Assembly (NCBI GenBank): GCA_016192685.1
Contig: JACPTS010000001.1
Coordinates: 311,647 to 375,646 of the forward strand
Direction: 5' to 3'
Length of the DNA: 64,000 nt
Source of the DNA: Candidatus Harrisonbacteria bacterium
GTDB taxonomy: Bacteria > Patescibacteriota > Minisyncoccia > UBA6257 > 02-FULL-45-10c
In this document: one piece after another, positions 1-64,000 of the stretch
Position numbering within the stretch: position 1 is the stretch's first letter
How the letters are laid out: each line of letters opens with the position of its first letter
Position numbers and translations under genes: made by a program
Notes under the pieces: generated by a model
What the model was told of the DNA's origin: nothing
Databases searched by the model: none
Seen by the model: the letters and a program-made list of their open reading frames with translations, nothing else

Positions 1-253
1 ATCAATGGCGTTTTTGTGCCAGGAATTGAGAAAGAATTCGGTAAGCATTTCTTTTATTTGTCCATAGGTTGCTGGGAGCGGTTGGCGGTTTTCTCTTGAT
101 CGTTGTATAAATCTTCCTATTGCATGCCCCCCGATAACTACTTTTGATTTGTCAATGTCTGCCTCGCTGGCTATGACTCTGTTGTCAATTATCACAGCGC
201 ACGCCTCCTTTTATTCAGAATTAACTGCTATTATAAATGATAGCACTAAACTA

Positions 254-2380
254 TTATTTTGTCAATTGCTTGATGGAAAGCCCGATTTTTCCGTTTTCCA
301 TTTTAACGATTTTTGCCCGGACAAAATCTCCCAATCTTAAGACATCTTCCACTTTTTTGACGTAACCTTCTTTTAATTCGGAAACGTGAATCATCCCGTC
401 TTTGCCGCCGCCGAATTCCACGATGGCGCCGAATTCCAGAATTTTCACCACGGTCCCCTCCACAATATCGCCGATTTTATATTCTTTGGTAATCGCCATT
501 ACCTCGGCAAGCGCCTTCTGTCCGGTTTCCTGATTAGCGGCAGTAATGAATACCCGGCCGTCGTCTTCTATATCTATAGTAGTGACGCCGGTTTTTTCAA
601 TAATGCCGTTAATTACTTTGCCGCCCGGACCGATTAACCCCCCGATTAATTCCGGATTAATTTGAAGCGAAATAATGCTTGGCGCGAACGGCGAAAGCTG
701 CGGCCGCGGCGCGGATAGAGCTTGATTCATGGTTTTTAAGATTTCCAGCCGGGCTTCTTTTGCCTGCGCTAAAGTTTTTTCCAGCATTTCCGGGGTAATG
801 CCCTGGATTTTGACATCCATCTGGATGGCAGTGACGCCGGAATCCGTGCCGGCGGCTTTAAAATCCATATCGCCATGATGGTCTTCCGGGCCCTGGATAT
901 CAGTCAAAACCTTATAGGACTTATTGGACTTATTAGTTTTATCGGACTGATCAATCATAAGCCCCATCGCAATTCCGGCAGCCGGCTTTCTAATTGGCAC
1001 TCCGGCATCCATCAGTGATAAACTGCCGGCGCAAACCGTGGCCATGGAAGAAGAGCCGTTGGAAGAAAGAATTTCGGAAACCAAACGGATAGTATAAGGA
1101 AATTGTTCCTGTGCTGGAATTAAATTCCGGAGCGCTTTGTGGGCGAGATTGCCGTGGCCGATATCTCTTCGGCCCGGGCCGCGGAATGGGCCGATTTCCC
1201 CGACCGAATACGGCGGGAAATTGTAATGAAGCAAAAATCGGCGCTTGCCGGAAAATTCAACGGTTTCCACCAGTTGCTGGTCTCCCGGAGCGCCGAGAGT
1301 GGTGACCCCCAGAGCTTGGGTATTGCCGCGAATAAATAAAGCCGAGCCGTGGACGCGCGGCAAAAGCGCCACTTCGGAATGAAGCTCCCGAAGCTCGTTT
1401 AATTTCCGGCCGTCCGGCCGTTTTTCTTCCTTAAGAATTTTTTCGTGGACTAAGTCGTTGATTTCTTCTTCAAAAAGATTATTGGCCGCGATTAGCTCCT
1501 TTTCGGAATATTCCTTTTTTTCCAAATGTTCTTTCAGGGAATTTTTTAAGCCGCCCAAATTTTCATACATTTCCTGTTTATTGGGATTATAAACCGCTTT
1601 TTCCAGTTTGTTTTTGAGGAAACTCTTAATTTCTTTTTTTAATTTTTCATCCGGTTCAGCGAGGCCGACTTTTGCTTTCGGCTTGCCGATTTCTTTAATA
1701 ATAGTTTCTTGCCAATGGATAAGTTTTTGAATTTCTTTGTGTCCCTCGGAAAAGGCCCGCACTACTTCTGATTCTTGCGCTTCATTGCCTTCCAGCTCAA
1801 TCATATTTATCCGTTCTTTGGTTCCGGAGAGAAAAGCGTCCATTTCCATTTGGGCATTGGCAGTTTCGCTTAAATTGGGATTAAATTTTACTTCGGAAGC
1901 GCCTTTGGTTTTAAATATTTTTACTCCGGCCACCGGACCGTCCCAGGGAATCGGAGATATGGCAAGCGCCGCGGAAGCGGCCAGCAAGCCGATAAAATCC
2001 GGGTCATTTTCTCCGTCATAAGTTAAGACCGTTACTACCAGCTGGATTTCCCGCCGCATTTTTTGGTCAAAAAGCGGGCGGATGGTCCGGTCAATCAGCC
2101 GTCCGGTAAGAATTGCTTCGTCTGAAGACCGCCCCTCGCGCCGGACAAAGCGGCTGCCAAGAATTTTCCCGGCGGCATAAAATTTTTCTTCGTAATTTAC
2201 CATCAGCGGGAAATAATCTTTATCAATGTCTTTTTTACTCATGACTACCGTTGCCAAAACAGTGGTGTCGCCATAGCGCCCAAGTACCGAAGCATCGGCT
2301 TGATCCGCCAAGCGGGAAACTTCCAGCGTCAGCGGCTTTCCGGCGAAATCCATTTTAAATTGTTTCCGTCCTAAATTCAT
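254..2380 (-). CDS. pnp: polynucleotide phosphorylase (PNPase)
   Basis: 708 aa; two RNase PH-like cores, KH and C-terminal S1 domain (GDIVEGTVVKILEFGAIVEF...); lies downstream of rpsO as in the classical rpsO-pnp locus. Confidence 0.9.
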   Translation of the reverse strand: MNLGRKQFKMDFAGKPLTLEVSRLADQADASVLGRYGDTTVLATVVMSKKDIDKDYFPLMVNYEEKFYAAGKILGSRFVRREGRSSDEAILTGRLIDRTIRPLFDQKMRREIQLVVTVLTYDGENDPDFIGLLAASAALAISPIPWDGPVAGVKIFKTKGASEVKFNPNLSETANAQMEMDAFLSGTKERINMIELEGNEAQESEVVRAFSEGHKEIQKLIHWQETIIKEIGKPKAKVGLAEPDEKLKKEIKSFLKNKLEKAVYNPNKQEMYENLGGLKNSLKEHLEKKEYSEKELIAANNLFEEEINDLVHEKILKEEKRPDGRKLNELRELHSEVALLPRVHGSALFIRGNTQALGVTTLGAPGDQQLVETVEFSGKRRFLLHYNFPPYSVGEIGPFRGPGRRDIGHGNLAHKALRNLIPAQEQFPYTIRLVSEILSSNGSSSMATVCAGSLSLMDAGVPIRKPAAGIAMGLMIDQSDKTNKSNKSYKVLTDIQGPEDHHGDMDFKAAGTDSGVTAIQMDVKIQGITPEMLEKTLAQAKEARLEILKTMNQALSAPRPQLSPFAPSIISLQINPELIGGLIGPGGKVINGIIEKTGVTTIDIEDDGRVFITAANQETGQKALAEVMAITKEYKIGDIVEGTVVKILEFGAIVEFGGGKDGMIHVSELKEGYVKKVEDVLRLGDFVRAKIVKMENGKIGLSIKQLTK

Positions 2381-2383
2381 AGT

Positions 2384-2902
2384 TTATTTTTTAAGCAGCA
2401 TTTTTGGCATTTCACCCAAATCAATAAATTCATCGGCTACCTCTTTTATTTTTCCGGAAGCGCTGCGGCCAAAAGCCGCCACTTCTACCGTCAGCCCTTT
2501 GCCCCATTTTAAATATTCCACCAGCGGGATAAAATCTCCGTCGCCGGTAACTAAAATTACCACGTCTAAAAGTTCGGACATTCGGATGGCGTCTACCGCC
2601 ATGCCCACGTCCCAATCCGCTTTTTTCATTCCGCCGGCGTAAATCTGCAAATCTTTGCTCCGAAGTTCCAAACCAGCCTTCACCAAAGCGTCAAAAAATT
2701 CCGCTTCGCCTTTGGCGGTTTCGCTTTTTACCACGTATGCCATGGCGCTGATAAGTTTTCGCCCGGCCACCAGCTCTTTCATCAATTCTTTATAATTGAC
2801 CCGAGCGTGATATAAGTTTTTAGAAGAGTGGTAGAGATTTTGGATGTCAATAAAAATTCCTACTCTCTGATCTTTTCGCTTCATTTGCTTTATGTAACGC
2901 AA
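2384..2902 (-). CDS. NYN/LabA-like (PIN-like) domain protein, predicted RNase
   Basis: 172 aa; GIFIDIQNLYH...VILVTGDGDF motif typical of NYN/LabA (DUF88); stop lies 3 bp from the pnp start (translational coupling). Confidence 0.65.
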   Translation of the reverse strand: MRYIKQMKRKDQRVGIFIDIQNLYHSSKNLYHARVNYKELMKELVAGRKLISAMAYVVKSETAKGEAEFFDALVKAGLELRSKDLQIYAGGMKKADWDVGMAVDAIRMSELLDVVILVTGDGDFIPLVEYLKWGKGLTVEVAAFGRSASGKIKEVADEFIDLGEMPKMLLKK

Positions 2903-2970
2903 ACGATGCGAACATATACGGATACTGCCAACAAATTATTTTGTTCGCGGCATTCGCATACATTCGCCCG

Positions 2971-3005
2971 TCCTCCGCAGTAGCTGTCGCTACAGCTACG
3001 GAGGA
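2971..3005 (-). promoter_or_regulatory. GC-rich stem-loop in the rpsO 3'UTR / leader of NYN-pnp
   Basis: imperfect inverted repeat tcctccg-cagtagctg...cagctac-cggagga, preceded by another inverted repeat gcgaaca...tgttcgc; no U-run follows on the minus strand, so more a processing/regulatory hairpin than an intrinsic terminator. Confidence 0.45.
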
Positions 3006-3027
3006 TGGATAGGTTTGCATTGTGTAT

Positions 3028-3294
3028 TTATTTTTTTAATCCTAATTTTTTAATTAAAGTAGTATAAGTTTTTGAATTTCTCTTGGAGAGATAATCCAAT
3101 AACCTTTTTCTTTTGCCGACCATTTTTAATAGCCCTCTTCGGGAGAGGTTGTCTTTCCGGTGCTTTTTAAGGTGTCCGGTTAATTCTTCAATGTTTTTGG
3201 TTAAAAGCGCCACCTGTACCTGGGGTGAACCAGTGTCGGTCTCGTGCTCGCCGTGTTCTTTTAAAATATTCAATTTTTGCCTGGTAGTTAACAT
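3028..3294 (-). CDS. rpsO: 30S ribosomal protein S15
   Basis: 88 aa, typical S15 sequence ([39 protein letters not shown]). Confidence 0.9.
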
Positions 3295-3374
3295 TGTTAT
3301 TTATTATATTATATTTCTTTAAAAAAATCAAGCCCTTTATCTGTCGCAAAACGTTTTCCTGATATAATGAAAAT

Positions 3375-4286
3375 ATGGCATCAATCGAAAAATCTTTAAA
3401 AGACTACCTGGATTATCTGGAAATTGAGAAAAATCGTTCGCCGAAAACGCGGGAGAATTACGAACGATATTTAAAAGCATTTATAAATTTTTCTAAAATT
3501 AAAAAGCCGGAAAAAATTACGGCGGAAAATATAAAAAACTTCCGGGCGCATTTGGCAAGAAAAGAAAATCTTAAGAAGCTGACACAAACTTATTACGCCA
3601 TTGCCATAAGGAACTTTTTAAAATATCTGATTAAAAACGATTACGAAGTTTTATCGCCGGACAAAATTGAATTGCCCAAAATCGCCCGACGGCAGATTGA
3701 TATTATTGAATACGCGGATTTGGAAAGGTTTTTAGCGGCGCCGGCGCAAAACACTTTGCGCGGCCTGCGGGACCGGGCGATTTTGGAAATGCTTTTTTCC
3801 ACCGGCCTCCGTATTTCCGAACTTTGTAATTTAGACCGCTATCTTAATTTAAATCGCGGAGAAATCACGGTTCGCGGTAAGGGTGAAAAATTAAGAGTGG
3901 TATTTTTGTCTGACCGCGCCAAAGCCGCGATAAAAAATTGGCTGGACAAACGCACCGATACTTTGGAACATTTGTTTATCAGCTTTTCTAAACAGACTTC
4001 GCCGCTTGCCCAGCCGAAAGTAATCGGAAAAATCACGCCGCGGGCAGTCCAGCGCTTGGTGGAATTTTATCGCCGCAAAGCCGGCATCGCCAAAAATATT
4101 ACTCCCCACCAACTTCGCCACCAATTTGCCACTGATTTATTGGTGAACGGCGCGGATTTGCGTTCGGTGCAGGAACTGCTTGGCCACAGCAATATCTCTA
4201 CTACCCAAATTTATACTCATCTTACCAATAAAGAATTGCGGGAAGTCCATAAATCTTTTCATGCCGCCCGCCGGAAGCGATATTGA
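3375..4286 (+). CDS. tyrosine site-specific recombinase, XerC/XerD family
   Basis: 303 aa; N-terminal SAM-like core-binding domain; catalytic R...K...HxLRH...Y (HQLRHQFATDL, GHSNISTTQIYTHL). Confidence 0.85.
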   Translation: MASIEKSLKDYLDYLEIEKNRSPKTRENYERYLKAFINFSKIKKPEKITAENIKNFRAHLARKENLKKLTQTYYAIAIRNFLKYLIKNDYEVLSPDKIELPKIARRQIDIIEYADLERFLAAPAQNTLRGLRDRAILEMLFSTGLRISELCNLDRYLNLNRGEITVRGKGEKLRVVFLSDRAKAAIKNWLDKRTDTLEHLFISFSKQTSPLAQPKVIGKITPRAVQRLVEFYRRKAGIAKNITPHQLRHQFATDLLVNGADLRSVQELLGHSNISTTQIYTHLTNKELREVHKSFHAARRKRY

Positions 4287-4353
4287 CTTTCGTTTATAAT
4301 TATGTTATAAATTTATAAGCTGTTCGTTAATTCTTACATAAAGGGGAGGGATA

Positions 4354-4557
4354 ATGACGATAAATCCGGGCTTCAGGGACAGAAGTCTTACGGCGGTGGA
4401 AAGGAGAGCCGCAGAGCTGATTCCGGCAGAGGAAAAGTTGGACAAGGTTCTGCCTATTCTTCAGCAGGCGAATAACCTGCGAGTGTGTGACCGGTGCGGC
4501 ATGTTCCGGAAAGTCTGCCGAAGTTCCTGCCGGAAACACCCCGTCTTACGTCCCTAA
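4354..4557 (+). CDS. small Cys-rich hypothetical protein (GC-rich, likely acquired)
   Basis: 67 aa; strong SD aaaggggaggg 7 nt upstream of ATG; CDRCGMFRKVCRSSC cysteine cluster; GC content clearly above neighbours; followed by a strong intrinsic terminator. Confidence 0.45.
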   Translation: MTINPGFRDRSLTAVERRAAELIPAEEKLDKVLPILQQANNLRVCDRCGMFRKVCRSSCRKHPVLRP

Positions 4558-4566
4558 GCTGATTCA

Positions 4567-4600
4567 AAAAAGCCCATTCTCAATTGAGAATGGGCTTTTA
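4567..4600. terminator. bidirectional intrinsic terminator
   Basis: aaaagcccattctc-aatt-gagaatgggctttt hairpin between convergent genes. Confidence 0.7.
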
Positions 4601-5272
4601 GCTTAAAAATATCCTCCAGACAGCATCAGTCGCGCCGTGAACAAGGATGGGTACTATTATATTTTCCGATTCCAGATAGGCAAGGCCGTAAATAAGGCCA
4701 GCCAGAAATGCCAGGCCAACATATTTCCAATTGGGGAAAATTCCGCCGCCGGAAAGATGGCTGTAAATGCAGGCAAAAATTGCCGTAGTAATTAAAAGCG
4801 CCAGCCAATCATTCACCCATTTTCTTAATAAGTTAAGAATCAGGCCGCGGAAAATTAATTCTTCGCTTGGCGCCACAAACAGGAAATAGCCGGCAAACGT
4901 TTCCAGGATTAATTTTGGATTTTCAATCGGATGGAATTTTAAAAATCCGATGGCAAAACCGATTGGCAGAATCAGCACTGCCAGCATAGCAAGATAATCC
5001 CTTATCAGCAGAAGTTCATATTTAGAAAAGCTAAAATTTAATTTAATGCCACGGTTTTTTAAGTAGAAAAGCGCCAGCAGAATTAAAATAGTCGCGGAGA
5101 TTTCATAAGCATAGCCAAGGCCCAAATCAATAAGATAATTTTGCCAAATCTTTAAATTAAAAATCTGCCACGAACTTAAAAAGAATAAAATATCCCAGCG
5201 ATTTAAAGAATTCGTATTTTTAGTTTTCAAAATACAGCAAAGAGATAAGGCAATGCTTAACCAAAAAAGCAT
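4598..5272 (-). CDS. CPBP-family intramembrane metalloprotease (CAAX protease-like)
   Basis: 224 aa polytopic; EELIFRG, FxxxH and HGxxD motifs of the CPBP/Abi family. Confidence 0.75.
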   Translation of the reverse strand: MLFWLSIALSLCCILKTKNTNSLNRWDILFFLSSWQIFNLKIWQNYLIDLGLGYAYEISATILILLALFYLKNRGIKLNFSFSKYELLLIRDYLAMLAVLILPIGFAIGFLKFHPIENPKLILETFAGYFLFVAPSEELIFRGLILNLLRKWVNDWLALLITTAIFACIYSHLSGGGIFPNWKYVGLAFLAGLIYGLAYLESENIIVPILVHGATDAVWRIFLS

Positions 5273-5336
5273 TTATCCTCCATTTACTTTCTTAAAAGAG
5301 ATTATCAGAAAAAATTTACTTTTTCAATTTCCGAAC

Positions 5337-5421
5337 TGGTGCTCGGGGTGGGACTCGAACCCACATGCCTTGCGGCGCATCCTCTTAAGGGATGTGCGTA
5401 TGCCATTTCGCCACCCGAGCA
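5337..5421 (-). tRNA. tRNA-Leu(TAA)
   Basis: cloverleaf with long variable arm, anticodon loop cuUAAga, CCA encoded. Confidence 0.85.
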
Positions 5422-5464
5422 TTTTTAGAATTTTAAATTGTTTAATTATAAAATTCAAATTTTG

Positions 5465-5536
5465 AGGCCACGGCCGGAATCGAACCGGCGAATAACTCTT
5501 TTGCAGAGAGTTGCCTTACCACTTGGCTACGTGGCC
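5465..5536 (-). tRNA. tRNA-Cys(GCA)
   Basis: cloverleaf, anticodon loop cuGCAaa, TTCGATT T-loop. Confidence 0.8.
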
Positions 5537-5551
5537 AACAAAATCATTTTA

Positions 5552-5896
5552 TTAGTTTTTTTGCTCTTTTTCAATCTTTATAAAAGTTTTTTCAATTTCC
5601 GCCGCTTTTTCTAATCCCAAATCTAACTTAAATCTAATTTCCGGCATCGGCTTGATATTTATTTTTTTCAAAAGCAAATGCCGCAAATTTTTCTGATTTT
5701 GAATTAAAATTTTCAATACTTCTTCGCCTTTTTCAGCCGGAATTACGGAAACCTTAACTGCCGCGTAATCCAAATCCTTTTGCGCCTCTACTCCAACCAC
5801 CGTCATCAAAGCCCCGGGAAATTCCAGTTCTTTTAAAATAAGCTTGTCTAACTCTTCTCTTATTAAACTTTCCACCCTTTGATGCCGTTGGTACAT
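5552..5896 (-). CDS. rbfA: ribosome-binding factor A
   Basis: 114 aa, RbfA KH-like fold sequence; immediately downstream of infB (conserved infB-rbfA order). Confidence 0.85.
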   Translation of the reverse strand: MYQRHQRVESLIREELDKLILKELEFPGALMTVVGVEAQKDLDYAAVKVSVIPAEKGEEVLKILIQNQKNLRHLLLKKINIKPMPEIRFKLDLGLEKAAEIEKTFIKIEKEQKN

Positions 5897-7380
5897 TACT
5901 TAGATAGAAGTTTATCTCCAACCTGGATTTTAATATCGGATTCAAAAATCAGCCCGCACTCATTGCCCTCATTCACGGCATTAACATCTTTTTTCCCTTG
6001 CTGAAGATTTAAAACTTTTCCCTTGCCGATAATTTCTTCGCCCCTTTGTATTTCCAGCCAGGATTTTATCCTAATCTGCCCGCGATTAACCCGGCCGCCG
6101 ATAGTTTGTTTGCCGCCCTTCGCGCCGAAAACGGCCAGGATTTCCAGCTCGCCGCTGTATTTGCTTTTGCCCATTTCCAAAAAGGTTTTCTCAATTCCTT
6201 CCACTAATTTATAAATAATTTCATCTGTTACTATAGTAATTTCCTGCGCCCGCGCTAAATTTTCCGCGGCTTTATTCGGTTTAGTCCGGAACCCTAAAAT
6301 CATCGCTTTGGTGGCGACGGCGTCTTTGATATCGCCATCGGTAATTTCCCCGACCGATTGGCCGATAACATCCAAAGTCTGATTTTCTTTAATTGGAATT
6401 TTTCGCAAAAGATCATGCAGGGCTTCCAATGAGCCGGCGACATCGGCTTTTAAAATTACTTTGATAGTCTGGGATTCTTTATTGCTGGTGTCTGAAGCCC
6501 CCAATTTTTTGGATGCCGTTTTAGTAACTTTTTTCAAGTCTTCTTCAGAAAGCTGGCCAGAAATAAATTCTTCGCCGATCTCCGGCAAACTTTCAAATCC
6601 TAAAATTACCGCCGGACTGGACGGCTGAAGTTCGGTTACCGGTTTTCCCAAAAAATTTTCTAAAATTTTTACCTTGCCTTTGGCGGTGGCAGTCGCAATA
6701 AGGTCTCCTTTTTTTAGTCCTCCGTCTTTTAAAATAACCGTGACTGTATTTCCTCGCTTATTGTCTAATTTTGCTTCTAAAATTACTCCGGCAGCCCGGT
6801 GTTCTGGATTATAATGAAGTTCTTCTAAGTCGGCAGTAAGCAAAATTAAATCTAGAAGCTCATTGATACCCTCGCCGGTTTTGGAAGAAACGCCTTGATG
6901 ACTGATATTGCCGCCATAACCTTCCAATAATACGCCGTTGGCGGTTAAATCATTTTTTACCCTTTCTAAATCCGCGTTTGGCTTGTCGGTTTTTGTCATT
7001 GCCACCACAAAAGGCGTTTCCGAATCTTGCAGGGCTTTCAAGGCTTCTTTGGTTTGCGGTTTTACCCCTTCGTCAGCGGCAACCACTAAAATTCCGACAT
7101 CTGCCACATGCGCGCCCCGAACCCGCATCTTGGAAAACGCCTCGTGTCCGGGAGTATCAATAAAAGTGATTTTTCGGCCGCCATGCTCAATTTCATAAGC
7201 GCCAACCGATTGAGTTATACCCCCGGCCTCTTTTAAGGCAACGTTAGTTTTTCGGACATAATCAAGCAAACTGGTTTTGCCGTGGTCAACATGCCCAACC
7301 ACTACTACCACCGGCGGGCGCTTTTCAGCCATAGGCTGATCCGCCTTCGGCGGAAAATTTTTCACATTTTCTTCATTCAT
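5896..7380 (-). CDS. infB: translation initiation factor IF-2 (short form lacking N-terminal domains)
   Basis: 494 aa; G-domain VVVVVGHVDHGKTSLLD, DTPGHEAF, NKxD; C-terminal beta-barrel domains. Confidence 0.9.
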   Translation of the reverse strand: MNEENVKNFPPKADQPMAEKRPPVVVVVGHVDHGKTSLLDYVRKTNVALKEAGGITQSVGAYEIEHGGRKITFIDTPGHEAFSKMRVRGAHVADVGILVVAADEGVKPQTKEALKALQDSETPFVVAMTKTDKPNADLERVKNDLTANGVLLEGYGGNISHQGVSSKTGEGINELLDLILLTADLEELHYNPEHRAAGVILEAKLDNKRGNTVTVILKDGGLKKGDLIATATAKGKVKILENFLGKPVTELQPSSPAVILGFESLPEIGEEFISGQLSEEDLKKVTKTASKKLGASDTSNKESQTIKVILKADVAGSLEALHDLLRKIPIKENQTLDVIGQSVGEITDGDIKDAVATKAMILGFRTKPNKAAENLARAQEITIVTDEIIYKLVEGIEKTFLEMGKSKYSGELEILAVFGAKGGKQTIGGRVNRGQIRIKSWLEIQRGEEIIGKGKVLNLQQGKKDVNAVNEGNECGLIFESDIKIQVGDKLLSK

Positions 7381-7453
7381 AAGGATTTACTTAAAATAAC
7401 AGAAAATTTAATAATTTACAAATATTAAAATTTAAATTAAACTCAATTGATAC

Positions 7454-7540
7454 GGAGGTGTGGCCGAGTGGCTTAAGGCAGCATCCTGCTAAGATGTTAA
7501 CCGGGAAACCGGTTCGAAGGTTCGAATCCTTCCACCTCCG
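7454..7540 (+). tRNA. tRNA-Ser(GCT)
   Basis: class II tRNA with long variable arm, anticodon loop cuGCUaa. Confidence 0.8.
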
Positions 7541-7556
7541 CAAAAATTAAAAATTT

Positions 7557-7994
7557 ATGAATTTTGAAAAAATGCCAAAAGAAAAAACAAAATTTTTAAT
7601 ATCGGAATCGGAACTGGAATTTGAAACCAGCCGGAGCGGCGGCAAAGGCGGCCAGAATGTTAATAAGGTGGAAACGAAAGTCGCAGTTCGCTGGGATTTC
7701 AGGAATTCGCCGGCCCTAACCGAAGAACAAAAATATTTGATTGCCGAAAATCCGATTCTTAAAAATAGAATCAATGAGGCGGGGGAAATACTTATCTATT
7801 CCCAAGCCGAACGTTCCCAGGCGCAAAATCGGGAAAAAGCGATTGTAATTTTAAATGATTTAGTGAATCAGGCGCTGGCAGTTCCGGAAGAGCGGAAAGA
7901 AACTAAAGTGCCAAGGCGGGAAAAAGAAAAACGGCTGGAAGAAAAAAGTAAAAAATCAGAAAAGAAAGCATTGAGAAAAAAAGAAAATTATTAA
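7557..7994 (+). CDS. arfB: alternative ribosome-rescue factor ArfB / peptidyl-tRNA hydrolase (GGQ domain)
   Basis: 145 aa; GGQ motif (SGGKGGQNVNKVETKV) plus basic C-terminal tail. Confidence 0.8.
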   Translation: MNFEKMPKEKTKFLISESELEFETSRSGGKGGQNVNKVETKVAVRWDFRNSPALTEEQKYLIAENPILKNRINEAGEILIYSQAERSQAQNREKAIVILNDLVNQALAVPEERKETKVPRREKEKRLEEKSKKSEKKALRKKENY

Positions 7995-8035
7995 ACGCCC
8001 CCGCTTTGCGGAGGCGTTTTTGTTAAAATTAAAAT

Positions 8036-8998
8036 ATGAAGATTAGAGTCGCGGTTTTAATGGGCGGGCCTTCGTCAGAACACGAGGTTTCTTTGAAAAC
8101 CGGGGAAATGATTTTAAAAAATTTGAATCCGGAAAAATTCGCGGCCTTTCCGGTAAAAATAGAGAAAAACGGCTCTTGGCCGATAACTTTAAAAGAATTA
8201 AAAGAGAAATGTGATATCGCTTTTATTGCCATGCACGGTGAATACGGCGAAGACGGCCAACTGCAAAGCATTTTGGAAGTTTTTAAAATTCCTTATACCG
8301 GTTCTGGGCCGATTGTGAGTGCTTTGGCGATAGACAAGCAAAAAACCGCTCAATTGCTTTCCCAAAACGGCTTGCTTGCCCCGGAGGCAATTTTGGTAAA
8401 AAGGAACGACTCCTATGCTGAATGGGCGATTCAGAAAAGCTTTTCTACCCCGTTAGTAATTAAGCCGGCTGACCGGGGATCAAGCGTTGGCGTAAGTTTA
8501 GTTTCCGTCCGGAATAAATTAAAAGAAGCCATTGCCCGGGCTGGTAATTATTCCGAATCCGTGATGGCCCAGCGTTATATTCAGGGGCGGGAAGTTACCT
8601 GCGGAGTTTTGGAAATCAACGGCACTGCTATCCCGCTGGTTCCCACCGAAATTATCCCGAAACAAGGAATAATTTTTGATTACCGTGCCAAATACGCGAT
8701 CGGCGGCTCTGACGAAATTACTCCGCCAAACCTTCCGAGAAAAACCGTTAAAAATATCCAGATGATTGCTTTGAAAGCGCATAAATTATTGGGATGTTCC
8801 GGAATGTCCAGAACTGATATGATATTAACTGACGCAGGAAATTTATATATTTTGGAATTAAACACTATTCCCGGAATGACGGAAACCAGCCTTTTGCCTC
8901 AGCAAGCGGCGGCGATGGGCATAAATTTTCCTCAGCTTTTAGAAATAATTATTCGTAGCAGCCTGCAAAAACACGAAAAGTATGGAAAAGGAAATTAA
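8036..8998 (+). CDS. ddl: D-alanine--D-alanine ligase
   Basis: 320 aa; ATP-grasp; N-terminal RVAVLMGGPSSEHEVSL typical of Ddl. Confidence 0.85.
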   Translation: MKIRVAVLMGGPSSEHEVSLKTGEMILKNLNPEKFAAFPVKIEKNGSWPITLKELKEKCDIAFIAMHGEYGEDGQLQSILEVFKIPYTGSGPIVSALAIDKQKTAQLLSQNGLLAPEAILVKRNDSYAEWAIQKSFSTPLVIKPADRGSSVGVSLVSVRNKLKEAIARAGNYSESVMAQRYIQGREVTCGVLEINGTAIPLVPTEIIPKQGIIFDYRAKYAIGGSDEITPPNLPRKTVKNIQMIALKAHKLLGCSGMSRTDMILTDAGNLYILELNTIPGMTETSLLPQQAAAMGINFPQLLEIIIRSSLQKHEKYGKGN

Positions 8999-9455
8999 AG
9001 AAATAATCTGGCAAGCGTCAGAATTTAAGTACCAGTATAAAGATGTTTCCTGGTACTGGCTGACGATTATCGCCGCCGGCATTTTATTTTTGGTTTCCCT
9101 CTGGCAGGGGAATTTTCTTTTCGCTTTATTTATCGTGATTGCCGAAGCCACTCTGCTTTTTTGGGCTAAGGAACTGCCGAAAGTTATTCATTTTAAACTG
9201 GACAAAAAAGGCATTCAACTGGGGAAAATAAAATCTTATCAATACGAAGATTTAAAAGGATTTCATATCCGGGAAAGGGAGGAGGGGGCTTCGGAATTAA
9301 TTTTAAAAACCAGGAATAAGCTGCATCCTTATCTTAAAATTTTAATCGTTAATAAAGATATTCCGGAAATTAAAGAATTTTTAAAAAAGCATTTGGAGGA
9401 AATAGAATACGAGGAATCTTTATCCGAAAGCTTAGCCGAAAAGATTGGATTTTAA
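8982..9455 (+). CDS. hypothetical membrane protein
   Basis: 157 aa, two predicted TM helices, no recognisable domain. Confidence 0.5.
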   Translation: MEKEIKEIIWQASEFKYQYKDVSWYWLTIIAAGILFLVSLWQGNFLFALFIVIAEATLLFWAKELPKVIHFKLDKKGIQLGKIKSYQYEDLKGFHIREREEGASELILKTRNKLHPYLKILIVNKDIPEIKEFLKKHLEEIEYEESLSESLAEKIGF

Positions 9456-9487
9456 ATAAGATTTTTTGTCTTGGTATTGAAAAATAA

Positions 9488-9518
9488 TCCTAAAAGGATT
9501 ATTTTTTAATTAGATTCA
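9488..9518 (+). terminator. intrinsic terminator
   Basis: aaaaataatcc-taaaa-ggattatttttt. Confidence 0.6.
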
Positions 9519-9538
9519 AGATTGAAAACTGAAGACAG

Positions 9539-10318
9539 GTGGCCAATCGAGTCTGGGTGTTTGATTTAGACGGCACATTAATGAACACTTTAGATTTGTA
9601 CGAAAAACCAAGAGAAAAAGCTTATGCCCTCATTACTGAAATTTTAGGAGACAAATCCCCCGCCTTAAATGAAATTAAAGAAAGACACAGTAAATTAGAT
9701 AAAGAACTGATTCCTGCCATTGATCCCTCAACCGGCAAACCTTATCTTTATACCAAACGGCGCTTCCCGACTTCTTTCGTGGAAATTTTTAAAATTTTAT
9801 GCAAAGAATCCGGGTTAGAATTAAGCGCTTCCGACGAAAGAAGGTATTATAATCAGCTTTATAAGATTGGCCTGGAAGCATTTAAGAAAGAAAGGTATAA
9901 AAGGAAAATTAAGCCGCAGGCTTTTACCGTTGTCCGGTTTTTGCGCAGACAAGAAGATATTTTGGTTATTTTGACCAAGGGTGATAAAGGCGTTCAAAAC
10001 GATAAAAAAGGCGCATTAAAGGAAGCTGGCCTGTTAAAGTTTTTTAAGGAATTTATTACCGTGCCCGACAATAAAGAGAAAGCTTTTAGAGATATTATGA
10101 AGCGATATCCAGCAGAGAGCTATTATAGCATCGGCGATACTTATGGCTGGGACATTCTTCCGGCAATAAAATCCGGATATTTCGGGATATACATCCCCTC
10201 TGCGGCAAATTGGATGGAAATAGGCAAGCTGAAAAAAATAGAGCGGCAAAGGAGTAAAATCAGGTCTAACCGATATGAAAGTTTAATTGAAATAAAGGAA
10301 AAATATGACTATTTGTGA
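9539..10318 (+). CDS. HAD-superfamily hydrolase
   Basis: 259 aa; motif I VFDLDGTL; GTG start. Confidence 0.7.
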   Translation: MANRVWVFDLDGTLMNTLDLYEKPREKAYALITEILGDKSPALNEIKERHSKLDKELIPAIDPSTGKPYLYTKRRFPTSFVEIFKILCKESGLELSASDERRYYNQLYKIGLEAFKKERYKRKIKPQAFTVVRFLRRQEDILVILTKGDKGVQNDKKGALKEAGLLKFFKEFITVPDNKEKAFRDIMKRYPAESYYSIGDTYGWDILPAIKSGYFGIYIPSAANWMEIGKLKKIERQRSKIRSNRYESLIEIKEKYDYL

Positions 10319-10319
10319 A

Positions 10320-10343
10320 ACACCCTATTAAAGGGTGTTTTTT
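10320..10343 (+). terminator. intrinsic terminator
   Basis: acaccct-attaa-agggtgt followed by ttttt. Confidence 0.7.
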
Positions 10344-10349
10344 AATGGT

Positions 10350-10525
10350 GTGAAACATTTTGTGAAACATTGGTGTAAACTTTGTGCTTAAACAGCCCAG
10401 CACCCAGTTACATGAAACAATTTTATAGAGGGTAATATAAATTAAGCAAAGTGTTTCACGCTTATTTTGTGAAACATCCGGCATTTTTTAAGCTCAAAGT
10501 AGTTAGGGTACCGTTACGTGAAACA
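10350..10525. repeat. cluster of 7 GTGAAACA octamers (both orientations), iteron-like
   Basis: copies at 10350, 10362, 10373 (GTGTAAAC), 10412 (ATGAAACA), 10453 (rc), 10469, 10518; lies between HAD terminator and the 3' end of the LAGLIDADG gene. Confidence 0.6.
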
Positions 10526-10972
10526 CCTTTGTTGAAATTTTTTGGCTTTTTCTTCAAAATAGCCCCTTTTATATAAACCAAACAGAACTTTATAGTCAGG
10601 ATGAACATTTGGATCATTGCCGATTTTTTCTAACCAGGCAATAAATTGTTTTCCTTTAAACCCGATTAATTTTTTATTAAAAAATGGTATTATTATATCT
10701 CGTAATTCGCCAAAATCTCTCACCATTATTCTTACTGTTTTTCCTCTTTTAAAACCATCTAAAAGATATGGCTTGAAAGTATAAACTTTATTTTTAACGC
10801 CTAAATATTCCCTAACTTTCTCAACTAGTTCTCTGTCGCGTTCATGCATACCAAGAATAAATGCGGGTATTTTTATTTTATTGCCATATCTATTTCTTTG
10901 AGGTATATTACAAAAAGAAAAACAACCTTCGCCATCTATTAATCCTCTAATATAGTCGGCAGTTATATCCAT
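10514..10972 (-). CDS. LAGLIDADG homing endonuclease (single-motif, freestanding)
   Basis: 152 aa; IRGLIDGEGCF motif near N-terminus; not embedded in an rRNA/tRNA gene in this window. Confidence 0.7.
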   Translation of the reverse strand: MDITADYIRGLIDGEGCFSFCNIPQRNRYGNKIKIPAFILGMHERDRELVEKVREYLGVKNKVYTFKPYLLDGFKRGKTVRIMVRDFGELRDIIIPFFNKKLIGFKGKQFIAWLEKIGNDPNVHPDYKVLFGLYKRGYFEEKAKKFQQRCFT

Positions 10973-11043
10973 ATAGTTTCACAACAAACTTTCTTAATTT
11001 GTTATCGCGATAACAATTATATCATGTAATTCATAAAACATCT

Positions 11044-11424
11044 ATGACCAAAAAATCCGAAATAGGCAAATTAGGCGAAGATATTGCTTGCGAATATTTG
11101 TTAAACAAAAGTTTCACGATTATTGAACGTAATTTTAGGCAGCCGTGGGGAGAAATTGATATTATTACTAAAAATCCGGGCGGCGCCTTAGTTTTTGTAG
11201 AAGTAAAGACTATGCAGCAATACGGCAATAATGCGGCAATTGCCGCATTATTGCCGGAAGATAATTTAACCAAATCAAAATTAAAAAAACTGCAGAGAAT
11301 TTCCTATTTATACGCTAATCATAATTCTGAATTATTAGATGATAGGCAAGGATGGCAAATTGATTTAATAACTATCGTCCTTAATGAAGCCGGAACTGAT
11401 ATAAAACATTTTGAAAATATTTAA
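11044..11424 (+). CDS. YraN-family (UPF0102) endonuclease
   Basis: 126 aa; GKLGEDIACEYL...GEIDII...VFVEVKT restriction-endonuclease-like fold; contains a short insertion (QQYGNNAAIAALLPEDN). Confidence 0.7.
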   Translation: MTKKSEIGKLGEDIACEYLLNKSFTIIERNFRQPWGEIDIITKNPGGALVFVEVKTMQQYGNNAAIAALLPEDNLTKSKLKKLQRISYLYANHNSELLDDRQGWQIDLITIVLNEAGTDIKHFENI

Positions 11425-11452
11425 AAACCGCCCATAAGGCGGTTTTTTAGTC

Positions 11453-12820
11453 TCAAAAACTAAATACCCAAGAAAAAGCTGGCTGATAAATACTAGACTG
11501 CGTTGAACCAAATACCGGAGGAACTTTTATTTTCCAATAAGAATACTCCGCCTTCATTATAAAGTTATCGGCAATCTGCCAATTTAATCCGGCGGTATAT
11601 TTATTCATAAAAGTTTTCAGGTCTTGAGGCGAAGAAGCAAAGGCAGTTATTGGCAATTGATCGGCGGGATTTTTATTTTTGGAAAATACCAATTCCGGCC
11701 CAATCCGCTCCAATTTATTAAAAGCTAAAATTCCCAACACCTTTTTCCCGACTGGGGGATTTTTCCAAATTGGAAATGCCGCCTGAAGATAATAACCTTT
11801 ATTGATTTCGGTCTTGCTTGGCAAATAATCCGTCCGTTGAGCAAAATCCACTATTTTAATAGAATCCGCCTGGGCTTTTCTGAAATCATTTTTGCTATAA
11901 ACATATTCAACGGAAAAGCTGTAGTTTTTATATTGAAAAATCAAGTCAGTTCCGAAAATTTGATAATCTTGGCCGGCAATCGCTTCCTCAAGGTCATAAC
12001 GCCCATGCATTCCCGAAAGACCAAGGCGAATCCCGTTTAATTCAATTTTCTTTTCCTCAAAAATGGTCGGGATTTTCAAATCTCCTAAAGCAAAAACGAT
12101 TCTTCCCCCCGGCGCTTTATTATTGTTATTGTCGGCAAGATTATTATTCAGATGGCCAAAATCAATATCAGTTCCGCCAATGGCAACGCCCGGAACTAAA
12201 AGATTATTGCTATTTTGGAAAATTCTTATCCGATTCGGAGTTTCTCCCAAGCCATTTACTAAATAAGCAATAATTTCGGTCGGAATCCAAAAATGCCCGC
12301 TTTGTGGATAATAGCCGACTTTTAACCCGATGTCTGAATAGCCGGCGCTCATCGGCGGATGCGGAGAATTTAAGCGGGAAACAATATCCAAGCTGTCCGG
12401 TGAAGCATACAAAAGCGGGCGAGTAACGGTTAAAAACTGGTCCGGCCGGTAAAGCTCGTTGTAATGTCCGAAAGGAATCAAGAATTTTCCCAGTTCCAAT
12501 TTATATTTTTCCTCATATAAAAGCTCGGTGGAAAAACGATATAAATTTATTCGGCCCTGGGAAGCGGTAGGAATCTGAAATTCCAGCAAAAACGGAAATT
12601 TTCCGCTTATTTTCCCGTCAAAGCCGAAATACATATCCGCAAGATAAATTTCGTGCTGAACCGTATTTTCAAAGCCCTGCTTTTCCGGACCGATCATTCG
12701 CCAATTAAGCGACATCACGCCATTCACGTTCAAATCCCTTACCAATCCTTTAGCCCAAACAGCTGAAATCTTGAAAATCAAAACAGCGGTTAAAACCAAA
12801 ACTCCAATTATTTTTTTCAC
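11453..12820 (-). CDS. secreted beta-barrel (porin-like) outer-membrane protein
   Basis: 455 aa; N-terminal signal peptide MKKIIGVLVLTAVLIFKISAVWA; alternating amphipathic strands; C-terminal ...FSWVFSF (terminal aromatic). Confidence 0.5.
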   Translation of the reverse strand: MKKIIGVLVLTAVLIFKISAVWAKGLVRDLNVNGVMSLNWRMIGPEKQGFENTVQHEIYLADMYFGFDGKISGKFPFLLEFQIPTASQGRINLYRFSTELLYEEKYKLELGKFLIPFGHYNELYRPDQFLTVTRPLLYASPDSLDIVSRLNSPHPPMSAGYSDIGLKVGYYPQSGHFWIPTEIIAYLVNGLGETPNRIRIFQNSNNLLVPGVAIGGTDIDFGHLNNNLADNNNNKAPGGRIVFALGDLKIPTIFEEKKIELNGIRLGLSGMHGRYDLEEAIAGQDYQIFGTDLIFQYKNYSFSVEYVYSKNDFRKAQADSIKIVDFAQRTDYLPSKTEINKGYYLQAAFPIWKNPPVGKKVLGILAFNKLERIGPELVFSKNKNPADQLPITAFASSPQDLKTFMNKYTAGLNWQIADNFIMKAEYSYWKIKVPPVFGSTQSSIYQPAFSWVFSF

Positions 12821-12943
12821 TTACTGCCTCTTTTAAGATATGAATTTGCTGAATGTATATTACAAAAAATTTTATCTTCAGTCAACCCCAGTTATAGCCG
12901 ATTATCCTTTGGCGTGAAAATAAATTTCGTTTATAATAAAAGT

Positions 12944-15064
12944 ATGAAATTTCGCTACCATCTATTTTTATTTTTTAGCGCAATTTTTTTATTTTCAGCA
13001 TTTAACTTAGCAGCTGCCGCGGACCCGAATTTGCAAATTGAACCGGCGGCAACGCCGCCGCCGCTTTGCCGATGGGGGGTGTACACAAATCCTCGCTATA
13101 ACGATTCACAAAGTTTTTGCTACAGCCGGGCGGGAAAGCCGATTGAATATATTGATTCTTATCTCGTAGACCGTTACGGCGGAGTTCCGGCTACCGGCCG
13201 TAAACCTGAATATTGCTACTTAGAACAGGTTTCTTTAATGCCGGTAAATCTCGGCAGCCGGGGCGAAACTTTTTGCCCGCCACTGGAAGCAATGGTTAAA
13301 TTCTCGGTTTCGGCAAATAAAATTATTGATAAAGGTAAATTCACTATTCAGTGGCAAGCGCCATCGGCCCAATCTTGCGTTTTGTCCGGCAAAGCGCCGG
13401 AAGTCGGAAATTTTAGCCAAGATTTTGACGGGACGGAAAGTTATATCAAAGGCGGCAAAACTTATGATTTTGTAAAAAGAGGAATTTATAGTTTCCAATT
13501 TAACTGTAAGGGTTACTCGGATAATTCCAAATCAACTGCTCAAAGAACTATTACCAGAACCGCGACGGTTTTTGTCGGCGATATTCCGCCGGCGCCGACA
13601 GTGGAGCTAAAAATTGAACCGGCCGTGATTAAAAAAGGCGAAAGCGCCACTTTAAGCTGGAACAGCGAAAACGCGCTTTCTTTGTCTATTAATCAGGGTA
13701 TCGGCGTGGCAACAAAGCAAGGGTCTATCAAAATTTCACCCAAATTAACCACCCGCTATACGATTACCGGTTCCGGGGAGTTTGCTGAACTGGGCCTCGC
13801 CAGAAAATCAGTGACTCTAAGAGTAATTACTCCGGAAATCCAGCCGGAAGCGCCGCCGATAGAAGTGCCGCCGGACGTTGCGCCGCCTCCGCTAAAAGAG
13901 CCGGAAAAACCGCAAATTGACTTAAAAGTTAACGGCCAAGACGGCCCGGTTACCATGGCGCCCGGCTCTTTTACTTTATCCTGGAATTCAGATAAATATT
14001 GTTTGGCTTACGGCTCTTGGATTGGCGTTAAAACAAAAGCCGGCGATGAAAAACGCACCGAAACAAAACCCGGAACTTATACTTATAAATTATATTGCCC
14101 GACAATCGGTTCTGATGAAGTAGTTGTAAAAGTAACCGGCGTTGGCGGCGCCAGTATTCCTTTGCCGGTTGCGGAAGCCAGCGCCAGCTTGGACGGCAAA
14201 AATTTTTCTAAAAGCATCCGGGTGACCCGCGGAGAAAAAGTTAACCTTTGGCTTGGGGCGGCTTACGATATTGACGGCGACAAAAAAGTTTCCCGGGATG
14301 AAACCGGCCGCTGGACCGGATTAATTTCTGAAGGCGGCCAATGCCTTTGGAATACGGATTTAAATCAAGGCGACCCGACTTTTGACGGCGCGGTGGCTAA
14401 TCCGGAAAATCCGAAAAGCTGCACCATTGTGCTTCGGGACCTGGTTTTTTACGACCAGCCGGGAGTTTATCGCTACGGAGCGCTTCGTTTAATGCAAAAT
14501 AACGAAAAATTATCCACTATCGCGTATATTAATGTAGCCGTGCAGGAGCCGCCGCCGCCAGACGGGCCGCCGGTAATTGATTTACGGATTAATAATTTAG
14601 ATGGGCCAAATGTAATTTTGGGAGCGCCGGTGGAATACTTGCTTTCTTGGAATACTCGCAATGCTGACAGCTGTACTGCTTCCGGCGCCTGGAGCGGAGA
14701 TAAATTTTTATCCGGCTCCCAAAAATTTGTTTCTTCGGAAAAGAAAGAATTTACTTATACTTTAAACTGCGCCGGAAAATTGGGGACCGGCAGAAAAAGC
14801 TTAAATTTGAAAGTTACCGAACTGCCGGTTTGCGATTTTTCCGCTTTGCCGCTGACATTAAGCCAATCGGTTTTTGACCGCCAGTCGGTTTTAAGCTGGA
14901 AATGCCAGTTTGCCAATACTTGTGAAATTTCGCCGGCGGTTGGAAAAGTCAGCACTTTTGGATCTGCTCGCGTTTCGCCAAAAACAACTACGACTTATAC
15001 TTTATCCTGCCAAAATCTGGAAGGCAGCAGCAGTTTTGACCAGGCAGTGGAAGTGGCTCGGTGA
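12944..15064 (+). CDS. secreted Cys-containing repeat protein (4 Ig-like repeats with LSWNS/LSWK motif, Pro-rich linkers)
   Basis: signal peptide MKFRYHLFLFFSAIFLFSAFNLAAAA (ORF track starts at GTG 12914); repeats around ATLSWNSENALS / FTLSWNSDKYC / YLLSWNTRNADSC / SVLSWKCQFANTC. Confidence 0.55.
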   Translation: MKFRYHLFLFFSAIFLFSAFNLAAAADPNLQIEPAATPPPLCRWGVYTNPRYNDSQSFCYSRAGKPIEYIDSYLVDRYGGVPATGRKPEYCYLEQVSLMPVNLGSRGETFCPPLEAMVKFSVSANKIIDKGKFTIQWQAPSAQSCVLSGKAPEVGNFSQDFDGTESYIKGGKTYDFVKRGIYSFQFNCKGYSDNSKSTAQRTITRTATVFVGDIPPAPTVELKIEPAVIKKGESATLSWNSENALSLSINQGIGVATKQGSIKISPKLTTRYTITGSGEFAELGLARKSVTLRVITPEIQPEAPPIEVPPDVAPPPLKEPEKPQIDLKVNGQDGPVTMAPGSFTLSWNSDKYCLAYGSWIGVKTKAGDEKRTETKPGTYTYKLYCPTIGSDEVVVKVTGVGGASIPLPVAEASASLDGKNFSKSIRVTRGEKVNLWLGAAYDIDGDKKVSRDETGRWTGLISEGGQCLWNTDLNQGDPTFDGAVANPENPKSCTIVLRDLVFYDQPGVYRYGALRLMQNNEKLSTIAYINVAVQEPPPPDGPPVIDLRINNLDGPNVILGAPVEYLLSWNTRNADSCTASGAWSGDKFLSGSQKFVSSEKKEFTYTLNCAGKLGTGRKSLNLKVTELPVCDFSALPLTLSQSVFDRQSVLSWKCQFANTCEISPAVGKVSTFGSARVSPKTTTTYTLSCQNLEGSSSFDQAVEVAR

Positions 15065-15110
15065 TTTTAGCAAAATAAGCCAATATATTTCTTATTAGAC
15101 CTATTTATCC

Positions 15111-15262
15111 GATTCTCTACCTATATTTCTATCGGCACCGGCGTCGCTCCGCTCCAGCGGCGGAGCGCGCCTACGCCTCGCCGCGATTTTTGTTTCGCTT
15201 TGCGAAACAAACCAAGCAAATCGCGGCTCCGTAGTTGCCGTACGAAACATAGGCAGAGAATC
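15111..15262 (+). repeat. structured repeat element, copy A
   Basis: flanking inverted repeat gattctctacctat / ataggcagagaatc; core boxes TATCGGCACCGGCGTC - hairpin - GCGCCTACGCCTCGC - hairpin - GCTCCGTAGTTGCCGTACGA. Confidence 0.85.
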
Positions 15263-15332
15263 TATAATCAAGAAATATATCTGCTTATTTTGAAAAATCT
15301 AACCTCGCTTAGTTGGGATTTTTTAAATGGAC

Positions 15333-15361
15333 TTGACAATCGAAATTTTGTTATATATAAT
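15333..15361 (+). promoter_or_regulatory. sigma70-type promoter of nusA
   Basis: TTGACA - 17 nt - TATAAT; followed by a leader hairpin tccgc-ctgcaa-gcgga + U-run at 15379-15401. Confidence 0.6.
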
Positions 15362-15437
15362 GTAAATAATGATTGATGTCCGCCTGCAAGCGGATATTTT
15401 ATTAAGACAACAGACGACTAACGACAGATAACAACAT

Positions 15438-16802
15438 ATGTTTAATTTAAAAGAACTAAAAAAAGCCGTAGAACAAATTGCCCAGGAAAAAGGCGTAGAG
15501 GCGAAAAAAGTTTTTGAGGCGCTGGAAGCGTCTTTGGCGGCTGCTTATAAAAAAGAATATTGCCAGAGGGGGGAAGTGGTTAAAGCGAAATTTGACCAAA
15601 AAACCGGCGGGCTTAAATTTTGGAAAATAAAAACTGTGGTTGATGACACTACGGTGAGAATTGTTGAAGAGGAGCCGGTTCCGGAAGGCGGAGCGCCGGA
15701 AAACGAATCTCGGCGCGCGCGAGAAGAATTTATGCCGGAAGGAGAGGATGTTTTACCTCGTTACAATCCCGATCGGCATATTTTTCTGGAAGAAGCTAAA
15801 AAGGAAAAACCGGACGTAATTTTAGGGGAAGAATTAATTTATCCCTTAGAAACTCACGATGATTTCGGCCGGATTGCCGCCCAAACCGCCAAACAGGTGA
15901 TTCTCCAGAAATTGCGGGAAGCAGAGCGAAATTCAATTTTAGAAGAATTTCACAATAAAGAAGGCGAGATTATCAGCGGCGTAATCCAGCGATATGACCG
16001 CGGCAATGTTTATGTGGATTTAGGCCGGGCAACCGGAATTATGTTTTATAACGAATCTATTCCGGGAGAACATTATACGGTCAGCGATCGGATGCGTTTT
16101 TATATTTTAGCGGTTCAGGAAGAATCAAGAATTCCCGGAATTATTTTATCCCGATCTCATCCGAAATTTGTCAGCCGACTTTTTGAGCTGGAAGTCCCGG
16201 AAATTGCCGACGGCGTAGTAGAAATTAAAGCGATCGCGCGGGAACCGGGCAGCCGCAGTAAAATCGCGGTAGTTTCCAAAACTGAAGGCATTGATCCGGT
16301 TGGTTCCTGCGTCGGCCAGCGCGGCACTAGAGTAATGGCGGTTTCTAATGAGTTGGGACAGGAAAAAATTGATATTATTGAATGGTCGGAAGATCCGGCT
16401 AAATTTATTACCAATGCTTTATCTCCGGCCAAGGTGACTGGCGTTGAAATTTTACCGCGCCGGGAAGCTAAAACTTTTGTTCCAGACGACCAATTAAGCT
16501 TGGCCATCGGCAAAGGAGGGCAAAATGTGCGTCTGGCGGCCAAACTGACCAGCTGGAAAATTGATGTTCGCTCCCAGTCAAAACCGGATGAAGTTTTAGA
16601 GGGCGGCGTGGCAGCGGCAATTCCGACTGAAGAAGTAAAAAAGGGGCTGGAAGAAAATAAAGAAGAGAAATCAGCAGAAGAAAAAAGCCCCGAAGCGGTT
16701 GCTTCGGAAATAGAATCTCAAGAAGCTAAACCCCCCGCCTCCGCCGAGGCTTCGGCGGGCAAGAAAAAACGAGGCCGAAAAAAGAAAGCTGAAACTCAAT
16801 AA
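15438..16802 (+). CDS. nusA: transcription termination/antitermination factor NusA with Lys/Glu-rich C-terminal extension
   Basis: 454 aa; N-terminal domain, S1 and two KH domains; acidic/basic tail ending [13 protein letters not shown]. Confidence 0.85.
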
Positions 16803-16812
16803 TAGAGACTTT

Positions 16813-18786
16813 ATGTATCTACTAGTTTTTCTCCCAATTATTTTAGCCGTCGCTTACAGCGCTTATATAATGTATTGGCTTTCCTGCCAGCCGAAAGGAA
16901 ACGCCAAAATGCTGGAAATTTCTCAGGCAATCCAGGAAGGCTCGGCGGCTTTTTTAAATCGCCAGTATAAAAGTGTCGCTGTGGTCGCCGCGATTTTATT
17001 GCTTATTATTTATTACCTGCTGGGCAGTATGTCCGCCCTTGGATTTTTAGTTGGCGCCTCGGCATCGGCGTTGGCTGGCTATATCGGAATGAATGTGGCG
17101 GTCCGTTCCAATTCCCGGACTGCCGAAGCCGCCAATCAAGGTTTAAATTCCGCGCTGACTCTTGCCTTTAAAGCCGGCTCGGTAACCGGATTTTTAGTGG
17201 TAGCCTTGGGACTGCTGGCGATTGCCGGATTTTATTTTTTAACCAATGACCCCAAAGCTTTAATTAGTCTCGGTTTTGGCGCCAGTTTAATTTCTGTTTT
17301 TGCCCGCCTGGGCGGAGGAATTTTTACCAAAGCCGCGGATGTCGGCACGGATTTAGTCGGTAAAGTGGAAGCCGGCATTCCCGAAGACGACGTCCGGAAT
17401 CCGGGCGTGGTAGCGGATAATGTCGGAGATAATGTCGGCGATTGCGCCGGCATGGCGGCCGACCTTTTTGAAACTTACGCGGTAACTTTGATTGCCGCGA
17501 TGCTTCTTGGCTCGCTGATTGATAAAAGCGCTGCCGGTCCTTTAGTAATTTTCCCGCTGGTGCTCGGCGGCCTGGCGATTTTAGCATCGCTGGTTGGATC
17601 GGCTCTGGTAAAAACCGGCTCAAGCAATTCCATTATGGGAGCGCTTTATAAAGGATTAATCGGGGCTTTGGCTGCTTCGGCGATTTTATTTTATCCGGCT
17701 GCCAGATTTTATCTTGGCGAAGGTTATTGGAATTTTTATCTGACTACCCTGATAGGCCTCGCGGTAACCGCGCTAATGGTGGTGGTAACTGATTATTACA
17801 CGGCAAAAAATTACCGGCCAGTCCAATCCATTGCCGAAGCGTCCAACTCCGGTCATGGCACTAATATTATTTTGGGACTCTCTGTTGGCATGGAAGCCAC
17901 TTTTGTTCCGGTTTTAATTATTGTTTCAGCGATTCTTTTAAGTTTTTCTTTGGCTGGGATTTATGGCGTGGCGCTCGCGGCGGTTTCTATGCTTTCGGTA
18001 GCCGGAATTGTAGTGGCAATTGATTCTTTTGGCCCGGTGACTGACAATGCCGGCGGCATTGCCGAGATGAGCGGAGCTCCCCAGAACGTACGGCAAATCA
18101 CTGACGCGCTGGATGCGGTTGGCAATACCACCAAAGCGGTTACTAAGGGCTACGCCATTGCTTCAGCCGGGCTGGCGGCATTAGTTTTGTTTGCCGGATA
18201 TGTTGAAGAGTTTGCCGCGCAGGCAAAAAATTTAGTTTTTGAATTAGAAAATCCTTATGTAGTAGCGGGATTAATTTTAGGCGCGGCAGTTCCCTACCTT
18301 TTTGCTTCTATTGCGATGAAATCCGTAGGCCGTGCCGCTGGCGCAGTGGTAGAAGAAATCCGCCGGCAGTTCCGGGAAATTCCCGGAATTATGGAATACA
18401 AAGCTAAGCCGGATTATGGCCGGGCTGTAGATATTGTGACTAAAGCCGCGCTCAAAGAAATGGTAGTGCCGGCAGTACTTCCGATTTTGTCAGTGGTTTT
18501 AGTCGGATATTTTTTGGGAGCGCAAGCTTTAGGCGGATTTTTAATGGGCACGATTGTCGCCGGACTTTTTTTGGGAATTTCCATGACTACCGGCGGCGCG
18601 GCGTGGGATAACGCCAAAAAATATATTGAATCCGGCAACTTCGGCGGCAAGGGCTCGGAAGCCCATAAAGCCGCGGTTACCGGCGACACAGTCGGCGACC
18701 CCTACAAAGACACGGCCGGCCCGGCAATCAATCCGCTGATTAAAGTTATAAATATAGTAGCTTTATTATTAGTGCCATTTTTATAA
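16813..18786 (+). CDS. hppA: membrane-bound H+/Na+-translocating pyrophosphatase
   Basis: 657 aa polytopic; [19 protein letters not shown] and [21 protein letters not shown] signature motifs. Confidence 0.9.
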
Positions 18787-18790
18787 TTTA

Positions 18791-18934
18791 AAGCTCTATA
18801 TATCTTCCTACCGGCACCGGAGTCCGCTTGCTCCAGCGGCAAGCGGCTCCTACGCCTCGCTCCGAAATTTTTGCTTCGCGAAAACCAAGCATTTCGGAGC
18901 TCCGTAGTTGCCGTACGAAAGATATATAGAGCTT
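18791..18934 (+). repeat. structured repeat element, copy B
   Basis: perfect 16-bp flanking inverted repeat aagctctatatatctt / aagatatatagagctt; same three core boxes as copy A; nearly identical to copy G. Confidence 0.9.
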
Positions 18935-18945
18935 TTGAAAAATTT

Positions 18946-19158
18946 ATGTCAGTTAAACTTGGAATTTATGAGCATTATAAAGGAAAAAAATATGAGGTAA
19001 TCGGAATAGCAAAGCATAGCGAAACTTTGGAGGAATTAGTAGTTTATCGGGCGCTTTATGGCGAAAATCAGTTATGGGTTAGGCCTATAAAAATGTTTAT
19101 AGAGGAAGTGGAAGTTGCCGGCAAGAAAATTCTGCGATTTAAATATATTGGGAAATAA
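18946..19158 (+). CDS. DUF1653-like small protein
   Basis: LGIYEHYKGKKYEVIGIAKHSETLEELVVYRALYG; ORF-track start 18871 lies inside repeat B, so the ATG at 18946 is preferred. Confidence 0.55.
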   Translation: MSVKLGIYEHYKGKKYEVIGIAKHSETLEELVVYRALYGENQLWVRPIKMFIEEVEVAGKKILRFKYIGK

Positions 19159-20412
19159 ATGAAATACACATCTAAAAAATTACCAGACTCAATCATTGAG
19201 GCAGAGGTGGTTTTGGAGCATAAAGAATTTTTGGAATATTATCAGCCGATTTATGATCAGGCGCTGGCTTCGGTTAATCTTAAAGGTTTTCGGCCCGGAG
19301 CGGCGCCGAAAGATTTAGCGGAAAAAGCCGTGGACAAAGAAGCGGTTTTTAATGAAGCAGTGAATAAAGCTGTACGCGACTCCTTGCAAGAAATTACCGA
19401 AGAAAATAACTGGCAATTGATTGACCAGCCGAAGGTGGAAATCGTTGAAACCAATCCGCAAGAAAATGTCGGTCTTAAATTTAAAGCCACCATTACAATT
19501 TTTCCGGAAGTAAAATTGGGGAATTATCAAAAAATCGCTAAAAAGATTTTGGGAAGCGCTAAAAAAGATTTTTCCGCAAGCGAAGAAGAAATAAACCAAT
19601 CTCTTCAATGGATTTTAAATTCCAGGGCAAAAGTTACCCGGGTAGCGCGTGAGGCAAAAATGGGAGACGTGGTAGATTTGGATTTTTCCGGATTTGTTGA
19701 CGGGAAACCGCTTGATGGCGCAAGCGGCAAGGCGGATAATTTTGTTTTGGGCGAAGGGAAATTTATTAAAGGATTTGAAGAAAATTTGATTGGACATAAA
19801 GAGGGTGAACATTTGGAATTTTCAGTGAATTTTCCGGCGGATTATTGGAAAAAAGAACTCCAAAATCAAAAGGTGGATTTTCAAGCTGATTTAAAAGGCG
19901 TTTTTGAACGGGAACTGCCGGAATTAACCGATGATTTCGTAAAAAGTCTCGGCAAATTTGAAAATGCCGCCACGCTTAAAACTAGTATCCGAGAAGGAAT
20001 TGCCAAGGAAAAAGAAATGAAAGAAAATGAACGCCTGCGCCTGAAAATTTTTGAGGAAATCATTAAAAATTCTGAAATTGCGCCGCCGCGAATTATGGTG
20101 GAGCGCACTCTGGATAATTTAATCGCGGAATACAAGAATTTAGTAAAAAATCCCGATGAAAAAATCGCTGTTAGAAAAAATTTAGAGGAGAAAGCCAAAA
20201 ACAGCGTGGCTACCAATTTAATCTTGTATCAAATTGCCAAAGAGCAAAAAATTGAGCCGTCTCAAGAAGAGATAGAATCAGAGGCCAATAAAGCCCTTTC
20301 CCATTCTGAATTCAGGAAAAATCCGAAAATTGACGTCCAGCGGCTTTACGATTATATTTATGGTGAGCTTCGAAATAAGAAAATTTTTGAATATTTGGAA
20401 TCATTAAAATAA
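19159..20412 (+). CDS. tig: trigger factor
   Basis: 417 aa; N-terminal ribosome-binding domain, FKBP-type PPIase core (GFRPG..), C-terminal arm. Confidence 0.85.
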
Positions 20413-20413
20413 T

Positions 20414-21016
20414 ATGGAACACAGCGATTATTTAATTCCAACGGTCATAGAAAAAACCCAAGCTGGCGAGCGGGCTTATGACATTTATTCCCGGCTTTTA
20501 AAAGAGCGGATAATTTTTTTGGGCGGACCGATCAATGATGGAGTGGCCAATACCGTGATCGCGCAAATGCTTTTTTTGGAGCATGAAGACCCCAAAAAAG
20601 ACATTAAGCTTTATATAAATTCTCCGGGCGGTTCAGTGACTGCCGGTTTAGCAATTTACGATACGATGCAATATATCAAGCCGGATGTTTCCACGATTTG
20701 CGTTGGCATTGCCGCTTCTATGGGCGCTGTTCTTCTGGCAGCCGGGAAAAAAGGCAAAAGAATTGCTCTGCCAAATTCCGAAGTGCTTTTGCACCAAGTG
20801 ATGGGCGGCGCGGAAGGGCAAGCGGTGGAAATTGAAATTACAGCGAAACACATTGTCCGGATGAAAGAGCAGTTAAGTCAAATTCTTGCCAAACATACCG
20901 GACAGACGCTTTCAAAAATTGAAAAAGATACTGATAGAGATTTTTGGCTGACGGCGGCTGAAGCAAAAGAATACGGGGCGGTAGATGAAGTTTTGAAAGG
21001 AAGGAATGCAAAATAA
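20414..21016 (+). CDS. clpP: ATP-dependent Clp protease proteolytic subunit
   Basis: 200 aa; catalytic GIAASMGA (Ser), His and Asp context; tig-clpP synteny. Confidence 0.9.
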
Positions 21017-21088
21017 CGCAAGCCCGCAAGGCTTGCGATTTTTTTATTTTCGGGTTATTTTCTAATAAAAGGCTTTTGAGGAGAACGG

Positions 21089-21430
21089 ATGTCCATTGAT
21101 AAATTTTATGCCTGTTGGGAGGGGATGCATTTTTCCAATGCTGAATATGGAATTTGGGATTTGCCTTTTATCTATTTTTTGCATGACTGTTTGGGGGAAC
21201 GGCGGGGAGGAATTTTATTTTTAGCGGTTGACGGCGTAGAGCGGCGGCTTGGTGCTGATCGGGTAAAAATTCTAAAAAAGATATTCCAATCTCGGGATTT
21301 TGATAAAGTAATTTTACGTCCAGATGAAGATAATAACCTTTATTGCCTTGTTGCCGATACTGGCGATGATGAAGCGGATTGGATTTGGGTGGGAGAAATT
21401 ATTGACCCCACTGATCCGCGGCAGCGCTAG
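21089..21430 (+). CDS. hypothetical protein (occupies the usual clpX position)
   Basis: 113 aa, no recognisable domain; followed by intrinsic terminator atcctca-ttttatttt-gaggattttttg at about 21445-21475. Confidence 0.4.
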   Translation: MSIDKFYACWEGMHFSNAEYGIWDLPFIYFLHDCLGERRGGILFLAVDGVERRLGADRVKILKKIFQSRDFDKVILRPDEDNNLYCLVADTGDDEADWIWVGEIIDPTDPRQR

Positions 21431-21467
21431 AAACCTATGATAATCCTCATTTTATTTTGAGGATTTT

Positions 21468-22646
21468 TTGTTTTATAATATAAAAATGGCAAATAATGAT
21501 TTATTAACTCGGGGCGTTATAGAAATAATTGGAAAAGAGCATTTGGAAACCGCGCTTCATAGCGGCAGGAAATTACGGGTGAAATTCGGCATTGATCCGA
21601 CTTCGCCGGATTTGCATTTGGGGCACACGGTGCCGCTTCGGAAACTCCGCCAGTTTCAGGATGCCGGCCATACAGCGGTTTTGATTATCGGCGATTTTAC
21701 CGCTAAAATCGGCGATCCATCCGGCCGCGATAAAACCCGTCCCCAGCTTTCTGATAAAGAAATTAAAACCAACTTTAAAACTTATTTGAATCAAGCGAAG
21801 AAAGTTTTGGATATGAAAAAAACCGAGATTCATTATAATAGCGAATGGTTGAAAAAAGATAAGCTGATTTTAGAGTTGATGTCCCAGATGTCAATGGAGA
21901 GAGTGATGGAGCGGGAGGATTTCCAAAAAAGAATTAAAGCCGGACAAGAAGTAACTATGCTGGAGGCGCTTTACCCGATTTTACAAGGCTATGATTCAGT
22001 GGCAGTTCGCGCTGATGTAGAAATCGGCGGCAATGACCAAAAATTTAATCTTTTAATGGGCCGGCGGCTTCAAAGAAAATACGGCCAGAGCGAGCAGGAC
22101 GTGGTTATGCTTCCGCTTTTGGAAGGCACGGATGGCGTACAAAAAATGAGCAAAAGTTTGGGAAATTACATTGGGCTTGCGGAAAAGCCGGAAATTATGT
22201 TCGGGAAAATTATGTCGGTGCCGGATGAATTGATTTTAAAATACGCGGAACTTTTAACTGATTTGCCATTAGATAAGATATCGGCAAAAGCAAAATCCGA
22301 CCCTCGCGGCGCCAAAATGGACCTGGCCAAAACTTTGACAAAAATGTATCACGGAAAATCTGCCGGCGAAAAAGCGGAAAAAGAATTTGTGCGAATAGTA
22401 TCTAAAAAAGAAACACCAACAGAAGTTAAAAGTTTAAAGTTAAAAGTTATAAAGTTATCTTTGATTGATTTACTCGTTGAAACTAAATTAGCTTCCAGCA
22501 AAAGCGAAGCCAGGCGGCTTATTCAGCAGGGAGGAGTTAAAATCAACGGGGAAAAACAAGTTGACCCGGGCAAAACCGTTGATTTAAAGAAAGAAATTTT
22601 ATTGCAGGTTGGTAAAATGAAATACTTGAAAATTCGCAGAGGATAA
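21468..22646 (+). CDS. tyrS: tyrosine--tRNA ligase
   Basis: HIGH-like motif HLGH, KMSKS motif, C-terminal S4 domain; true start may be the ATG at 21486 (MANNDLL). Confidence 0.85.
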   Translation: MFYNIKMANNDLLTRGVIEIIGKEHLETALHSGRKLRVKFGIDPTSPDLHLGHTVPLRKLRQFQDAGHTAVLIIGDFTAKIGDPSGRDKTRPQLSDKEIKTNFKTYLNQAKKVLDMKKTEIHYNSEWLKKDKLILELMSQMSMERVMEREDFQKRIKAGQEVTMLEALYPILQGYDSVAVRADVEIGGNDQKFNLLMGRRLQRKYGQSEQDVVMLPLLEGTDGVQKMSKSLGNYIGLAEKPEIMFGKIMSVPDELILKYAELLTDLPLDKISAKAKSDPRGAKMDLAKTLTKMYHGKSAGEKAEKEFVRIVSKKETPTEVKSLKLKVIKLSLIDLLVETKLASSKSEARRLIQQGGVKINGEKQVDPGKTVDLKKEILLQVGKMKYLKIRRG

Positions 22647-22684
22647 TATAAAATTCTAATTAGTTTCTTTAAAAGGAGGGGGTA

Positions 22685-22957
22685 ATGAAACGCGGAAAAG
22701 GAGCAGTGAGACGCAGAAAAAAAGATACGGCTCAGAAAGTTCGGGAGTTAAGGCATCTTTTGGGCGGCCGGAGAGCAGTTGTCCGGACGATGGAAGCGGC
22801 GTCTTCTTCCAGTTTGAAGAGGTGGGAGCAAAAAGAATGTTCCCCATTGCGCGCCCATGTGAAATTGGTAGATGAAACTTACGGCCTCGCAAGAAGAATG
22901 GGGAAAGTAATGCTTAGAAGATTGAGGGATAAAAATGGACATCCCCGCCCGAGTTAA
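22685..22957 (+). CDS. small highly basic hypothetical protein (GC-rich)
   Basis: 90 aa, Arg/Lys-rich; strong SD aaaggaggggg; overlaps the next gene by 23 nt. Confidence 0.4.
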   Translation: MKRGKGAVRRRKKDTAQKVRELRHLLGGRRAVVRTMEAASSSSLKRWEQKECSPLRAHVKLVDETYGLARRMGKVMLRRLRDKNGHPRPS

Positions 22958-23273
22958 TAAACTGCTTGTTCATTTTGGTGTAAATCAGAAAAGGCTTGCT
23001 TTGATGCTTCGGGTTTCCGAATCAACCGTAAAACGCTGGCAGAAAGGGATTGGCGTAAGTAGAACGGATAGGTTGCCGGCATTTCGAAAATTGGAAGACT
23101 TAATGAAATTAACAGAAAAAACTTTAAGCAATGAAGGCATTCCCCGTTGGTATCATCGCCCCGCGGAACTTTTCGGCCGAGAAACGCCGATTGAATTTAT
23201 GATTAAAAATGACAGCGGCATAGAAAGAGTTACCAATCTTGTTGGACAGATACGCTGGGGAATTTTACCCTGA
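22935..23273 (+). CDS. Xre-type HTH + DUF2384-like (MbcA/ParS antitoxin-like) protein
   Basis: 112 aa; N-terminal HTH (QKRLALMLRVSESTVKRWQKG); C-terminal RWYHRPAELFGRETPIEFMIKNDSGIERVTNLVGQIRWG resembles the RES-toxin-binding antitoxin domain; no RES gene visible. Confidence 0.5.
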   Translation: MDIPARVNKLLVHFGVNQKRLALMLRVSESTVKRWQKGIGVSRTDRLPAFRKLEDLMKLTEKTLSNEGIPRWYHRPAELFGRETPIEFMIKNDSGIERVTNLVGQIRWGILP

Positions 23274-23285
23274 TAGTACGAAAGG

Positions 23286-23308
23286 CCGGTTTTATAACCG
23301 GTTTTTTA
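23286..23308 (+). terminator. intrinsic terminator
   Basis: ccggtt-ttat-aaccgg followed by tttttta. Confidence 0.6.
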
Positions 23309-23313
23309 TTTGA

Positions 23314-23382
23314 CCCCGCACATAACTAAGACAATTAAAAATTACGAAACCTTTGGTTTCGCAGTCTTAATTATGTGTGGGG
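23314..23382. repeat. long imperfect inverted repeat (19-bp arms) abutting the thr promoter -35
   Basis: ccccgcacataactaagac ... gtcttaattatgtgtgggg with inner hairpin cgaaacc-tttg-gtttcg; mismatches are G-U compatible. Confidence 0.6.
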
Positions 23383-23383
23383 T

Positions 23384-23411
23384 TTGACGCCATAAATTAG
23401 TTTGTTATAAT
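23384..23411 (+). promoter_or_regulatory. sigma70-type promoter of the thr operon leader
   Basis: TTGACG - 16 nt - TATAAT; predicted TSS at or immediately before the leader ATG (possibly leaderless). Confidence 0.6.
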
Positions 23412-23418
23412 AAAATTA

Positions 23419-23481
23419 ATGAAAATTATTGCCACTACAACCACTGCCGCCGTTTCTAGCATTTTTGCTGGGGTATTTTAG
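23419..23481 (+). CDS. thr operon leader peptide (MKIIATTTTAAVSSIFAGVF)
   Basis: 20 codons with 4 consecutive Thr codons plus 3 Ile codons, followed 25 nt later by the attenuator terminator. Confidence 0.65.
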   Translation: MKIIATTTTAAVSSIFAGVF

Positions 23482-23506
23482 TAGTTTTAATAAATTAAGT
23501 TACTAA

Positions 23507-23535
23507 ATCGCCCCGCAACGCGGGGCGATTGTTTT
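23507..23535 (+). terminator. thr attenuator (intrinsic terminator)
   Basis: atcgccccgc-aac-gcggggcgat + tgtttt, 10 nt upstream of the thrA ATG. Confidence 0.7.
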
Positions 23536-23544
23536 ATAAAACAT

Positions 23545-25965
23545 ATGGCGAAAATAACTAAAATTTTAAAATTCGGCGGTTCTTCGGTAGGAACGCCAAA
23601 AATGATTAAAAAGGTTGGTGAGATTGTTAAAATTGCTTCCAAAAAAGATAGGGTGGCAGTGGTAGTTTCGGCATTTCAGGGGGTGACTGATCAGCTTTTA
23701 AAGTGCGCCAAGCTTGCTGCCCAAAATAATTCTAAATTAGAAATAGAATTGAAAAATTTAAAAAATCGTCATTTTCAAGCCATTCAGTTATTAGTTGAAA
23801 ATAAAAAGTTAAAAGGAGGAAGTTTAAATTATGCGGAAAATTTATTTAAAGAACTGCAATTTATTTTAGAAAAGATTGCTAAGGAGAAAATAGCTTCGCC
23901 AAAAAATTTAGATTGGGTCGCTAGTTTTGGCGAGCGGCTTTCCGCTTATATCATCGCGGCTTCTATAAAAAATGCTTATTTTGTTGATGCGAGAGAATTA
24001 GTAAAAACTAATAATAATTTTACCAAGGCCGCTGTTGATTTTGGAAAAACCAATCGTCGAATCAAAAATTTCTTTAAAAATAAAAAGGGGATTCCTATTA
24101 TAACTGGGTTTCTTGGTTCTACCGCGAAAGGCGAAACTATTACTTTGGGGCGAGGCGGGTCTGATTATACCGCCTCAATTTTTGGCGCAGCATTAGAAGT
24201 AAAAGTTATAGAAATTTGGACAGATGTGGATGGCGTGATGAGCGCCGATCCACGATTAGTCCGAAGCGCTCAAGTTTTACCAAAAATCAGTTACGAAGAA
24301 GCTGTAGAAATGGCTTATTTTGGAGCTAAAGTGATTCATCCGGCCACCATGCTTCCGGCAATTAAAAATGGCATTCCGATTTTGATTAAAAATACTTTTA
24401 ATCCAAAAGCGCTCGGAACTTTGATTCAGAAAGAATTAATACCGGCGCCGACGATTAAAGGAATAACCGCGATGGATGATATTTCGTTAGTTACGATTAG
24501 GGGTGTCAGTTTGGCAGGAATTCCCGGTAGCGCCGCCAGAGTTTTTAGCGCCACCGCCAAAGCCAAGGCAAATGTTATTTTAATTTCACAAGCCTCTTCC
24601 GAACACACTATTTGCTTTGCCGTTAAAACTAATGAGCTTCGGGCCGCGCTGGGAGGGTTAAAAAAGGAATTTCAAAAAGAAATAAAATACAGGCAAGTCG
24701 GTATAAATACTATTTTAAATCAATCCATTCTTGCCATGGTTGGCGATGGGATGCGCGGCGTCCCCGGTATCGCGGGGCGGCTTTTTAGCATGCTTGGTGA
24801 TAATGGAGTTAATGTAACTGCCATTGCCCAAGGCGGCTCCGAACGGAATATTTCTTTTGTGGTTGACGCTAAAAATAAAGTGAAGGCTTTAAATGTTGTT
24901 CATGGGGAATTTTTTGAAGGCGGCGTGAAAAATATCTTTCTAGCCGGAACCGGCAATATCGGCAGCGCCCTACTTAATCAAATTTATTCAATATTAAGGA
25001 CATCGGGTGTCCAAAGATTGAAAATACGCGGCATAATTGACGCTTTTAATATGATAATAAATGAGCGCGGGGTTAATTTAAGAAACTGGAAAAATAAATT
25101 AAAAAAAGCAGAAAAACCAAACTTTAATAAATGGCTAGAACAAACAAAATCTTTGCCATTGGGAAATAAAATTTTTGTAGATTGCACTGCCAGCGAAGCG
25201 GTGGCTAAAAAATATATTGAAATTGCGGAAGCCGGATTCCATATCGTGACGCCGAATAAGAAATTTAATGTTTTGCCGATGAAAGAATATCGGAAATTGC
25301 GTGAGGTAATGGTGAAAAATAAAAAGCAGTTTTTATACGAAACCAATGTCGGCGCCGCTTTGCCGATTATATCCACTTTGCGGGATTTGCTGAAAACCGG
25401 CGATAAAATTACCAAAATTGAAGGTATTTTTTCCGGAACTCTTAGTTTTATCTTTAATTCTTACGACGGCAGTCGGTCATTCAGTGAAGTGGTAGCGGAA
25501 GCGAAAAAACTTGGATACACAGAGCCGGATCCGCGCGAAGATTTAAACGGCAATGATGTTGGCAGAAAGCTTTTAGTGCTTGCGCGGGAAACTGGATTAG
25601 AAATGGAAATGAAAGACATAAAAATTGAGAATTTAGTTCCGCGCACACTGCTATCTCGCGGGATAGCACCGGAAGATTTTTTAAAGAGACTGGAAAAATA
25701 TGATGACTATTTTAAAAAATTATTAGAAAAAGCAAAATCTAAAAATAAAGTTCTCCGATATGTCGCCAAATTAGAAAAAGGAAAGGTGGCCGCGGGATTA
25801 CAAGAAATTTCTTTAGATAACCCGCTTGCCAATACCAGAGATGCTGACAATATTTTTGCTTTTTACACCAAGCGATATAATAAAAGGCCTTTGGTCGTTC
25901 AGGGTCCGGGAGCTGGACGGGAAGTAACTGCGGCTGGGGTGCTGGCGGATATTTTAAGAATATGA
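23545..25965 (+). CDS. thrA: bifunctional aspartokinase / homoserine dehydrogenase
   Basis: 806 aa; N-terminal amino-acid kinase domain (KFGGSSVG), two ACT domains, C-terminal NAD-binding homoserine dehydrogenase domain. Confidence 0.85.
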   Translation: MAKITKILKFGGSSVGTPKMIKKVGEIVKIASKKDRVAVVVSAFQGVTDQLLKCAKLAAQNNSKLEIELKNLKNRHFQAIQLLVENKKLKGGSLNYAENLFKELQFILEKIAKEKIASPKNLDWVASFGERLSAYIIAASIKNAYFVDARELVKTNNNFTKAAVDFGKTNRRIKNFFKNKKGIPIITGFLGSTAKGETITLGRGGSDYTASIFGAALEVKVIEIWTDVDGVMSADPRLVRSAQVLPKISYEEAVEMAYFGAKVIHPATMLPAIKNGIPILIKNTFNPKALGTLIQKELIPAPTIKGITAMDDISLVTIRGVSLAGIPGSAARVFSATAKAKANVILISQASSEHTICFAVKTNELRAALGGLKKEFQKEIKYRQVGINTILNQSILAMVGDGMRGVPGIAGRLFSMLGDNGVNVTAIAQGGSERNISFVVDAKNKVKALNVVHGEFFEGGVKNIFLAGTGNIGSALLNQIYSILRTSGVQRLKIRGIIDAFNMIINERGVNLRNWKNKLKKAEKPNFNKWLEQTKSLPLGNKIFVDCTASEAVAKKYIEIAEAGFHIVTPNKKFNVLPMKEYRKLREVMVKNKKQFLYETNVGAALPIISTLRDLLKTGDKITKIEGIFSGTLSFIFNSYDGSRSFSEVVAEAKKLGYTEPDPREDLNGNDVGRKLLVLARETGLEMEMKDIKIENLVPRTLLSRGIAPEDFLKRLEKYDDYFKKLLEKAKSKNKVLRYVAKLEKGKVAAGLQEISLDNPLANTRDADNIFAFYTKRYNKRPLVVQGPGAGREVTAAGVLADILRI

Positions 25966-27041
25966 AGAAAAGAGAGTTAAAAGTTAATAGTAAAAGGTTA
26001 AATGTTGGCATCTTGGGTGCCACTGGGATGGTTGGGCAGAGATTTGTGACGCTTTTGGAAAATCATCCGTGGTTTGAGGTGGTGAGTTTAGCGGCTTCGC
26101 CGCAATCGGCCGGGAAAACTTATGAGGAGGCAGTGTCTGGCCGTTGGGTTATGAAAAATTCAGTTCCAGAAAAATTACGCGGTTTAAAAATAAAAGTGGT
26201 TGAAGAAGATTTTGATGAAATTGTAAAAGAGGTGGACTTAGTATTTTCCGCTATTGATGCTGATAAAGAAAAAATCAAAGAAATTGAATTGCGATATGCC
26301 ACGGCTGGCGTGGCAGTAGTTTCCAATAATTCCGCGCATCGCTGGACCCAAGATGTGCCGATGATAATTCCCGAAATAAACGCGCATCATTTATCTTTAA
26401 TTGATATCCAGAAGAAAAATCGGGGTTGGGAAAAGGGGTTGCTCGTAGTGAAGCCAAATTGTTCTTTGCAGTCATATCTTCCAGTAGTATACGCGCTTAA
26501 AAAATTCGGCCCTAAAGAAGTTTTAGTTACGACTTTGCAGGCAATTTCCGGCGCCGGAAAAACTTTTGAATCGTGGCCGGAAATGCTGGATAACTGCATT
26601 CCTTTTATAAAAGGCGAGGAAGAAAAAACTGAAAAAGAACCGACAAAAATCTGGGGCGCGGGCTGTCCGGCTATTTCCGCCACCTGCATCCGTGTTCCAA
26701 TCTCGGATGGCCATATGGCAAGCGTTTCGGTAAAATTTGAAAATAAACCCTCGTTACAACAAATAAGAGATGCGATTGATAGTTTTCCAAATCCTTTGGC
26801 TAGCTTAGACTTACCGTCAGCTCCAAAAAAATTTATCAAATATTTTCTAGAAGATGATCGGCCGCAGACTAAATTAGATCGGGATTATGAAGGCGGCTTG
26901 GGCATTACTTGCGGGAGATTTCGCGAAGATGGAAATAATAGCTGGAAATTTGTTTCTCTTTCCCATAACACAATCCGTGGCGCTGCCGGCGGAGCGATTT
27001 TAATCGCCGAACTTTTGTATAAGAAAGGATATTTAAAATGA
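25962..27041 (+). CDS. asd: aspartate-semialdehyde dehydrogenase
   Basis: 359 aa; VGILGATGMVGQRF Rossmann N-terminus; active-site Cys context; overlaps the thrA stop. Confidence 0.85.
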   Translation: MKKRELKVNSKRLNVGILGATGMVGQRFVTLLENHPWFEVVSLAASPQSAGKTYEEAVSGRWVMKNSVPEKLRGLKIKVVEEDFDEIVKEVDLVFSAIDADKEKIKEIELRYATAGVAVVSNNSAHRWTQDVPMIIPEINAHHLSLIDIQKKNRGWEKGLLVVKPNCSLQSYLPVVYALKKFGPKEVLVTTLQAISGAGKTFESWPEMLDNCIPFIKGEEEKTEKEPTKIWGAGCPAISATCIRVPISDGHMASVSVKFENKPSLQQIRDAIDSFPNPLASLDLPSAPKKFIKYFLEDDRPQTKLDRDYEGGLGITCGRFREDGNNSWKFVSLSHNTIRGAAGGAILIAELLYKKGYLK

Positions 27042-27532
27042 AAGGAATTACTTTAATCGGAATGCCGGGATCGGGGAAATCTACTATCGGTAAATTACTT
27101 GCCAAAAAATTGGGGTGTAAATTTGTTGACTTGGATATCTTGATTAAAGAAAAAGAAAACCGCGGACATGAGGAAATTTTAGAAAAAGACGGCGGGGCGG
27201 AACTTTTGCGGCTGGAAAATTTGTATACTCTTGATTTGGATTTAGAAAATACCGTCTTTTCCCCCGGCGGAAGCATTGTTTATTCTTTGCCGGCAATGAG
27301 AAAACTCCAAAAAGAAACTAATATTATTTATTTAAAATTACCGCTTTTGGAAATAGAAAATCGTTTAGGCGGCAAAATTGATAGCCGGGGAATTGTTGGT
27401 TTTAAAGAAAAAGGGATTAAAAAGCTTTTTCGAGAACGGGATATTTTATATAAAAATTTTTCCCATAAAATCATTTCCTGTTTGGGATTAGATAAAGAAC
27501 AGCTTATTTATGAAATTTTACAGCACCAATAA
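27038..27532 (+). CDS. shikimate-kinase-family P-loop kinase embedded in the thr operon (candidate non-orthologous homoserine kinase)
   Basis: 164 aa; Walker A GMPGSGKST, FVDLD, SPGGSIV (SK-type GGG motif); overlaps asd stop and thrC start. Confidence 0.6.
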   Translation: MKGITLIGMPGSGKSTIGKLLAKKLGCKFVDLDILIKEKENRGHEEILEKDGGAELLRLENLYTLDLDLENTVFSPGGSIVYSLPAMRKLQKETNIIYLKLPLLEIENRLGGKIDSRGIVGFKEKGIKKLFRERDILYKNFSHKIISCLGLDKEQLIYEILQHQ

Positions 27533-28868
27533 CCCTCCTTCGCATAAAGCTACGGAAGGCAAGAAAATCCATTTCGTTGATTTTAGAACGGCACTGCTAC
27601 AAGGATTGGCTTTAGATGGCGGACTTTTTATGCCGGAAAGATTTCCAAAATTGAATAAGAAATTCTTAAAAGATATTTCTAAAAAGGAATTTTGGAAAAT
27701 CGCTCTGGAAATCAGCAAAGGTTTTATTAAAGATATTCCGGAAAGAGAATTAAAGAAGATGCTAAAAGACGCTTTTAATTTTGAAGTGCCGCTGAAAAAA
27801 ATAAACGAAAATTTATATATTTTAGAGCTTTGGCATGGGCCAACTTTGGCTTTCAAGGATTTTGGCGCGCGGTTTATGGCCCGGCTCATGAATTATTACC
27901 TGCGCCGCGAAAAGGAAAAATTAAACATTATTGTCGCTACTTCTGGGGACACCGGGAGTGCGGTGGCGCAAGGATTTTATGGATTATCTAACATAAAAGT
28001 TTTTGTTTTATATCCGAGTAAACGCATAACTGCGCTTCAAGAAAAACAAATGGCAACGCTCGGTAAAAACATTGTGTCATTGGAAGTAAAAGGAAATTTT
28101 GATGATTGCCAAAAACTTGCCAAACAAATATTGGCAGATAAAGATTTAAAAGAAAAAATAAATTTATCTTCAGCCAATTCTATAAATTTTGGAAGATTAC
28201 TTCCGCAATCCTTTTATTATTTTTACGGTTATGCCCAATTACTAAATAAGTTAAAAGTTAAAAGTGAAAAATTAAAAGTTATTTATTGTGTTCCCAGCGG
28301 GAATTTCGGCAATTTAACCGCCGGATTAATGGCGAAACAAATGGGTTTGCCCGTGAAACAATTTATCGCGGCGACGAATGCGAATGATATTGTTCCGCAA
28401 TATCTCAGAACCGGAAAATTTGTTTCACGCGTTTCGTGTAAAACAATTTCTAACGCCATGGATGTCGGCAATCCGAGCAATTTTGCGAGGATGCTGGAAA
28501 TGTTTCACGGCGATGTAAAACAAATGCGCCGCGAAATTATTGGTTTCGGTGTAAGTGACAAACAAACGCGTGAAACAATTAAAAATGTTTATCGTAAAAC
28601 CGGCTATATTTTAGATCCGCATACTGCGGTTGGAATTGCCGCGGCGCGCAAAAGCAATATTTTGCAACCGATTATCGTATTAAGCACCGCGCATCCTGCT
28701 AAATTCAGAGAAGCGGTGGAGCCGGTTATAAGCAAAAAGATTTCCTTGCCGCCGCAGCTCAAAAAAATTATTAATAAAGCCAAAAAGGCGACTTTGGTGG
28801 AAAATAATGTTGAGACGGTTAAGCGGATTATTTTAGAAAAATATGGACATATCAAAAAAACCGCCTGA
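27510..28868 (+). CDS. thrC: threonine synthase
   Basis: 452 aa; PLP-fold; FKDFGARFMA, ATSGDTGSA motifs. Confidence 0.85.
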   Translation: MKFYSTNNPPSHKATEGKKIHFVDFRTALLQGLALDGGLFMPERFPKLNKKFLKDISKKEFWKIALEISKGFIKDIPERELKKMLKDAFNFEVPLKKINENLYILELWHGPTLAFKDFGARFMARLMNYYLRREKEKLNIIVATSGDTGSAVAQGFYGLSNIKVFVLYPSKRITALQEKQMATLGKNIVSLEVKGNFDDCQKLAKQILADKDLKEKINLSSANSINFGRLLPQSFYYFYGYAQLLNKLKVKSEKLKVIYCVPSGNFGNLTAGLMAKQMGLPVKQFIAATNANDIVPQYLRTGKFVSRVSCKTISNAMDVGNPSNFARMLEMFHGDVKQMRREIIGFGVSDKQTRETIKNVYRKTGYILDPHTAVGIAAARKSNILQPIIVLSTAHPAKFREAVEPVISKKISLPPQLKKIINKAKKATLVENNVETVKRIILEKYGHIKKTA

Positions 28869-28885
28869 AAGCGGTTTAAAAATTT

Positions 28886-29197
28886 TTACTTAGAGCTCTT
28901 ACATAATGACATAATTCCTTCCTCCATCATTTTTTTGAGTTCGTCGGCATGCCACCGATTATCAGTAGTTGCCCATCCGTCAATCATTCGCGCCAGTATT
29001 GGCTCTTTTACATTTTTAATTTCGTAAGCCAATGCCTCCTTAATTTGTTTGGCAAGGTATTCCTTATTGCTCAAAATACAATTATATTGCCAAAACATTT
29101 CAACGCCAGCAGCGAATAATACTGATTTTTCTGTTTCCAGATACACATGCTTAACATAACCGCGCCAACCTTTAAAAGTAAGCCTATGCACTTTCAT
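28886..29197 (-). CDS. hypothetical protein
   Basis: 103 aa; shares a bidirectional terminator (accgc-ctgaaa-gcggt) with thrC at about 28858-28885. Confidence 0.4.
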   Translation of the reverse strand: MKVHRLTFKGWRGYVKHVYLETEKSVLFAAGVEMFWQYNCILSNKEYLAKQIKEALAYEIKNVKEPILARMIDGWATTDNRWHADELKKMMEEGIMSLCKSSK

Positions 29198-29329
29198 TGG
29201 CTGCTCTTTTATTTTTTAGAAATAACTATTAAGTAGATTAATAAGAAATTATTCCTAAGTCAAGTTCTGGAGTGGGTAACTAGAGTCGAACATTTATGAT
29301 ATACTAATATAGTATAATATAAGGTTTAT

Positions 29330-29992
29330 ATGCTGACAATAAGAAAAGAAAAATATCTTGCTATTAAATTACGCAAGCAAAATAAAAGCTATGATGAAAT
29401 TAATAAAATTCTTGGAATATCTAAGAGTACTTTAGCTGGGTGGCTTAAAAATGACCCCAGTTCTAAAAAAGCAAAATTATTTCTTAATAGCAAATCTAAC
29501 AAAAAGGTAGCTGAAAGAATTCAAAAATTTGTTGAAGAAAATAGAAAACGTCACGAGAATCGAAGAAAAGATATTCGAAATGAAGCAATAAAACAATTTG
29601 AGATCTTACAAAAAGATCATTTATTTATTGCTGGAACAATGCTCTATTGGGCAGAGGGCGATAATAAGCTAGGAAATCCATTTAGATTGACAAACACAGA
29701 TCCAAGAATGATATCTCTGTATATAAAATATTTGATAAAAATCCTTAATATTTCTGAAAAAGAAATACGACCAGCCATTATTCTTTACCCGGATTTATTA
29801 GAAAGGGAATGTATAAAATTTTGGTCAAAAATTACTGGAGTAAATTCTAGTCAATTTTACAAAACTCAATTCATCAAAGGGAAACATCCTACAAAAAGAT
29901 TATCTCACGGTATTTGCATGATAAATTGCAATAATAGACCTACAAAACAAAAAATATTGGCATGGATTGATTTATTGAGTAAAACCTTATAA
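29330..29992 (+). CDS. HTH-domain protein, possibly a degenerate LAGLIDADG-like fold
   Basis: 220 aa; N-terminal HTH (YDEINKILGISKSTLAGWLK); central FIAGTMLYWAEGDN weakly resembles a LAGLIDADG helix; next to tRNA-Gly. Confidence 0.35.
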   Translation: MLTIRKEKYLAIKLRKQNKSYDEINKILGISKSTLAGWLKNDPSSKKAKLFLNSKSNKKVAERIQKFVEENRKRHENRRKDIRNEAIKQFEILQKDHLFIAGTMLYWAEGDNKLGNPFRLTNTDPRMISLYIKYLIKILNISEKEIRPAIILYPDLLERECIKFWSKITGVNSSQFYKTQFIKGKHPTKRLSHGICMINCNNRPTKQKILAWIDLLSKTL

Positions 29993-30005
29993 AATAATTT
30001 ATATT

Positions 30006-30076
30006 GCGGGTATCGTATAGTGGTAATACGTCACCTTGCCAAGGTGAGGTCGCGGGTCCGATTCCCGCTACCCGCT
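30006..30076 (+). tRNA. tRNA-Gly(GCC)
   Basis: cloverleaf, anticodon loop uuGCCaa. Confidence 0.8.
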
Positions 30077-30084
30077 CAGTAAAA

Positions 30085-30118
30085 ATAAAAAACCGCACGT
30101 AAAGTGCGGTATTTATTT
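30085..30118. terminator. bidirectional intrinsic terminator
   Basis: accgcac-gtaaa-gtgcggt with A/T runs on both sides. Confidence 0.65.
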
Positions 30119-33100
30119 TACCAGTTGTAGCCGAGCCAGAAATTCCAGTCTTGCTTTCCGTATAATCCTTTACTGAATCTTGCATTCAGTCCGAGCGCAG
30201 TCGGGATATTTATGAAATATCCGGCGCTTTGCTCTAACTTCAATCCGCGATGCCCTTCAATAAACGGGGATGTTTTATCAAACCACATATCGCCAATATC
30301 ATGATATAACCCGCCGCGAATATCCAGATAAACGGTAAGCGGAGCAAACGCTTCACCAATTGGTCCGCTTATCACCGCGCCAGCCGCATTGAGAATCGGA
30401 AAACGCAATTCCGTGCTTTGCATGAGATAGCTGTTGCCCGCCTGACTGAATAACGGAATGCCTCGGAAAGTTTGATTGCCGCCCCAGATGAAAATAGTGG
30501 AATTGGGGCCGAAACTTCGGCCGCCAACCGCGCGCAATGCCAAACCGGCTCGCTCAGCGAGCGGCAAATGATATCGGGCATCCGCGTTTATTTCAATAGT
30601 TTGGAATCCTTTCTTGTGGTCAAAACCAATTTCGGTTCCGGTAAAAACCGCGGCTCCGGAATGCGGGCCGTGGCAATACCATTGATTGGCTTGGCAGTCC
30701 CAGATAGTGGTGTCTAAACTCAAGCTGGTGCCGAGCTTGGAACGCCACCATTGTACCGTGCCGGAATCCCGTTCATTTCTCACCGTTTGTTCTTTGAGGG
30801 TAACATCCCAATTGAGGAATTCATGCAGGAAGATATTTTGCGAAACGCCGACATCCATTTTATGGCGCCGGCCGTCAAAATTCCAATAGTCAAGCAGATA
30901 AGATCTGCCGGTATGCAAATTGTAATACTGGATATCCGCAAACCCCTGATTGCTGTTTTGGAGGTAAACATTGGCTGCCAATAATCGGTCATTAATTTCA
31001 TCAAGGGCCATTCCTTGCAGAGCCAGATAGCTGTTGATGCCGCCGCCGCCGAAAATAACGCCGCCAACGCCTTGAGCCTGCATTATTCTGGGCAACTTCA
31101 ATAAATTTCGGTATCGCTTTGGAATGCCGGATTTGGTATTCCATTGCCTAGCGGGAACCGCTGTTTGTTTTGAATTAACGCCGTAAGAAGAATAAACAAT
31201 CAAGTACGGAGAATTTTCGTCATTAGTTTCCATCAGGCCGCTTCCGTATACCCTTATGTTTCTATCCAGACCATAGGCATTGCCGACGGTTAAAAAGAGA
31301 GTATCATTTTTTAATTCAGCTTTTTTGACTAGCGGGATTCCGGAAGCAACCGGTGTCAGGCTGCTGGAAGCGGTGTCAAACAGAAAAATATCCAAACCAG
31401 TTTCTTTCTGCGGAACAATAAGGAATATTTTCGCTCCGTTCAGAAGCGGGTACCAGGCGATTTGTTTTTCCACCTTGACGTTCTCGGGAAAAATTTTATC
31501 CCAAGTTTTATCGGTTTCGGTGGTTACATCAAGTTCGCTGATGCTGGCATTCCATTTTTTATCCAATACCAGAATTTTGGTTTCCGATACAAAAGCCGCG
31601 TCTTGTATTTCATAGAATTCTTTACGGAATTTCTTTTTTTCTTTGCCTATTGCGTCGTAAAGAATAATTTTTGTGCGGCTCTTATCAGCCCAAATGAAAT
31701 AACGCTGGTCCGGAGACAACTTGGACAGGAAACGATTGCTTCCGGAAGATTCAGACGTGATTTCCGTATCTAGGTCATGGATTTTACCCTCCAGCCAATC
31801 GTAGATATAAGATTCTTTGTATATCACTTCTTCTTCCGGGTTTTGGGCATCGGTAATTTCGCTGTTTTTTTCAATGCTTATCATCCGCCTTTGCAATAAG
31901 GCGTTGGTTCCCGCAAGTAAAGAAATGCCGCCGTAATGTTTCATCTTTTTGAATTCATCAAGAGTGAATTGGATTGCCGTTCCAGTGGAAGAATCTGTGA
32001 GCCAGAAGCGCATTTCCGTATCGCCGCTCTTGAGAACTTCCATTGATAATTTTCTGTTTTCAACAAATAGCGCCCTGGTTTTATCTGAAGACAATGCTAC
32101 GTCAAAAATCGTCTTAGATTCCGCATCGGGAATTTTTTCACGCAGGCGCCGCACTTCAGGCCTATCCCATATTGAATCAGTGGAATGGCTGGAAGTGTTC
32201 GCAGTTACGGATGTTGAAATTGAGATTGTTTGGGGAAAAGGAGCGGTTTTTACCGACATTTCTCCTCGGGAAATAAAATTGAACGCCAATCCGCCATCGC
32301 CAAACCATTGGGGCCTAAAGATGCCGATTTTCGCGTCAGTCAATACTTCGTCAACGCGCGTGAAAAGATTGTAGCGGTGAATATTATGCGCCAATCCTTT
32401 ATCGCTGATATACAGCAAGTGGGCGCCATCAGAGGAACAAGCCGCGTAAAATTCGCTTTCCGGCGTTTGGGTTAAAAATGTAAATGTTCCGGCCGCAAGA
32501 TCGTAGAGCGCCAAGTCGTAAGAATTATTAACTTCGTTTTCAACGGAGGTAATAAGCGCGTTGCGCATTTTTGAGTAAGCCAGGCCGCGATAAGTTCGTT
32601 GGGTTGAAGTCAATTGTTTTACGGTTCCGGAACTAATATCGGCCAAAAAAAGTTCGGCGAATACGCCGTCGGCTCTGCCGACAAACGCCGCTTCTCGGTC
32701 ATTCAATATAATAGGATGCCGCATTTCGCGTATGCCATTGAATTGATGCTTAGATTTTTTGCCAAGATGAAATTTCTTTTTGTCTTTATCAAATGAAAAC
32801 TGCTGGATGACAAGCGCGTCTTGGCCGCCGACATCTATGGCGTAAGCCAGCGTTGCGCTGGAAGCAAATGACGCGCCGTGTTCCTGAAAGCCGAATTCCG
32901 GAGAAAGCTCCACTTCAAATCCTCTGACATCAACGCTTTTTAATCGGCCGCCTTCAACTAATTTTTTGGATTTTACAGCTGTGCCGTCAGTCCAGTTGAG
33001 AAACAGCGTTTCCCGGCCGTAAACTTCTTTTTTGGTGATGAAGAATTGATCGCGAGCGGCCAGAAGTGTTCCGTCGCCAATTGATATTGCTTCATCGGCA

Positions 33101-34017
33101 ATATCGGTTTTTATCCGAAGAGGCGAGTAGCGCTGTTCAATGTGCCGCCAGAGTTTTTTATCAAATTCTTCCAGGGTGTCACCGGTTGCCTTTTTAAAAG
33201 CTTTGGCGAATTTCATTTCTGCGCTGGCTTTAAGAATGGCGCTGATAACATCGCCTTTTTCTTTATAATGAGCGGCCATAAAGTGGAGAATGAATTCTCC
33301 TTCTTTATAGACCAAGCTGGTGTACCAGGGGCTCCATTTACTGATTCTCGCGAGATAGCCGTTAAGATAAGCGTCTCGCATAACCAGCTCTCCGCGCGGA
33401 TCCCATTCGTGGGCCATATGTTCAGCTGACCCCTCTATGAACCAGAGAGGCAAATCGCGGAACATAAAGTTCATCAGCGTAAGCCGAAGAAATTCGCCTT
33501 GATATCTGTGAGTCAATTCATGTCTTAATAGCCTTTGGAATCCTCGCGGTGAATCGCGGAAGGCGATAACTACGCGTTTCCATTTAATCATCTCGGTTTC
33601 GCCGCCCAATCCCTTGGGCACCAATCCCCAGATAATATTTGCCTCTTCGAAATCGCGGGAAGAATTGAAAATCACGATGCGGATTTTCTCCGCAAAATGA
33701 TTCATGTTCATTTTCTCGCTGAATTCCTTATAGGTTGCTTCGGCGTTTTCAAGATAGAGAGCCGCCAGTTGTTCGCTGTTGCCGTAAGTGTAAATTTGAA
33801 AGTGCGGAGATTCCAGCACTTTCCAATCGTATTTGCCGTAACGCGGTTTATTTTTGTGGAGATGGCCGTTGGGCAAAAAATCCACGTATTTGAAGTCAAT
33901 TTCCGGAAAAATATATCTCTCTAATGTTTCCAGTGTGTCAGCATAGCTTTGAGTTTTGAAACTAAGCGAAGCAATAAGAATTGCAGACAAAAACAGCAAT
34001 TTCTGTTTTAGCTTCAT
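30118..34017 (-). CDS. giant outer-membrane protein: signal peptide + zincin-like HExxH domain + TolB-like beta-propeller + C-terminal Omp85/BamA-like barrel
   Basis: about 1300 aa from ATG 34017 (MKLKQKLLFLSAILIASLSF); HELTHR...E motif; PD40-like repeats; C-terminus GGNQTFRGIP...ELRFPIL...GHRGLKLEQSAGYFINIP...NFWLGYNW resembles the Omp85 barrel. ORF-track start 34080 lies inside the promoter. Confidence 0.55.
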   Translation of the reverse strand: MKLKQKLLFLSAILIASLSFKTQSYADTLETLERYIFPEIDFKYVDFLPNGHLHKNKPRYGKYDWKVLESPHFQIYTYGNSEQLAALYLENAEATYKEFSEKMNMNHFAEKIRIVIFNSSRDFEEANIIWGLVPKGLGGETEMIKWKRVVIAFRDSPRGFQRLLRHELTHRYQGEFLRLTLMNFMFRDLPLWFIEGSAEHMAHEWDPRGELVMRDAYLNGYLARISKWSPWYTSLVYKEGEFILHFMAAHYKEKGDVISAILKASAEMKFAKAFKKATGDTLEEFDKKLWRHIEQRYSPLRIKTDIADEAISIGDGTLLAARDQFFITKKEVYGRETLFLNWTDGTAVKSKKLVEGGRLKSVDVRGFEVELSPEFGFQEHGASFASSATLAYAIDVGGQDALVIQQFSFDKDKKKFHLGKKSKHQFNGIREMRHPIILNDREAAFVGRADGVFAELFLADISSGTVKQLTSTQRTYRGLAYSKMRNALITSVENEVNNSYDLALYDLAAGTFTFLTQTPESEFYAACSSDGAHLLYISDKGLAHNIHRYNLFTRVDEVLTDAKIGIFRPQWFGDGGLAFNFISRGEMSVKTAPFPQTISISTSVTANTSSHSTDSIWDRPEVRRLREKIPDAESKTIFDVALSSDKTRALFVENRKLSMEVLKSGDTEMRFWLTDSSTGTAIQFTLDEFKKMKHYGGISLLAGTNALLQRRMISIEKNSEITDAQNPEEEVIYKESYIYDWLEGKIHDLDTEITSESSGSNRFLSKLSPDQRYFIWADKSRTKIILYDAIGKEKKKFRKEFYEIQDAAFVSETKILVLDKKWNASISELDVTTETDKTWDKIFPENVKVEKQIAWYPLLNGAKIFLIVPQKETGLDIFLFDTASSSLTPVASGIPLVKKAELKNDTLFLTVGNAYGLDRNIRVYGSGLMETNDENSPYLIVYSSYGVNSKQTAVPARQWNTKSGIPKRYRNLLKLPRIMQAQGVGGVIFGGGGINSYLALQGMALDEINDRLLAANVYLQNSNQGFADIQYYNLHTGRSYLLDYWNFDGRRHKMDVGVSQNIFLHEFLNWDVTLKEQTVRNERDSGTVQWWRSKLGTSLSLDTTIWDCQANQWYCHGPHSGAAVFTGTEIGFDHKKGFQTIEINADARYHLPLAERAGLALRAVGGRSFGPNSTIFIWGGNQTFRGIPLFSQAGNSYLMQSTELRFPILNAAGAVISGPIGEAFAPLTVYLDIRGGLYHDIGDMWFDKTSPFIEGHRGLKLEQSAGYFINIPTALGLNARFSKGLYGKQDWNFWLGYNW

Positions 34018-34056
34018 GATTATTTTCTTTATTTGGATATCAATGAATCTGAATAG

Positions 34057-34085
34057 ATTGTACGGAAAAATAGCGGACAAGTCAA
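34057..34085 (-). promoter_or_regulatory. sigma70-type promoter of the giant OMP gene
   Basis: minus strand TTGACT - 17 nt - TACAAT. Confidence 0.5.
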
Positions 34086-34159
34086 AGCGCTGTTTTCCTT
34101 GCTCTTTTTTGGGGTTGCGCTTACTATTTTAATAGATTGCCTTTGAAAATTAATTAGAG

Positions 34160-34699
34160 ATGAACATACATGATTTTTTTGCGTCCCTGAAAGGTAATGG
34201 CCAGGAATTGTTAAACGGGTTAGATGAGCTTAGGAAGCGCCTGGGATTGGAAAGGCTTTATTTAATTTATGCCAATGAGCAAGAAATAGTGTGGGGAACT
34301 CGCGGCACAGAGGTTGATTATGAAAATGTCGCTCGAGAACTTTTGAAATTTGTTCAGGAACATACCGGCCTGAATTATGATACGGAAATGACTAGACTGG
34401 TGGTCTTTGGAAATGAGATGGCAGAAGTGGATTATGTGCTAAATAAGGAATTGATACCTTATATTGAGAGCCATGAAGGCCGCTTGGAAATAGTGTCTAT
34501 CAGTGAAAATACCGGAGAAATTGTTGTTTCTTTGCGCGGAGCTTGCGGCACTTGTCCAAGCGCGATTTTTACCATGAAAGCTGGAATTGAACGAACTTTA
34601 AAAAGCCTCTTGCCTTGGGTGAAGACGGTAAAATCATTTGATAAGCCGGAAGAGCCGGATGAAAAAAATGACTTTCGGGATTACGGGGGCGAAGGATGA
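34160..34699 (+). CDS. NifU/Nfu-like Fe-S cluster scaffold domain protein
   Basis: 179 aa; C-terminal GACGTCPSA CxxC motif of the Nfu/NifU C-terminal domain. Confidence 0.6.
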   Translation: MNIHDFFASLKGNGQELLNGLDELRKRLGLERLYLIYANEQEIVWGTRGTEVDYENVARELLKFVQEHTGLNYDTEMTRLVVFGNEMAEVDYVLNKELIPYIESHEGRLEIVSISENTGEIVVSLRGACGTCPSAIFTMKAGIERTLKSLLPWVKTVKSFDKPEEPDEKNDFRDYGGEG

Positions 34700-34778
34700 C
34701 GCCCCATTTTTTTACTTGACTAAATAATTAAAATCGCCTACGCTTATAAAAGTTTCTTGAATTATCAAATCAAGCAGA

Positions 34779-35459
34779 ATGGCCTCCAAGAGACAGCTGA
34801 TTCTTCTAACTTATGCCCTGATATTCAATTTTGCTTTTCCCAACCGGGTTTCGGGACAAAATACCAAACTTTCCGTAGAAACGGCTTTTGGCAACTACCA
34901 ATTTCCAGGAGCATTTCTCAGAGTAGACAAGTCATTGGTTACGACACCGGATAATTTTGAGGGAAGCATCCGGGAAGTCCGAATCGCTTATGCTTTATTT
35001 GAATCTTGGTCAATTGGACTGCAATTATTCAAGGTGGAAGCTGACGGCTATGGCCAATGGGCCAGATCTGACACTTCGGAAATTCTTGCCGCCAATAATG
35101 TCGCTGGGACAATCAGCGGCCGGACTGATTGGGATATGAAAGGAGCCGCGGTTGATTTTGAATTCCAGCCTAAGAAATTTTGGAAAAATAAAGTTATTCC
35201 TTATCTTCGGTCCGGAGTGGGTGTCGCGGAACTGGCCGTAACTTTCAATGGCCAATTTGATGGTCATGAAACTTTCAGCGGCTTCAATTTTCCCGTAAAT
35301 GAGCCGGCGGTAGATAGGGTAATCACTCAGATACCGATTGTAACTTCGGAACTCGGTTGCCACTTCCGCCTGACAAATAAGCTTTTGGTTTCCGGTTCTT
35401 ACTATTGGAATATGGGCGGCCATGGCCCGAAAGGAGCTTTAATTTTGGAATTATTTTAA
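34779..35459 (+). CDS. small outer-membrane beta-barrel protein (OmpW/OmpA-like)
   Basis: 226 aa; signal peptide; alternating beta-strand pattern; C-terminal ...LILELF. Confidence 0.5.
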   Translation: MASKRQLILLTYALIFNFAFPNRVSGQNTKLSVETAFGNYQFPGAFLRVDKSLVTTPDNFEGSIREVRIAYALFESWSIGLQLFKVEADGYGQWARSDTSEILAANNVAGTISGRTDWDMKGAAVDFEFQPKKFWKNKVIPYLRSGVGVAELAVTFNGQFDGHETFSGFNFPVNEPAVDRVITQIPIVTSELGCHFRLTNKLLVSGSYYWNMGGHGPKGALILELF

Positions 35460-35460
35460 A

Positions 35461-35487
35461 AGAGGCAAATGCCTCTTTTGTTTTTTG
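35461..35487 (+). terminator. intrinsic terminator
   Basis: agaggca-aat-gcctct + tttgttttttgtttttt. Confidence 0.7.
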
Positions 35488-35517
35488 TTTTTTCAAATTA
35501 TATTTAACTTATTGATC

Positions 35518-35589
35518 GCCCTCGTCGTTCAACGGATAGGACGCAAGATTGCGGATCTTGTAATAGAGGTTCAACTCCTCTCGAGGGCA
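35518..35589 (+). tRNA. tRNA-Arg(GCG), unusual anticodon
   Basis: perfect acceptor/T/anticodon stems; loop uuGCGga; A20 present; the ORF-track ORF 35485..35760 is spurious. Confidence 0.7.
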
Positions 35590-35606
35590 CTAAAGTTTGA
35601 CAAGGC

Positions 35607-35629
35607 GGTGCGCGCTGAGGGGATAGAAC
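35607..35629. repeat. duplicated 3' end of tRNA-Val (pseudo-tRNA fragment)
   Basis: gtgcgcgctgaggggatagaacc vs tRNA-Val 3' end (minus strand) tgcgcgctgagggaattgaaccc at 35771-35795. Confidence 0.6.
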
Positions 35630-35732
35630 CGCTCGGAAACCCTCGGTTTTCCGACGGTCGCCTACGGCGACCTGCCTTCCGATACGGGAAACTCCCGTTT
35701 CCCGACCCCTTCCCGTTCAATTCCCTCAAGCT

Positions 35733-35770
35733 AAAAATAAAAATTACCGATGAACGGTAATTTTTATTTT
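35733..35770. terminator. AT-rich 16-bp hairpin downstream of tRNA-Val
   Basis: aaaataaaaattaccg-atgaa-cggtaatttttatttt. Confidence 0.5.
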
Positions 35771-35771
35771 G

Positions 35772-35843
35772 TGCGCGCTGAGGGAATTGAACCCCCGACC
35801 TTTGCTGTGTAAAAGCACTGCTCTGCCGCTGAGCTAAGCGCGC
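35772..35843 (-). tRNA. tRNA-Val(TAC)
   Basis: cloverleaf; anticodon loop uuUACac. Confidence 0.75.
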
Positions 35844-35887
35844 AATTATTATGAATATAAAATAAAAGAACCTTTTTGGGAAGGTTC

Positions 35888-36325
35888 TTAATCAGGAGAC
35901 ACATCTCGATTGGAATAAATTAGTTTGACTATTGCTTTTGATTCTCCTTCTTCATTGGCAATCCTTGCTTCCACAAATACTAATTTTTTGGTTAATCGCT
36001 TCAATTCTGCCCAGGCCAGAATTTTTTTATCTTTTCCAAAAATGGTTTTCCGATAGCATCGGAGCTGGGAAATTATCAGAGGGGGAAAACGCTCGCATTG
36101 CATTTTAGCAACTTGGACTCCGGCAAAATTGGCAAGAGCGCCCAATTCGCCGCCATTAACAATATAAGTGCCTTCTTCTTTTACGCATAAAGCCAAAGTA
36201 ACCGGAGTTGAGACAATTGCCGTTCGTTCAGTCAGGCCATCTAATTGGAATTTGTGCTTTTCTTTAATGCAGGGATGATTATTAAAATCCTTTTTAATCT
36301 TCTCAATCTTTTCTTTTTCTTCCAT
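35888..36325 (-). CDS. hotdog-fold thioesterase (PaaI/YbgC-like)
   Basis: 145 aa; YIVNGGELGALANFAGVQVA resembles the PaaI active-site region. Confidence 0.5.
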   Translation of the reverse strand: MEEKEKIEKIKKDFNNHPCIKEKHKFQLDGLTERTAIVSTPVTLALCVKEEGTYIVNGGELGALANFAGVQVAKMQCERFPPLIISQLRCYRKTIFGKDKKILAWAELKRLTKKLVFVEARIANEEGESKAIVKLIYSNRDVSPD

Positions 36326-36417
36326 TCCTATATTTAATTTTTTTTGTTCTATAAGAACTTTAAATCAAATGGCTATTTTTTGTCAATCAATTCTTTGATT
36401 TTTTTGATATAAAGCTG

Positions 36418-36490
36418 TGGGTCAGGATGGAATCGGACCATCGATCCCCAAGGTATAAGCTTGGTGCTTTAACCGCTAAGCTACTGACCC
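36418..36490 (-). tRNA. tRNA-Ile(TAT), unusual anticodon
   Basis: anticodon loop cuUAUac with perfect stems; T-loop UCCGAUU (C55) is atypical. Confidence 0.65.
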
Positions 36491-36530
36491 ATTTATAAAA
36501 TTATATATAAACTAACATTTTTTGAAACTA

Positions 36531-36558
36531 TTGACAAATTATTATAGTATGGTATAAT
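36531..36558 (+). promoter_or_regulatory. consensus sigma70 promoter
   Basis: TTGACA - 16 nt - TATAAT, then SD aaggagg before ATG 36607. Confidence 0.55.
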
Positions 36559-36606
36559 TATTTTAGTACATTGAGTTCTGAAAATTCTTAAAAACAAGGA
36601 GGTAGT

Positions 36607-37008
36607 ATGGAGTGGGGGCAATTGGTGCTTGTAACTATTCGGGTGCTTTCGGGAATATCCTTAGTCTCTTTTTCTTTATTTATGATTTACGAAATGCTTC
36701 CAGATTGGGAACGTTGTCGCAATCTTTTGCCAGAAAAACCAGAATATTCAAAAGATATAAATTATATACGCCGTCTAAATGCAGAATTACTTTGGAAAAA
36801 TGAATGTTTGTCATCTTTGGGAAACTACTTATTTATATCATTACCTCTAACTTGTTTCGGACTAACATTAATAACTGAAAAAGATTTTTTATCAATAATT
36901 GGAGTTTTCTCTTTCCTTTTATTTTTGTCTTATCTTGCCATAAGCACAGTAATTTCTTGGATTCAGAAAACAATCAAAAAAGGAGGAGTGAAATGTACAT
37001 CTCAATAG
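36607..37008 (+). CDS. hypothetical polytopic membrane protein
   Basis: 133 aa, 3-4 TM helices, strong SD. Confidence 0.45.
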   Translation: MEWGQLVLVTIRVLSGISLVSFSLFMIYEMLPDWERCRNLLPEKPEYSKDINYIRRLNAELLWKNECLSSLGNYLFISLPLTCFGLTLITEKDFLSIIGVFSFLLFLSYLAISTVISWIQKTIKKGGVKCTSQ

Positions 37009-37202
37009 AGATGCTTGTGACGATGTGGTGCGGCCTTGGATTGATCGGCTTCATCAATGCGCTCCAGAAGCTTTACGGCGGAATCGCCGCAGGAATCTTG
37101 GCTATAAGATGGGAACTTGGCTATGATCTTAGCGTTTCGCTCATGGGAGGACCTTTCTCGCTTCTTTTTTCAATCAACCCTTGGCTTCCACTATCAAAGT
37201 AA
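36993..37202 (+). CDS. small hypothetical membrane protein (GC-rich)
   Basis: 69 aa from ATG 36993 preceded by SD aaaggaggagtg; two TM helices; followed by terminator agccccgc-gcttacatag-gcggggct + tttgtttttt at 37204-37245. Confidence 0.45.
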   Translation: MYISIEMLVTMWCGLGLIGFINALQKLYGGIAAGILAIRWELGYDLSVSLMGGPFSLLFSINPWLPLSK

Positions 37203-37263
37203 CCAACAGCCCCGCGCTTACATAGGCGGGGCTTTTGTTTTTTAAAAACCTCGCGTCAAACTG

Positions 37264-37295
37264 GTTAACAATATTACGATCGTAACATTGTTAAC
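37264..37295. repeat. 32-bp near-perfect palindrome GTTAACAATATTACGATCGTAACATTGTTAAC
   Basis: centre CGATCG, ends GTTAAC; second copy at 37915-37946. Confidence 0.8.
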
Positions 37296-37316
37296 TAAAA
37301 TAATTTATTCTTTTAT

Positions 37317-37889
37317 CTAATTTAATGACCCCTTTTTAATTACCCTAAAAATATGTATATAAGAAGTTAATTCGAGTTTTTCTATATCAAATAAAAAATC
37401 TTCTGGAATTTTATATTCTCCCGCCCACACACTTTTTTGCAGCATTTCAAATGCTAATAATTTTAATTGTTTTCTTAACCATATTCTTTTATATTTTAAT
37501 CTTTCCGGTATGTCAAAAATTATAAGATTTAAAGCACTATCTTTATGGGGTGCGTATAATCTTTTCGGAAAATAAGCAGTTTTGAATATTTTAATTTTTT
37601 CTAATTTTTGTATACCGTTTTTAGTAATTTGCCAATGCGATAACCCTTTTATTTTTTGTTTTTTTATAAAACCCTGTTTTTTAAGACGAGAAAGTAGGGC
37701 GAAAAAGCTTTTTTCTTGTAATCTTTCAATCTGTTTTTTATTTAGTTTTTCAGGATAAGTATAACCGTGCATTACTCGGCGCATTGCCTTGTAAGTTTTT
37801 TGATATCCAGGAATAATGTCGTCTATAAGTTCGGCGGTAACTAAAACTTTATGGCGCAATTTTTTTAATATAATTTCTGTTTGGGTCAT
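37317..37889 (-). CDS. hypothetical protein bracketed by two 32-bp palindromes
   Basis: 190 aa, Lys-rich, possible N-terminal winged-helix; no identifiable catalytic motif. Confidence 0.45.
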   Translation of the reverse strand: MTQTEIILKKLRHKVLVTAELIDDIIPGYQKTYKAMRRVMHGYTYPEKLNKKQIERLQEKSFFALLSRLKKQGFIKKQKIKGLSHWQITKNGIQKLEKIKIFKTAYFPKRLYAPHKDSALNLIIFDIPERLKYKRIWLRKQLKLLAFEMLQKSVWAGEYKIPEDFLFDIEKLELTSYIHIFRVIKKGSLN

Positions 37890-37914
37890 ACTTATATTTT
37901 ATTCATTAACGCTA

Positions 37915-37946
37915 GTTAACAACATTACGATCGTAATATTGTTAAC
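37915..37946. repeat. 32-bp palindrome copy 2 (GTTAACAACATTACGATCGTAATATTGTTAAC)
   Basis: located 26-57 nt upstream of the start of gene 37317..37889 (operator-like position). Confidence 0.8.
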
Positions 37947-37983
37947 TAATTAAAAATTAACGGAAAAACTAATTTCTTGATTT

Positions 37984-39861
37984 TTAAATACCTAGCGGTT
38001 TCAATTTAAATCCGCCAACAATTTTATTAAAGTCTTCCTGCTCCAAGGTCTCTTTTTCCATCAAAGCCGAGGCAATGGCTTTCAATACCTGCCTTCGGGA
38101 ACTGATGATTTTTTTGGTTAAATCATAGGCATGGTCAATAAAAACTTTTACCTCCTCGTCAATTTTCGCCGCCACGCTTTCCGAATAATTCCGTTCGTGA
38201 GAAATTTCTTTTCCTAAAAATACCAATTCCTGGGTTTCACCGAAAGTCTGCGGCCCAAGTTTTTCGCTCATCCCAAATTGGGTGACTAAAGCCCTTGCCA
38301 CCCGGGAAGCTTCTTTTAAATCGCTTGAAGCGCCGGTGCTCATATCGCCAAAAACCATTTTTTCCGCCACATAGCCGCCAAGCGCCACCGCAATATCCGT
38401 TAAAAATTGGGTGCGGCTCCGCAAGTGCAATTCCTCCGTGGGCAATTTCAAAGTATATCCGCCAGCCCGGCCGCGGCTGACAATAGAAACTTTATGCACC
38501 GGGTCCGCGTCTTTTAAACTCGCGGCCACCAGCGCGTGCCCGGCTTCATGGTAAGCGGTAATTTCTTTTTCTTTCTGGGTAATCACCCGGCCTTTCCGCT
38601 CCGGACCAAGCAATACTTTTTCCACTGAAGAATAAAGGTCGTCTTGGGAAACTAATTTTCGGTTGTGCCTTGCGGCCAAAATCGCCGATTCATTCATCAA
38701 ATTTGCCAAATCCGCGCCGGAAAATCCGGGAGTACGGACAGCCACTTTTCTCAAATCCACGTCTTTTCCAAGCGGTTTTTCTTTGGAATGGATTTTCAAG
38801 ATTTCTTCCCGGTCTTTAATATCCGGCAAGTCCAAAATTACCCGGCGGTCAAAACGGCCCGGACGAAGTAAAGCCCGGTCTAAAATATCCGGCCGGTTAG
38901 TTGCGGCAAGCACAATTACATTAGTATCCCGCTCAAAACCGTCCATTTCCACCAAAATTTGGTTTAAAGTTTGCTCCCGTTCATCGTGGCCGCCGCCTAG
39001 CCCGGCGCCCCGCTCCCGGCCAACCGCGTCAATTTCATCAACAAATAATATGGAAGGCGCGGCTTTTCTGGCAGTCTGGAAAGCATCGCGGGTTCGGGCC
39101 GCGCCGACTCCGACGAACATTTCCACGAATTCAGACGCGGAAATATGGAAAAAGGGGACATTGGCTTCGCCAGCCACTGCCCGCGCGAGCAGGGTTTTGC
39201 CGGTTCCCGGCGGGCCCATTAAAAGCACGCCGCGCGGAATCCGGGCGCCCATTTCCAGAAATTTTTTCGGATTTTTCAAAAAATCCACCACTTCTTCCAA
39301 TTCTTGTTTAGCTTCTTTTAGCCCGGCTACGTCTTTAAAAGTGAGCCGGTCTTTAAAAGCGCCGAACATTTTTAAATTGGATTTTCCGAAACTGAAAGCT
39401 TGGCCAGCGCCGGCTTTGGCTTGGCTGAAAATAAACCAAAACATGGCGCCGATAATAATCAGCGGCAAAAGCGTCGGAATTAAAATTTCCGCCCAAAAAC
39501 GCCAGCCGCCCGGCTCTTTAACTTCTAAATTAACCGATTGCAGAGCCGCGGAATTAACGCCGTAATTATTTAAAGTTTCCGTCAGGCCGGCTTCGGATTC
39601 TTTTTTAGCCACTGCCCTCTCTTCATTTTTTAAATCAATAAAAAGGTCATTGCCGCGAATGGTAATTTTTTCCGCTTCTCCCTTATTGATTCTGGTCACT
39701 AAATCGCTGATGGATAATTCCAGCGGCGCCTTGCCGGTCTGGAATAAAAGCGAAAAGGCAAGCGAGATCGCCAATAAAGTAATGGTGGCCCAGAACAGGT
39801 TTTTAGAAAAATTAATTTCTTTCTTAATTCTCATAGCTTTAAGTATATAAAAAAATAACAA
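37984..39861 (-). CDS. ftsH: ATP-dependent zinc metalloprotease FtsH
   Basis: 625 aa; AAA Walker [12 protein letters not shown], zinc site HEAGHA. Confidence 0.9.
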
Positions 39862-39890
39862 AAAGAAAAAGCCCCGTCAACTGGCCGCTT

Positions 39891-40037
39891 CGCTATACCT
39901 ATTTACCTACCGGCACCGGCGTCGGTCGCCTCCTGCGGGCGACCGCGCCTACGCCTCGCCGCCAAAAGTCCCGCATAGCGGGACACCAAGCTTTCGGCGG
40001 CTCCGTAGTTGCCGTACGATAAATAGGTATAGCTCGC
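39891..40037 (+). repeat. structured repeat element, copy C
   Basis: flanks cgctatacctatttac / gtaaataggtatagc; boxes TACCGGCACCGGCGTC, GCGCCTACGCCTCGCC, GCTCCGTAGTTGCCGTACGA; hairpin 2 = aaagtcccgcatagcgggacaccaag (shared with copy D). Confidence 0.9.
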
Positions 40038-40044
40038 TTACTGT

Positions 40045-40090
40045 TAATTTTAAAAATAAAAAAGCCTCGTCAATGCTGCTGACGAGGCTT
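40045..40090 (-). terminator. intrinsic terminator of the 523-aa gene
   Basis: minus strand aagcctcgtca-gcagcat-tgacgaggctt + tttttatttttaaaa. Confidence 0.75.
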
Positions 40091-40103
40091 GTCATAAATC
40101 TAA

Positions 40104-41675
40104 TTAACGCTTGGATTTTAAAAATTCTTCCATCTCATCAATTAGGGGAATATCGTATTTTTGGAAAAGCGCAATCAATGCCATCAGATGCCAGTAGTAC
40201 GGCGGGCCAAGATAAGCCGGATCGCCGCCCTTAAGCCACATCCGAAAAAGTTCGCCCACGGTCGGATAAACCGTCCGGACAATTTCGTGAGATTCTTTTA
40301 CCGGAAGATTTTTCTCTTTATGGGCAATTTTAGTCCAAAAGTGATCAACGTGATTTTCTCCTTTTTGTTTCCGGAAGGGCCGTTCAAATATTTTTAAAAC
40401 CTCGTGGCCAGACTCATTTTGATATTCCCGGATTGAGTGGCCGATGATTTTATACAAAAATCCATCTTCTAAGGTTTGTTTAGCCAGTTCTGGCGGAAGA
40501 ATTCTCTTAATGTCTTGGTCAAGAACCTGGCCATATTTGTCTGATTCAGTGGCGCCGCCCGGCCAGCCAAGGCCAGCTGGTTTGCCGCCTTTTTTTGCGG
40601 CGTGGCCGAAGTAATCCCGTTCGCCGTCATCGCCGCGATTTTCCACCATAATAACTTGTAATGCCGCTAATTCTTCTTTGGATTTGCTTTTTAGAATTTT
40701 CACCAATTCCTCAACAGATTTGGCGAAAATCCCCAGAAAAGCCATGCCAAAAGAAGTATTTTCTATGTCTCTTATTTTCTTCTCGCGCTCCAGGTCAATG
40801 ATTTCCGGATGCTCATCCGCGTATTTATAACGAACCCTTTCTGCTTCTTGCTCAGCCAGCCAATTTTTTAAGCCTCGCATCCGCTCTTTGGCATCTTCAT
40901 AAGTTTGCGCGTATAAAAGGTCCAGTTTAATGATTTTCCAATCTTTTTTGTAGCGATGCGGCACGGTTTTGGTCAATAATCTGATATTCTGCAATTCTTC
41001 AATATGCGCCTCGCAAGCAATCAACGGTTCATCTAAATCTTTCAGGCCAAGCGCAAAAGGAAGCTTAAAAAAATTCATTTCCTCGCTCAGAGTCACTGTC
41101 ACAAAAGAACCATTCCTCACCTTTTTGCCTTTCCATTCGGCGATTTCTCCGTAATGAATATCACCTTTTCTGGTATTAATCCGGAAACGGAACTTGGGAA
41201 TAAATTTTAGCTCGGCAGTGTCGCCGGCAAGAATTTTATCCCGAATTGAAAGAAGAATTTTTTGTGTTTCCAGCATTTCTTTTTGCCTGGCTTCGTATTG
41301 CTGAAACTCTTTGCGGAGCTGGGCAATTTTTGCCCGGGCGTCCAGAAAATCCTGATAACTCGGATGATTGTTTGGCGCGCCTCTCAATAGCTGATTGCAA
41401 ACCAAGTTTATTTCTTCATATTTGTTAAATAGCTCTTTTAAAAGTGCGCTGTCGGGCTCTAACGCCATTGTTTGTTCTAAGATTTCATTGGCAAGATGCA
41501 CTGCGCAGATTGTTTTATCGCCGTCTGGAGCTAAAGAATCAACTCGCGGCTTTTGAGGATCGTCAGGTTCAAGCACCGCTGTCGGCTCAGCTGATTTTTG
41601 TTTCTCGTCCGGAAGTACGTGAGCCAGGAATTCAGCTTCGGTAACTTTGCAGATTTTTTCTTCCATTTTTTCCAC
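40104..41675 (-). CDS. hypothetical protein of unknown function (cargo between repeat copies C and D)
   Basis: 523 aa; predicted coiled-coil near the N-terminus; Gly-rich GHAAKKGGKPAGLGWPGG segment; no recognisable domain; own promoter, RBS and terminator. Confidence 0.5.
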   Translation of the reverse strand: MEKMEEKICKVTEAEFLAHVLPDEKQKSAEPTAVLEPDDPQKPRVDSLAPDGDKTICAVHLANEILEQTMALEPDSALLKELFNKYEEINLVCNQLLRGAPNNHPSYQDFLDARAKIAQLRKEFQQYEARQKEMLETQKILLSIRDKILAGDTAELKFIPKFRFRINTRKGDIHYGEIAEWKGKKVRNGSFVTVTLSEEMNFFKLPFALGLKDLDEPLIACEAHIEELQNIRLLTKTVPHRYKKDWKIIKLDLLYAQTYEDAKERMRGLKNWLAEQEAERVRYKYADEHPEIIDLEREKKIRDIENTSFGMAFLGIFAKSVEELVKILKSKSKEELAALQVIMVENRGDDGERDYFGHAAKKGGKPAGLGWPGGATESDKYGQVLDQDIKRILPPELAKQTLEDGFLYKIIGHSIREYQNESGHEVLKIFERPFRKQKGENHVDHFWTKIAHKEKNLPVKESHEIVRTVYPTVGELFRMWLKGGDPAYLGPPYYWHLMALIALFQKYDIPLIDEMEEFLKSKR

Positions 41676-41724
41676 CTCTCCTCATATACTGTTGTCAATT
41701 TTTGATATTCCAGTTTCTAGCTAT

Positions 41725-41753
41725 ATATTACTATAAAATTTTTATTAAGTCAA
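41725..41753 (-). promoter_or_regulatory. sigma70-type promoter of the 523-aa gene
   Basis: minus strand TTGACT - 17 nt - TAATAT; SD gaggagagg before ATG. Confidence 0.5.
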
Positions 41754-41759
41754 ATTTCC

Positions 41760-41950
41760 GCTCGCTTCTTATTCTCGCCAACGGCGCTCTCGCTTGAACA
41801 AATAATATTCGCTCATGACGGAAATTTATCACCCTGGTCGACTCCTCGCTCCGCTCGGCTCTCCTGGGTATCCCGATAAATTTCCTACTCGCTCATTTAT
41901 TTGTAATCAAGCTTCGCTAATGTTGGCTTGAATTAAGAAACTCGCTTAGA
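41760..41950. repeat. upstream region with 8 dispersed (C)TCGCT motifs
   Basis: gctcgcttc, ctctcgcttg, attcgctcatg, cctcgctccgctcgg, actcgctcatt, gcttcgctaat, actcgcttaga. Confidence 0.4.
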
Positions 41951-41957
41951 GCTGGAT

Positions 41958-41996
41958 TTTAAAAAAGAAAAACCGCCTCAGCTTTCGCTTTGGCGG
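41958..41996 (-). terminator. intrinsic terminator of the 96-aa gene
   Basis: minus strand ccgcc-aaagcgaaagctga-ggcgg + tttttcttttttaaaa. Confidence 0.7.
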
Positions 41997-42020
41997 AAAT
42001 TTATAACAATAACAACTAGT

Positions 42021-42311
42021 TTATTGCTTATTTATAAACCGAATTTCAGCGATAGTATTCCAGGATATCTCTTTATTTTTTGTTGCCCATGGCATTTTTT
42101 CGCGCCATTGATTACTACGACAAGAAAGATATTCTTCGGCACCTGGCGCAAAAAAGTTAACCGGACCTATACCGCCCGAACACATTACTCTTTCTCCTGT
42201 CACGAGTCGTATCTCTGCTGGTCGCGGTGTACCACCAACCTCTACACTGAATAAACAAACTATGAAAAAAAGTAAGACAGCCCCTCCCATAAGATAAAGC
42301 AGTACCCGCAT
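42021..42311 (-). CDS. small secreted/membrane-anchored hypothetical protein
   Basis: 96 aa; N-terminal hydrophobic segment MRVLLYLMGGAVLLFFIVCLFS; 3 Cys. Confidence 0.45.
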   Translation of the reverse strand: MRVLLYLMGGAVLLFFIVCLFSVEVGGTPRPAEIRLVTGERVMCSGGIGPVNFFAPGAEEYLSCRSNQWREKMPWATKNKEISWNTIAEIRFINKQ

Positions 42312-42520
42312 ATTTCCCTCCTTTTTTGATCGGAATGTTCTGTTTTATATATTATTTCAATATCAAAAATAAATCAAGTTTTTGCTTTGTAAATTTTTTT
42401 AAATTATAGAAGGCCGCGTTAGCGACCTACATTATTATCTACAACTATCCCTCAAAGAAGTTGAAAATATATTTGATTTGGCTATGTGCCGTGCGGCAAC
42501 TATTTTAATTTGAATTTCTA

Positions 42521-42708
42521 GCCGCTCTGCCGAGTTGTCGTAGAGAAACTACGGAGCCCCAAAAAGATTGGTGTCCCGCCATGCGGGACTTTTTGGGGCG
42601 AGGCGTAGCGGGCTCGCGCCGCTGGAGCGCGAGAACCGCGGTTCTCATAGACAATTCGGCGGAGCGGCCGTCAAAAAATGCCGGTGCTGATAGACAAATA
42701 GACAGAGC
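42521..42708 (-). repeat. structured repeat element, copy D (inverted relative to C, with internal insertion)
   Basis: reverse complement contains TATCAGCACCGGC, CCGCTACGCCTCGCC, hairpin ccaaaaagtcccgcatggcgggacacc, GGCTCCGTAGTTTCTCTACGA, plus an extra segment ccgccgaattgtctatgag shared with copy E. Confidence 0.85.
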
Positions 42709-42716
42709 TTAATAAA

Positions 42717-43808
42717 TTATTTTTTCAGCTTCAAAACAATCCTCTTTTCTTGCGGCTTTACCGAATCAATATGGAAAGTATAAGTCTCGCCCTCGCGGAT
42801 TTTCGCTTTCATTTCTTCTATGCCGCCGAATTCGGAAACGTGAATCAAGCCCTGGATTTCCGGATCCAGCGACACAAAAGCGCCAAAAGGATTAAACCGC
42901 AAAACTTTGCCCTGGATATCGGCGCCGGCTTTATAGCGTTCTTCAACTTTCTGCCACGGGTCTTCCTTAAGCGCCTTCAAAGACAAAGTCACCCGGCCGT
43001 CTTTAATTTCCAAAATTTTTGCTTTTACTTGGTCATTGACTTTAATAATGTCCTTCGGATTTTCAATTAATTTATGGTCTAATTCGGAAATATGAATCAA
43101 ACCTTCAATTTCCGGGTCGTCGGCAAATTTCAAGAAAGCGCCGAAATCCGCCACTCCCGAAATAATGCCGTCCACTATCTGTTCCGGCGCGTATTTCGCC
43201 AATTTTTCTTTAACATTGGCGCTGGTAATTTCTTTTTCGGAAAGAATCAGCTTGTCGTTCCGCAAATTAAAATCCAGAATTTTCACCGTTAATTCCTGGC
43301 CGATAAATTTTTTCAGTTCTTCCAGAATTTTATTTTTATCGCCGTCATCAACGCGGGGATAATGTTCATTGGAAAGCTGGGAAACCGGCATAAAGGCCCG
43401 CAGGTTTTCTATTTCCGCCATTAATCCGCCGGCATTGGCGCCGATAATTTTAACCTTTAACTCCTCGCCTTTTTCGTAAAGTTCTTTCACCGCTTGCCAG
43501 GATTTTTGTTTTCCGGCTTCGGCCAAAGAAAGTTCCACATAGCCATTTTCATTTTCCGCTTCCACCACTTTTGCCGTAATCGGGTCGCCTTCTTTCAGAT
43601 TTTTTAATGCTTCTCTGGCATTCACTAATTCCGTTCCATAAACTACGCCGGTGCCGAATTTCCCCAAATCAAAATAAACCGCCCGCGGGGTCCGGCGTAG
43701 CAAAGTTCCGGTAACCAAGTCTCCTTCTTTGGCCATTGTTCCCAAATCCGGCAAGGACCTTAAAAGCTGGGCAACGGCCGAATCGGTTTTTTTAAGACTA
43801 TTAAGCAT
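42717..43808 (-). CDS. rpsA: 30S ribosomal protein S1 (4 S1 domains)
   Basis: 363 aa; repeated S1 domains (GxV.G.V..I..FGAFV). Confidence 0.8.
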   Translation of the reverse strand: MLNSLKKTDSAVAQLLRSLPDLGTMAKEGDLVTGTLLRRTPRAVYFDLGKFGTGVVYGTELVNAREALKNLKEGDPITAKVVEAENENGYVELSLAEAGKQKSWQAVKELYEKGEELKVKIIGANAGGLMAEIENLRAFMPVSQLSNEHYPRVDDGDKNKILEELKKFIGQELTVKILDFNLRNDKLILSEKEITSANVKEKLAKYAPEQIVDGIISGVADFGAFLKFADDPEIEGLIHISELDHKLIENPKDIIKVNDQVKAKILEIKDGRVTLSLKALKEDPWQKVEERYKAGADIQGKVLRFNPFGAFVSLDPEIQGLIHVSEFGGIEEMKAKIREGETYTFHIDSVKPQEKRIVLKLKK

Positions 43809-43891
43809 TTGTTCAATATATTGTAGTTTAAAAAAATTTGCAACTTTTTCTTATTGCAAATTATATCTGAAAATCTTATAATATATTAGGT

Positions 43892-44509
43892 ATGATAATC
43901 AACTGGTACGGTGAAGGCTGCTTTAAGGCGCAAACAGGCGGTCTTACTTTATTAACTGACCCTTTTGAGTCTTCTATCGGCCTTACTCCGCCGCGCGGGA
44001 AAAGCGAGGTAATTTTAAAAACTTTAACCAGCTGGCCAATTAAAGAAGAAGAAACCAGTGGCCAATTAATCCAAGGCGCCGGAGAATACGAAGTCCGGGG
44101 AATAGAAATCCGCGGCTTCGCGCTTCTTCAGGAATCTTCGGAAAAATTCTTTAAAACCGCTTATAAAGTCATTGCCGAAGAAATGACACTCGGTTTTCTC
44201 GGCCACCTAAGCGAGGAGTTATCTCCGGAAGCAAATCAAAATTTAAAAGATGCTGATTTGCTTTTTTTGCCGGCCGGCGGCAAGCCGTTTATTGACCAGG
44301 AAAAAGCGGCAAAATTAATAAAACAGCTAAGCCCCAAAATTGTCGTGGCTTCTTTTTTTAAAACCCCGGGCCTCAAACGAACCAGCTCTGACTGGAAGGG
44401 ATTAGCTGAAGAAATGGACCAAAAACCAGAAGTAACAGACCATTTAACTGTTAAAAGGAAGGAGTTAAAAGAACAAAAAGGAATCAAATTAGTCGTGTTA
44501 AAAATATGA
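43892..44509 (+). CDS. MBL-fold metal-dependent hydrolase (UPF0173-like)
   Basis: 205 aa; beta-lactamase-fold pattern. Confidence 0.5.
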   Translation: MIINWYGEGCFKAQTGGLTLLTDPFESSIGLTPPRGKSEVILKTLTSWPIKEEETSGQLIQGAGEYEVRGIEIRGFALLQESSEKFFKTAYKVIAEEMTLGFLGHLSEELSPEANQNLKDADLLFLPAGGKPFIDQEKAAKLIKQLSPKIVVASFFKTPGLKRTSSDWKGLAEEMDQKPEVTDHLTVKRKELKEQKGIKLVVLKI

Positions 44510-44868
44510 CTGGAAAAATTCAAAACTTTTTCTTAAAACTCCAGCAAGAAGATGAAGCCACCCGAAAGCGCTGGCTGATAATTTTAACTTCCGGAACCAT
44601 GGCCGTAGTGGTCAGCCTTTGGCTGGTTTACCTTAATTTTACGATTAAAGCGCTGGCTCCGGAACCGCCAAAAGAAGAAGCGGGATTTTTTAAAACTTCC
44701 GCCAACGGCCTTCAAATCATCTCGCAAGAAACCGCCTTAAAAATCAGCCAATTAAGCGCCTATCTAAAATCGCTGGCCAATCAAACTAATTCCATTACTA
44801 TTCAGCCGGCAAATATTAATTTAATCCTGGAAGATTTAGAAACGGTCAAACCAAAAAAATTGCCTTAA
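44506..44868 (+). CDS. hypothetical membrane-anchored protein
   Basis: 120 aa, single TM. Confidence 0.4.
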
Positions 44869-44884
44869 CTTTACGGAAAACTCA

Positions 44885-47353
44885 ATGACTGAAAAAGATA
44901 AAAAACTTAATACCGGAGTAGAAAAACGGGAAATTACCGAGGAGCTTCAGGAGTCTTATTTGGATTACGCCATGTCGGTAATTGTCGCCCGCGCCCTGCC
45001 GGATGTCCGGGACGGACTAAAACCGGTCCAGCGCCGGATTCTTTGGGCCATGTGGGACAGCGGCCTGACGCATTCGGCTAAATTTAAAAAATCCGCCAAT
45101 ATCGTCGGTGAAGTGCTTGGCAAATACCATCCGCACGGCGATTCTTCAGTATATGAAGCCATGGTCCGCATGGCGCAGGAATTTTCTCTCCGATATCCGC
45201 TGGTGGAAGGCCAGGGCAATTTCGGCAGTATTGACGGGGATTCGGCCGCCGCCTACCGCTACACCGAAGCCCGGCTTTCTAAATTAGCGGAAGAAATGCT
45301 GTTGGATATTGAAAAAGAAACCGTGGACTGGCTGCCGAATTATGACGCCAGCCGCCAAGAGCCGAAAGTCCTGCCGTCCAAAGTTCCGAATCTTTTATTA
45401 AACGGCACCGTGGGCATTGCCGTTGGCATGGCCACCAATATCCCGCCGCATAATTTAGGAGAAATCGTTGATGCCGCGCATCATCTGATTGATAATCCCA
45501 AAGCCACCATCAGCGATCTTATGAAATTCGTCCAGGGGCCGGATTTCCCGACTGGCGGAATTATTTATGATAAAAAGGCGATTGATGAAGCTTATGCTTC
45601 CGGCCATGGCGCGGTTACGGTCCGGGCGGTTGCCGAAGTAAAAGAAGAAAAAAAGGGGAAAAATGAAATTGAAATTACGGAAATTCCATATCAAGTGAAT
45701 AAAGCGGAGCTGATTATAAAAATCGCGGAACTGGTAACCGATAAAAAAATCCAGGGCATTCGGGACGTCCGGGATGAATCGGATAAAGACGGCCTGCGGA
45801 TTATAATTGAATTAAAAAATGACGCGGCGCCGCAAAAAATCCTGAATCAGCTTTATAATTACACCGATCTTCAGAAAAATTTCAATCTCAATATGATTGC
45901 CCTTGCTAAAAACGGGCTCCAGCCGGAGGTAATGTCCATTAAAGACATTTTAGCCGCTTATTTGGAACATCGGAAAGAAATTGTCCGGCGCCGGGCCGAG
46001 TTTGATTTGAAAAAAGCCGAGGAACGCGCCCATATTTTAATGGGGCTGCATAAAGCGCTGGGCGATATTGACCGGGTAATTTCTACAATTAAAAAATCAA
46101 AAGACAAAGAAGACGCCCATAAAAATTTAGTTGCGAAATTTAAATTCAGCGATTTACAGGCAACTGCCATTTTAGAAATGCGGCTTCAGACGCTGGCGGC
46201 CTTGGAACGGGAAAAAATTGAAGAAGAACTGAAAGAAAAGAAAAAATTGATTGAGGAATTACAGGCGCTTCTTAAAAGTCCGGCAAAAATTCTGAAAGTC
46301 ATAAAAGACGAGCTGAAAGAAATGAAAGAAAAATACGGCGATCAGCGCAAAACCAGGCTGGTTTCCGGCGGACTTAAAGATTTTAAAGAGGAAGATTTAG
46401 TGCCAAAAGAAGAAACGATTATCACTATGTCTCAAGGAGGTTATATTAAGCGCGTTCAGCCGTCATCTTTCAAATCCCAAAAACGCGGCGGCAAAGGCCT
46501 GATCGGTTCGGAGGTGGCGGAAGAAGATTTTTTGAGCCATTTTATGACCGCCAATACCCACGACAACCTTTTATTCTTTACCGAGCGCGGCCGGGTGTTC
46601 CAGACTAAAGTTTATGAAATTCCGGAGGCCAGCCGGATTGCCAAAGGAAAAGCCATCCATAATTTCCTGGAAATTCCTTTGGAAGAAAAATTAAGCGCGG
46701 TTATTGCTTATGCCGGCGAACATAAAACCAAAGAAGAGAAAAAATCCGCTCAAGGATATCTGGTGATGGTAACTAAAAACGGGCTGATTAAAAAAACCGC
46801 TTTAGCGGATTTTGCCAATGTCCGTCGCAATGGAATTATTGCGATTAAACTTAAAAAAGGTGACTTGCTCCAGTGGGTGCGGCTTTCTTCGGGGAACGAC
46901 CAAGTTACGCTCGCGACTGCCCAAGGCCAGGCGATTCGTTTTAAAGAATCCCAGCTCCGGCCAATGGGCCGGACTGCTTCCGGCGTCCGGGGAATCCGGA
47001 TTAGAAAAGGCGATTCCGTAGTGGCGCTTAATATCGTTACCAAAGAAAATGAAAAAGGCCAATTGCTTACCGTAATGGCCAATGGTTTTGGAAAACGGAC
47101 CCCGCTTTCCGAATACAAAGTGCAGGGCCGCGGCGGTTCAGGAATAAAAACTTCTAAAGTGACTTCTAAAACCGGTTTGGTAGTGGCTTCACCTCTTATC
47201 AACGTGGAAAAAGAAATCTTGGCGCTTTCCGCTAAAGGCCAGATTATCCGCACTCCGATTGAAAGCATCCGATTAAGCGGCCGCGCCACCCAAGGCGTCC
47301 GGATTATGAATGTCAAAGATAAGGACAAGGTGGTTGGTGTCATTTGTCTTTAA
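44885..47353 (+). CDS. gyrA: DNA gyrase subunit A
   Basis: 822 aa; [25 protein letters not shown]; active-site Tyr context; C-terminal beta-pinwheel repeats. Confidence 0.9.
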
Positions 47354-47395
47354 ATTTATTTCCTTGCCAGCATCAGCATTATTTTGAAATGCTGT

Positions 47396-47576
47396 TCCGC
47401 CGAATTGTCTACGAATTTTACTCGCCCTGCCTGTATTTCTGACGGCACAGCCCCGCTTTGCGGGGCTACGCCTCAACGCCAAAAATTTAGGCTACCATTA
47501 TGCGATCGCATAATGGTAGCCTAAATGCCGAGCTTTTGGCGTTTCCGTAGTTGCCGCACAAAACACAGGCAGAGCT
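47396..47576 (+). repeat. structured repeat element, copy E (variant)
   Basis: flanks ctgcctgt / acaggcag; box1 variant GACGGCACAG; GCTACGCCTCA; 66-nt perfect palindromic hairpin centred on gcgatcgc; box3 variant TTCCGTAGTTGCCGCACA; upstream segment ttccgccgaattgtctacgaa shared with D. Confidence 0.85.
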
Positions 47577-47651
47577 CGTTAAATTATTTATGGAATTTCT
47601 CCACGATAGCTTAACAAATCGGCAATAAATAAAAAAACGAAATAGAACTTC

Positions 47652-47678
47652 TTAGTTGCCGCACGACAGATAGGTAGC
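47652..47678 (+). repeat. truncated remnant of repeat-element 3' end
   Basis: cttagttgccgcacgacagataggtagc matches box 3 plus a flank-like tail. Confidence 0.5.
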
Positions 47679-47710
47679 TTACTTTAATGTCTATATTTTA
47701 GCGCGCGCTT

Positions 47711-47739
47711 GACAGAGCATTGGAAATATGATATACTAT
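47711..47739 (+). promoter_or_regulatory. consensus sigma70 promoter of the GC-rich cassette
   Basis: TTGACA - 17 nt - TATACT; SD aaaggaggt 8 nt before ATG 47781. Confidence 0.65.
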
Positions 47740-47780
47740 TTTTAAGCTGAAAAGTTGCACATTCATAAAGGAGGTATAAC

Positions 47781-48260
47781 ATGGGCATTTTGGTTCAAGG
47801 AATTCTCTGTTATGGATTCCGCATCAAGGACGAAGATGGTAACGAGGAAAACGTAACCATCAACTGGCTCCCCAAAGATCCAGACGGTGCTGAGGGGGAC
47901 TTCGAGGACTTTCTCGCTAAGCTGTTCGGCCTTAAAGAACCTGACAGTCAATACGACGAAAAGAGGTATGCCACAGACCCAGAGTATAAGAGGATGTGGA
48001 GCAGTTACTGGGAAAAGAAAAACAAGCTCGAAGAAGAGATTGGGGTAACCCTTGTTCATCACTGCTCTGGCGAACAGCGAATGTGTATCTTGGCTGTCAC
48101 GGAATCAGTGCGGGAAGCGAACTGGGGTGAGCCTGTCAATCTTGGTCAATCCATCACCGACAAGCAGACGGAGTGGCGAGAGAAACTTCGTGCCTTCTGC
48201 GAACGAGTGAATATCCAATTTGAAGAGCCTCAGCTTATCCTTTGCAGCTACTACGGATGA
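47781..48260 (+). CDS. hypothetical protein, compositionally foreign (GC-rich) cargo between repeat copies E and F
   Basis: 159 aa; codon usage (ctc, gac, aag, ggc) contrasts with the AT-rich host; no recognisable domain. Confidence 0.6.
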   Translation: MGILVQGILCYGFRIKDEDGNEENVTINWLPKDPDGAEGDFEDFLAKLFGLKEPDSQYDEKRYATDPEYKRMWSSYWEKKNKLEEEIGVTLVHHCSGEQRMCILAVTESVREANWGEPVNLGQSITDKQTEWREKLRAFCERVNIQFEEPQLILCSYYG

Positions 48261-48288
48261 GACTTTGGCAGTCGAATTGGAATCTCCA

Positions 48289-48336
48289 GGAGGCCAACCA
48301 GCGATAACATCAAGGTTGGCCTCTTTCTTTTTTAAA
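48289..48336 (+). terminator. intrinsic terminator of the GC-rich cassette
   Basis: ggaggccaacc-agcgataacatcaa-ggttggcctc + tttcttttttaaaattt. Confidence 0.8.
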
Positions 48337-48410
48337 ATTTCCCGCCAAAGCGAAAGCCAAGTCTGACTTGGCGAAAGCTGAGGCGGTTTTTATATTGAAT
48401 TAGATTAAGA

Positions 48411-48580
48411 GCTCCGCCTCTCTGTTGTGCGGCAACTACGGAGCCGCTAAAAGCTTGGCCTTCTACCTAACTATCTGACGATCGTCAGATAGTTAGGTAG
48501 AAGTTTTGGCAGCGAGGCGTAGGCGGCGCCGACCACAGGAGTCGGCGAACGCCGGTGCCGGTAAACAGAGAGGCGGAGCG
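48411..48580 (-). repeat. structured repeat element, copy F (inverted relative to E)
   Basis: perfect 16-bp flanks gctccgcctctctgtt / aacagagaggcggagc; reverse complement has TACCGGCACCGGCG, GCCTACGCCTCGC, 70-nt palindromic hairpin centred on gacgatcgtc, GCTCCGTAGTTGCCGCAC. Confidence 0.9.
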
Positions 48581-48600
48581 ATTTGTTGTATAATTAAAAT

Positions 48601-49911
48601 ATGAACTTTTCTCGTTCCCAGCTTGTTATTCTTGGTTCAGTGCTTTTTATTGTTCTTCTTTTGGTTGGCATTTTTACCGGAGTTTTGCCGGGTACCCGCC
48701 AACTCCGGGAAAAACCGCCGGAATTGACTCTGGCTGTCTGGGGAATTGATGAACAAGAATTATTTTTGGAAAATATCAATGCTTACGAAACTCTTCGGCC
48801 GAATGTCCGGGTGGATTACGAAGAATTGGACCCGGCCACTTATGAAGAGAGGATTATTAACGCGCTGGCTGCTGGCGCCGGGCCGGATATTATAATGTTC
48901 CATAATTCCTGGCTGCCGAAACACTATAATAAAATCGTGCCGGTTGGCGACACCCAGCTTAACCTTAAAACCCTGAAAGAAATCTTTCCGGCTGTTGTGG
49001 AACAAGATTTCGCGCCAGACGGGAAAATCCGGGCGCTTCCATTATATATAGATACCCTGGCGTTGTTTTATAATCAGGATACTTTTGATAAAAACGGCAT
49101 TGCTGTTCCGCCAAAAGACTGGCTGGATTTTCAGAATCTTTTGCCGAAATTGCGCGAACGCGACGGTTCCGGCCGAATCACTAAAGCCGGAGCGGCCATC
49201 GGCGGCTCCGAAAAAACCATTGCCAAGTCCGCGGATTTGCTGATGCTTCTGATGCTTCAAGCCGGCGCCAAAATGACCGATGATGGATTTAGCCAAGCTA
49301 CTTTTGCCAGCAATGTCGGCGGCCAACTGCCCGGCATTGACGCTTTAAATTTTTACGCCAAATTCAGCGATCCCCGGGATAATTATTACACCTGGAATGA
49401 TGGCTTGGAATATTCCCTGGACAGTTTTTCGCGCGGCAACGCGACAATGATTTTCCATTACGCGAGAGAACGGAAAAATATTAAAAGTAAAAATCCTTTC
49501 CTCAATTTTAAAACCGCGGAAATGCCTCAGCCGACCGGCGCGGAAAAAGCCGTTAATTACCCGGATTACTGGGGATTGGCGGTTACCAATAACAGCAAAA
49601 ATCCGGACTGGGCCTGGGATTTGATTCTTTATTTGACCGCCAATGATGCCGCCGCGGAAACTTATTTAAAAACTGCTGACCGGCCGCCGGCGCTCCGTTC
49701 TTTAATCCAAAAATACGCTAACCATCCGGAACTCGGCGCTTTTACCAAGCAAGCGCTTTCCGCCCGTTCCTGGCCGCAAATTGATAAAGATGCCATCCGG
49801 CTGATTTTTTCCGATATGATTCAGGCGGTAATCAGCGGCCAGTTGGATTCCCAGGCCGCCGCGGCGCAGGCAGAACGGCAAGTAACCGAATTAATGAAAT
49901 CTCGCCGGTAA
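48601..49911 (+). CDS. ABC-transporter extracellular solute-binding protein (family 1, sugar-type)
   Basis: 436 aa; N-terminal TM anchor; SBP_bac_1-like sequence. Confidence 0.6.
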   Translation: MNFSRSQLVILGSVLFIVLLLVGIFTGVLPGTRQLREKPPELTLAVWGIDEQELFLENINAYETLRPNVRVDYEELDPATYEERIINALAAGAGPDIIMFHNSWLPKHYNKIVPVGDTQLNLKTLKEIFPAVVEQDFAPDGKIRALPLYIDTLALFYNQDTFDKNGIAVPPKDWLDFQNLLPKLRERDGSGRITKAGAAIGGSEKTIAKSADLLMLLMLQAGAKMTDDGFSQATFASNVGGQLPGIDALNFYAKFSDPRDNYYTWNDGLEYSLDSFSRGNATMIFHYARERKNIKSKNPFLNFKTAEMPQPTGAEKAVNYPDYWGLAVTNNSKNPDWAWDLILYLTANDAAAETYLKTADRPPALRSLIQKYANHPELGAFTKQALSARSWPQIDKDAIRLIFSDMIQAVISGQLDSQAAAAQAERQVTELMKSRR

Positions 49912-49925
49912 TTCGCGTTTCTTTC

Positions 49926-50065
49926 GCTTTGCTTATTTGCCTACCGGCACCGGCGTCGTTCCGCTCCTGCGGCGGAACGCGCCTACGCCTCGCTCCGAAA
50001 TTTTCGCTTCGCGAAAGCCAAGCATTTCGGAGCTCCGTAGTTGCCGTACGACAAACAAGCAAAGC
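49926..50065 (+). repeat. structured repeat element, copy G
   Basis: flanks gctttgcttatttg / caaacaagcaaagc; core nearly identical to copy B. Confidence 0.9.
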
Positions 50066-50091
50066 TTAATAATTTCATATATAATTAAATT

Positions 50092-50481
50092 ATGAAAAAA
50101 ATAAAGAAAAAATATTATTTTCTACTTTCTACTTTCTACTTTCTAACTACCCAAATGGCGCTCGCCCAAGGTTTAGTGCCTTGTTCCGGCCTCGATTGCA
50201 CGCTCTGCGATTTTTTGGTTCTCGCAAAAAATTTAATTGATTTAATGCTTAAATGGGGGGTGGCTTTGGCGGCGCTATTTTTTGCCTGGGGCGCTTTTGT
50301 TATAATGACAGCAGGCGGATCAGAGGAAAAAGTAACCGAAGGAAGAAAAATTATGACTACGGTTGCGGTCGGAGTTTTAATCGCTTTTACCGCCTGGCTC
50401 ATTATCGGCACCTTAATGCAAGTTTTAACTAATTCGCCGTCAAAATTACCGTGGAATCAAATTCAATGCACGCTCAAATAA
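50092..50481 (+). CDS. TrbC/VirB2-like pilin paralog 1
   Basis: 129 aa; long signal/leader, two hydrophobic helices separated by the conserved loop TAGGSEEKVTEGRK. Confidence 0.45.
   Translation: MKKIKKKYYFLLSTFYFLTTQMALAQGLVPCSGLDCTLCDFLVLAKNLIDLMLKWGVALAALFFAWGAFVIMTAGGSEEKVTEGRKIMTTVAVGVLIAFTAWLIIGTLMQVLTNSPSKLPWNQIQCTLK
50120..50147 (+). repeat. 7-nt tandem repeat (TTCTACT)x3 + TTCTAAC inside the signal-peptide coding region of pilin paralog 1
   Basis: direct reading; unit length is not a multiple of 3. Confidence 0.8.
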
Positions 50482-50915
50482 AAAAAAATAATTACCAAAT
50501 TATTTTGCTATTATTCTTTTTGGTATTTTTATTATTTTTACCAATTTTTACTAATGCCCAACAAGCTGGTCCTTCGCTAGATGGCAGCGGCGGAACCAGA
50601 ATTGAAGGTCCGGGAGGAACTGCCAAAAGCGGCGGCAGCGGCATTCAGCCGATTCGCCTTCCCAATCCGCTTCAGGCAAATACTTTTCAGGAATTGATTG
50701 GGCGAGTAGTTAATTTCCTTTTGGCAATCGGCGCGCCAATCCTTGTTTTGATGATTATTATCGGCGCCTTTCAGATAATGACCGGTGCCGGCAATCCGGA
50801 AAACATCACCAAGGGAAGGCAAACTATTACTTACGCGATAATCGGCTACGCGCTTTTACTGCTGTCTAAGGGCATTACTCTTATTATTGAGCAATTGCTT
50901 GGTGTGAATAAATAA
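50451..50915 (+). CDS. TrbC/VirB2-like pilin paralog 2 (Gly-rich N-terminal extension)
   Basis: 154 aa; GAFQIMTGAGNPENITKGRQ loop between two hydrophobic helices; true start may be ATG 50466. Confidence 0.45.
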   Translation: MESNSMHAQIKKNNYQIILLLFFLVFLLFLPIFTNAQQAGPSLDGSGGTRIEGPGGTAKSGGSGIQPIRLPNPLQANTFQELIGRVVNFLLAIGAPILVLMIIIGAFQIMTGAGNPENITKGRQTITYAIIGYALLLLSKGITLIIEQLLGVNK

Positions 50916-50984
50916 TTGTGTTATAATATTCAATGAAAGGTCGATTTGTGTTTTATACACGATATAATACGAATCTACGAAATT

Positions 50985-51329
50985 ATGAAAAATTTAACTA
51001 AAAAAATCGCAATTTTAACTTCTATCGCCTTGCCGGTTTTAGTTTTAGCTCAAGGAATTATTCCTTCGCCTAATGTCCCGGTTACCGGCGTTCGCTCTCT
51101 TGATGATTTAAGCAGAATTTTTGTCACTTTAGTAAATTGGGTTACCGGATTATTTTTTGTAACCGCCATTCTTTTCCTTTTCTATGCCGCTTATCTTTAT
51201 CTTGGCGCGGCAGGAGACCCGGAAAAACTTACTCAAGCCAAAAATCAGCTGATTTATTCAGTAATTGCCATCACGGTGGCATTACTTGCGGGTAGCGTAA
51301 GATTCATTGTAGAAAATATTTTAAGATAG
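50985..51329 (+). CDS. TrbC/VirB2-like pilin paralog 3
   Basis: MKNLTKKIAILTSIALPVLVLAQG signal; LGAAGDPEKLTQAKNQ loop; ORF-track start 50946 is probably too early. Confidence 0.45.
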   Translation: MKNLTKKIAILTSIALPVLVLAQGIIPSPNVPVTGVRSLDDLSRIFVTLVNWVTGLFFVTAILFLFYAAYLYLGAAGDPEKLTQAKNQLIYSVIAITVALLAGSVRFIVENILR

Positions 51330-51379
51330 AAAAAACCCGTCAAGTCAGACTTGACGGGTTTTTGATTTTTTAATTTACT

Positions 51380-51859
51380 TTATTTCACAAGTTTAAATCT
51401 TGCCTCACCGGGGTCGCCACGCAAGCGCATCCGGGTCGGAAAAACAATTGGCCGTCCCGCATCTTTGGCTGTAACTTCTTTAACCAAAAAGCAATCCTGA
51501 TTGTTTTCCCTTTTGCATTCGTAAATTTCTGTAGTGCCCGGAAAAGAATATCGCAAGCTTCCCATTGCTAAATCCGAAGGCAGAACCATAAGTTCCGATA
51601 AACAATTCCAATTTTGTAATTGCCTTACAGAATTATCTTTTCTAGAAAGTCTTGCGTTTTTTGTTCCTTCGCAAATCGGCAATCGTGACGATTTAATAGA
51701 TGGCAAAGAGTCGCCGGAAGGACGAGGTGGAGAATTAAATTTTCTTACAAAATAGTGAATACTTTCAGAAAGTCCCCCGATAATCATTAAGGCAATAGCG
51801 ATGGCAATACCGATTTTGAAAACCCGATTGCTGATTACTCCCCGCTCTTCTTTTTGCAT
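51380..51859 (-). CDS. hypothetical membrane-anchored protein
   Basis: 159 aa; N-terminal TM; overlaps the SPFH gene start/stop. Confidence 0.4.
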   Translation of the reverse strand: MQKEERGVISNRVFKIGIAIAIALMIIGGLSESIHYFVRKFNSPPRPSGDSLPSIKSSRLPICEGTKNARLSRKDNSVRQLQNWNCLSELMVLPSDLAMGSLRYSFPGTTEIYECKRENNQDCFLVKEVTAKDAGRPIVFPTRMRLRGDPGEARFKLVK

Positions 51860-52731
51860 TATTTGCCTCCGCCGATGTTGACATTCAAGCCTTTGAGGCC
51901 CTCGACGCTGATAACTTTTTTTTCTGCCCTTTTCAAAGAAACCTGGGAAGCATTAACTGCTTCTTGCCCGCTTAACCCCTCAAGCTCTTGAAAGGATTTC
52001 GCGAGAAGAATTTCTTCTTGCGCCGCTTTCCGTAAAAATTCCGCATTTTTTTTAGCTTCCATGGCTTTTTTCGTTTCTTCGGTATATTCAACGCTCGCGA
52101 GATTATATAATTTTGCGTCCAATCCATACGCCTCTTCTATGTGGGAGCGGCGCGGGTCGAATATTTCTCTCCTAAGACTTTTTTGAATTTCTTTTAAATA
52201 TTTTTTATAAAAGCCGATTCTTTTTTCCGGGGGAATAGAGCCGCCAGCCGTTTTTACTTCCGGATACTTATTTTGCCGATGGGGCATAATTGCCAGCCGC
52301 AACCGGCAATTAATAATCGTTCTTAACACTTCTCTTTCAGAAATAAAAGCTTCTCCTTCTTTAAGGCCGGCTAAAACGCCGATTTCGTCTTTAATTGAAT
52401 CTTCCAAGGCCTTTTTCTGCTGAATCTTAGTCAGGTCATACTGAAACAAAAGGTCAAAATCAGGGACTGATTCCAGGGAGCCGGTAACTTTTATTCCTAG
52501 CATATCTTTACTGGTTACAATTACGATTATTTCCAACCTATCAAGTTCGGCGCTGTATAACTGCGTTTTTTCCACAAAAGGAAACATAAAGGCCAGACCC
52601 TCCTTTTCTTTGCGCCATCTCCATCCGAAAAGATTAAAGACGGCATAATATTTAGCCGGAACTTCATAAAGCGCATAGCGTACAGTCAATAATGATAAAA
52701 ATAAAACGGCTCCGATAGTAATCAAGATCAT
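51859..52731 (-). CDS. SPFH/band-7 domain protein
   Basis: 290 aa; N-terminal TM followed by SPFH-like core and coiled-coil tail. Confidence 0.55.
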   Translation of the reverse strand: MILITIGAVLFLSLLTVRYALYEVPAKYYAVFNLFGWRWRKEKEGLAFMFPFVEKTQLYSAELDRLEIIVIVTSKDMLGIKVTGSLESVPDFDLLFQYDLTKIQQKKALEDSIKDEIGVLAGLKEGEAFISEREVLRTIINCRLRLAIMPHRQNKYPEVKTAGGSIPPEKRIGFYKKYLKEIQKSLRREIFDPRRSHIEEAYGLDAKLYNLASVEYTEETKKAMEAKKNAEFLRKAAQEEILLAKSFQELEGLSGQEAVNASQVSLKRAEKKVISVEGLKGLNVNIGGGK

Positions 52732-52852
52732 TTTTCTCCTCCTTTGATTTTCAATTCGCCCTGTAAATCAGGACTTTCTACTACTCATAAAATAGCATAA
52801 AAGAAATCGTTTGTCAAAATGGGAAAAATATCCTAGGATATATTTATAAAAT

Positions 52853-52935
52853 GCTCTCGTGGCGGAAATGGAATACGCGCAGCGCTTAGGACGCTGTCCC
52901 GCAAGGGTTAGAGGTTCGAATCCTCTCGAGAGCAC
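52853..52935 (+). tRNA. tRNA-Leu(TAG)
   Basis: class II tRNA, anticodon loop cuUAGga, long variable arm; the overlapping ORF 52886..53335 is spurious. Confidence 0.75.
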
Positions 52936-53018
52936 CGCTTGCGCTTGACGCTCTTTTTTTAATTGCTATAATACTTTCAGACTTATTTTGATAGAGAAAA
53001 AAGGAAAGGAGGAAAAAG

Positions 53019-54053
53019 ATGAAAGTAATCCAGGCAGAATATATTTGGCTGGACGGGCAGAAGCCGACAGCGAAACTTCGCTCAAAAACGAAGATTATTG
53101 AAGAACCCGGAAGGAAATTGGAAGCGATTCCCGAATGGGGATTTGACGGTTCAAGCACCGAGCAGGCGACAGGCAGTTTCAGCGACTGCGCTCTTTTTCC
53201 AGTGGCTTTTTTTAAAGACCCGATCCGTGGCGGAGCGAATATTCTTGTAATGTGCGAGGTGATGAATCCGGACGGAACGCCCCATTCATCCAATACTCGG
53301 GCAAGGTTGACTAAAGCGGCAGAAAAATATCGCAATCACGACCCACTCTTCGGAATTGAACAGGAATACACGCTTTATGATAAAGATGGCGTTCGTCCGC
53401 TTCGTTGGCCGGAGGGTTCGGGATTTCCCGCGCCCCAAGGCCGTTATTATTGCGGCGTTGGCTCTGATGAGGTTTACGGGCGTGAATTAATTGAAGCGCA
53501 CACTAAAGCCTGCCTTGAAGCTGGTATTTTAATTTGCGGCACAAATGCCGAAGTAATGCCTGCCCAATGGGAATTTCAAGTTGGGCCGCTCGGCCCGCTT
53601 GAAGCCGGAGACCATTTGTGGGCGGCTCGCTGGCTTCTTTACCGGCTGGGTGAAAACTTGGGCATAAGCGCCAAACTTGACCCAAAACCGATTGCCGGCG
53701 ACTGGAACGGCGCCGGCGCTCATACTAATTTCAGCACTAAAGCGATGCGCGAAAATGGCGGCCTGAAAGTTATTGAAGCCGCGTGCAAAAAACTGGGGCA
53801 GTTCCATAAAGAACATATTGCTGTTTATGGCGCCGATAACGACAGGCGTCTCACCGGCAAACACGAAACCTGCGGCATTAATGAATTCCGTTACGGCGTT
53901 AGCGACCGCGGCGCTTCTATCCGAATTCCGATGGCAACCGCCAATGCCGGATGCGGATATCTGGAAGACCGGCGGCCGGCAGCCAATATGGACCCCTATC
54001 TGGTACTGACTGCTCTTTTGGAAACTGTTTGCGGAGAAGGATTTGAAGGATGA
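53019..54053 (+). CDS. glutamine synthetase, type II-like
   Basis: 344 aa; YIWLDGQ and FDGSSTEQA N-terminal motifs typical of GSII; catalytic domain. Confidence 0.65.
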   Translation: MKVIQAEYIWLDGQKPTAKLRSKTKIIEEPGRKLEAIPEWGFDGSSTEQATGSFSDCALFPVAFFKDPIRGGANILVMCEVMNPDGTPHSSNTRARLTKAAEKYRNHDPLFGIEQEYTLYDKDGVRPLRWPEGSGFPAPQGRYYCGVGSDEVYGRELIEAHTKACLEAGILICGTNAEVMPAQWEFQVGPLGPLEAGDHLWAARWLLYRLGENLGISAKLDPKPIAGDWNGAGAHTNFSTKAMRENGGLKVIEAACKKLGQFHKEHIAVYGADNDRRLTGKHETCGINEFRYGVSDRGASIRIPMATANAGCGYLEDRRPAANMDPYLVLTALLETVCGEGFEG

Positions 54054-54063
54054 TTTTAAAGTA

Positions 54064-54090
54064 AAAACCCCATAGCGGGGTTTTTTTTAT
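54064..54090. terminator. bidirectional intrinsic terminator
   Basis: aaaccccatagcggggtttttttt. Confidence 0.6.
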
Positions 54091-55088
54091 AATTCTTTTT
54101 CCAGTCGCTCTTTGGCAAATCTCTCTACTTCTGTTTCGCGCCTTTCCATTGCTGTTTTAATATCTCCTAAATTAAATTCAGCGGTATCAAGAGTAGCTAC
54201 GGGATTAAATGGAGTGAAGACTATAGTTTTTCTTTTTATTATCATTCTCTCCGTTATTGATTCCGGATTCAGGGGATTGATGGCGTCAATGGCATCGCCT
54301 AAAACGTTTTTTATAACACTTTTCTTATTGACCTCCATATCTTCAAAGTGGCGGCTGGGATTTTCTTCTATTAATTGATATCCGCTATTGATGGCATGTT
54401 TGATGTCTTTAACGATTGATTGCCGGACCGACCTTCTCATAGTGGCAATTTGTTTTTTTTGCCAAAACTTTTTTCTTAATAGAAGATCAGAGCCGTCCAG
54501 ACGATGATTGATTAAAAGAAAAATATTATCCATTTTATTTTCTATAGAATTGGCTATGCTGCAAGTGAGGCCATCGCTATAAAATTCTCCGTCTATTTCA
54601 ACTTCCGGAAGCAGCATTCCCAGACTGGCGGAAGCTAAAATACCTAAATTCAGCCGTTCGGGAGTCATCCCTTCATCTTTATTGGAAAATGGCACGTTAA
54701 TTCCCAGACTTTCATTATGGGTTACGGCAATATATTTGCCTTTCCAGTCAATTATTTTTTTAGCGTTGACATAGCGGCTAATCAATTCTTTTATTCCTTC
54801 ATTATCATATAAATTGGGACCGGTATAATGCGGCACATTTTTCCAATTACTACTTCGGAAAATGCTTTGCGGCCCCATTTTTTCAATTTCCAAGCCGACG
54901 TTAATTAATTTGTCAATATCAAAATCATGGCTTATGTCGATGGCTAAAAGGAGCGCGCCAGCTGAGACTCCTTCCATTACCTCTATATTGGAACATTTTT
55001 TGTGAAGGTATTTTAACGGCCCGACGCTATGGAATACTGAAAATCCGCCGCCGTAAGCGTGAACGGAAGTTCGGCCCTCAAAGCGCAT
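54087..55088 (-). CDS. patatin-like phospholipase
   Basis: 333 aa; GGGxxxxG oxyanion motif and GVSAG (GxSxG) nucleophile elbow. Confidence 0.65.
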   Translation of the reverse strand: MRFEGRTSVHAYGGGFSVFHSVGPLKYLHKKCSNIEVMEGVSAGALLLAIDISHDFDIDKLINVGLEIEKMGPQSIFRSSNWKNVPHYTGPNLYDNEGIKELISRYVNAKKIIDWKGKYIAVTHNESLGINVPFSNKDEGMTPERLNLGILASASLGMLLPEVEIDGEFYSDGLTCSIANSIENKMDNIFLLINHRLDGSDLLLRKKFWQKKQIATMRRSVRQSIVKDIKHAINSGYQLIEENPSRHFEDMEVNKKSVIKNVLGDAIDAINPLNPESITERMIIKRKTIVFTPFNPVATLDTAEFNLGDIKTAMERRETEVERFAKERLEKEL

Positions 55089-55162
55089 TTTTTATTTTCA
55101 AGGGGCAAATTTATTAATCTTAAAATAATCTAAAATCGGAAAAAAGACAATATCAAATTAAA

Positions 55163-55188
55163 ACTCCCCCGCTTTGCGGGGGAGTTCT
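55163..55188 (-). terminator. intrinsic terminator of the sHSP gene
   Basis: aactcccccgc-tttgc-gggggagtt. Confidence 0.6.
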
Positions 55189-55688
55189 TAATGCAAGTTT
55201 ACTTTCAGTTTTTTAGATTTCTGGCGGTTGATTTTGGGCATTCGGATAGTGAGAACGCCGTTTTTAAGCGCCGCCGTAGATTCATCCGGGTCTACTTCTT
55301 GGGGGAGAATAACAGAACGGGAAAATTTTCCCCAATAACATTCCTGGTAAAAATAGTCTTCATCGGAAATTTTCTTTTCCCGCTCTCTTTTCCCGCGGAT
55401 AGTTACCGATTCCGACGAAATATCAATGTCTAAATTGTCCGGATCCACTCCGGCAATGGTTGATTCTACCACGATTTCTTCCGGAGTCTGATAAACATCA
55501 ATGGTTAGCTGGCCCTCGCCCTCTTCCATTAATTCCGCCAGACCCTCCCGCGATTTTTTAGAAACTTTTTTTTCCGGTTCCACTGACAGGTGGGTGGTTT
55601 TGGCGAGCTCCACGTGCGGCTCTAATTGCACTTCTTCTTCGGCGGAGTGCGATAATTCTTCAAAAAATTTTTTGGAATCATTATCCAT
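55188..55688 (-). CDS. small heat-shock protein (Hsp20/alpha-crystallin)
   Basis: 166 aa; alpha-crystallin domain (GVLTIRMPK). Confidence 0.8.
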   Translation of the reverse strand: MDNDSKKFFEELSHSAEEEVQLEPHVELAKTTHLSVEPEKKVSKKSREGLAELMEEGEGQLTIDVYQTPEEIVVESTIAGVDPDNLDIDISSESVTIRGKREREKKISDEDYFYQECYWGKFSRSVILPQEVDPDESTAALKNGVLTIRMPKINRQKSKKLKVNLH

Positions 55689-56341
55689 TATTTTATATGC
55701 TTTAACTTCTCAAAATCGTATAAAATGAATAAGGCGGCGACAATCAGAAAGGTGGTTGGAATTACCACCGGTTCAAACCTTATTATAAGGTAGTTAAAGA
55801 TAGTATGCAATAAGGTAGCGAGTGCAAAACCTGTGAATAACAGCGACTGCCGATTTTCTAATATGGAACGGGCCCAGTAATATCCCAATAGGCCGGACCC
55901 TAAAGTATGCAGCAGGGTGGCGCCGATGAATCTTAGAGTAGCGGTTTCAAAAAAAATTTCTTGGGCTTTGAAGGCGGCCGCCACATTTTCTACTGCCGCA
56001 AAACCAAGGGCGGCAACAATAATATAAATCATCGCGTCCACCGGTTCGTCAAAATCGCCGAGATGCTGGCTGATTACCGCCCGGGCGGATAAAAATTTAA
56101 ATAATTCTTCAATGGCGGCCAGGCCAAAGAAAGAAAGGAGGCTGTATTGGGCGATTCCGTATGGCTGAACCAAGCCATTAAAAAAATATTGAGCTCCAAG
56201 GACGATAAGGGTAATGCCGGCTCCGGCAAGGAAGGTCTCAAAAATAAGCGGTTTTGGTTCCGGGTGCGGATCTTCCTCCAAATAAAAAACCAGCCACGCG
56301 AAAGAAGGAAGAAGACCGAGAATTAGAGGCAGGTAAGGCAT
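55688..56341 (-). CDS. PrsW-family intramembrane protease-like protein
   Basis: 217 aa polytopic; EELFKF and two His-containing helices. Confidence 0.45.
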   Translation of the reverse strand: MPYLPLILGLLPSFAWLVFYLEEDPHPEPKPLIFETFLAGAGITLIVLGAQYFFNGLVQPYGIAQYSLLSFFGLAAIEELFKFLSARAVISQHLGDFDEPVDAMIYIIVAALGFAAVENVAAAFKAQEIFFETATLRFIGATLLHTLGSGLLGYYWARSILENRQSLLFTGFALATLLHTIFNYLIIRFEPVVIPTTFLIVAALFILYDFEKLKHIK

Positions 56342-56351
56342 TTAATTAGTT

Positions 56352-58421
56352 TTAGAATTTTTCTATCATCAACATTTCTTTTTCTTTATTTGGTAAATTT
56401 TGATATATTTCTTCAGTGAGGTGCGGCATGAACGGATGGAGCATTTTTAAAATTTCCAGCAAAGCGGCAGATAAAGTTTCTTTAGTCTCATTGTCTGTCT
56501 GTTTTTTTGCCAGTTCAATGTATTTATCCGCAAATTCGTGCCAAACAAAATCGTAAAGCGTATGCAGCGCTGGCCCGAATTCATAAGCATCAATTTGTTC
56601 CGAAACTGACTTTTTAGTTGTTTTGAGTTTTTCTAAAAATTTTTTATTCTCGGGCATTTTTACATTAATGTTATCCGCCTTCGCCAAGGCTTCGGCGGAT
56701 GGCCCGATTCGCCCTAAGACGAATCGGGCCATATTCCAAACCTTATTCGCGAATTTTTTTCCGGCTATTACGGCATTTTCATCCCAGTGGATATCCTGGC
56801 CGCCCATTGCCTGCCAGATTAATCCGAATCTGGTTGCGTCCGCCCCGTATTTTTCTATAAGAATCATCGGATCAATGCCGGTTCCTAGGGATTTTGACAT
56901 TCTTTTTCCGTCTTTAGTTAAAATCGTTCCGTGAATAATCACATCGGAAAATGGAATTTTTTTTGTAAATTCCAGTCCGGAAAAAACCATTCTTGCTACC
57001 CATAAATTGATAATATCCCGTGCCGTAGAAAGCACTTGGGTAGGATAAAATTTTGCCAAGTCGCCATTCTTCGCTGAAGCTTCGGATGGCCATCCGAGAG
57101 TGGCAAAGGGCCAGAGCGCGGAAGAAAACCAGGTGTCCAAAACATCGGTTTCTCCTTCCAGCGGAATTTTGTGGCCCCACCAGATTTGGCGGGAAACATT
57201 CCAATCGCGGATATTTTCCAGCCAATCAAAATAAATTTTTTCCCAGTTTTTTGGATGAAATTTTACTTTGCCGCCTTTCACCGCTTTGATTGCCGATTTG
57301 GCCAGTTCTTCCATTTTTAAAAACCATTGCAAGCTAGGCAAGGGTTCAATCACGGTTCCGCAGCGGTAACAAACTGCCACGTTGTGGGTATAATTCTCTT
57401 CTTTTTCAATCAAGTTTTGCCTTTTTAGTTCTTCAATAACTTTTTCCCGGCAATCATTGATTTTTAAGCCGGCGCAAAGCTGGCCGGCGGCTTCGGTCAT
57501 TTTGCCAAGCGGCCCGACAACTTTATATATAGGAAGCTTATGCGTTTCTCCGATTCGCGCGTCCAGTAAATCGTGAGCTGGCGTTACTTTTACCGCGCCG
57601 GTTCCGAATTCCATATCAATTTCTTTGTCGGCGATAATCGGAATTTCCCGATTTTGGATTGGCAGTAAAACTTTTTGGCCAACGAGATTTTTATAACGCT
57701 TATCTTTTGGATTCACTGCCACGGCCGCATCGCCGAGCATGGTTTCCGGCCGGGTCGTCGCTACTATAATGTAGTCTTTTGTTTTTTGTTTATCGTCTTT
57801 TGTCAGTGGGTATCGCAGATACCACAATTTACCTCTTCCCTCTTTATATTCCAATTCCAAATCCGACAAACTAGTCTGGCATCTTACGCACCAATTGATT
57901 ACCCGTTCGGCTTTATAAAGCCAGCCTTTTTTGTGGTAATGGAGAAAAGCCTCATTAACCGCTTTTTGATAGTTTTCGTCCATGGTAAAACGGGTGTGGG
58001 ACCAATCCATGGAACAGCCGAGTTTTTTAAACTGGTTTAAAATTATATTTCCGTATTTTTCTTTCCACTCCCAGACTTTTTCCAGAAATTTTTCCCGGCC
58101 TAGGTCGTGGCGATTCAAACCTTGTTTTTTCAATTCTTTTTCCACTACATTCTGGGTGGCAATGCCGGCATGGTCAGTGCCCGGAAGCCAAAGGGTTTTA
58201 TATCCCTCCATTCTTTTTTTGCGGATTAAAATATCCTGAATGGCGGCATTGAGGGCGTGGCCCATATGGAGTGAGCCGGTGACATTCGGCGGCGGAACCA
58301 CTATGGTGTAACTTTTCCCTGTCGGCAGGTTGTCCGGATTAAAATATCCGGACTTTTCCCAAAGCTCGTAAATTTTATCCTCAACTTTTTTCGGGTCGTA
58401 AGCGGAGGGCAGTTCTTTCAT
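56352..58421 (-). CDS. valS: valine--tRNA ligase (short form lacking C-terminal coiled coil)
   Basis: 689 aa; PPPNVTGSLHMGHALN (HIGH), RMSKSLGT (KMSKS). Confidence 0.8.
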   Translation of the reverse strand: MKELPSAYDPKKVEDKIYELWEKSGYFNPDNLPTGKSYTIVVPPPNVTGSLHMGHALNAAIQDILIRKKRMEGYKTLWLPGTDHAGIATQNVVEKELKKQGLNRHDLGREKFLEKVWEWKEKYGNIILNQFKKLGCSMDWSHTRFTMDENYQKAVNEAFLHYHKKGWLYKAERVINWCVRCQTSLSDLELEYKEGRGKLWYLRYPLTKDDKQKTKDYIIVATTRPETMLGDAAVAVNPKDKRYKNLVGQKVLLPIQNREIPIIADKEIDMEFGTGAVKVTPAHDLLDARIGETHKLPIYKVVGPLGKMTEAAGQLCAGLKINDCREKVIEELKRQNLIEKEENYTHNVAVCYRCGTVIEPLPSLQWFLKMEELAKSAIKAVKGGKVKFHPKNWEKIYFDWLENIRDWNVSRQIWWGHKIPLEGETDVLDTWFSSALWPFATLGWPSEASAKNGDLAKFYPTQVLSTARDIINLWVARMVFSGLEFTKKIPFSDVIIHGTILTKDGKRMSKSLGTGIDPMILIEKYGADATRFGLIWQAMGGQDIHWDENAVIAGKKFANKVWNMARFVLGRIGPSAEALAKADNINVKMPENKKFLEKLKTTKKSVSEQIDAYEFGPALHTLYDFVWHEFADKYIELAKKQTDNETKETLSAALLEILKMLHPFMPHLTEEIYQNLPNKEKEMLMIEKF

Positions 58422-58480
58422 ATATTGAAAAGTATAATTTAATTTTTCGCATTTAAAAAGCGGCTCTATTGAGCCGCTTT

Positions 58481-59593
58481 TTAAATAGTCAGATTTCCTT
58501 GCGCTTCAATTTTAAGGCGTTTTTTGTTTTTTTGGAGAAGATTGATATACGCGGCGGCGGCGATCATGGCGGCATTGTCGGTGTTAAATTCAAAATCCGG
58601 CACAACAAAATTTAGTCGTAAGTCGTTAGTCATTTGTCGTAAGTTGTCGCGAAGCTGTTTGTTTGCCGATACTCCGCCGCAAAGAAGAACTGATTTGGCC
58701 CGGTACTCTTCCGTTGCCCGGATAGCTTTTTTTACTAAAACATCAATAACTGCTTGCTGGAAAGAGGCGGCCACATCAGCTTTTTTTACTTTTGGATTAT
58801 CGCGGAGGTAGTAAAGCACAGAAGTTTTCAATCCGGAAAAACTGAATTCATAGCCGGGTTTATTTAGCATCGGCCGGGGAAATTTTATTGCTTTAGGATC
58901 TCCCCTGGCAGCTAATTTTTGTATTTCCGGGCCGCCGGGATATGGCAAATTCAGCATTCTTGCCACTTTATCAAATGCCTCGCCGGCGGCGTCATCCAAT
59001 GTTTCGCCGAGTTTAGTCCATTTATTGATGGCAGTCATATGGAGTAAAATTGTATGCCCGCCGCTTACGATTAAAGCGATAGCGGGAAATTTGATTTTTG
59101 GAATTATGAATTTGGAATCAGGAATTATGGAATTTTTTTCTTTTCCCCTAATACCTAATACCTTATTCCTTATTCCTTCTATTCGAACTGGAAGCCAGTT
59201 CGAATAGAGGTGTCCCTTCATATGATTTACGCCGATTAGCGGCTTTTTTAATTTCTTTGCCAGTTCTTCGGCAAAATTGATTCCAGTCCAAAGCGCCGGC
59301 TCTAATCCGGGGCCAACGGTCACAGCAAGGTAGTCAATTGTTGTCTTTTGTTGTTTGTTGTTTGTTGTCTTAAGAATTTGCCGTAAAACTATAGGCAAAT
59401 TCTTAAGGTGTTCCCGTTTAGCTAAATTGGGGACTACGCCGCCAAATGGACGGTGAATCGGAATTTGGGAAGAAACGATATTTTTTAAAATTTTAAATCG
59501 CGGCGATTTCAGCGTGCCGTTGGCTTTTAATAAAGCCATAGAAGTTTCATCACAGCTGGTTTCGATGGATAAAAGGGTCTTTGCCTTAGACAT
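58481..59593 (-). CDS. tsaD: tRNA N6-adenosine threonylcarbamoyltransferase
   Basis: 370 aa; SIETSCDETS N-terminus, Kae1/TsaD fold; contains an in-frame repetitive insertion (59090-59215). Confidence 0.8.
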   Translation of the reverse strand: MSKAKTLLSIETSCDETSMALLKANGTLKSPRFKILKNIVSSQIPIHRPFGGVVPNLAKREHLKNLPIVLRQILKTTNNKQQKTTIDYLAVTVGPGLEPALWTGINFAEELAKKLKKPLIGVNHMKGHLYSNWLPVRIEGIRNKVLGIRGKEKNSIIPDSKFIIPKIKFPAIALIVSGGHTILLHMTAINKWTKLGETLDDAAGEAFDKVARMLNLPYPGGPEIQKLAARGDPKAIKFPRPMLNKPGYEFSFSGLKTSVLYYLRDNPKVKKADVAASFQQAVIDVLVKKAIRATEEYRAKSVLLCGGVSANKQLRDNLRQMTNDLRLNFVVPDFEFNTDNAAMIAAAAYINLLQKNKKRLKIEAQGNLTI

Positions 59594-59623
59594 GCCGTAA
59601 GAAAGTATTTTATCTTTTTATTT

Positions 59624-59700
59624 GGTAGTGCCATCGGGATTCGAACCCGAGTTTCCTCCGTGAAAGGGAGGCGTCCTAGGCCAGGCTAGACGATGGCACC
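59624..59700 (-). tRNA. tRNA-Glu(TTC)
   Basis: anticodon loop cuUUCac; CCA encoded. Confidence 0.75.
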
Positions 59701-59753
59701 ATTAACAATTGTAATATTATACACTATACTAAAAATATAAGGCAAATTAACCT

Positions 59754-60155
59754 ATGATTCCAGTATTATTAGTTTTCAGTAATCAGGCGCTTTTAGTTTT
59801 AAGGGTGGTAGTTGGTTTAATTTTTGTCGCGCACGGCTGGCCGAAGTTAAAAAATTTAAAAGGCACGCAGGCCTGGTTTGGCTCGGTTGGTTTTAAGCCA
59901 GGCTGGCTATGGGGAACTTTAGCGGCTTTGTTGGAAGGAGTTGGCGGACCGCTCATAATCGTCGGTTTTGGCACTCAACCGTTCAGTTTCCTGCTGGCGA
60001 TTCAAATGTTGGTGGCGGCGATTTGGCAAAAAAGACAGGGCAAGAATTTTTCCGGCGGTTATGAACTAGATTTGCTTTTAGTTGCGGCTTTATTAGTGCT
60101 TGCCGCTACTGGCGGCGGCACTATTTCTCTGGAAGGATATTTTAGATTAATCTAG
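59754..60155 (+). CDS. DoxX-family membrane protein
   Basis: 133 aa; LRVVVGLIFVAHGWPKL. Confidence 0.65.
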   Translation: MIPVLLVFSNQALLVLRVVVGLIFVAHGWPKLKNLKGTQAWFGSVGFKPGWLWGTLAALLEGVGGPLIIVGFGTQPFSFLLAIQMLVAAIWQKRQGKNFSGGYELDLLLVAALLVLAATGGGTISLEGYFRLI

Positions 60156-61625
60156 ATGATCCGCTTTTTTGATGTTTTACCCGGAGCGTTTTCCTGGGGA
60201 ACGCTTTTTTTAATAGTTTTTTTATCTTGGCAAAAACCGGTTTGGATTGCCATTTTTATTATTTTATTTGATATTTATTGGCTTTTAAAATCTCTTTATC
60301 TTTCTTTGCATTTGCGGGCCGCTTTTAAAAAAATGCGGCAGCATTTAAAAATTGCTTGGCGGGAACGGCTGGCGATTTTTGCCCACTGGAAAGAAATTCA
60401 TCATTTGGTAATTTTGCCGATGGCCGATGAGCCTTATGAGGTAATTAAGGATTCTTTTCAAAGTTTGCGGAAGTGCGATTATCCGAAAGAAAAATTGCTT
60501 TTGGTACTTGCCATTGAGGAGCGGGCCGGAGAGAAAGCGAAGAAAATTGCCGCTCAAATCCAGAAAGAATTTTCCGAATTTTTCCCCTGGCTGATTATTA
60601 CGGAGCATCCGGCCAATTTAGCTGGCGAGATTCCGGGCAAGGGCTCTAATGAAACTTGGGCCGCCAAAGAAGCAAAAAAATTATTGGTTGATAAATTAAA
60701 AATTCCTTATGAAAATGTTTTGGTTTCGGTTTTTGACGCGGACACCCAGGTTTATCCGGAATATTTCGGCTGTCTGGCTTATCATTTTCTGACCGCCGAA
60801 AAACCACAGCGCTCCAGTTATCAGCCGGTTCCTCTTTTTATAAATAACATTTATCAGGCGCCGGCACTGGCGCGGATTATTTCTTTTTCCGCGACTTTTT
60901 GGCAGATGATGCAGCAGTCCCGGCCGGAACGGCTGACCACCTTTTCTTCTCACGCCATGCCCTTTAAAGCATTGACAGAAATTGGTTACTGGCAAAAAGA
61001 TATTGTTTCGGAGGATTCCAGAATTTTTTGGCAATGTTATCTGCATTATAATGGTGATTGGCAAGCGGTGCCGCTTTTTTACCCGGTTTCCATGGACGCC
61101 AATTCGGCCCCGAGTTTTTGGCAAACGCTTTTGAATTTGTATAAGCAACAGCGGCGTTGGGCGTGGGGAGTAGAAAATATTCCTTATCTTTTGGACGGTT
61201 TTAGAAAAAATAAGTTAATTTTAATCCGTTCCAAAATTTATTGGACCTTTCAGATTATTGAGGGTTTTCATTCCTGGGCGACCAATTCACTGATTATTTT
61301 TTCTTTGGGCTGGCTGCCGATTTTAATTGGAACGGCCGATTTTAATCAGAGCGTCCTTTCTTATAATTTGCCGGCAATTACCAGAAATATTATGATGTTC
61401 GCGAGCATTGGCATTGCCAGTTCGGCGATTTTAAGCATTATGCTGCTTCCGCCGAAACCGGAAGGAATAAGGCGGCGCCATTATCTTTTTTATCTTATCC
61501 AATGGGCGCTTCTGCCCCTTACTTTGATATTATTCGGTTCTATTCCCGCTCTTGAAGCTCAGACTCGTTTAATGCTTGGCGGCAAATGGCGATTGGGTTT
61601 TTGGGTTACTCCCAAAAACCGTTAG
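60156..61625 (+). CDS. membrane glycosyltransferase family 2 (processive, cellulose-synthase-like)
   Basis: 489 aa; DAD..., QQRRW (QxxRW) motif, multiple TM helices. Confidence 0.65.
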   Translation: MIRFFDVLPGAFSWGTLFLIVFLSWQKPVWIAIFIILFDIYWLLKSLYLSLHLRAAFKKMRQHLKIAWRERLAIFAHWKEIHHLVILPMADEPYEVIKDSFQSLRKCDYPKEKLLLVLAIEERAGEKAKKIAAQIQKEFSEFFPWLIITEHPANLAGEIPGKGSNETWAAKEAKKLLVDKLKIPYENVLVSVFDADTQVYPEYFGCLAYHFLTAEKPQRSSYQPVPLFINNIYQAPALARIISFSATFWQMMQQSRPERLTTFSSHAMPFKALTEIGYWQKDIVSEDSRIFWQCYLHYNGDWQAVPLFYPVSMDANSAPSFWQTLLNLYKQQRRWAWGVENIPYLLDGFRKNKLILIRSKIYWTFQIIEGFHSWATNSLIIFSLGWLPILIGTADFNQSVLSYNLPAITRNIMMFASIGIASSAILSIMLLPPKPEGIRRRHYLFYLIQWALLPLTLILFGSIPALEAQTRLMLGGKWRLGFWVTPKNR

Positions 61626-61642
61626 TAAATTTTTTCAGTCGG

Positions 61643-63775
61643 CTATTCTAAATGAATTGCTTTTTGGAACTCTTCAAATTTTTTGGCGAGCAATGGATGA
61701 TTTTTAAATTCCGGATCGTTGGAAATAATTTCTTTGGCCGCGTCGCGGGCGGTTTTTACCAGTTGGATATCTTTTAGGGCGTCCATAGCCACATCCGGCA
61801 GACCGGCTTGGCTTTCGCCCAAAAATTGGCCCGGGCCGCGGATCTGTAAATCCATTTCGGCAAGTTCAAAACCATTTTTAGCGGTAATCAAATAATTTAA
61901 TCTTTTTCGGGTATTCCCCGAATCCGAATCAGTAAAAAGCAGGCAAAAAGATTGATGATTGCTTCGGCCAACCCGGCCGCGGAATTGATAAAGCTGGGCA
62001 AGACCAAATCGATCCGCCCCTTCAATTATCATAATGGCGGCATTAGGAACATCTACCCCGACTTCAATGACAGAGGTGGAAACCAAAAGGTCATATTTCC
62101 GTTCCTGAAAATTTTTCATAATCTGGTCTTTTTCCTTGCCCTTCATTTTGCCGTGCAGCATTATTACCCGCAGATCCGGAAAAACCTTTTTGGATAATTT
62201 TTCAAATTCTTCTTTAACTGATTTTAATTCCAGCGCTTTCTTTTTTGCCTCGCTTAGAATTTCCCCTTCTTTTATTGCCCCCGGTTCTATGCGGGGACAG
62301 ATAACAAAAGCCTGCCGGCCCTTTTTAATTTGTTCGCGGATAAAATCATAAGCCTTTTGCCGATTTTCCGGAGCAACGATTTTGGTGACGATTTCTTTTC
62401 TTCCGGCCGGCAATTCGGTGATAGTGGAAAGATCCAGGTCGCCGAAAACCGTTAAAGAAAGAGTGCGGGGTATGGGCGTGGCGGACATACTAAGAAAGTG
62501 GGGGATCGGCTGATTGGCCAGTTCATTATTTTCTTGGTCTTGAAGAGCGGCGCGCTGTTTAACGCCAAAACGATGCTGTTCGTCCACGATGGCTAAAGCC
62601 AAATTTTTAAATTTAACGCCTTTTTGAATAACGGCGTGAGTGCCGATAATAATTTTCACCTGGCCATCCGCAATGGCTTTCAGAAGCAGGGTTTTAGAAA
62701 TTTTAGCCGGGGTAAGTTCGGTTTTGCCGGCAGTAAGAAGCGCAATGCCATCGGAGAAATTGGGAAAAATTTTAGAAATGGTGCGATAATGCTGGCCAGC
62801 CAGCACTTCGGTTGGCGCCATAAAGGCGGTTTGTAAATTATTTTCCGCGGTAAAAATCGCGGCCAGAGCGGCAATAACCGTTTTGCCGGAGCCGACATCG
62901 CCCTGAAGCAAGCGGTTCATCGGCCGCGGCTTTTGAAGGTCGGCGAGAATTTCTTTTAAACTTTGTTTTTGGGAATCAGTCAGCTGGAACGGCAAACTGC
63001 CGGTTAGTTTCGCCAGTTTATCTTGATTGATGGCCAGCGGCAGAGCGTTTTTTCCCGCCAACCGCGTTTTAATTTTTAAGTTGTTTAATTGGAGTAAAAA
63101 TAAATCCTCAAAGGCGAATCTTTTTTTAGCCGATTCGGCATCGTTCGGCTGAAGCGGGAAATGAATCCGTTTCAGGGCAAGATTGAGAGCCGGCAATTTA
63201 TTTTCTTTTAAAATTTCTTCGGGCAGGAAATCTTCCAGCGGATCCAAGCTTTTTAAAATTGGTTTTATGAGATAGCGGAGGCCTTTGGAGGTAAGGCCGC
63301 GAGTTTCCGGATAAATAGGAATTAAACCCGCGGTGTGCTTAGTTTCCCCGCGGCCCATAGCGCCGATCTGCTCATAAGACGGGCTGGCCAGATAAATTTC
63401 TCTTTTGGAGCCGGTAATTTTTCCGGCAAAATTATAGCGCCCGCCTTCACGAAGGATATTATTTACGTACGGCTGATTAAACCAGACGGCTTTGATGCCG
63501 CCGGTTTCATCCACGATAATCGCCTCGGTGATTAAAAGATTTTTTTTCCAGGTGCGGCGGGTGGCAATTTGATTGATCGTGCCCTGGACAGTGGCTGACT
63601 GGTTAATTTGGAGTTCGCCGATCGGAGCTATTCTGGAGTAATCTTCATAGCGGAAAGGAAAATGCCAAAGCAGGTCTTTGACGGTTATAATGCCGAGTTT
63701 TTTTAACCGGGCGGTGAATTTCAGGCCAATGCCCGGTATGGCGCCAAGTTCAGTTGAAAGCAAAATGCCAGCCAT
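61643..63775 (-). CDS. recG: ATP-dependent DNA helicase RecG
   Basis: 710 aa; wedge domain; helicase motifs GDVGSGKT, DEQHRFG. Confidence 0.85.
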   Translation of the reverse strand: MAGILLSTELGAIPGIGLKFTARLKKLGIITVKDLLWHFPFRYEDYSRIAPIGELQINQSATVQGTINQIATRRTWKKNLLITEAIIVDETGGIKAVWFNQPYVNNILREGGRYNFAGKITGSKREIYLASPSYEQIGAMGRGETKHTAGLIPIYPETRGLTSKGLRYLIKPILKSLDPLEDFLPEEILKENKLPALNLALKRIHFPLQPNDAESAKKRFAFEDLFLLQLNNLKIKTRLAGKNALPLAINQDKLAKLTGSLPFQLTDSQKQSLKEILADLQKPRPMNRLLQGDVGSGKTVIAALAAIFTAENNLQTAFMAPTEVLAGQHYRTISKIFPNFSDGIALLTAGKTELTPAKISKTLLLKAIADGQVKIIIGTHAVIQKGVKFKNLALAIVDEQHRFGVKQRAALQDQENNELANQPIPHFLSMSATPIPRTLSLTVFGDLDLSTITELPAGRKEIVTKIVAPENRQKAYDFIREQIKKGRQAFVICPRIEPGAIKEGEILSEAKKKALELKSVKEEFEKLSKKVFPDLRVIMLHGKMKGKEKDQIMKNFQERKYDLLVSTSVIEVGVDVPNAAIMIIEGADRFGLAQLYQFRGRVGRSNHQSFCLLFTDSDSGNTRKRLNYLITAKNGFELAEMDLQIRGPGQFLGESQAGLPDVAMDALKDIQLVKTARDAAKEIISNDPEFKNHPLLAKKFEEFQKAIHLE

Positions 63776-63863
63776 ATTTAAGATGTGTATATTATATCAA
63801 GGATTTTACTAAAGCAATAGGTTGAAAAACTTAACCTTATTGTGATATTTTAAATACAAAAGA

Positions 63864-63936
63864 GCATCCCTAGCTCAATTGGCAGAGCAGATCCCTCTTA
63901 AGGATAAGGTTCTGGGTTCGAGACCCAGGGGATGCA
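63864..63936 (+). tRNA. tRNA-Lys(CTT)
   Basis: anticodon loop cuCUUaa; one mismatch at the top of the anticodon stem. Confidence 0.7.
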
Positions 63937-64000
63937 CAAAACTAAAGCTTCCCTTTTGATTTTTTGACAATTAGGTGTTCTAGGGCAAAGAAGATAATTA

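Follow-up and report, generated by a model that had tools for sequence, protein, structure and literature searches.

The 64-kb stretch of DNA analysed here (the window) carries, between a HAD-family hydrolase gene and yraN, a cluster of 8-bp repeats that abuts a LAGLIDADG homing-endonuclease gene, which raises the question of whether these repeats belong to the endonuclease or serve the chromosome itself. A preliminary description of the locus had left several options side by side, namely a binding array for a regulator, a replication or partition-like site, or the remnant or target region of the mobile endonuclease. The evidence presented below favours the partition-like site, since the 8-mer is a half-site of parS and orthologous arrays contain full parS. 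As far as we are aware, there is no experimental knowledge of how Patescibacteria, which are ultra-small and mostly uncultivated, segregate their chromosomes, and we found no description of parS sites from these bacteria in the literature searched.

Results

Exact copies of the motif cluster at two loci and match one arm of parS

The window contains ten exact copies of GTGAAACA, as compared to 0.85 +/- 0.81 expected from 100 dinucleotide shuffles, in which the maximum was three. The comparison of expected and observed counts suggested in the preliminary description places the motif above background within the window. Six copies lie at 10315-10525 (10315(+), 10350(+), 10362(+), 10452(-), 10469(+) and 10518(+)) and four within the coding sequence of thrC at 28353-28577 (28353(+), 28421(-), 28501(-) and 28570(+)), and there are none elsewhere in the window; 12 of the 13 GTGAAAC heptamers fall in 10315-11117 or 28353-28577. 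One-mismatch variants of GTGAAACA are in marginal excess over the whole window (53 versus 40.7 expected), and the signal thus resides in the clustering of exact copies, which is non-random.

GTGAAACA is identical to one arm of parS, the canonical chromosomal palindrome in which TGTTTCAC is followed directly by GTGAAACA. The complete sequence, TGTTTCACGTGAAACA, has been described as shared 'whatever the species' by the Par systems of chromosomes (PMC5450999), and the string recurs in 27 papers. The window itself holds no full palindrome: no 16-mer within three mismatches of parS (TGTTNCACGTGNAACA) was found in its 64 kb, and the best 16-mers, at 28345, 28430 and 28586, carry four mismatches and are only three in number, all located at or beside the thrC cluster. 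We consider it probable, judging from the sequences compared here, that the copies of GTGAAACA are parS half-sites and form a conserved, centromere-like candidate binding cluster for ParB/Spo0J on a Candidatus Harrisonbacteria-like (Patescibacteria) chromosome. Searches in six frames for ParB (GERRxR box II), ParA (KGGxGKT) and DnaA (DHTTV, GxGKTHL) motifs were negative for the window and 44 related sequences (~455 kb), and Pfam scans of 17 ORFs identified no partition or replication proteins.

The preliminary description had reported seven copies within 176 bp, in exact or one-mismatch form. Elements are indeed present at 10350, 10362, 10373, 10412, 10452, 10469 and 10518, but the one at 10373, GTGTAAAC, is an insertion variant and not a one-mismatch variant. 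The description had overlooked the copy at 10315-10322, a variant GTGAAACT at 10975-10982(-) and the thrC cluster (four exact copies and two of GTAAAACA). Framing the array as the 3' end of the endonuclease gene was too narrow, the unit being the HAD-yraN intergenic array together with the thrC cluster 18 kb away.

Orthologous arrays contain complete parS palindromes

A search for homologues of the HAD protein returned 42 sequences, all from Patescibacteria, which served to collect 28 syntenic loci. The order HAD - array - yraN is kept at ~20 related Patescibacteria loci, most of which are missing the LAGLIDADG gene, and the intergenic array is conserved in these endonuclease-free relatives, a comparison that the preliminary description had proposed. 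Perfect 16-bp parS sequences occur at the orthologous HAD-yraN locus in L007, L013/L014 and L023 (three each) and in L011 (two). Relatives carry up to 10 sites with no more than two mismatches to parS, spaced by about 48-50 bp, and in several of them 3-10 complete 16-bp palindromes occupy 0.3-1.2 kb of non-coding DNA. The ~49-bp spacing does not correspond to a tandem repeat at the sequence level when relatives' arrays are analysed with TRF, the sequence between sites not being repeated.

The 147 exact half-sites in 17 arrays share the upstream flank consensus TGTTTnnY, the opposite arm of parS. The arrays are 113-fold enriched in GTGAAAC (151 occurrences in 8.9 kb versus 39 in 264 kb), and all other array-enriched 7-mers overlap it. 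A phylogenetic footprint gave the same picture, with the invariant columns of a 6-genome alignment coinciding with the sites. Half-sites and full sites are mixed inside single arrays and interconvert between close relatives; in L022, tandem direct pairs alternate with distinct palindromes of sequence TGTTTGCCGCGAAACA. The lineage of the window retains half-sites only, in fixed arrangements that consist of a tandem pair at 12-13 bp and of TGTTTCAC-N6/N9-GTGAAACA.

Architecture of the HAD-yraN array

The conserved left anchor of the array is the HAD-family hydrolase gene (9539..10318, plus strand; Pfam PF00702), whose TGA stop codon (10316-10318) sits within the first GTGAAACA (10315..10322, plus strand). 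This half-site also overlaps the 5' arm of the stem of the gene's intrinsic terminator hairpin (10319..10345, plus strand), which reads ACACCCU..AGGGUGU followed by a U-run and folds with -13.7 kcal/mol (z=-3.85). The overlap between half-site and HAD stop is shared by L004, L009, L010, L012 and L024, and relatives carry a terminator with another stem sequence (cagcgc..gcgctg) in an equivalent position. Next come the tandem direct half-sites GTGAAACA-N4-GTGAAACA (10350 and 10362), which together with the degenerate third unit GTGTAAAC (10373) span 10350..10380 on the plus strand and are reported by TRF as 3.2 copies of period 12. Nearly all relatives have a direct pair with an N4/N5 spacer directly after the HAD terminator, and adjacent same-strand pairs with N4-5 spacers were counted 16 times. 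The columns of the tandem pair are invariant in alignment A2, as are those of the conserved element TGTGCTTAA that follows it (10383..10391, plus strand; inside ttGGTnnnnnnTTTGTGCTTAAA).

Further along, the composite GTTAC-ATGAAACA (10408..10419, plus strand) consists of a variant half-site (ATGAAACA at 10412) after a shortened left arm, and the string 'cc/caGTTACRTGAAACA' is unchanged across the window, L004, L005, L009, L012 and L016. It is followed by a split inverted pair, TGTTTCAC-N9-GTGAAACA (10452..10476, no strand assigned), which is also found in L004, L005, L008, L012, L015 and L024, with an N6 form in L005, L009 and L016; over the arrays, gaps of the minus-plus class were N0 in eight cases, N6 in three and N9 in six. 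The last array site (10510..10525, plus strand) is composed of ACCGTTAC abutting GTGAAACA and matches parS at 11 of 16 bases. It overlaps the endonuclease stop (10514-10516) and the last three codons of that gene (..R C F T stop), in agreement with the overlap first described for the copy at 10518-10525, which lies in the last codons of the minus-strand ORF. Relatives free of the endonuclease keep the homologous last site, as in L005 (tgtttccgGTGAAACA) and L009. On the other side of the endonuclease gene, the variant half-site GTGAAACT (10975..10982, minus strand) is located 2 bp upstream of the ATG, and a junction in which GTGAAACtat or GTGAAACatt directly precedes the ATG is found in L004, L012 and L043 too. 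The conserved right anchor is yraN (UPF0102; 11044..11424, plus strand), identified by Pfam PF02021 and synteny, in which AGTTTCAC occurs at 11110 and positions 11223-11256 form a perfect palindrome of 34 bp. The first cluster occupies a gap between convergent genes, at a density of 6-8 sites in 200 bp.

The conserved geometries (direct copies at 12-13 bp, inverted arms with 6 or 9 bp between them) differ from the canonical ParB dimer site. They could be explained by a non-ParB DNA-binding protein, such as a regulator, a nucleoid-associated protein or a Noc-like ParB paralogue, that reads direct or split GTGAAACA, the palindromes of relatives then being the sites of a distinct ParB system at the same locus. 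Such a reader would fit the N4-5 direct pairs, the N6/N9 split pairs and GTTAC-RTGAAACA, and the alternation of tandem pairs with TGTTTGCCGCGAAACA in the modules of L022 gives the impression of two classes of site. However, none of the loci has a candidate binding protein linked to its array, the flanks of the half-sites bear the other parS arm, and the mixing and interconversion of half and full sites are most simply explained by one reader; a transcription regulator, moreover, would be poorly placed at convergent intergenic and intragenic positions. We thus regard a non-ParB reader as rather unlikely.

The motif was also sought outside chromosomal arrays. A scan of IMG/VR for the tandem pair gave at least 120 matches, almost all of them isolated pairs in unrelated contigs with GC contents of 0.22-0.71, and HAD, YraN, endonuclease and ParB were absent from almost all of these contigs. 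In a different context, a few phage contigs carry direct GTGAAACA arrays of 12-bp period by a primase-like gene, with no palindromes, which speaks for a reader other than ParB. Given tandem pairs in unrelated phage contigs, GTGAAACA is not exclusive to ParB/parS; these matches are uninformative about the chromosomal array.

The second cluster is constrained within the thrC coding sequence

The second cluster (28353..28577, no strand assigned), inside the thrC coding sequence, comprises four exact half-sites and GTAAAACA at 28438 and 28515, in geometries that include TGTTTCAC-N9-GTAAAACA and TGTTTCAC-N6-GTAAAACA. It is conserved in L032, L033 and L034, at 59-75% protein identity. Codons within the sites are synonymously frozen (7/10 versus 18% background, p=2.7e-4): TTT-GTT-TCA..AAA-ACA-ATT is identical in 4/4 genomes, whereas adjacent synonymous positions vary. 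These codons and the invariant columns of A2 indicate that the DNA sequence of the motif is itself conserved, irrespective of what it encodes. In the window as in relatives, the sites are restricted to the two loci, 18 kb apart. The location of parS inside genes is normal in chromosomal systems.

We also considered that the locus could be a chromosomal replication origin, or part of one, with a DnaA-box cluster in which GTGAAACA (TGTTTCACA on the other strand) or TGTGNNTAA would act as boxes. Indeed, TGTGCTTAA resembles a DnaA box, being one base from TGTGNATAA, and occurs six times in the arrays versus 0.03 expected for a pattern picked post hoc; tGTGAAACA fits the relaxed box TTWTNCACA at 8/9 positions in 4/6 copies of the first cluster, and the arrays hold 14 occurrences of TGTGNNTAA versus 0.44 expected (also a post hoc pattern) and three of perfect TTATNCACA versus 0.21. 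A canonical DnaA-box (TTATNCACA) cluster is, however, absent from the window array, and other lineages carry TTGAGCCTA in place of the DnaA-like pattern. The base preceding GTGAAACA is C, as in parS, in 4/4 thrC and 82/147 array copies, whereas a DnaA-box reading requires a preceding T, which is found in 56/147 array copies. Relatives do show as much as 1.2 kb of AT-rich, non-coding sequence at the locus, which is unusual in such compact genomes, and in the window both gene strand and GC skew switch at ~7.4 kb, 3 kb from the array; yet this skew merely tracks gene strand, and in L004, L005, L007 and L023 genes are co-oriented across the array, with equal positive skew and no switch. Since dnaA and dnaN were not found within -10/+53 kb either, an origin at this locus appears quite improbable. 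Given TGTGCTTAA and the DnaA-box-like sequences of the arrays, at least one further factor may be involved.

The LAGLIDADG gene is an optional insertion

The minus-strand gene at 10514..10972 encodes a 152-residue, free-standing, single-domain LAGLIDADG protein, confirming the single-motif assignment first made. It matches Pfam PF00961 (E=3.7e-11, model positions 2-100 of 102) and carries the motif GLIDGEG with its acidic residue in place. Sequence matches in the PDB (E=2e-16) are to I-PanMI and the I-OnuI family, the one domain being half of I-OnuI-type enzymes. As noted previously, it is outside any intron or intein; none was detected around it, nor was a tRNA or an Rfam RNA, and no host gene or RNA is interrupted. 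The gene is present in the window, L004, L012, L019, L021 and L024, and absent from at least 12 syntenic loci, L005, L007-L009, L011, L013-L017 and L023 among them. It is thus a sporadic, optional insertion between the array and yraN, whose product is a predicted nuclease.

Upstream of the gene lies a 5' leader (10999..11024, minus strand) with an extended -10 element, TGATATAAT (11016-11024), followed by TTGTTATCGCGATAACAA (10999-11016), an 18-bp perfect palindrome. L004 and L043 retain this leader along with the gene, L043 reading TTGTTCTCGCGAGAACAA, a symmetric change that preserves the palindrome. The leader probably represents a promoter plus operator. All 60 homologues of the endonuclease are from Patescibacteria, and the family recurs beside yraN within parS-like arrays; homologues with 43-59% identity in distant Patescibacteria (L040, L042, L043) likewise reside within arrays of this kind, and the L042 gene has on its flanks an inverted repeat of ~40 bp that contains the tandem pair. 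We found no description of a parS-like array as a niche for this endonuclease family in the literature searched. Alignment of filled and empty alleles gave no exact insertion boundaries, as flanks beyond the motifs are too diverged. An 11-nt match, aacaaaggtgt, between the 3' end of the gene and the empty L009 allele is probably due to chance, being on the opposite strand.

This pattern of presence and absence bears on the idea that the array is the endonuclease's own or its remnant, which finds no support, as the same array is found without the gene in the closest relative, L009, and in at least 11 other loci. A related proposal is that the repeats are the homing target or footprint of a homodimeric single-motif LAGLIDADG enzyme that recognises half-sites arranged as a palindrome. 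Inverted copies lie at the two ends of the gene, with GTGAAACT 2 bp before the ATG and TGTTTCAC in the last codons; endonuclease-free alleles show GTGAAAC-N19-31-GTTTTAC there, and the L040, L042 and L043 homologues within similar arrays, together with the L042 inverted repeat and its tandem pair, point in the same direction. But the array is retained in most relatives, and in thrC, where the gene is missing, and the endonuclease therefore does not create it. We consider this proposal very improbable as an account of the repeats: the array would provide at most a landing site for the endonuclease, which could explain the location of the gene and not the function of the array.

A structured non-coding RNA or a CRISPR- or TIGR-like repeat-spacer guide array, suggested by the 16-bp palindromes that relatives carry every 48-50 bp with unrelated sequence in between and by the frequency of TIGR arrays in Patescibacteria (PMC12045711), is hardly conceivable, as there were no Rfam matches (gathering threshold or E<=1), folding of both strands was no better than that of shuffles (z=-1.2 and -0.2), the motif is on both strands and inside a protein-coding gene, no cas, tas or Nop genes are nearby, and the repeat is merely 8-16 bp and equal to parS. 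A replication origin of the iteron type, evoked by the name 'iterons' first given to the repeats, is not supported: plasmid or phage origins of this type have 17-22-bp direct iterons and a rep gene on a mobile replicon, while this motif is 8 bp long and present in both orientations at a syntenic chromosomal locus among housekeeping genes, with no rep gene.

Discussion

The parS half-site interpretation places the locus next to chromosomal type Ia ParABS systems such as those of B. subtilis, Caulobacter, Corynebacterium and Streptomyces. GTGAAACA is an arm of their TGTTTCACGTGAAACA, there are multiple sites per chromosome, some of them intragenic, and the orthologous arrays hold perfect copies. 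Unlike in those systems, the window has no full palindrome, and its half-sites are in fixed, non-canonical arrangements; the sites of relatives are also far denser than the dispersed parS of model chromosomes, with up to 10 full sites at ~49-bp spacing within about 1.2 kb of non-coding DNA. Dense short sites in direct and inverted orientation with regular spacing (~49 bp between the palindromes of relatives) are reminiscent of plasmid repeat-array centromeres, among which F sopC has 12 43-bp units with a 16-bp SopB palindrome, P1 parS has box A and box B, and R1 parC has iterons. The differences from plasmid centromeres are a chromosomal, syntenic context, the absence of adjacent parAB or rep genes, and unrepeated sequence between sites.

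Single arms of parS are bound by ParB in other bacteria. B. cenocepacia ParBc1 keeps 49% of the full-site signal on an isolated half-parS (PMC5450999), and in P. aeruginosa ChIP-seq revealed binding of ParB to isolated half-parS, for which spreading is not required (PMC10419367). The window's sites resemble these P. aeruginosa half-sites in sequence, being single arms; the Pseudomonas arms are bound by ParB independently of spreading, and a role in keeping ParB on the nucleoid has been suggested for them (Kawalek et al.; PMC10419367, PMC5961200). In contrast to the Pseudomonas heptamers, which number hundreds genome-wide, those of the window form two conserved clusters of fixed spacing and orientation, with the other ~63 kb empty. 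Half-site binding with no need for spreading (PMC10419367) makes the loading of clamps at the window array doubtful.

We infer that ParB is the binding protein, and the part played by the half-site geometry is proposed on the same footing. Each helix-turn-helix of ParB would recognise a single arm of 8 bp. At the full palindromes of relatives, dimers of the protein would be loaded as CTP-gated clamps, spread, and build a partition and SMC-loading complex. In a half-site-only genome, the array could instead keep the local ParB concentration high, as a landing pad or reservoir; the window array may be a weak centromere itself, or a helper to full parS sites elsewhere in the remaining ~540 kb of the 608-kb contig. 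The LAGLIDADG gene would be a selfish element in its own right, driven by its own promoter; it would have inserted between yraN and the last half-site, with its ORF extending into that half-site. A bolder reading for Harrisonbacteria-like Patescibacteria combines a half-site centromere, a non-canonical mode of ParB binding or loading and a possible second factor that reads the adjacent TGTGCTTAA/DnaA-box-like element with an array that is the dedicated homing niche of a Patescibacteria-specific, homodimeric LAGLIDADG family recognising an arrangement of parS arms; we consider this combination unlikely.

The predicted endonuclease resembles single-motif enzymes of the I-CreI/I-CeuI type in its single domain of ~150 aa and intact acidic motif (LIDGEG), and free-standing LAGLIDADG homing endonucleases in its sporadic presence at one locus and its own putative promoter. 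It differs from the LAGLIDADG genes inserted in CPR rRNA (PMC11270868) in that it is not in an intron, an intein or an rRNA gene. The locus further points to a family of selfish endonucleases that seems to inhabit centromere arrays.

An ordinary parS cluster here would be a routine annotation, a known element recorded for a new phylum; a genuine half-site centromere would imply a mode of ParB binding or loading unlike the canonical CTP clamp formed by a dimer on a palindrome. The candidate centromere sites of the locus are concrete, conserved and easy to synthesise, and close relatives form a natural series from full palindromes to half-site-only arrays, which makes it testable whether ParB nucleates, closes its CTP clamp and spreads from half or split parS arms. 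The HAD-array-yraN block and thrC could also serve as a marker for the origin-proximal domain in fragmentary MAGs; in L042 and L043 the arrays have gyrA at a distance of ~5.5 kb, a weak hint toward origin proximity.

parS half-sites form two clusters in the window

The DNA between a HAD-family hydrolase gene (9539-10318, + strand) and yraN/UPF0102 (11044-11424, +) carries repeated copies of the 8-mer GTGAAACA; the sequence at 10290-10540 runs ...tatttGTGAAACAccctattaaagggtgttttttaatggtGTGAAACAttttGTGAAACAttggtgtaaactttgtgcttaaaca...cagttacaTGAAACAatttt...aaagTGTTTCACgcttattttGTGAAACAtcc...ggtaccgttacGTGAAACAcctttg. Ten exact copies were counted in the 64-kb window, against 0.85 ± 0.81 expected from dinucleotide shuffles (shuffle maximum 3), so that within the window the motif is not at background frequency, a possibility for which the preliminary description had allowed. 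Six of the ten fall at 10315-10525, and four at 28353-28577, within thrC (threonine synthase; 27510-28868, +). All seven copies previously reported within 176 bp were found, but the unit at 10373 (GTGTAAAC) is an insertion variant and not a one-mismatch copy. The last copy, at 10518, falls within the final codons (R-C-F-T-stop) of the LAGLIDADG endonuclease ORF (10514-10972, -). Two elements had gone unnoticed: a copy at 10315, across the stop codon of the HAD gene, and GTGAAACT at 10975 (-), 2 bp 5' of the endonuclease ATG. The endonuclease ORF is convergent with the HAD gene, which ends in a terminator hairpin (10319-10345; folding -13.7 kcal/mol, z=-3.85), and divergent from yraN. Identical proteins, located on a 608-kb contig, carry the NCBI annotation Candidatus Harrisonbacteria, and the lineage belongs to Patescibacteria (CPR).

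GTGAAACA is exactly one arm of canonical parS, TGTTTCAC|GTGAAACA, the site of chromosomal ParB/Spo0J, which PMC5450999 describes as common to the Par systems of chromosomes 'whatever the species'; the string turns up in 27 papers. The 64-kb window has no 16-mer that matches the full site with 3 or fewer mismatches, and its only three 16-mers at 4 mismatches are located at or next to the thrC cluster.

The array is conserved in relatives

Related loci (5 genome and 23 metagenome) were fetched from the HAD-homologue alignment. They share the order HAD, array, LAGLIDADG gene (optional), yraN, porin-like gene (optional), large secreted protein and NusA. A GTGAAACA cluster was found in every locus extending beyond the HAD stop codon, endonuclease-free loci included, and essentially nowhere else, which answers the earlier question of whether the motif is conserved. 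GTGAAAC is 113-fold enriched (151 occurrences in 8.9 kb of arrays versus 39 in 264 kb of flanks), and no 7-mer independent of it was enriched in this comparison.

The arrays of L007, L008, L011, L013/14 and L023 are stretches of 0.3-1.2 kb of non-coding DNA with perfect 16-bp parS palindromes (three each in L007, L013 and L023, two in L011) and up to 10 sites within 2 mismatches of parS, typically spaced by 48-50 bp; no repetition was found in the DNA between the parS sites of relatives' arrays. The flanks of 147 exact half-sites show the upstream consensus T-G-T-T-T-n-n-Y, which is the other parS arm, and TT downstream. The lineage of the window (with L009, L004, L012 and L016) carries half-sites only, but their layout is conserved: one copy sits at the HAD stop codon, and a direct pair spaced by N4-5 comes right behind the terminator and precedes ttGGTnnnnnnTTTGTGCTTAAA. 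The other elements are ccGTTAC-RTGAAACA, TGTTTCAC-N9 (or N6)-GTGAAACA and a final site ahead of yraN or the endonuclease gene. The invariant columns of a 6-genome alignment match these elements. On the HAD tree, arrays that have full palindromes are mixed with arrays that lack them, which indicates that full sites and half-sites turn over rapidly. In L022 (920-1502), the array consists of four modules, each with a tandem pair GTGAAACAttagtGTGAAACA and, ~45 bp on, a variant 16-bp palindrome TGTTTGCCGCGAAACA, a layout that points to either two classes of site or a shift in the specificity of ParB.

Half-sites within thrC

The reading frame differs among the four half-sites in thrC (VKQ, FVS, MFH and RET). 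Homologous positions in the thrC genes of three relatives, whose proteins are 59-75% identical, hold 3-4 exact half-sites; two of these genes lie on the contigs that also carry arrays L004 and L008. Within the element TTT-GTT-TCA-CGN-GTT-TCG-NGN-AAA-ACA-ATT, 7 of 10 degenerate positions keep the same codon across the four genomes, compared with a background of 38/214 (18%; Fisher p=2.7e-4), which makes this the highest such stretch in the gene. Such codon freezing shows that the cluster is under DNA-level selection. The element of L033 contains a perfect TGTTTCAC-N6-GTGAAACA, and the thrC cluster and the intergenic array share the same N6/N9 'dialect'.

Probable ParB binding and alternative readings

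The most economical reading, and in our view a probable one, is that the array is a ParB-binding, parS-derived centromere-like cluster. The full parS sites of relatives would nucleate CTP-dependent ParB clamps. In this genome, the array made up of half-sites alone would at the least be bound by ParB arms and would then serve as a local reservoir of ParB or a weak centromere, possibly together with full sites elsewhere in the genome. It can be likened to the half-parS sites whose binding by ParB is documented in Burkholderia (PMC5450999) and P. aeruginosa (PMC10419367). The motif and the ParB/parS system are already well known; what is new is a dense arrayed form of parS at a fixed locus in Patescibacteria, a half-site-only variant with fixed geometry, a cluster embedded in coding sequence under synonymous constraint, and a LAGLIDADG family resident at the array. 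The weak points of the ParB reading are that no ParB was seen in the window or in ~455 kb of fetched related DNA, that direct and split arrangements of the kind conserved here are non-canonical, and that a second conserved element is left unaccounted for; a protein other than ParB might bind the array instead, which we regard as unlikely.

That the array is a replication origin or DnaA cluster is improbable. The form tGTGAAACA resembles a relaxed DnaA box, the arrays are strongly enriched in the DnaA-box-like TGTGNNTAA (14 versus 0.44 expected, for a pattern chosen post hoc), and those of L017 and L040 contain perfect DnaA boxes TTATNCACA. However, no dnaA was found in the window or fetched loci, the window holds no canonical DnaA-box cluster and its skew tracks gene strand, and in L004, L005, L007 and L023 the genes flanking the array point the same way and show the same positive skew on both sides. 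A DnaA-box-like element is present in the window at 10383-10391, in the form TGTGCTTAA.

The LAGLIDADG endonuclease gene

The endonuclease has a single domain (Pfam PF00961, E=3.7e-11) and matches one half of I-PanMI/I-OnuI-type enzymes among PDB sequences. With neither a tRNA nor an Rfam family nor an interrupted gene around the ORF in the window, the gene is free-standing and, as initially described, outside any intron or intein. It is carried by the window, L004, L012, L019, L021 and L024, always between the final site and yraN and on the strand opposite to yraN, and is absent at the syntenic locus from L005, L007-L009, L011, L013-L017 and L023, of which L009 is the closest relative of the window (75% HAD, 87% YraN identity). 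The array is intact in these empty alleles, contrary to the proposal that it is a remnant of the endonuclease, and the gene is thus an insertion beside the array, not its cause.

All 60 of 60 endonuclease homologues come from Patescibacteria. Four distant ones were fetched from other members of the group (L040-L043; 43-59% identity), three of which (L040, L042 and L043) lie within arrays of GTGAAACA and related 8-mers such as GTAAAACA; near that of L041 there is no exact GTGAAACA, and variant palindromes are found, the local one being TGTTTATCAAnnnTTGATAAACA. The homologues of L040, L041 and L043 are divergent from yraN (3/4 distant loci), and that of L042 is bracketed by a ~40-bp inverted repeat holding a tandem half-site pair. 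The residence of distant homologues in such arrays suggests that the family may home into them; that serving as endonuclease target is the primary meaning of the array is very doubtful.

In the 5' leader of the gene, an extended -10 TGATATAAT and a perfect palindrome of 18 bp, TTGTTATCGCGATAACAA (together 10999-11024), are followed by GTGAAACT-AT-ATG. L004 and L043 share this leader as well as the gene. In L043, whose endonuclease is 59% identical and whose left neighbour is a different one, the palindrome reads TTGTTCTCGCGAGAACAA, a symmetric substitution that retains dyad symmetry. The palindrome resembles an operator and might serve in autoregulation.

Further candidates and neighbouring features

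An RNA gene or guide array is hardly credible, as there are no Rfam matches and no excess folding, and copies of the motif stand on both strands and inside coding sequence. Likeness to a TIGR array was rejected, as was a phage or plasmid element, the locus being chromosomal and syntenic. The tandem pair occurs in at least 120 IMG/VR contigs, mostly as isolated pairs within unrelated sequence. Three phage contigs (L060, L103 and L138) carry non-coding direct GTGAAACA arrays with a 12-bp period (spacers cgaa, caaa and tttt) adjoining a large primase/helicase-like ORF, apparently an unrelated use of the 8-mer and possibly phage origin iterons.

Within yraN, a 34-bp perfect palindrome CGGCAATAATGCGGCAATTGCCGCATTATTGCCG (11223-11256) codes for part of a lineage-specific YraN insertion, and three independent Logan assemblies of the locus (L001-L003) all end near it; akin to it are CGGCAAT/ATTGCCG inverted repeats in the non-coding arrays of L007, L008, L017, L019, L021 and L022. 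Left of the HAD gene lies a block encoding RbfA, IF-2, an ArfB-like RF-1 domain protein, Ddl and a 157-aa membrane protein. Comparison of window 1-9500 with L032 13300-19400 and L033 15100-19500 placed this block 3' of thrC in relatives (inverted in L032 with respect to the window), and therefore a rearrangement breakpoint just upstream of the HAD gene. Beside tRNA-Gly (30006), 29330-29992 encodes a 220-aa protein with an N-terminal HTH_23 domain and a 'LYWAEGD' stretch, LAGLIDADG-like by eye only; because L004 and L021 have 31-34% identical homologues a few kb 5' of their HAD genes, this may be a further mobile gene of endonuclease-like character. Two very long perfect palindromes centred on CGATCG, of 42 and 44 bp and apparently intergenic, are found ~1 kb apart at 47485-47526 and 48460-48503, and three small genes of the type IV secretion system pilin family (PF18895) stand in tandem at 50092-51329.

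Follow-up and report, generated by a model that had tools for sequence, protein, structure and literature searches.

A stretch of 64,000 nucleotides from a Candidatus Harrisonbacteria genome, the whole of which is called the window here, carries intergenic repeats in which three short boxes are conserved while the segments around them differ between copies, and the question that it raises is whether such a repeat is a structured RNA, a mobile element or both. A first, sequence-only reading had recognized seven full copies, and a covariance model run with its filters off over all 64 kb agrees, finding these 7 copies only, at 101-162 bits each. Box 1 has 5 matches in the window against 0.22 expected, box 2 has 6 against 1.31, and box 3 has 6 against 0.00. 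The unit is ~145 nt long (with inserts up to ~205 nt), occurs at a density of 7 copies per 35 kb and makes up about 1.7% of the 64-kb stretch.

On one strand, the element folds in the order P1, internal loop, P2, and three-way junction with P3, P4, P5, and P6. P1, the closing stem, is about 17 bp long (12-20 bp in the window copies), free in sequence and always complementary; a symmetric internal loop (3x3-4, GUR/NYAR) separates it from the 5-bp stem P2, and P3, in the three-way junction, consists of 4 invariant bp (UACG/CGUA). P4 has a GCUUGG bulge, P5 is a variable hairpin, and the P6 hairpin loop reads CGCWGGA. The helices vary yet stay complementary, and the invariant bases fall either at unpaired positions of the junctions and loops or within the short P2 and P3 stems, as would be expected of the structured family first proposed; the accompanying claim that the boxes are single-stranded holds in part, with boxes 1 and 3 partly forming P2 and boxes 2 and 3 partly forming P3. 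Two independent sets of copies have 97.0% and 97.2% of their pair cells paired; shuffling lowers this to 65-66% and sliding the partners to 35-44%. Compensatory change occurs at 48/53 and 49/53 pairs, and the covariation check as a whole comes out above the shuffled and slid controls. Folding z-scores are about -8.5. The copy-specific inverted flanks are also real, and they are the element's own closing helix, P1, where, at most positions, no more than 30-60% of copies share the commonest pair.

The strand with the better fold and the wobble signature is the opposite of the one first drawn. The strand complementary to the orientation first read folds better in 7/7 copies, by 5-18 kcal/mol, and across 109 distinct copies G.U outnumbers A.C by 214:38 in favor of this structured strand, a ratio that is the same whatever the direction of the adjacent gene (48:8 for sense copies, 86:13 for antisense copies). 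Covariation together with a wobble bias on one strand indicates selection on a folded single strand, for RNA and ssDNA alike. Relative to the gene just upstream of the element, the wobble-favored strand is the antisense one. The orientation signals, wobble on the one hand and placement at gene 3' ends on the other, point to opposite strands, and the best explanation must assume two levels of selection.

Within the window, copy A has its core (P1, P2, and three-way junction) at 15112-15260 on the minus strand (148.6 bits), 47 nt past the stop of an ORF at 12914-15064 and 177 nt ahead of nusA (Pfam), with a minimum free energy of -90.6 kcal/mol on the structured (minus) strand versus -79.3 on the other. 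It stands at the apex of a 22-bp hairpin, an outer shell at 15072-15292 whose arms (15072-15093, AAAATAAGCCAATATATTTCTT, and 15271-15292, AAGAAATATATCTGCTTATTTT) have 2 mismatches and are of the AAAAYAGCC.. subfamily, for which P1 of L048:3228 may be compared. The core of copy B (18791-18933, minus; 147 bits) has its P1 starting 4 nt past the stop codon of a H+-pyrophosphatase gene (16813-18786; Pfam), and that of copy C (39890-40034, minus; 162 bits) lies between an ORF of 523 aa (40104-41675, minus) and ftsH. Copy D (core 42523-42667, plus; 157.8 bits) is enclosed by fragments of an older copy, X (42476-42710, in the pieces 42710-42679 and 42500-42476); this shell begins 6 nt past the stop (42717) of an rpsA-like S1 gene (Pfam S1) and recurs with the same architecture in L083 (4744-5015). 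Copy E (core 47422-47576, minus; 101.3 bits), with a shortened P6, also lies among shell fragments (47396-47680, compared with L083 4790-5015), namely a D-like 5' arm at 47396-47416, a D-like 3' end at about 47596-47624, and an X-like 3' end at 47652-47680. The remnant first noted at 47652-47678 is this X-like shell fragment of a copy into which E nested, and the extents first given for D and E were too long, the excess being fragments of the enclosing copies. Copy F (core 48410-48581, plus; 142.6 bits) ends 19 nt ahead of the start codon of a solute-binding-protein gene, and copy G (core 49924-50066, minus; 149.9 bits) lies 12 nt past the stop of that gene and 25 nt ahead of a pilin start. 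In a palindrome scan, the perfect palindromes of E and F, put at 66-70 nt before, measure 42 nt (47485-47526) and 44 nt (48460-48503) and form the P5 tips of hairpins of ~66-70 nt.

Mapping of copies to genes bears out a location in intergenic gaps and gene 3' ends: 109/109 distinct copies, occurring in both orientations, are intergenic or overlap a gene at the stop codon alone. When the 5' end of the element is taken in the orientation of the sequence-only reading, its median distance from the stop codon is 8 nt (62 copies; 41 within 16 nt), and that of the other end is 95 nt. A U-rich tract (at least 5 U in 8 nt) follows P1 at 41/104 copies in the gene sense versus 14/104 in the opposite sense, and a U-rich stretch in the gene sense accompanies from 39% (at least 5 of 8) to 72% (at least 4 of 8) of copies. 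The neighboring genes, which include nusA, the H+-PPase gene, ftsH, the S1 protein gene, and gyrA among others, are syntenic with relatives.

Run on other genomes and metagenomes, the covariance model shows that the family recurs, with all of its 109 distinct copies coming from Patescibacteria genomes or groundwater metagenomes. This is the case both for the 47 matches in the genome-scan loci and the window and for the metagenome loci, of which 68/68 have a match (75 correct-strand matches), whereas about 50 chance loci and 20 viral loci gave none. The taxa in which the invariant unpaired junction bases are found include Harrisonbacteria, Paceibacter, and Colwellbacteria; a 100% protein match likewise assigns the window itself to Candidatus Harrisonbacteria. 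The claim of novelty stands against Rfam 15, where the whole window at the gathering threshold returned 10 tRNAs only and both strands of copy C at E<=10 gave Plasmid_R1162 as best hit, at 24 bits versus a threshold of 55; no phage or plasmid sequence matched the element, and no published description of it was found in the literature. The element is a previously undescribed family that has been found only in Paceibacteria (Candidate Phyla Radiation, CPR), which are tiny bacteria of groundwater.

Genomes that are 80-90% identical differ in whether an orthologous site carries a copy. For example, copy G is present in L117, whereas L083 and L147 are empty there, with a gap of 14 nt; a filled/empty alignment places copy C at the orthologous site in L147, with L083 empty; and the ftsH stop site is empty in the window and filled in L083 and L048. 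A whole segment of 1247 nt (47354-48600), made up of E with its shells, an ORF with its own promoter, and F, is missing from L083 and L147; in these relatives, gyrA either overlaps the solute-binding-protein gene or is separated from it by 30 nt. Such empty sites in syntenic relatives, which the first reading had proposed to look for, indicate that the element moves or, at the very least, that sites gain and lose it. The cargo gene between E and F, ORF159 (47781-48260, plus; promoter TTGACA-17-TATACT, 47709-47737), matched nothing in Pfam and has homologues elsewhere that are not flanked by the element. As to a mobilizing enzyme, a Pfam scan of 30 of the 64 window ORFs showed no transposase, recombinase, or reverse transcriptase, no autonomous IS with the same ends was seen in these ORFs or in about 1.2 Mb of loci, and no multi-copy protein family was found beside the copies; a tblastn search of ~1.2 Mb of partial-genome loci with a Y1/RAYT (IS200) consensus, which is a weak test, gave nothing better than E=0.07.

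The junctions bear on the alternative raised in the first reading, that the repeat is a MITE inserting into palindromic targets and that its flanks are the halves of a split pre-existing terminator hairpin. Copies do sit at terminator positions, some P1 helices have A and T runs on either side, and the insertion at C abuts a terminator, half of which is duplicated: a direct duplication of ~21 nt (39859-39879 and 40052-40072, single copy in L083), comprising the terminator half-stem plus an A/T run, surrounds the copy, and in the empty allele the matches to the two flanks share 20 nt. However, P1 at C does not include the intact terminator, and neither half of the P1 of G or C is present in the corresponding empty sites in L083 and L147, which contradicts the split at both testable sites; in addition, identical P1 sequence (GCTCTGCCTG..) recurs at unrelated loci, following subfamilies, and extension of P1 beyond the model is not commoner than chance. 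Nor are the flanks target-site duplications. No duplication of fixed length, the mark of a classical MITE, was found across the filled/empty comparisons: the junction duplication is 0 nt at G, 0 nt at the ftsH stop site, and about 21 nt at C, and at the L110/L042 site 33 nt are replaced, so that these inconsistent outcomes do not support a defined transposition chemistry. The AGCGAG...CGAGCG direct repeats are not in the empty sites and follow subfamilies. A split terminator is highly improbable. Complementarity could also have been maintained by mutation instead of selection, through quasipalindrome template switching during replication and gene conversion between copies, which would carry changes from one arm into the other, leaving decaying selfish palindromes with no single-stranded function. 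The zero-loop palindromes of 42-44 nt in E and F and a palindromic insert of 60 nt in L083:951 are products to be expected of such a process, and whole-hairpin replacement between orthologues shows that conversion is frequent: window G and L117, L090 and L145, and window D and L083 are each (near-)identical pairs except for one whole hairpin, the orthologue of D (L083 4796-4960) being identical in a pairwise alignment save for the replaced P4/P5. Template switching, on the other hand, gives perfect Watson-Crick arms and cannot account for wobble outnumbering A.C by 5.6:1 on one strand, and it explains neither the invariant unpaired junction bases shared across the three taxa nor the compensated changes in P1, whose arms lie about 110 nt apart (window C and L147 differ by 6 changes in P1, all pair-preserving); we regard this origin as very unlikely.

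Two further explanations give the folded strand a function of its own. The copies may be a family of free-standing genes for a structured noncoding RNA, for example a ribozyme of a new self-cleaving type or an RNA that binds a protein. Transcription from the wobble-bearing strand would then start at a promoter within the 20 nt upstream, which are rich in A+T and poor in G, and each copy would be kept by selection on the host or at the RNA level. Free complementary stems with invariant junctions, loops, and P2/P3 are the classic pattern of structured RNA, a wobble bias independent of host transcription direction is RNA-typical, the upstream 20 nt are 75-86% A+T and 1-6% G, and a TAnAAT-like hexamer stops 0-1 nt short of the AGCGAG boundary in several copies. 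Orthologous copies are also far better conserved than their flanks, which in the three pairs above have 47-75% identity in crude global alignments, with about 72-93% (BLAST) for the neighboring coding DNA. This strong conservation also fits a host-encoded RNA function. Against such genes, matches to a -10/-35 signal number 24 versus 15 in the control, giving no positional signal across all copies; head-to-head pairs only 14-27 nt apart (L011, L053, L112, and L119) have no space for promoters; there is no terminator in that sense, the element running antisense into the neighbor gene; no Rfam ribozyme or RNA family matched even at E<=10; and the density of copies, their nesting, and their truncated fragments resemble the behavior of mobile elements. 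An RNA gene family is a tentative possibility. Alternatively, the element might be an ssDNA recombination site like an integron attC or a REP/IS200-type hairpin, its folded bottom strand being acted on by a tyrosine or HUH recombinase. This would explain both the position of the fold opposite to the strand of the gene before it and the start of the site at that gene's stop codon, an attC-like geometry in which the element is flush with or overlaps that stop; structure conserved while sequence varies, and the ORF-carrying segment between copies that relatives lack, would also fit. It is made doubtful by a structure in which a 17-bp outer stem closes a three-way junction, where attC has a bulged single hairpin, by the lack at the hairpin base of the attC R''/R' consensus (RYYYAAC/GTTRRRY), by syntenic housekeeping neighbors (nusA, ftsH, gyrA, rpsA-like) in place of cassettes, by the occurrence of both orientations, with E and F inverted rather than direct, and by the fact that no integrase or HUH gene was seen in the 30 of 64 ORFs compared with Pfam or in the weak Y1/RAYT search of ~1.2 Mb.

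The conserved three-armed fold, the place behind stop codons, and presence or absence between relatives make the element look like a new REP/ERIC-like element, and the explanation that we favor, with about even confidence, is a new non-autonomous, mobile, structured intergenic repeat of the REP/REPIN/ERIC kind that doubles as a gene 3'-end module. The strand-specific wobble would be the mark of a single-stranded intermediate (ssDNA or RNA), which may be recognized through its invariant junction and loop bases by a trans-acting enzyme encoded elsewhere, as REPINs are by a RAYT transposase. Short-patch gene conversion, breaking within the conserved boxes, would swap hairpin modules between paralogous copies, and this exchange, combined with selection for pairing, could produce the covariation. 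Insertions would survive mainly directly past a stop codon, the one spot likely to be neutral or useful in compact genomes, where the sense-strand hairpin and its U-rich tail could serve the upstream gene as terminator or 3'-end structure. Counting against this explanation are the failure to find a mobilizing enzyme in the ORFs and loci searched, the inconsistent junctions, and the opposed orientation signals. A bolder version, speculative and rather improbable, is a new self-propagating structured nucleic acid whose invariant three-way-junction core would be catalytic (a ribozyme) or recognized by an undescribed RNA/ssDNA integration system of CPR bacteria, and which would install itself precisely at stop codons, swap hairpins between copies, and be co-opted as terminator or insulator of housekeeping genes.

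Several known systems resemble the element in part. The REP, BIME, and REPIN sequences of Proteobacteria are reportedly mobilized by RAYT, a domesticated IS200-type HUH Y1 transposase; REPs are palindromes of 20-40 nt, and REPINs are simple doublets. Like them, the element is extragenic, high-copy, present in both orientations, gathered at gene 3' ends, non-autonomous, and vertically retained, with single-strand hairpins; REPs are also credited with side roles as terminator or mRNA stabilizer, which the element may share. It differs in its unit, a ~145-nt three-way junction whose loops and junctions carry invariant bases in place of a short doublet, in its host phylum, in having no sequence similarity, and in the lack of a RAYT in a weak, partial-genome search. 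The ERIC/IRU repeats of Enterobacteria and the bcr1-type repeats of the Bacillus cereus group are comparable: they are imperfect palindromes of about 120-160 nt in transcribed intergenic regions with no known transposase, patchy at orthologous sites, and with compensatory substitutions that point to selection on a folded single strand. They are, however, single long hairpins with no branched core, bcr1 makes a fixed TTTAT duplication, and neither matched the element by sequence or in Rfam; we know of no report of whole-hairpin module exchange or nested shells for ERIC or bcr1. Integron attC sites (e.g. the Vibrio cholerae repeats) likewise begin with or within the stop codon of the ORF before them, vary in sequence while conserving structure, and have the complement of the coding strand folded and selected, whereas the element is branched and occurs in both orientations, with no integrase seen in the ORFs and loci searched. 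An intrinsic (Rho-independent) terminator is also a very stable hairpin a few nt past a stop, often followed by a U-rich stretch, but the element is ten times larger, its conserved branched core would be superfluous in a terminator, and its wobble signature lies on the antisense strand. Three assignments were rejected: a classical MITE, as the terminal inverted repeats are not conserved in sequence among copies and P1 is complementary within a copy only; attC R''/R' boxes, as P1, the base of the hairpin, has no conserved sequence and the only invariant AAC is internal, past P2, within CGGCAAC or GAGAAAC, neither of which has the form RYYYAAC; and an integron cassette array next to intI, given the mixed orientations and syntenic housekeeping neighbors.

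CPR/Patescibacteria genomes are about 1 Mb in size, streamlined, and believed to carry little mobile DNA. Contigs carrying ORF159 stop at the flanking element copies, and the repeats thus break CPR metagenome assemblies. With near-perfect covariation, invariant junctions, and strand-specific wobble, the element is a clean and well-replicated candidate for a new RNA/ssDNA structural class, and to our knowledge stop-codon placement, whole-hairpin exchange, and nested shells have not been described together for REP, ERIC, or MITE families. From an evolutionary point of view, a terminator or insulator role, if true, would show the domestication of selfish repeats in minimal genomes, and a core that proved catalytic or recognized by a new enzyme would add a new mechanism of mobility.

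A covariance model built from the seven copies of the element in the window (A to G), and searched against the window with all filters off, recovered exactly these seven at 101-162 bits; the other matches were the opposite strand of six of the seven copies (28-38 bits) and short hairpins scoring no more than 21.5 bits. Sequence inspection likewise confirmed seven related units where the sequence-only reading had located them, and the recurrence it claimed for its three conserved boxes was borne out, with 5 matches against 0.22 expected for box 1, 6 against 1.31 for box 2, and 6 against 0.00 for box 3. Copies D and E had been correctly placed but drawn too long, their actual extents being 42523-42667 and 47422-47576 and the remainder consisting of fragments of other copies, and the perfect palindromes of 66-70 nt attributed to E and F measured 42 and 44 nt. 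The boxes, taken to be unpaired stretches, proved instead to be partly base-paired, and the complement (rev) folds better than the orientation originally chosen (gene-sense).

Beyond the window, a scan of one genome per species with a degenerate pattern gave true matches in five Patescibacteria assemblies only: one of Colwellbacteria, one of Paceibacter, two of Candidatus Harrisonbacteria, and a MAG left unclassified as "Patescibacteria group". Some 50 further loci had matched the pattern by chance and were rejected by the covariance model. All 68 loci from a metagenome scan were confirmed by the model, and these came from groundwater, including the Hainich wells and JGI records Ga0209541 and Ga0209542. 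Sources of the element across the analysis included Hainich wells H41/H51, NC_groundwater samples, and JGI sample 3300025317 (Ga0209541). On the other hand, none of 20 loci from the IMG/VR viral scan was confirmed, and blastn found no match to the element in phage and plasmid collections. Rfam returned no family for the element in the window at the gathering threshold, for copy C at a permissive E-value, or for the composite repeat at locus L068, and the element and its boxes were absent from the literature searched by taxon, keyword, and box sequence; the family is thus undescribed in Rfam and in that literature.

RNAalifold and single-sequence folding concur on the structure of rev. The outermost helix, P1, is ~17 bp long and encloses a symmetric internal loop (5' GUR / 3' NYAR) and the 5-bp P2 (CGGCA/UGCCG or GAGAA/UUCUC), beyond which lies a three-way junction with strands AAC-UACG-GA, GAGG-CGUA-G, and GG(U). 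One arm of the junction runs from P4 through a GCUUGG bulge into the variable hairpin P5; the second arm is P6, which has the loop CGCWGGA and a bulged (G/A)AC. Minimum free energies range from -80 to -108 kcal/mol, folding z-scores are ~-8.5 against dinucleotide shuffles, and the invariant bases fall either within the short stems P2 and P3 or in loops and junctions that are unpaired. In alignments of 47 sequences and of 70 distinct sequences, standard pairs filled 97.0 and 97.2% of pair cells, respectively, as compared with 65 and 66% in shuffled controls and 35-44% in both sets when partners were slid; compensatory changes occurred in 48/53 and 49/53 pairs, and the covariation score was 0.81 and 0.77 against 0.21 and 0.20 after shuffling, figures that are somewhat inflated because the alignments were fitted to the model but that exceed the controls by a very large margin. 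The unpaired conserved stretches on rev each hold GGAG or GAGG (ACGGAG, GAGGCG, and the loop CUGGAG, e.g. 39890-40034), tetramers that read CUCC or CCUC on the gene-sense strand, which makes the loop-exposed motifs of all copies, judged by sequence, Shine-Dalgarno-like or anti-Shine-Dalgarno-like.

The paired positions of rev contain 214 G.U against 38 A.C pairs across 109 distinct copies; because the copies are related, a binomial p-value overstates this difference, but the bias is nonetheless spread across many positions. The ratio is 48:8 where rev is sense and 86:13 where it is antisense to the adjacent upstream gene, so that the bias, being alike in both orientations, does not stem from read-through transcription or transcription-coupled mutation, and the structured strand, unaffected by host gene direction, is a property of the element itself. 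No positional promoter signal emerged upstream of rev, where 20 nt are simply rich in A+T and poor in G, and where some copies carry TAnAAT-like hexamers. GC skew, considered as a way to tie copy orientation to replication, tracks gene orientation and was uninformative.

Copies in the window neighbor housekeeping genes, namely nusA, the H+-pyrophosphatase gene, the trigger factor gene, and ftsH, as well as genes for an S1-domain protein, gyrA, a solute-binding protein, and pilins. Stop codons facing the 3' end of rev, i.e. the 5' end in gene-sense orientation, lie at a median of 8 nt (62 cases, 41 of them within 16 nt), and several copies overlap the stop codon, whereas those facing the other end lie at a median of 95 nt (49 cases). 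Convergent gene pairs often carry two head-to-head copies, one behind each stop codon. At least five U residues within the 8 nt past P1 were found in 41/104 copies in gene-sense but in 14/104 in the other sense. Given this U-rich tract and the stop-codon proximity, the gene-sense element resembles an unusually large terminator or 3'-UTR hairpin of the preceding gene. The terminator-like features and the wobble signature are, however, on opposite strands, two signals that do not fully agree. The window also holds ten tRNA genes, single or in small groups (Rfam; 5340-5536, 7454-7540, 30006-30076, 35518-35843, 36418-36490, 52853-52934, 59626-59700, and 63864-63936), of which none adjoins a copy.

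Syntenic relatives, identified through the solute-binding protein and by BLAST searches of the collected loci with the window, show clean presence or absence of the element. Copy G is shared with L117 but absent from L083, where the stop-to-start gap is only 14 nt, and from L147; copy C is present in L147, whereas L083 has only the native terminator; and the 1247-nt segment comprising E, ORF159 (47781-48260, +), and F is missing from L083 (30 nt between gyrA and the next gene) and L147 (overlapping genes). Conversely, the ftsH stop site is empty in the window and L147 but filled in L083 and L048. No duplication marks the junctions of G and the ftsH stop site, whereas at site C a terminator half and its T run, ~21 nt together, are duplicated in both the window and L147; junctions were thus inconsistent in four filled/empty comparisons, and a fixed target-site duplication was discarded. 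The conserved AGCGAG/CGAGCG direct repeats are part of the element. Empty sites hold no half of P1, which refutes the suggestion that the flanking inverted repeat is a split pre-existing hairpin, and the idea that P1 is built from target sequence was dropped because helix extension past the model is about as frequent as chance. Between L110 and L042, with flanks 91-99% identical (BLAST), 33 nt are replaced by 194 nt, and as the entire intergenic region differs, this suggests an allelic replacement.

Except for whole hairpins, conservation between orthologous copies far exceeds that of the flanking sequence. Outside the 8-bp P6 stem, which is wholly replaced in both arms, window G departs from L117 at a single position; L090 and L145 show the same pattern, and D differs from its L083 counterpart by a replaced P4/P5. 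The six P1 changes between window C and L147 all preserve pairing, two being double changes and two passing through G.U on rev. P6 "alleles" recur across genomes joined to differing P1, P4, and P5. From these alignments we infer that two processes have probably operated: paralogues exchange sequence by short-patch gene conversion that breaks within the conserved boxes, and purifying selection maintains pairing at each locus. Copies are also nested: A forms the apex of a 22-bp outer hairpin, D is enclosed by the P1-P2 shell of an older copy (identically in L083), and E by two such shells. A 96-nt deletion derivative (L125/L083, 5098-5193; 42 bits), 5 nt past a stop codon, retains P1 and P2 as well as the 5' half of P4/P5, which abuts the 3' arm of P6. 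Perfect or near-perfect zero-loop palindromes occur at 4568-4599, 11223-11256, 37912-37951, 47485-47526, and 48460-48503 in the window and at 1052-1112 in L083; CGATCG is the center of three palindromes, two at the P5 tips of copies E and F and one standing free downstream of ftsH, and the P6 loop of one L083 copy bears a palindromic insert of 60 nt. The zero-loop palindromes may have arisen by template switching or may constitute a small family of palindromic insertions in their own right. A second, larger hairpin repeat, with several occurrences in one genome and without an Rfam match, has an outer stem of ~24 bp (TAATCGGGTTATAGACACTTTTCA / TGAAAAGTGCCTATAACCC..) with the 145-nt element at its tip and contains the conserved stretches CCATCGCCTCCA and ACCTGAATGATCCCACCGCCAGCCCGAATG (L068 ~5370-5640, L012 ~3380-3640, L041 ~800-1060, L059 ~720-990, and the flanks of L094 and L153).

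A Pfam scan of 30 of the 64 window ORFs detected no transposase, recombinase, or reverse transcriptase, 1.2 Mb of loci yielded no Y1/RAYT homologue (a weak test using consensus queries), and beside the copies there were only orthologues and no multi-copy protein family. ORF159 encodes 159 aa and is 100% identical to HYY86_01875 of a 608-kb contig, a match from which the window is taken to belong to a Candidatus Harrisonbacteria MAG. It is part of the segment that relatives lack, and its promoter is close to consensus (TTGACA-17-TATACT with TG extension; 47709-48260 including the promoter). It was rejected as the transposase of an E-ORF-F composite because Pfam assigns it no domain and the element is absent around its homologues, whose contexts are unrelated; it is retained as cargo. 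The contig of one homologue (L176) is phage-like and also carries Thy1 and a sigma-70-like gene. Two short-read contigs bearing ORF159 (L178 and L179; 960 and 944 nt) end ~250 nt either side of the gene, at positions corresponding to E and F, so that the repeats break CPR metagenome assemblies. Elsewhere in the window, a LAGLIDADG homing-endonuclease ORF (Pfam E=3.7e-11) adjoins a UPF0102/YraN-like nuclease gene (10514-10972, -, and 11044-11424, +).

The best fit to these data is a structured repeat of REP/REPIN/ERIC type, mobile but non-autonomous, to which we give about even credence. The main rival, a free-standing and possibly catalytic RNA gene family, is favored by the conservation pattern and the constraint in situ; against it, copies lack promoters and terminators and occur nested and as fragments, and we judge it unlikely. 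The stop-codon and bottom-strand geometry is shared with integron attC sites, yet the defining attC sequence and arrays are missing from the element, and an attC-like single-stranded DNA recombination site is improbable. Purely mutational maintenance by template switching, although it accounts for the perfect palindromic tips, leaves the wobble bias and invariant loops unexplained and is highly improbable.

If the element is a mobile repeat, a factor encoded elsewhere would recognize the single-stranded form of rev via its invariant core, and those insertions that survive would be concentrated directly behind stop codons, where the gene-sense hairpin with its U-rich tail could act as a terminator or 3'-end structure. 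It is unlikely that the element represents a category of its own, such as a ribozyme or an undescribed integration system. It belongs to a known kind, the structured interspersed repeats, but is unusual in combining a branched core whose junctions are invariant with nested shells, the exchange of entire hairpins from copy to copy, and a position flush with the preceding stop codon, on the strand opposite the wobble signature.

What the first reader, a model, noticed from the sequence alone, without database searches (positions are those of the whole stretch)
23384..23547. Classical ribosome-mediated attenuator: Thr/Ile-codon leader peptide and terminator upstream of thrA
A TTGACG-16-TATAAT promoter is followed by a 20-codon ORF MKIIATTTTAAVSSIFAGVF with four consecutive Thr and three Ile codons. 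About 25 nt later comes the hairpin atcgccccgc-aac-gcggggcgat plus a U-run, 10 nt before the thrA start. The leader ATG lies at or next to the predicted TSS with no SD, so it may be a leaderless transcript. The segment gctgggg at the leader-ORF end can alternatively pair with ccccgc of the terminator, making it a candidate antiterminator. Thr-type attenuation is textbook for Proteobacteria but notable in a reduced, possibly candidate-phylum genome.
Basis: partly seen in the sequence, partly recalled or inferred. Interest (0 to 1): 0.5.

Follow-up and report, generated by a model that had tools for sequence, protein, structure and literature searches.

The report
Threonine leader-peptide attenuator in a Patescibacterium
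A very short gene packed with threonine codons, followed by a stop-transcription hairpin, sits in front of the threonine-synthesis genes of a candidate-phyla-radiation bacterium; it looks like the textbook ribosome-sensed "attenuator" switch, here conserved in a lineage where it has not been described.

Summary

**What is there**
- Window 23384-23537 holds an extended -10 promoter.
- Its -10 element ends 7 nt before the ATG of a 20-codon ORF, MKIIATTTTAAVSSIFAGVF.
- An 11-bp terminator hairpin with a U-tract follows, 14 nt before thrA.
- The operon is thrA-asd-(shikimate-kinase-like homoserine kinase)-thrC.
- The genome is Patescibacteria (CPR), a relative of Harrisonbacteria.

**Conservation**
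- Nine further distinct orthologous loci (ThrA 63-77% identical) share the architecture.
- Each has a -10 element 6-9 nt before the ATG and a 15-21-codon ORF with 3-7 consecutive Thr codons.
- Each has a terminator and an antiterminator that sequesters the terminator's 5' arm.

- The antiterminator is larger than proposed. It is a two-part helix of about -20 kcal/mol, and its 5' strand spans the leader stop codon.
- It covaries with the terminator, and also with nucleotides in the terminator loop.
- Ile codons are not conserved, so this is a Thr sensor, not a Thr/Ile sensor.

**Classification**
- It does not match Rfam Thr_leader or any other Rfam family.
- Loci with decayed thr operons lack the leader.
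- Verdict: a new member of the known class of ribosome-mediated transcription attenuators. Function is inferred from sequence, not demonstrated.

The parts
23286..23307 (+). Upstream insulating terminator: hairpin CCGGTT-TTAT-AACCGG plus TTTTTT. It ends the preceding Xre-antitoxin-like gene.
   Evidence: Read directly from the sequence. The terminator scan did not list it. Equivalent upstream terminators precede the leader promoter in L081, L088, L094, L095, L097 and L098.
23384..23411 (+). Promoter: -35 TTGACG (23384-23389), 16-nt spacer, extended -10 TGtTATAAT (23403-23411).
   Evidence: 11 of 12 matches with TG, the joint-best match in 20000-32000. Read off the upstream sequences printed, a TGnTAnnnT extended -10 ends 6-9 nt before the leader ATG in all 10 orthologous leaders.
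23419..23481 (+). Leader ORF, 20 codons plus UAG: MKIIATTTTAAVSSIFAGVF. The ATG lies 7 nt after the -10 element, so the mRNA is inferred to be leaderless or to carry a 5' UTR of at most 1-2 nt.
   Evidence: Orthologous leaders are 15-21 codons, each with a Thr run in frame with the 5'-proximal ATG.
23434..23445 (+). Regulatory codons: four consecutive Thr codons ACU ACA ACC ACU (codons 6-9). This is the inferred ribosome stall site when Thr-tRNA is scarce.
   Evidence: There are 3-7 consecutive Thr codons (4-9 in total) in all 10 leaders. Third codon positions vary while Thr coding is kept.
23465..23474 (+). Antiterminator stem A, 5' strand (UUGC-U-GGGGU). It lies inside the footprint of a ribosome at the stop codon.
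   Evidence: Covariation with the 3' partner. The strand starts between -14 and +2 nt of the stop codon in 10 of 10 leaders.
23477..23487 (+). Antiterminator stem B, 5' strand (UUUAGUAGUUU), which contains the leader stop codon UAG (23479-23481). It can also pair with the Thr codons, in the manner of a classical 1:2 stem.
   Evidence: The nucleotides are conserved in L092, L096 and L098 even though they are no longer coding there.
23497..23507 (+). Antiterminator stem B, 3' strand (AAGUUACUAAA).
   Evidence: A compensatory change is seen in L088 (UUUAGUG/CACUAAA), and the helix is kept with altered sequence in L095 and L092.
23510..23518 (+). Antiterminator stem A, 3' strand (GCCCCGCAA). It comprises 7 nt of the terminator 5' arm plus 2 nt of the terminator loop.
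23506..23537 (+). Intrinsic terminator (attenuator): AAUCGCCCCGC-AAC-GCGGGGCGAUU plus GUUUUAU.
   Evidence: -19.3 kcal/mol, z = -4.7. A hairpin plus U-tract is present in all 10 orthologous leaders, with different stem sequences.
23545..25965 (+). thrA, bifunctional aspartate kinase/homoserine dehydrogenase I. It is the first regulated gene.
   Evidence: NF006959, 946 bits, cutoff 726. The start is fixed by the conserved N-terminal KFGGSS motif.
25962..27041 (+). asd, aspartate-semialdehyde dehydrogenase of the archaeal type. It overlaps thrA by 4 nt.
   Evidence: NF006416, 451 bits; TIGR00978 asd_EA, 347 bits.
27038..27532 (+). Shikimate-kinase-family protein, probably the homoserine kinase of the pathway.
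   Evidence: the best NCBIfam hit is NF040667 hom_kin_desulfo, 119.6 bits, below the 197 cutoff. Pfam SKI. Experimental precedent for a homoserine kinase related to shikimate kinase: PMC5764234. The function here is inferred.
27510..28868 (+). thrC, threonine synthase. It is the last gene of the operon and is followed by a terminator at 28858-28877.
   Evidence: TIGR00260, 321 bits; terminator.

Best explanation
This is a threonine-responsive, ribosome-mediated transcription attenuator controlling the operon thrA-asd-(homoserine kinase)-thrC in a Patescibacteria (CPR) genome.

**Start of the transcript.** Transcription starts at or within 1-2 nt of the leader AUG, from an extended -10 promoter whose -10 ends 7 nt upstream. 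The 20-codon leader is therefore translated as a leaderless mRNA.

**Thr-tRNA scarce.**
- The ribosome stalls on the four Thr codons (23434-23445).
- RNA downstream of about nt 40 of the leader stays free.
- A two-part antiterminator helix forms as soon as its 3' strand is transcribed.
- Stem A is 23465-23474 paired with 23510-23518. Stem B is 23477-23487 paired with 23497-23507.
- The helix sequesters 9 of the 11 nt of the terminator's 5' arm, so RNA polymerase reads through into thrA.

**Thr-tRNA plentiful.**
- The ribosome runs to the UAG, which lies inside stem B.
- Its footprint covers the 5' strands of stems A and B.
- The 5' arm is left free to form the terminator (23506-23530 plus U-tract), and transcription stops 14 nt before thrA.

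**No translation.** The Thr codons and neighbouring RNA pair with the stem A/B 5' strands, like a classical 1:2 structure. This also favours termination.

**Shown versus inferred.**
- Shown: the sequence elements, their conservation, the alternative folds and the covariation.
- Inferred: the transcription start site, translation of the leader, stalling, and the regulatory outcome.
For: **Elements present**
- Promoter, ORF, terminator and thrA are at the stated coordinates.
- Terminator: -19.3 kcal/mol, z = -4.7. Antiterminator 23465-23519: -19.7 kcal/mol, z = -4.4. In both cases 0 of 200 shuffles fold as well.

**Conservation**
- Ten distinct leaders come from Patescibacteria loci with the same synteny, (tig)-clpP-tyrS-(small ORF)-thrA-asd-SKI-thrC, and ThrA 63-100% identical.
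- All ten have a TGnTAnnnT -10 element 6-9 nt before the ATG.
- All ten have a 15-21-codon ORF with a Thr run in frame, and a hairpin plus U-tract.

**Constrained folds**
- With a ribosome stalled on the Thr run, and before the 3' arm is made, all 10 leaders form the two-part antiterminator.
- Its energy ranges from -6.7 to -26.1 kcal/mol, and it sequesters 3-9 nt of the terminator 5' arm.
- With a ribosome at the stop codon, all 10 form the terminator.
- In L001 and L094 the antiterminator is the unconstrained minimum-energy fold; this also held for L095.

**Shuffle control**
- At most 1.2% of 500 dinucleotide shuffles reach the antiterminator energy in 9 of 10 leaders.

**Covariation**
- Three-way covariation occurs at one core position (5' strand / terminator 5' arm / terminator 3' arm): G-C-G in 4 leaders, A-U-A in 3, G-U-G in 1, A-C-G in 2.
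- The four outer pairs of stem A use 3' partners that lie mostly in the terminator loop. They are therefore not constrained by the terminator, yet they covary: for example C-G in 7 leaders and U-A in 3.
- Those outer pairs are paired in 35 of 40 cells, against 23.8 +/- 2.1 in column shuffles (0 of 2000 reach the observed value).
- The whole of stem A is paired in 73 of 80 cells, against 21-39 of 80 in slid registers and a maximum of 69 in shuffles.

**Geometry**
- The stem A 5' strand starts between -14 and +2 nt of the stop codon in 10 of 10 leaders.
- The antiterminator helix predicted begins 11-21 nt beyond the last codon of the first Thr run.

**Biology**
- Leaders occur where the operon seen so far is contiguous: through thrC in the window, L088 and L090, and as far as the SKI gene in L092 and L094-L098.
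- They are absent where the operon has decayed. L089 has thrA-asd only. L100/L101 carry a retroelement insertion and no thrC.

**Plausibility of leaderless initiation**
- Only 15 of 55 window genes have a Shine-Dalgarno-like motif.
- -10 hexamers pile up exactly 6 nt before start codons: 6 genes, against about 1 per other offset.

**Intrinsic terminators in use**
- Terminator-like hairpins with U-tracts also sit at ordinary operon ends in this genome: 21017-21037, 28858-28877 and 30092-30110.
Against: - There is no experimental or transcriptomic evidence. The transcription start site, translation of the leader and termination at the hairpin are all inferred.
- Once fully transcribed, the window's terminator state is thermodynamically favoured even with the stall mask applied (-31.2 kcal/mol). 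The antiterminator must therefore win kinetically. This is usual for attenuators, but it is untested here.
- The antiterminator is weak in L097 and L098 (-9.9 and -6.7 kcal/mol, with a retained A.C mismatch). L098 does not beat its shuffles (fraction 0.078).
- The covariation rests on a hand-anchored alignment of only 10 related sequences, two pairs of which are close sisters. MAFFT plus RNAalifold did not recover the helices.
- L082 (ThrA 76% identical) lacks the leader, and its operon state could not be seen because the contig is only 2.2 kb.
- Whether transcription and translation are coupled in CPR bacteria is unknown.
Confidence: 0.85

Rival explanations
1. The promoter, short ORF and hairpin form an independent small transcript, either a small-protein gene or an sRNA with its own terminator. 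On this view thrA is expressed separately and is not regulated by threonine.
For: The leader unit is a complete promoter-ORF-terminator cassette. In several loci 35-47 nt of AT-rich sequence lie between the terminator and thrA, which could in principle hold a promoter.
Against: - In the window only 14 nt, and in L001 only 8 nt, separate the terminator from the thrA ATG. That leaves no room for a promoter.
- The only conserved feature of the peptide is the Thr run. The C-terminal residues follow RNA-level conservation, and those nucleotides remain conserved where they are no longer coding.
- The 5' strand covaries with terminator-loop nucleotides, which only makes sense for a switch.
- The cassette is always upstream of thrA and is lost when the thr operon decays.
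Confidence: 0.05
2. The ACN repeats and alternative hairpins are read without translation, by an RNA-binding protein, by uncharged tRNA as in a T-box, or by a small ligand as in a riboswitch. On this view the short ORF is incidental.
For: ACN triplet repeats could in principle be a protein-binding array, as in TRAP-type systems. No direct evidence of translation exists.
Against: - No Rfam family, including T-box, reaches threshold even in a permissive scan of 23280-23600.
- The whole leader upstream of the antiterminator is only about 45 nt, which is too small for a T-box or a typical aptamer.
- In all 10 leaders the ACN run is in frame with an ATG placed 6-9 nt after the -10 element, and an in-frame stop lies next to or within the antiterminator 5' strand.
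- Third codon positions vary (ACU, ACA, ACC, ACG) while Thr coding is kept.
Confidence: 0.05
3. The switch is a translational attenuator. Ribosome stalling in the leader remodels RNA structure to expose the thrA ribosome-binding region, as in the mycobacterial leaderless poly-Cys short ORFs, rather than controlling transcription termination.
For: Leaderless short-ORF attenuators that act on translation are documented (bioRxiv 10.1101/834739). In the window the hairpin ends only 14 nt from the thrA ATG.
Against: - The hairpin is always followed directly by a U-tract, the signature of an intrinsic terminator.
- The distance from hairpin to thrA ATG varies from 8 to 47 nt, so the hairpin cannot consistently occlude the start region.
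- thrA has no Shine-Dalgarno sequence to sequester.
Confidence: 0.05

Closest known systems
E. coli / gammaproteobacterial thr operon leader (thrL; Rfam RF00506 Thr_leader)
   Same: - The logic and the target are the same: a short leader ORF rich in Thr codons, an intrinsic terminator just upstream of thrA, a mutually exclusive antiterminator, and the stop codon next to the antiterminator 5' strand.
- The first regulated gene is also a bifunctional aspartokinase/homoserine dehydrogenase I.
   Different: - There is no detectable sequence or structure homology: 15.7 bits against a gathering score of 55, E = 1.6.
- Ile codons are not conserved, so the sensor reads Thr only. From my own knowledge, E. 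coli thrL mixes 8 Thr and 4 Ile codons.
- The leader is leaderless rather than led by a Shine-Dalgarno sequence.
- The antiterminator is a two-part helix with the stop codon inside it.
- The operon is thrA-asd-SKI-thrC rather than thrABC.
- The host is a CPR bacterium.
Leaderless poly-Cys short-ORF attenuators of mycobacteria (Canestrari et al., bioRxiv 10.1101/834739)
   Same: The sensory short ORF begins at the 5' end of a leaderless transcript. A run of codons for the pathway's end-product amino acid is read through ribosome stalling, which remodels downstream RNA structure.
   Different: [quoted passage not shown] Here the regulated structure is an intrinsic terminator with a U-tract. The amino acid (Thr rather than Cys) and the phylum also differ.
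   Same: Short ORFs with Thr runs lie directly upstream of thrA. Examples are L031 MSGATTTITTTITVTTRPVRPVVFA, L051 ...ASTTTTTTTTTPRGARAV and L052 ...CETTTTITTTP.
   Different: These peptides and RNAs are unrelated in sequence and longer, many mix Thr and Ile codons, and their genomes are G+C-rich. Their terminators and antiterminators were not analysed here. The L052 leader shows no similarity to the CPR leader.

Membership tests
Ribosome-mediated (leader-peptide) transcription attenuators (mechanistic class) | A promoter-proximal short ORF enriched in codons for the amino acid made by the downstream operon. | tested here: met
   The 20-codon ORF has 4 consecutive Thr codons upstream of thrA-asd-SKI-thrC. 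There are 3-7 consecutive Thr codons in all 10 orthologous leaders.
Ribosome-mediated (leader-peptide) transcription attenuators (mechanistic class) | An intrinsic terminator (G+C-rich hairpin plus U-tract) between the leader ORF and the first structural gene. | tested here: met
   23506-23537: 11 bp, -19.3 kcal/mol, z = -4.7. Present in 10 of 10 leaders.
Ribosome-mediated (leader-peptide) transcription attenuators (mechanistic class) | A mutually exclusive antiterminator that uses the terminator 5' arm. Its own 5' strand must be free when the ribosome stalls at the regulatory codons and covered when the ribosome reaches the stop codon. | tested here: met
   Constrained folds agree in 10 of 10 leaders. 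At most 1.2% of shuffles reach the energy in 9 of 10. The 5' strand starts between -14 and +2 nt of the stop codon, and the predicted helix begins 11-21 nt beyond the Thr run.
Ribosome-mediated (leader-peptide) transcription attenuators (mechanistic class) | Evolutionary support: compensatory changes that maintain both alternative helices. | tested here: met
   Three-way covariation G-C-G / A-U-A is seen. The outer stem A pairs covary with terminator-loop nucleotides: 35 of 40 cells paired against 23.8 +/- 2.1 in shuffles. Caveat: the alignment is hand-anchored and holds only 10 sequences.
Ribosome-mediated (leader-peptide) transcription attenuators (mechanistic class) | The leader is translated, and readthrough responds to charging of the cognate tRNA. 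| not testable with these tools
   This needs reporter, ribosome-profiling or Term-seq experiments.
Rfam RF00506 Thr_leader (proteobacterial thrL) | A covariance-model score at or above the family's gathering threshold of 55 bits. | tested here: not met
   15.7 bits, E = 1.6 in a permissive scan of 23280-23600. No hit at gathering thresholds across the whole window.
Rfam RF00506 Thr_leader (proteobacterial thrL) | A mixed run of Thr and Ile regulatory codons, giving multivalent Thr+Ile attenuation. | tested here: not met
   There are 0-3 Ile codons per leader, at non-conserved positions, and none in L094 and L098.
T-box leader (RF00230) | Stem I with a specifier loop and the conserved T-box antiterminator sequence, detectable with the Rfam model. 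| tested here: not met
   No T-box hit up to E = 10 in 23280-23600. Only about 45 nt lie upstream of the antiterminator.
Leaderless mRNA | A transcription start at, or within a few nt of, the start codon. | tested here: inconclusive
   The -10 hexamer ends 6-9 nt before the ATG in 10 of 10 leaders. The same geometry is seen for at least 6 ordinary genes in the window. The start site itself has not been mapped.

The most novel reading that the evidence does not exclude
This may be the first recognised family of ribosome-mediated transcription attenuators in the Candidate Phyla Radiation, and it may have arisen independently of proteobacterial thrL. It is read through a leaderless sensory ORF, and it guards one of the few complete amino-acid biosynthetic operons in these reduced genomes. 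If functional, it would imply three things about at least this Parcubacteria lineage: that transcription and translation are coupled there, that 70S-type leaderless initiation is routine, and that threonine synthesis is tuned to supply rather than relying wholly on a host.
Probability: 0.55. Interest if true: 0.55.

Novelty: new member of a known kind. Interest (0 to 1): 0.4.

Why it matters
CPR/Patescibacteria are usually described as metabolically minimal and dependent on other cells, and very little is known about how they regulate genes.

A conserved Thr-codon attenuator in front of a complete Asp-to-Thr operon would show three things:
- Some of these organisms both make threonine and adjust that synthesis to Thr-tRNA charging.
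- They use the classical coupling of translation to transcription termination.
- A leaderless start codon can serve as the entry point for the sensing ribosome.

It also has practical value:
- It gives annotators a concrete motif for finding unannotated sensory short ORFs in CPR genomes.
- It flags that thrA start codons are being miscalled there.

The mechanism itself is textbook, so its value lies in extending it to a new lineage and in what it says about CPR physiology, not in a new principle.

Tried and rejected
1. **Rfam.** Neither the whole window at gathering thresholds nor a permissive scan of 23280-23600 gave a relevant family. The weak hits (JA04, rli38, Phe_leader, Thr_leader) merely align the generic terminator hairpin.

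2. **Public collection scans.**
   - The genome-contig scan with a ThrA alignment was swamped by Proteobacteria and Acidobacteriota and yielded only one close relative, L001.
   - The metagenome scan with the single protein gave three usable loci.
The remaining orthologues came from 12 exact-protein look-ups.

3. **Automatic structural alignment.**
   - MAFFT plus RNAalifold on the antiterminator region predicted no pairs, because the 3' strands were misaligned by 1-2 nt.
   - A five-sequence alignment had the same problem.
   - No covariance model was therefore built, and the count of structure pairs was not used.
   - Pair counts were made in Python on strands anchored on the GGGG/GAGG and CCCC/CCUC blocks.

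4. **Ile co-sensing.** Rejected, because the Ile codons are not conserved.

5. **Sequestration of the thrA ribosome-binding site.** Rejected, because the spacing is variable at 8-47 nt and a U-tract is always present.

6. **The minus-strand ORF 23397-23462 (MLETAAVVVVAIIF...).** This is simply the antisense of the Thr run.

7. **Other codon-run leaders in the window.** None were found in intergenic DNA.

8. **Inheritance with the operon from Bacteroidota.** The next-closest ThrA proteins are about 51% identical. The question could not be tested, because the look-ups were exhausted. The one Bacteroidia leader in hand, L052, is unrelated in sequence.


Full report
**1. The observation**

- The promoter scan of 20000-32000 gives TTGACG-16-TATAAT at 23384-23411. 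At 11 of 12 matches it ties with one minus-strand site (21894-21867) for the best match, and it is the only 11/12 site with a TG extended -10 motif.
- The ATG at 23419 lies 7 nt after the -10 hexamer. It opens a 20-codon ORF, 23419-23481, encoding MKIIATTTTAAVSSIFAGVF.
- It is the first start codon after an in-frame stop, so no longer version of the ORF exists.
- Twenty-four nt after the stop codon comes the hairpin AAUCGCCCCGC-AAC-GCGGGGCGAUU plus GUUUUAU, at 23506-23537. It is listed first in the terminator scan of the 12 kb.
- The hairpin folds at -19.3 kcal/mol, z = -4.7.
- The thrA ATG is at 23545.
- This is the only intergenic short ORF with a Thr run in the 64-kb window.

**2. Context**

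The downstream genes make up a complete aspartate-to-threonine pathway:

| Gene | Coordinates | Evidence |
|---|---|---|
| thrA | 23545-25965 | NF006959, 946 bits |
| asd (archaeal type) | 25962-27041 | NF006416, 451 bits |
| shikimate-kinase-family protein | 27038-27532 | best NCBIfam hit is the Desulfovibrio-type homoserine kinase NF040667, 119.6 bits, below cutoff |
| thrC | 27510-28868 | TIGR00260, 321 bits |

- A homoserine kinase related to shikimate kinase has experimental precedent (PMC5764234).
- A terminator follows thrC at 28858-28877.
- Upstream, a hairpin plus T6 at 23286-23307 ends the preceding gene. The leader promoter therefore starts an insulated transcription unit.

The organism is a Patescibacterium.
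- The roughly 50 best ThrA hits (57-77% identical) are from Patescibacteria, Harrisonbacteria or Minisyncoccota metagenome-assembled genomes.
- The next tier, at about 51% identity, is Bacteroidota and Ignavibacteria (taxonomy).
- The synteny (tig)-clpP-tyrS-(small ORF)-thrA-asd-SKI-thrC is shared with a Harrisonbacteria genome, L088.

**3. Orthologous leaders**

Upstream regions were recovered for ThrA orthologues 60-77% identical. Nine further distinct loci carry a leader:

| Locus | Leader peptide |
|---|---|
| L001 / L083 | MIFFALTTTTATIQANTGEF |
| L081 | MIKFIFTTTTFTTRLIAEEF |
| L088 | MKLVFAIITTTTTRFPAGEF |
| L094 | MRFSLTTTTATTTTQSVVGEF |
| L095 | MSLAIVTTTATTTRKFVGVC |
| L092 | METQSLTIVTGTTTTTTRL |
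| L096 | METQSLIIVTETTTTTTRL |
| L097 | MNKVIFTTTTTTTSLQPRS |
| L098 | MNKVVFTTTTTTTSP |

- All ten leaders, counting the window, have a TGnTAnnnT extended -10 element ending 6-9 nt before the ATG. This is read off the sequences printed.
- All ten have a hairpin plus U-tract, from -7.7 to -18.6 kcal/mol, with quite different stem sequences.
- The Thr run is the only conserved feature of the peptide. Ile codons number 0-3 and sit at non-conserved positions.
- The recurring C-terminal G-E-F reflects conserved nucleotides, GGGGAGUUUUAG. Those nucleotides persist in L092, L096 and L098, where the stop codon has moved upstream and they are no longer translated. The constraint is therefore on the RNA.
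- L090 and L091 are cut by the contig end, but they retain a terminator 8 nt before thrA.

**4. The alternative structure**

Folding was done under ribosome-footprint constraints.
- With the A site on the last codon of the Thr run, and the terminator 3' arm not yet made, every leader forms the same two-part helix.
- With the ribosome on the stop codon, every leader forms the terminator.

In the window the antiterminator is built as follows:
- Stem A: UUGC-U-GGGGU (23465-23474) pairs with GCCCCGCAA (23510-18).
- Stem B: UUUAGUAGUUU (23477-87, including the UAG) pairs with AAGUUACUAAA (23497-23507).
- Together they fold at -19.7 kcal/mol, z = -4.4; 0 of 200 shuffles fold as well.
- They occupy 9 of the 11 nt of the terminator 5' arm.

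Other results:
- In L001 and L094 the antiterminator is the unconstrained minimum-energy fold; it was also so for L095.
- At most 1.2% of 500 dinucleotide shuffles of the intervening RNA match the observed energy in 9 of 10 leaders. L098 is the exception, at 7.8%.
- In the ribosome-free fold of the window and several others, the Thr codons (ACUAC) pair with GUAGU at the stop codon, and CUAGCA pairs with UGCUGG. This is a classical 1:2-type structure that withholds the antiterminator 5' strands.

**5. Covariation**

The strands were anchored on the GGGG/GAGG and CCCC/CCUC blocks.
- One core position changes in concert in three strands (antiterminator 5' strand / terminator 5' arm / terminator 3' arm): G-C-G in 4 leaders, A-U-A in 3, G-U-G in 1, A-C-G in 2.
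- The four outer pairs of stem A use 3' partners that lie mostly in the terminator loop, so the terminator does not constrain them. They covary all the same: C-G in 7 leaders and U-A in 3 at the first; G-C, C-G, U-A and U-G at the second; U-A, A-U, G-C and C-G at the third.
- Those outer pairs are paired in 35 of 40 cells, against 23.8 +/- 2.1 in column shuffles; 0 of 2000 shuffles reach the observed value.
- The whole of stem A is paired in 73 of 80 cells, against 21-39 of 80 when the partner strand is slid by 1-4 nt, and a shuffle maximum of 69.
- Stem B is A+U-rich and weak on its own, but it forms in every leader. L088 shows a compensatory change (UUUAGUG/CACUAAA), and the helix is kept with altered sequence in L095 and L092.

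Caveats:
- There are only 10 related sequences, including two sister pairs.
- The alignment is hand-anchored.
- MAFFT plus RNAalifold misaligned the 3' strands and found nothing.

**6. Geometry**

- The stem A 5' strand starts between -14 and +2 nt of the first stop-codon nucleotide in all ten leaders. It is therefore inside the footprint of a terminating ribosome.
- The predicted antiterminator helix begins 11-21 nt beyond the last codon of the first Thr run. Leaders with the shortest spacing have the longest Thr runs, so a ribosome stalled within the run leaves the strand free.
- The terminator-to-thrA distance varies from 8 to 47 nt. This argues against sequestration of the thrA start region and for transcription termination.

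**7. Leaderless initiation**

- The window's genes rarely have Shine-Dalgarno-like motifs: 15 of 55.
- -10-like hexamers pile up exactly 6 nt before start codons in 6 genes, for example 3375, 8036, 48601 and 50092. A second group of 4 genes lies at 9 nt. The background is about 1 per offset.
- Leaderless mRNAs therefore look routine in this genome. The leader ORF, at 7 nt, fits that pattern.
- The transcription start site is inferred, not mapped.

**8. Correlation with pathway integrity**

- Leaders occur where the operon is contiguous as far as the available DNA shows. thrC is seen in the window, L088 and L090, and the operon is followed as far as the SKI gene in L092 and L094-L098.
- They are absent in L089, which has thrA-asd only.
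- They are absent in L093/L100/L101. There, asd is separated from the SKI gene by an inserted bAvd plus reverse-transcriptase retroelement, and no thrC follows.
- L082 also lacks a leader, but its contig is too short to judge.
- L099 (60% identical) has a different gene order, and no leader lies directly before thrA.
- By ThrA identity, the leader-less loci (70-76%) are nested among the leader-bearing ones (63-77%). This suggests loss, but no tree was built.

**9. Comparison with known systems**

- Mechanistically this is the textbook leader-peptide attenuator.
- It is not a member of Rfam Thr_leader: 15.7 bits against a gathering score of 55. It is not a member of any other Rfam 15 family either.
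- It differs from E. coli thrL in sensing Thr only, in being leaderless, and in embedding the stop codon in a two-part antiterminator.
- Leaderless sensory short ORFs are known in mycobacteria, but those act on translation of the downstream gene (10.1101/834739).
- Full-text searches found no paper linking leader-peptide attenuation with Patescibacteria or the CPR. This is absence within the held library, not proof of novelty.
- Thr-rich leaders were also seen upstream of thrA in Lysobacterales, a myxobacterium and one Bacteroidia genome among the comparison loci. The strategy is therefore widespread and probably convergent.

**10. Verdict**

- I put about 0.85 on a threonine-responsive, ribosome-mediated transcription attenuator.
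- It is a new member of a known kind. Its moderate interest comes from the lineage and the leaderless entry point, not from a new principle.

Noticed in passing
window-wide; e.g. 3375, 8036, 37889 (-), 43808 (-), 48601, 50092: Leaderless mRNAs look common in this genome. Only 15 of 55 genes have a Shine-Dalgarno-like motif. TATAAT-like hexamers end exactly 6 nt before the start codon in 6 genes and 9 nt before it in 4 more, against about 1 per other offset.
   Followed up: partly
window 27038-27532 (+): The thr operon has no canonical thrB. In its place is a 164-aa shikimate-kinase-family protein (Pfam SKI). Its best NCBIfam hit is the Desulfovibrio-type homoserine kinase NF040667, at 119.6 bits, below the cutoff of 197. 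The same gene sits between asd and thrC in the orthologous Patescibacteria operons.
   Followed up: partly
window 23545 (thrA start); protein P0001: The 100%-identical database protein P0001 is 787 aa, against the 806-aa ORF here. The conserved N-terminal KFGGSS motif fixes the start at 23545, so the database call is most simply a start 19 codons too far downstream, perhaps because no Shine-Dalgarno sequence is present. L090, L091, L095 and L096 show similar miscalls.
   Followed up: partly
L100 15210-16594; L101 6295-7679: A diversity-generating-retroelement-like pair, bAvd plus a reverse transcriptase (RVT_1), is inserted between asd and the SKI-family gene. This is a leader-less, decayed version of the thr operon in which thrC is not seen.
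   Followed up: no
window 36417-36490 (-): A tRNA-Ile with anticodon UAU is present. From my own knowledge this species is unusual in bacteria, which normally read AUA with a lysidine-modified CAU tRNA. It may indicate a different AUA-decoding strategy in this lineage.
   Followed up: no
window 22685-22957 and 22935-23273 (+): Between tyrS and the leader promoter lie an unannotated 90-aa ORF and an overlapping 112-aa Xre/ParS-type antitoxin-like protein (PF09722; NF049845 below cutoff). No RES-type toxin was seen beside them. Related loci carry an unannotated 77-96-aa ORF at this position.
   Followed up: no
proteins P0053-P0120: Outside Patescibacteria, the ThrA of this clade is closest to Bacteroidota and Ignavibacteria proteins, at about 51% identity with a sharp drop from 57%. 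The asd gene is of the archaeal type. Together these hint that the thr operon was acquired horizontally or is mosaic.
   Followed up: no
L016, L020, L023-L025, L027, L028, L031, L037, L040, L045, L053, L055 (Lysobacterales), L051 (Pyxidicoccus), L052 (Bacteroidia): Thr-rich or Thr/Ile-rich short ORFs lie within 300 nt upstream of thrA in these unrelated genomes. Examples are MSGATTTITTTITVTTRPVRPVVFA and ...ASTTTTTTTTTPRGARAV. They are probably independent thr attenuators.
   Followed up: no
window 23454-23473 (+) and 23343-23363: Two extra hairpins flank the promoter and leader. The first, UUCUAGCAUUUUUGCUGGGG, lies inside the leader ORF. It competes for the antiterminator 5' strand and could act as a pause or 1:2-type element, but it seems specific to the window. 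The second, UACGAAACC-UUU-GGUUUCGCA, lies upstream of the -35 element and has no known role.
   Followed up: partly
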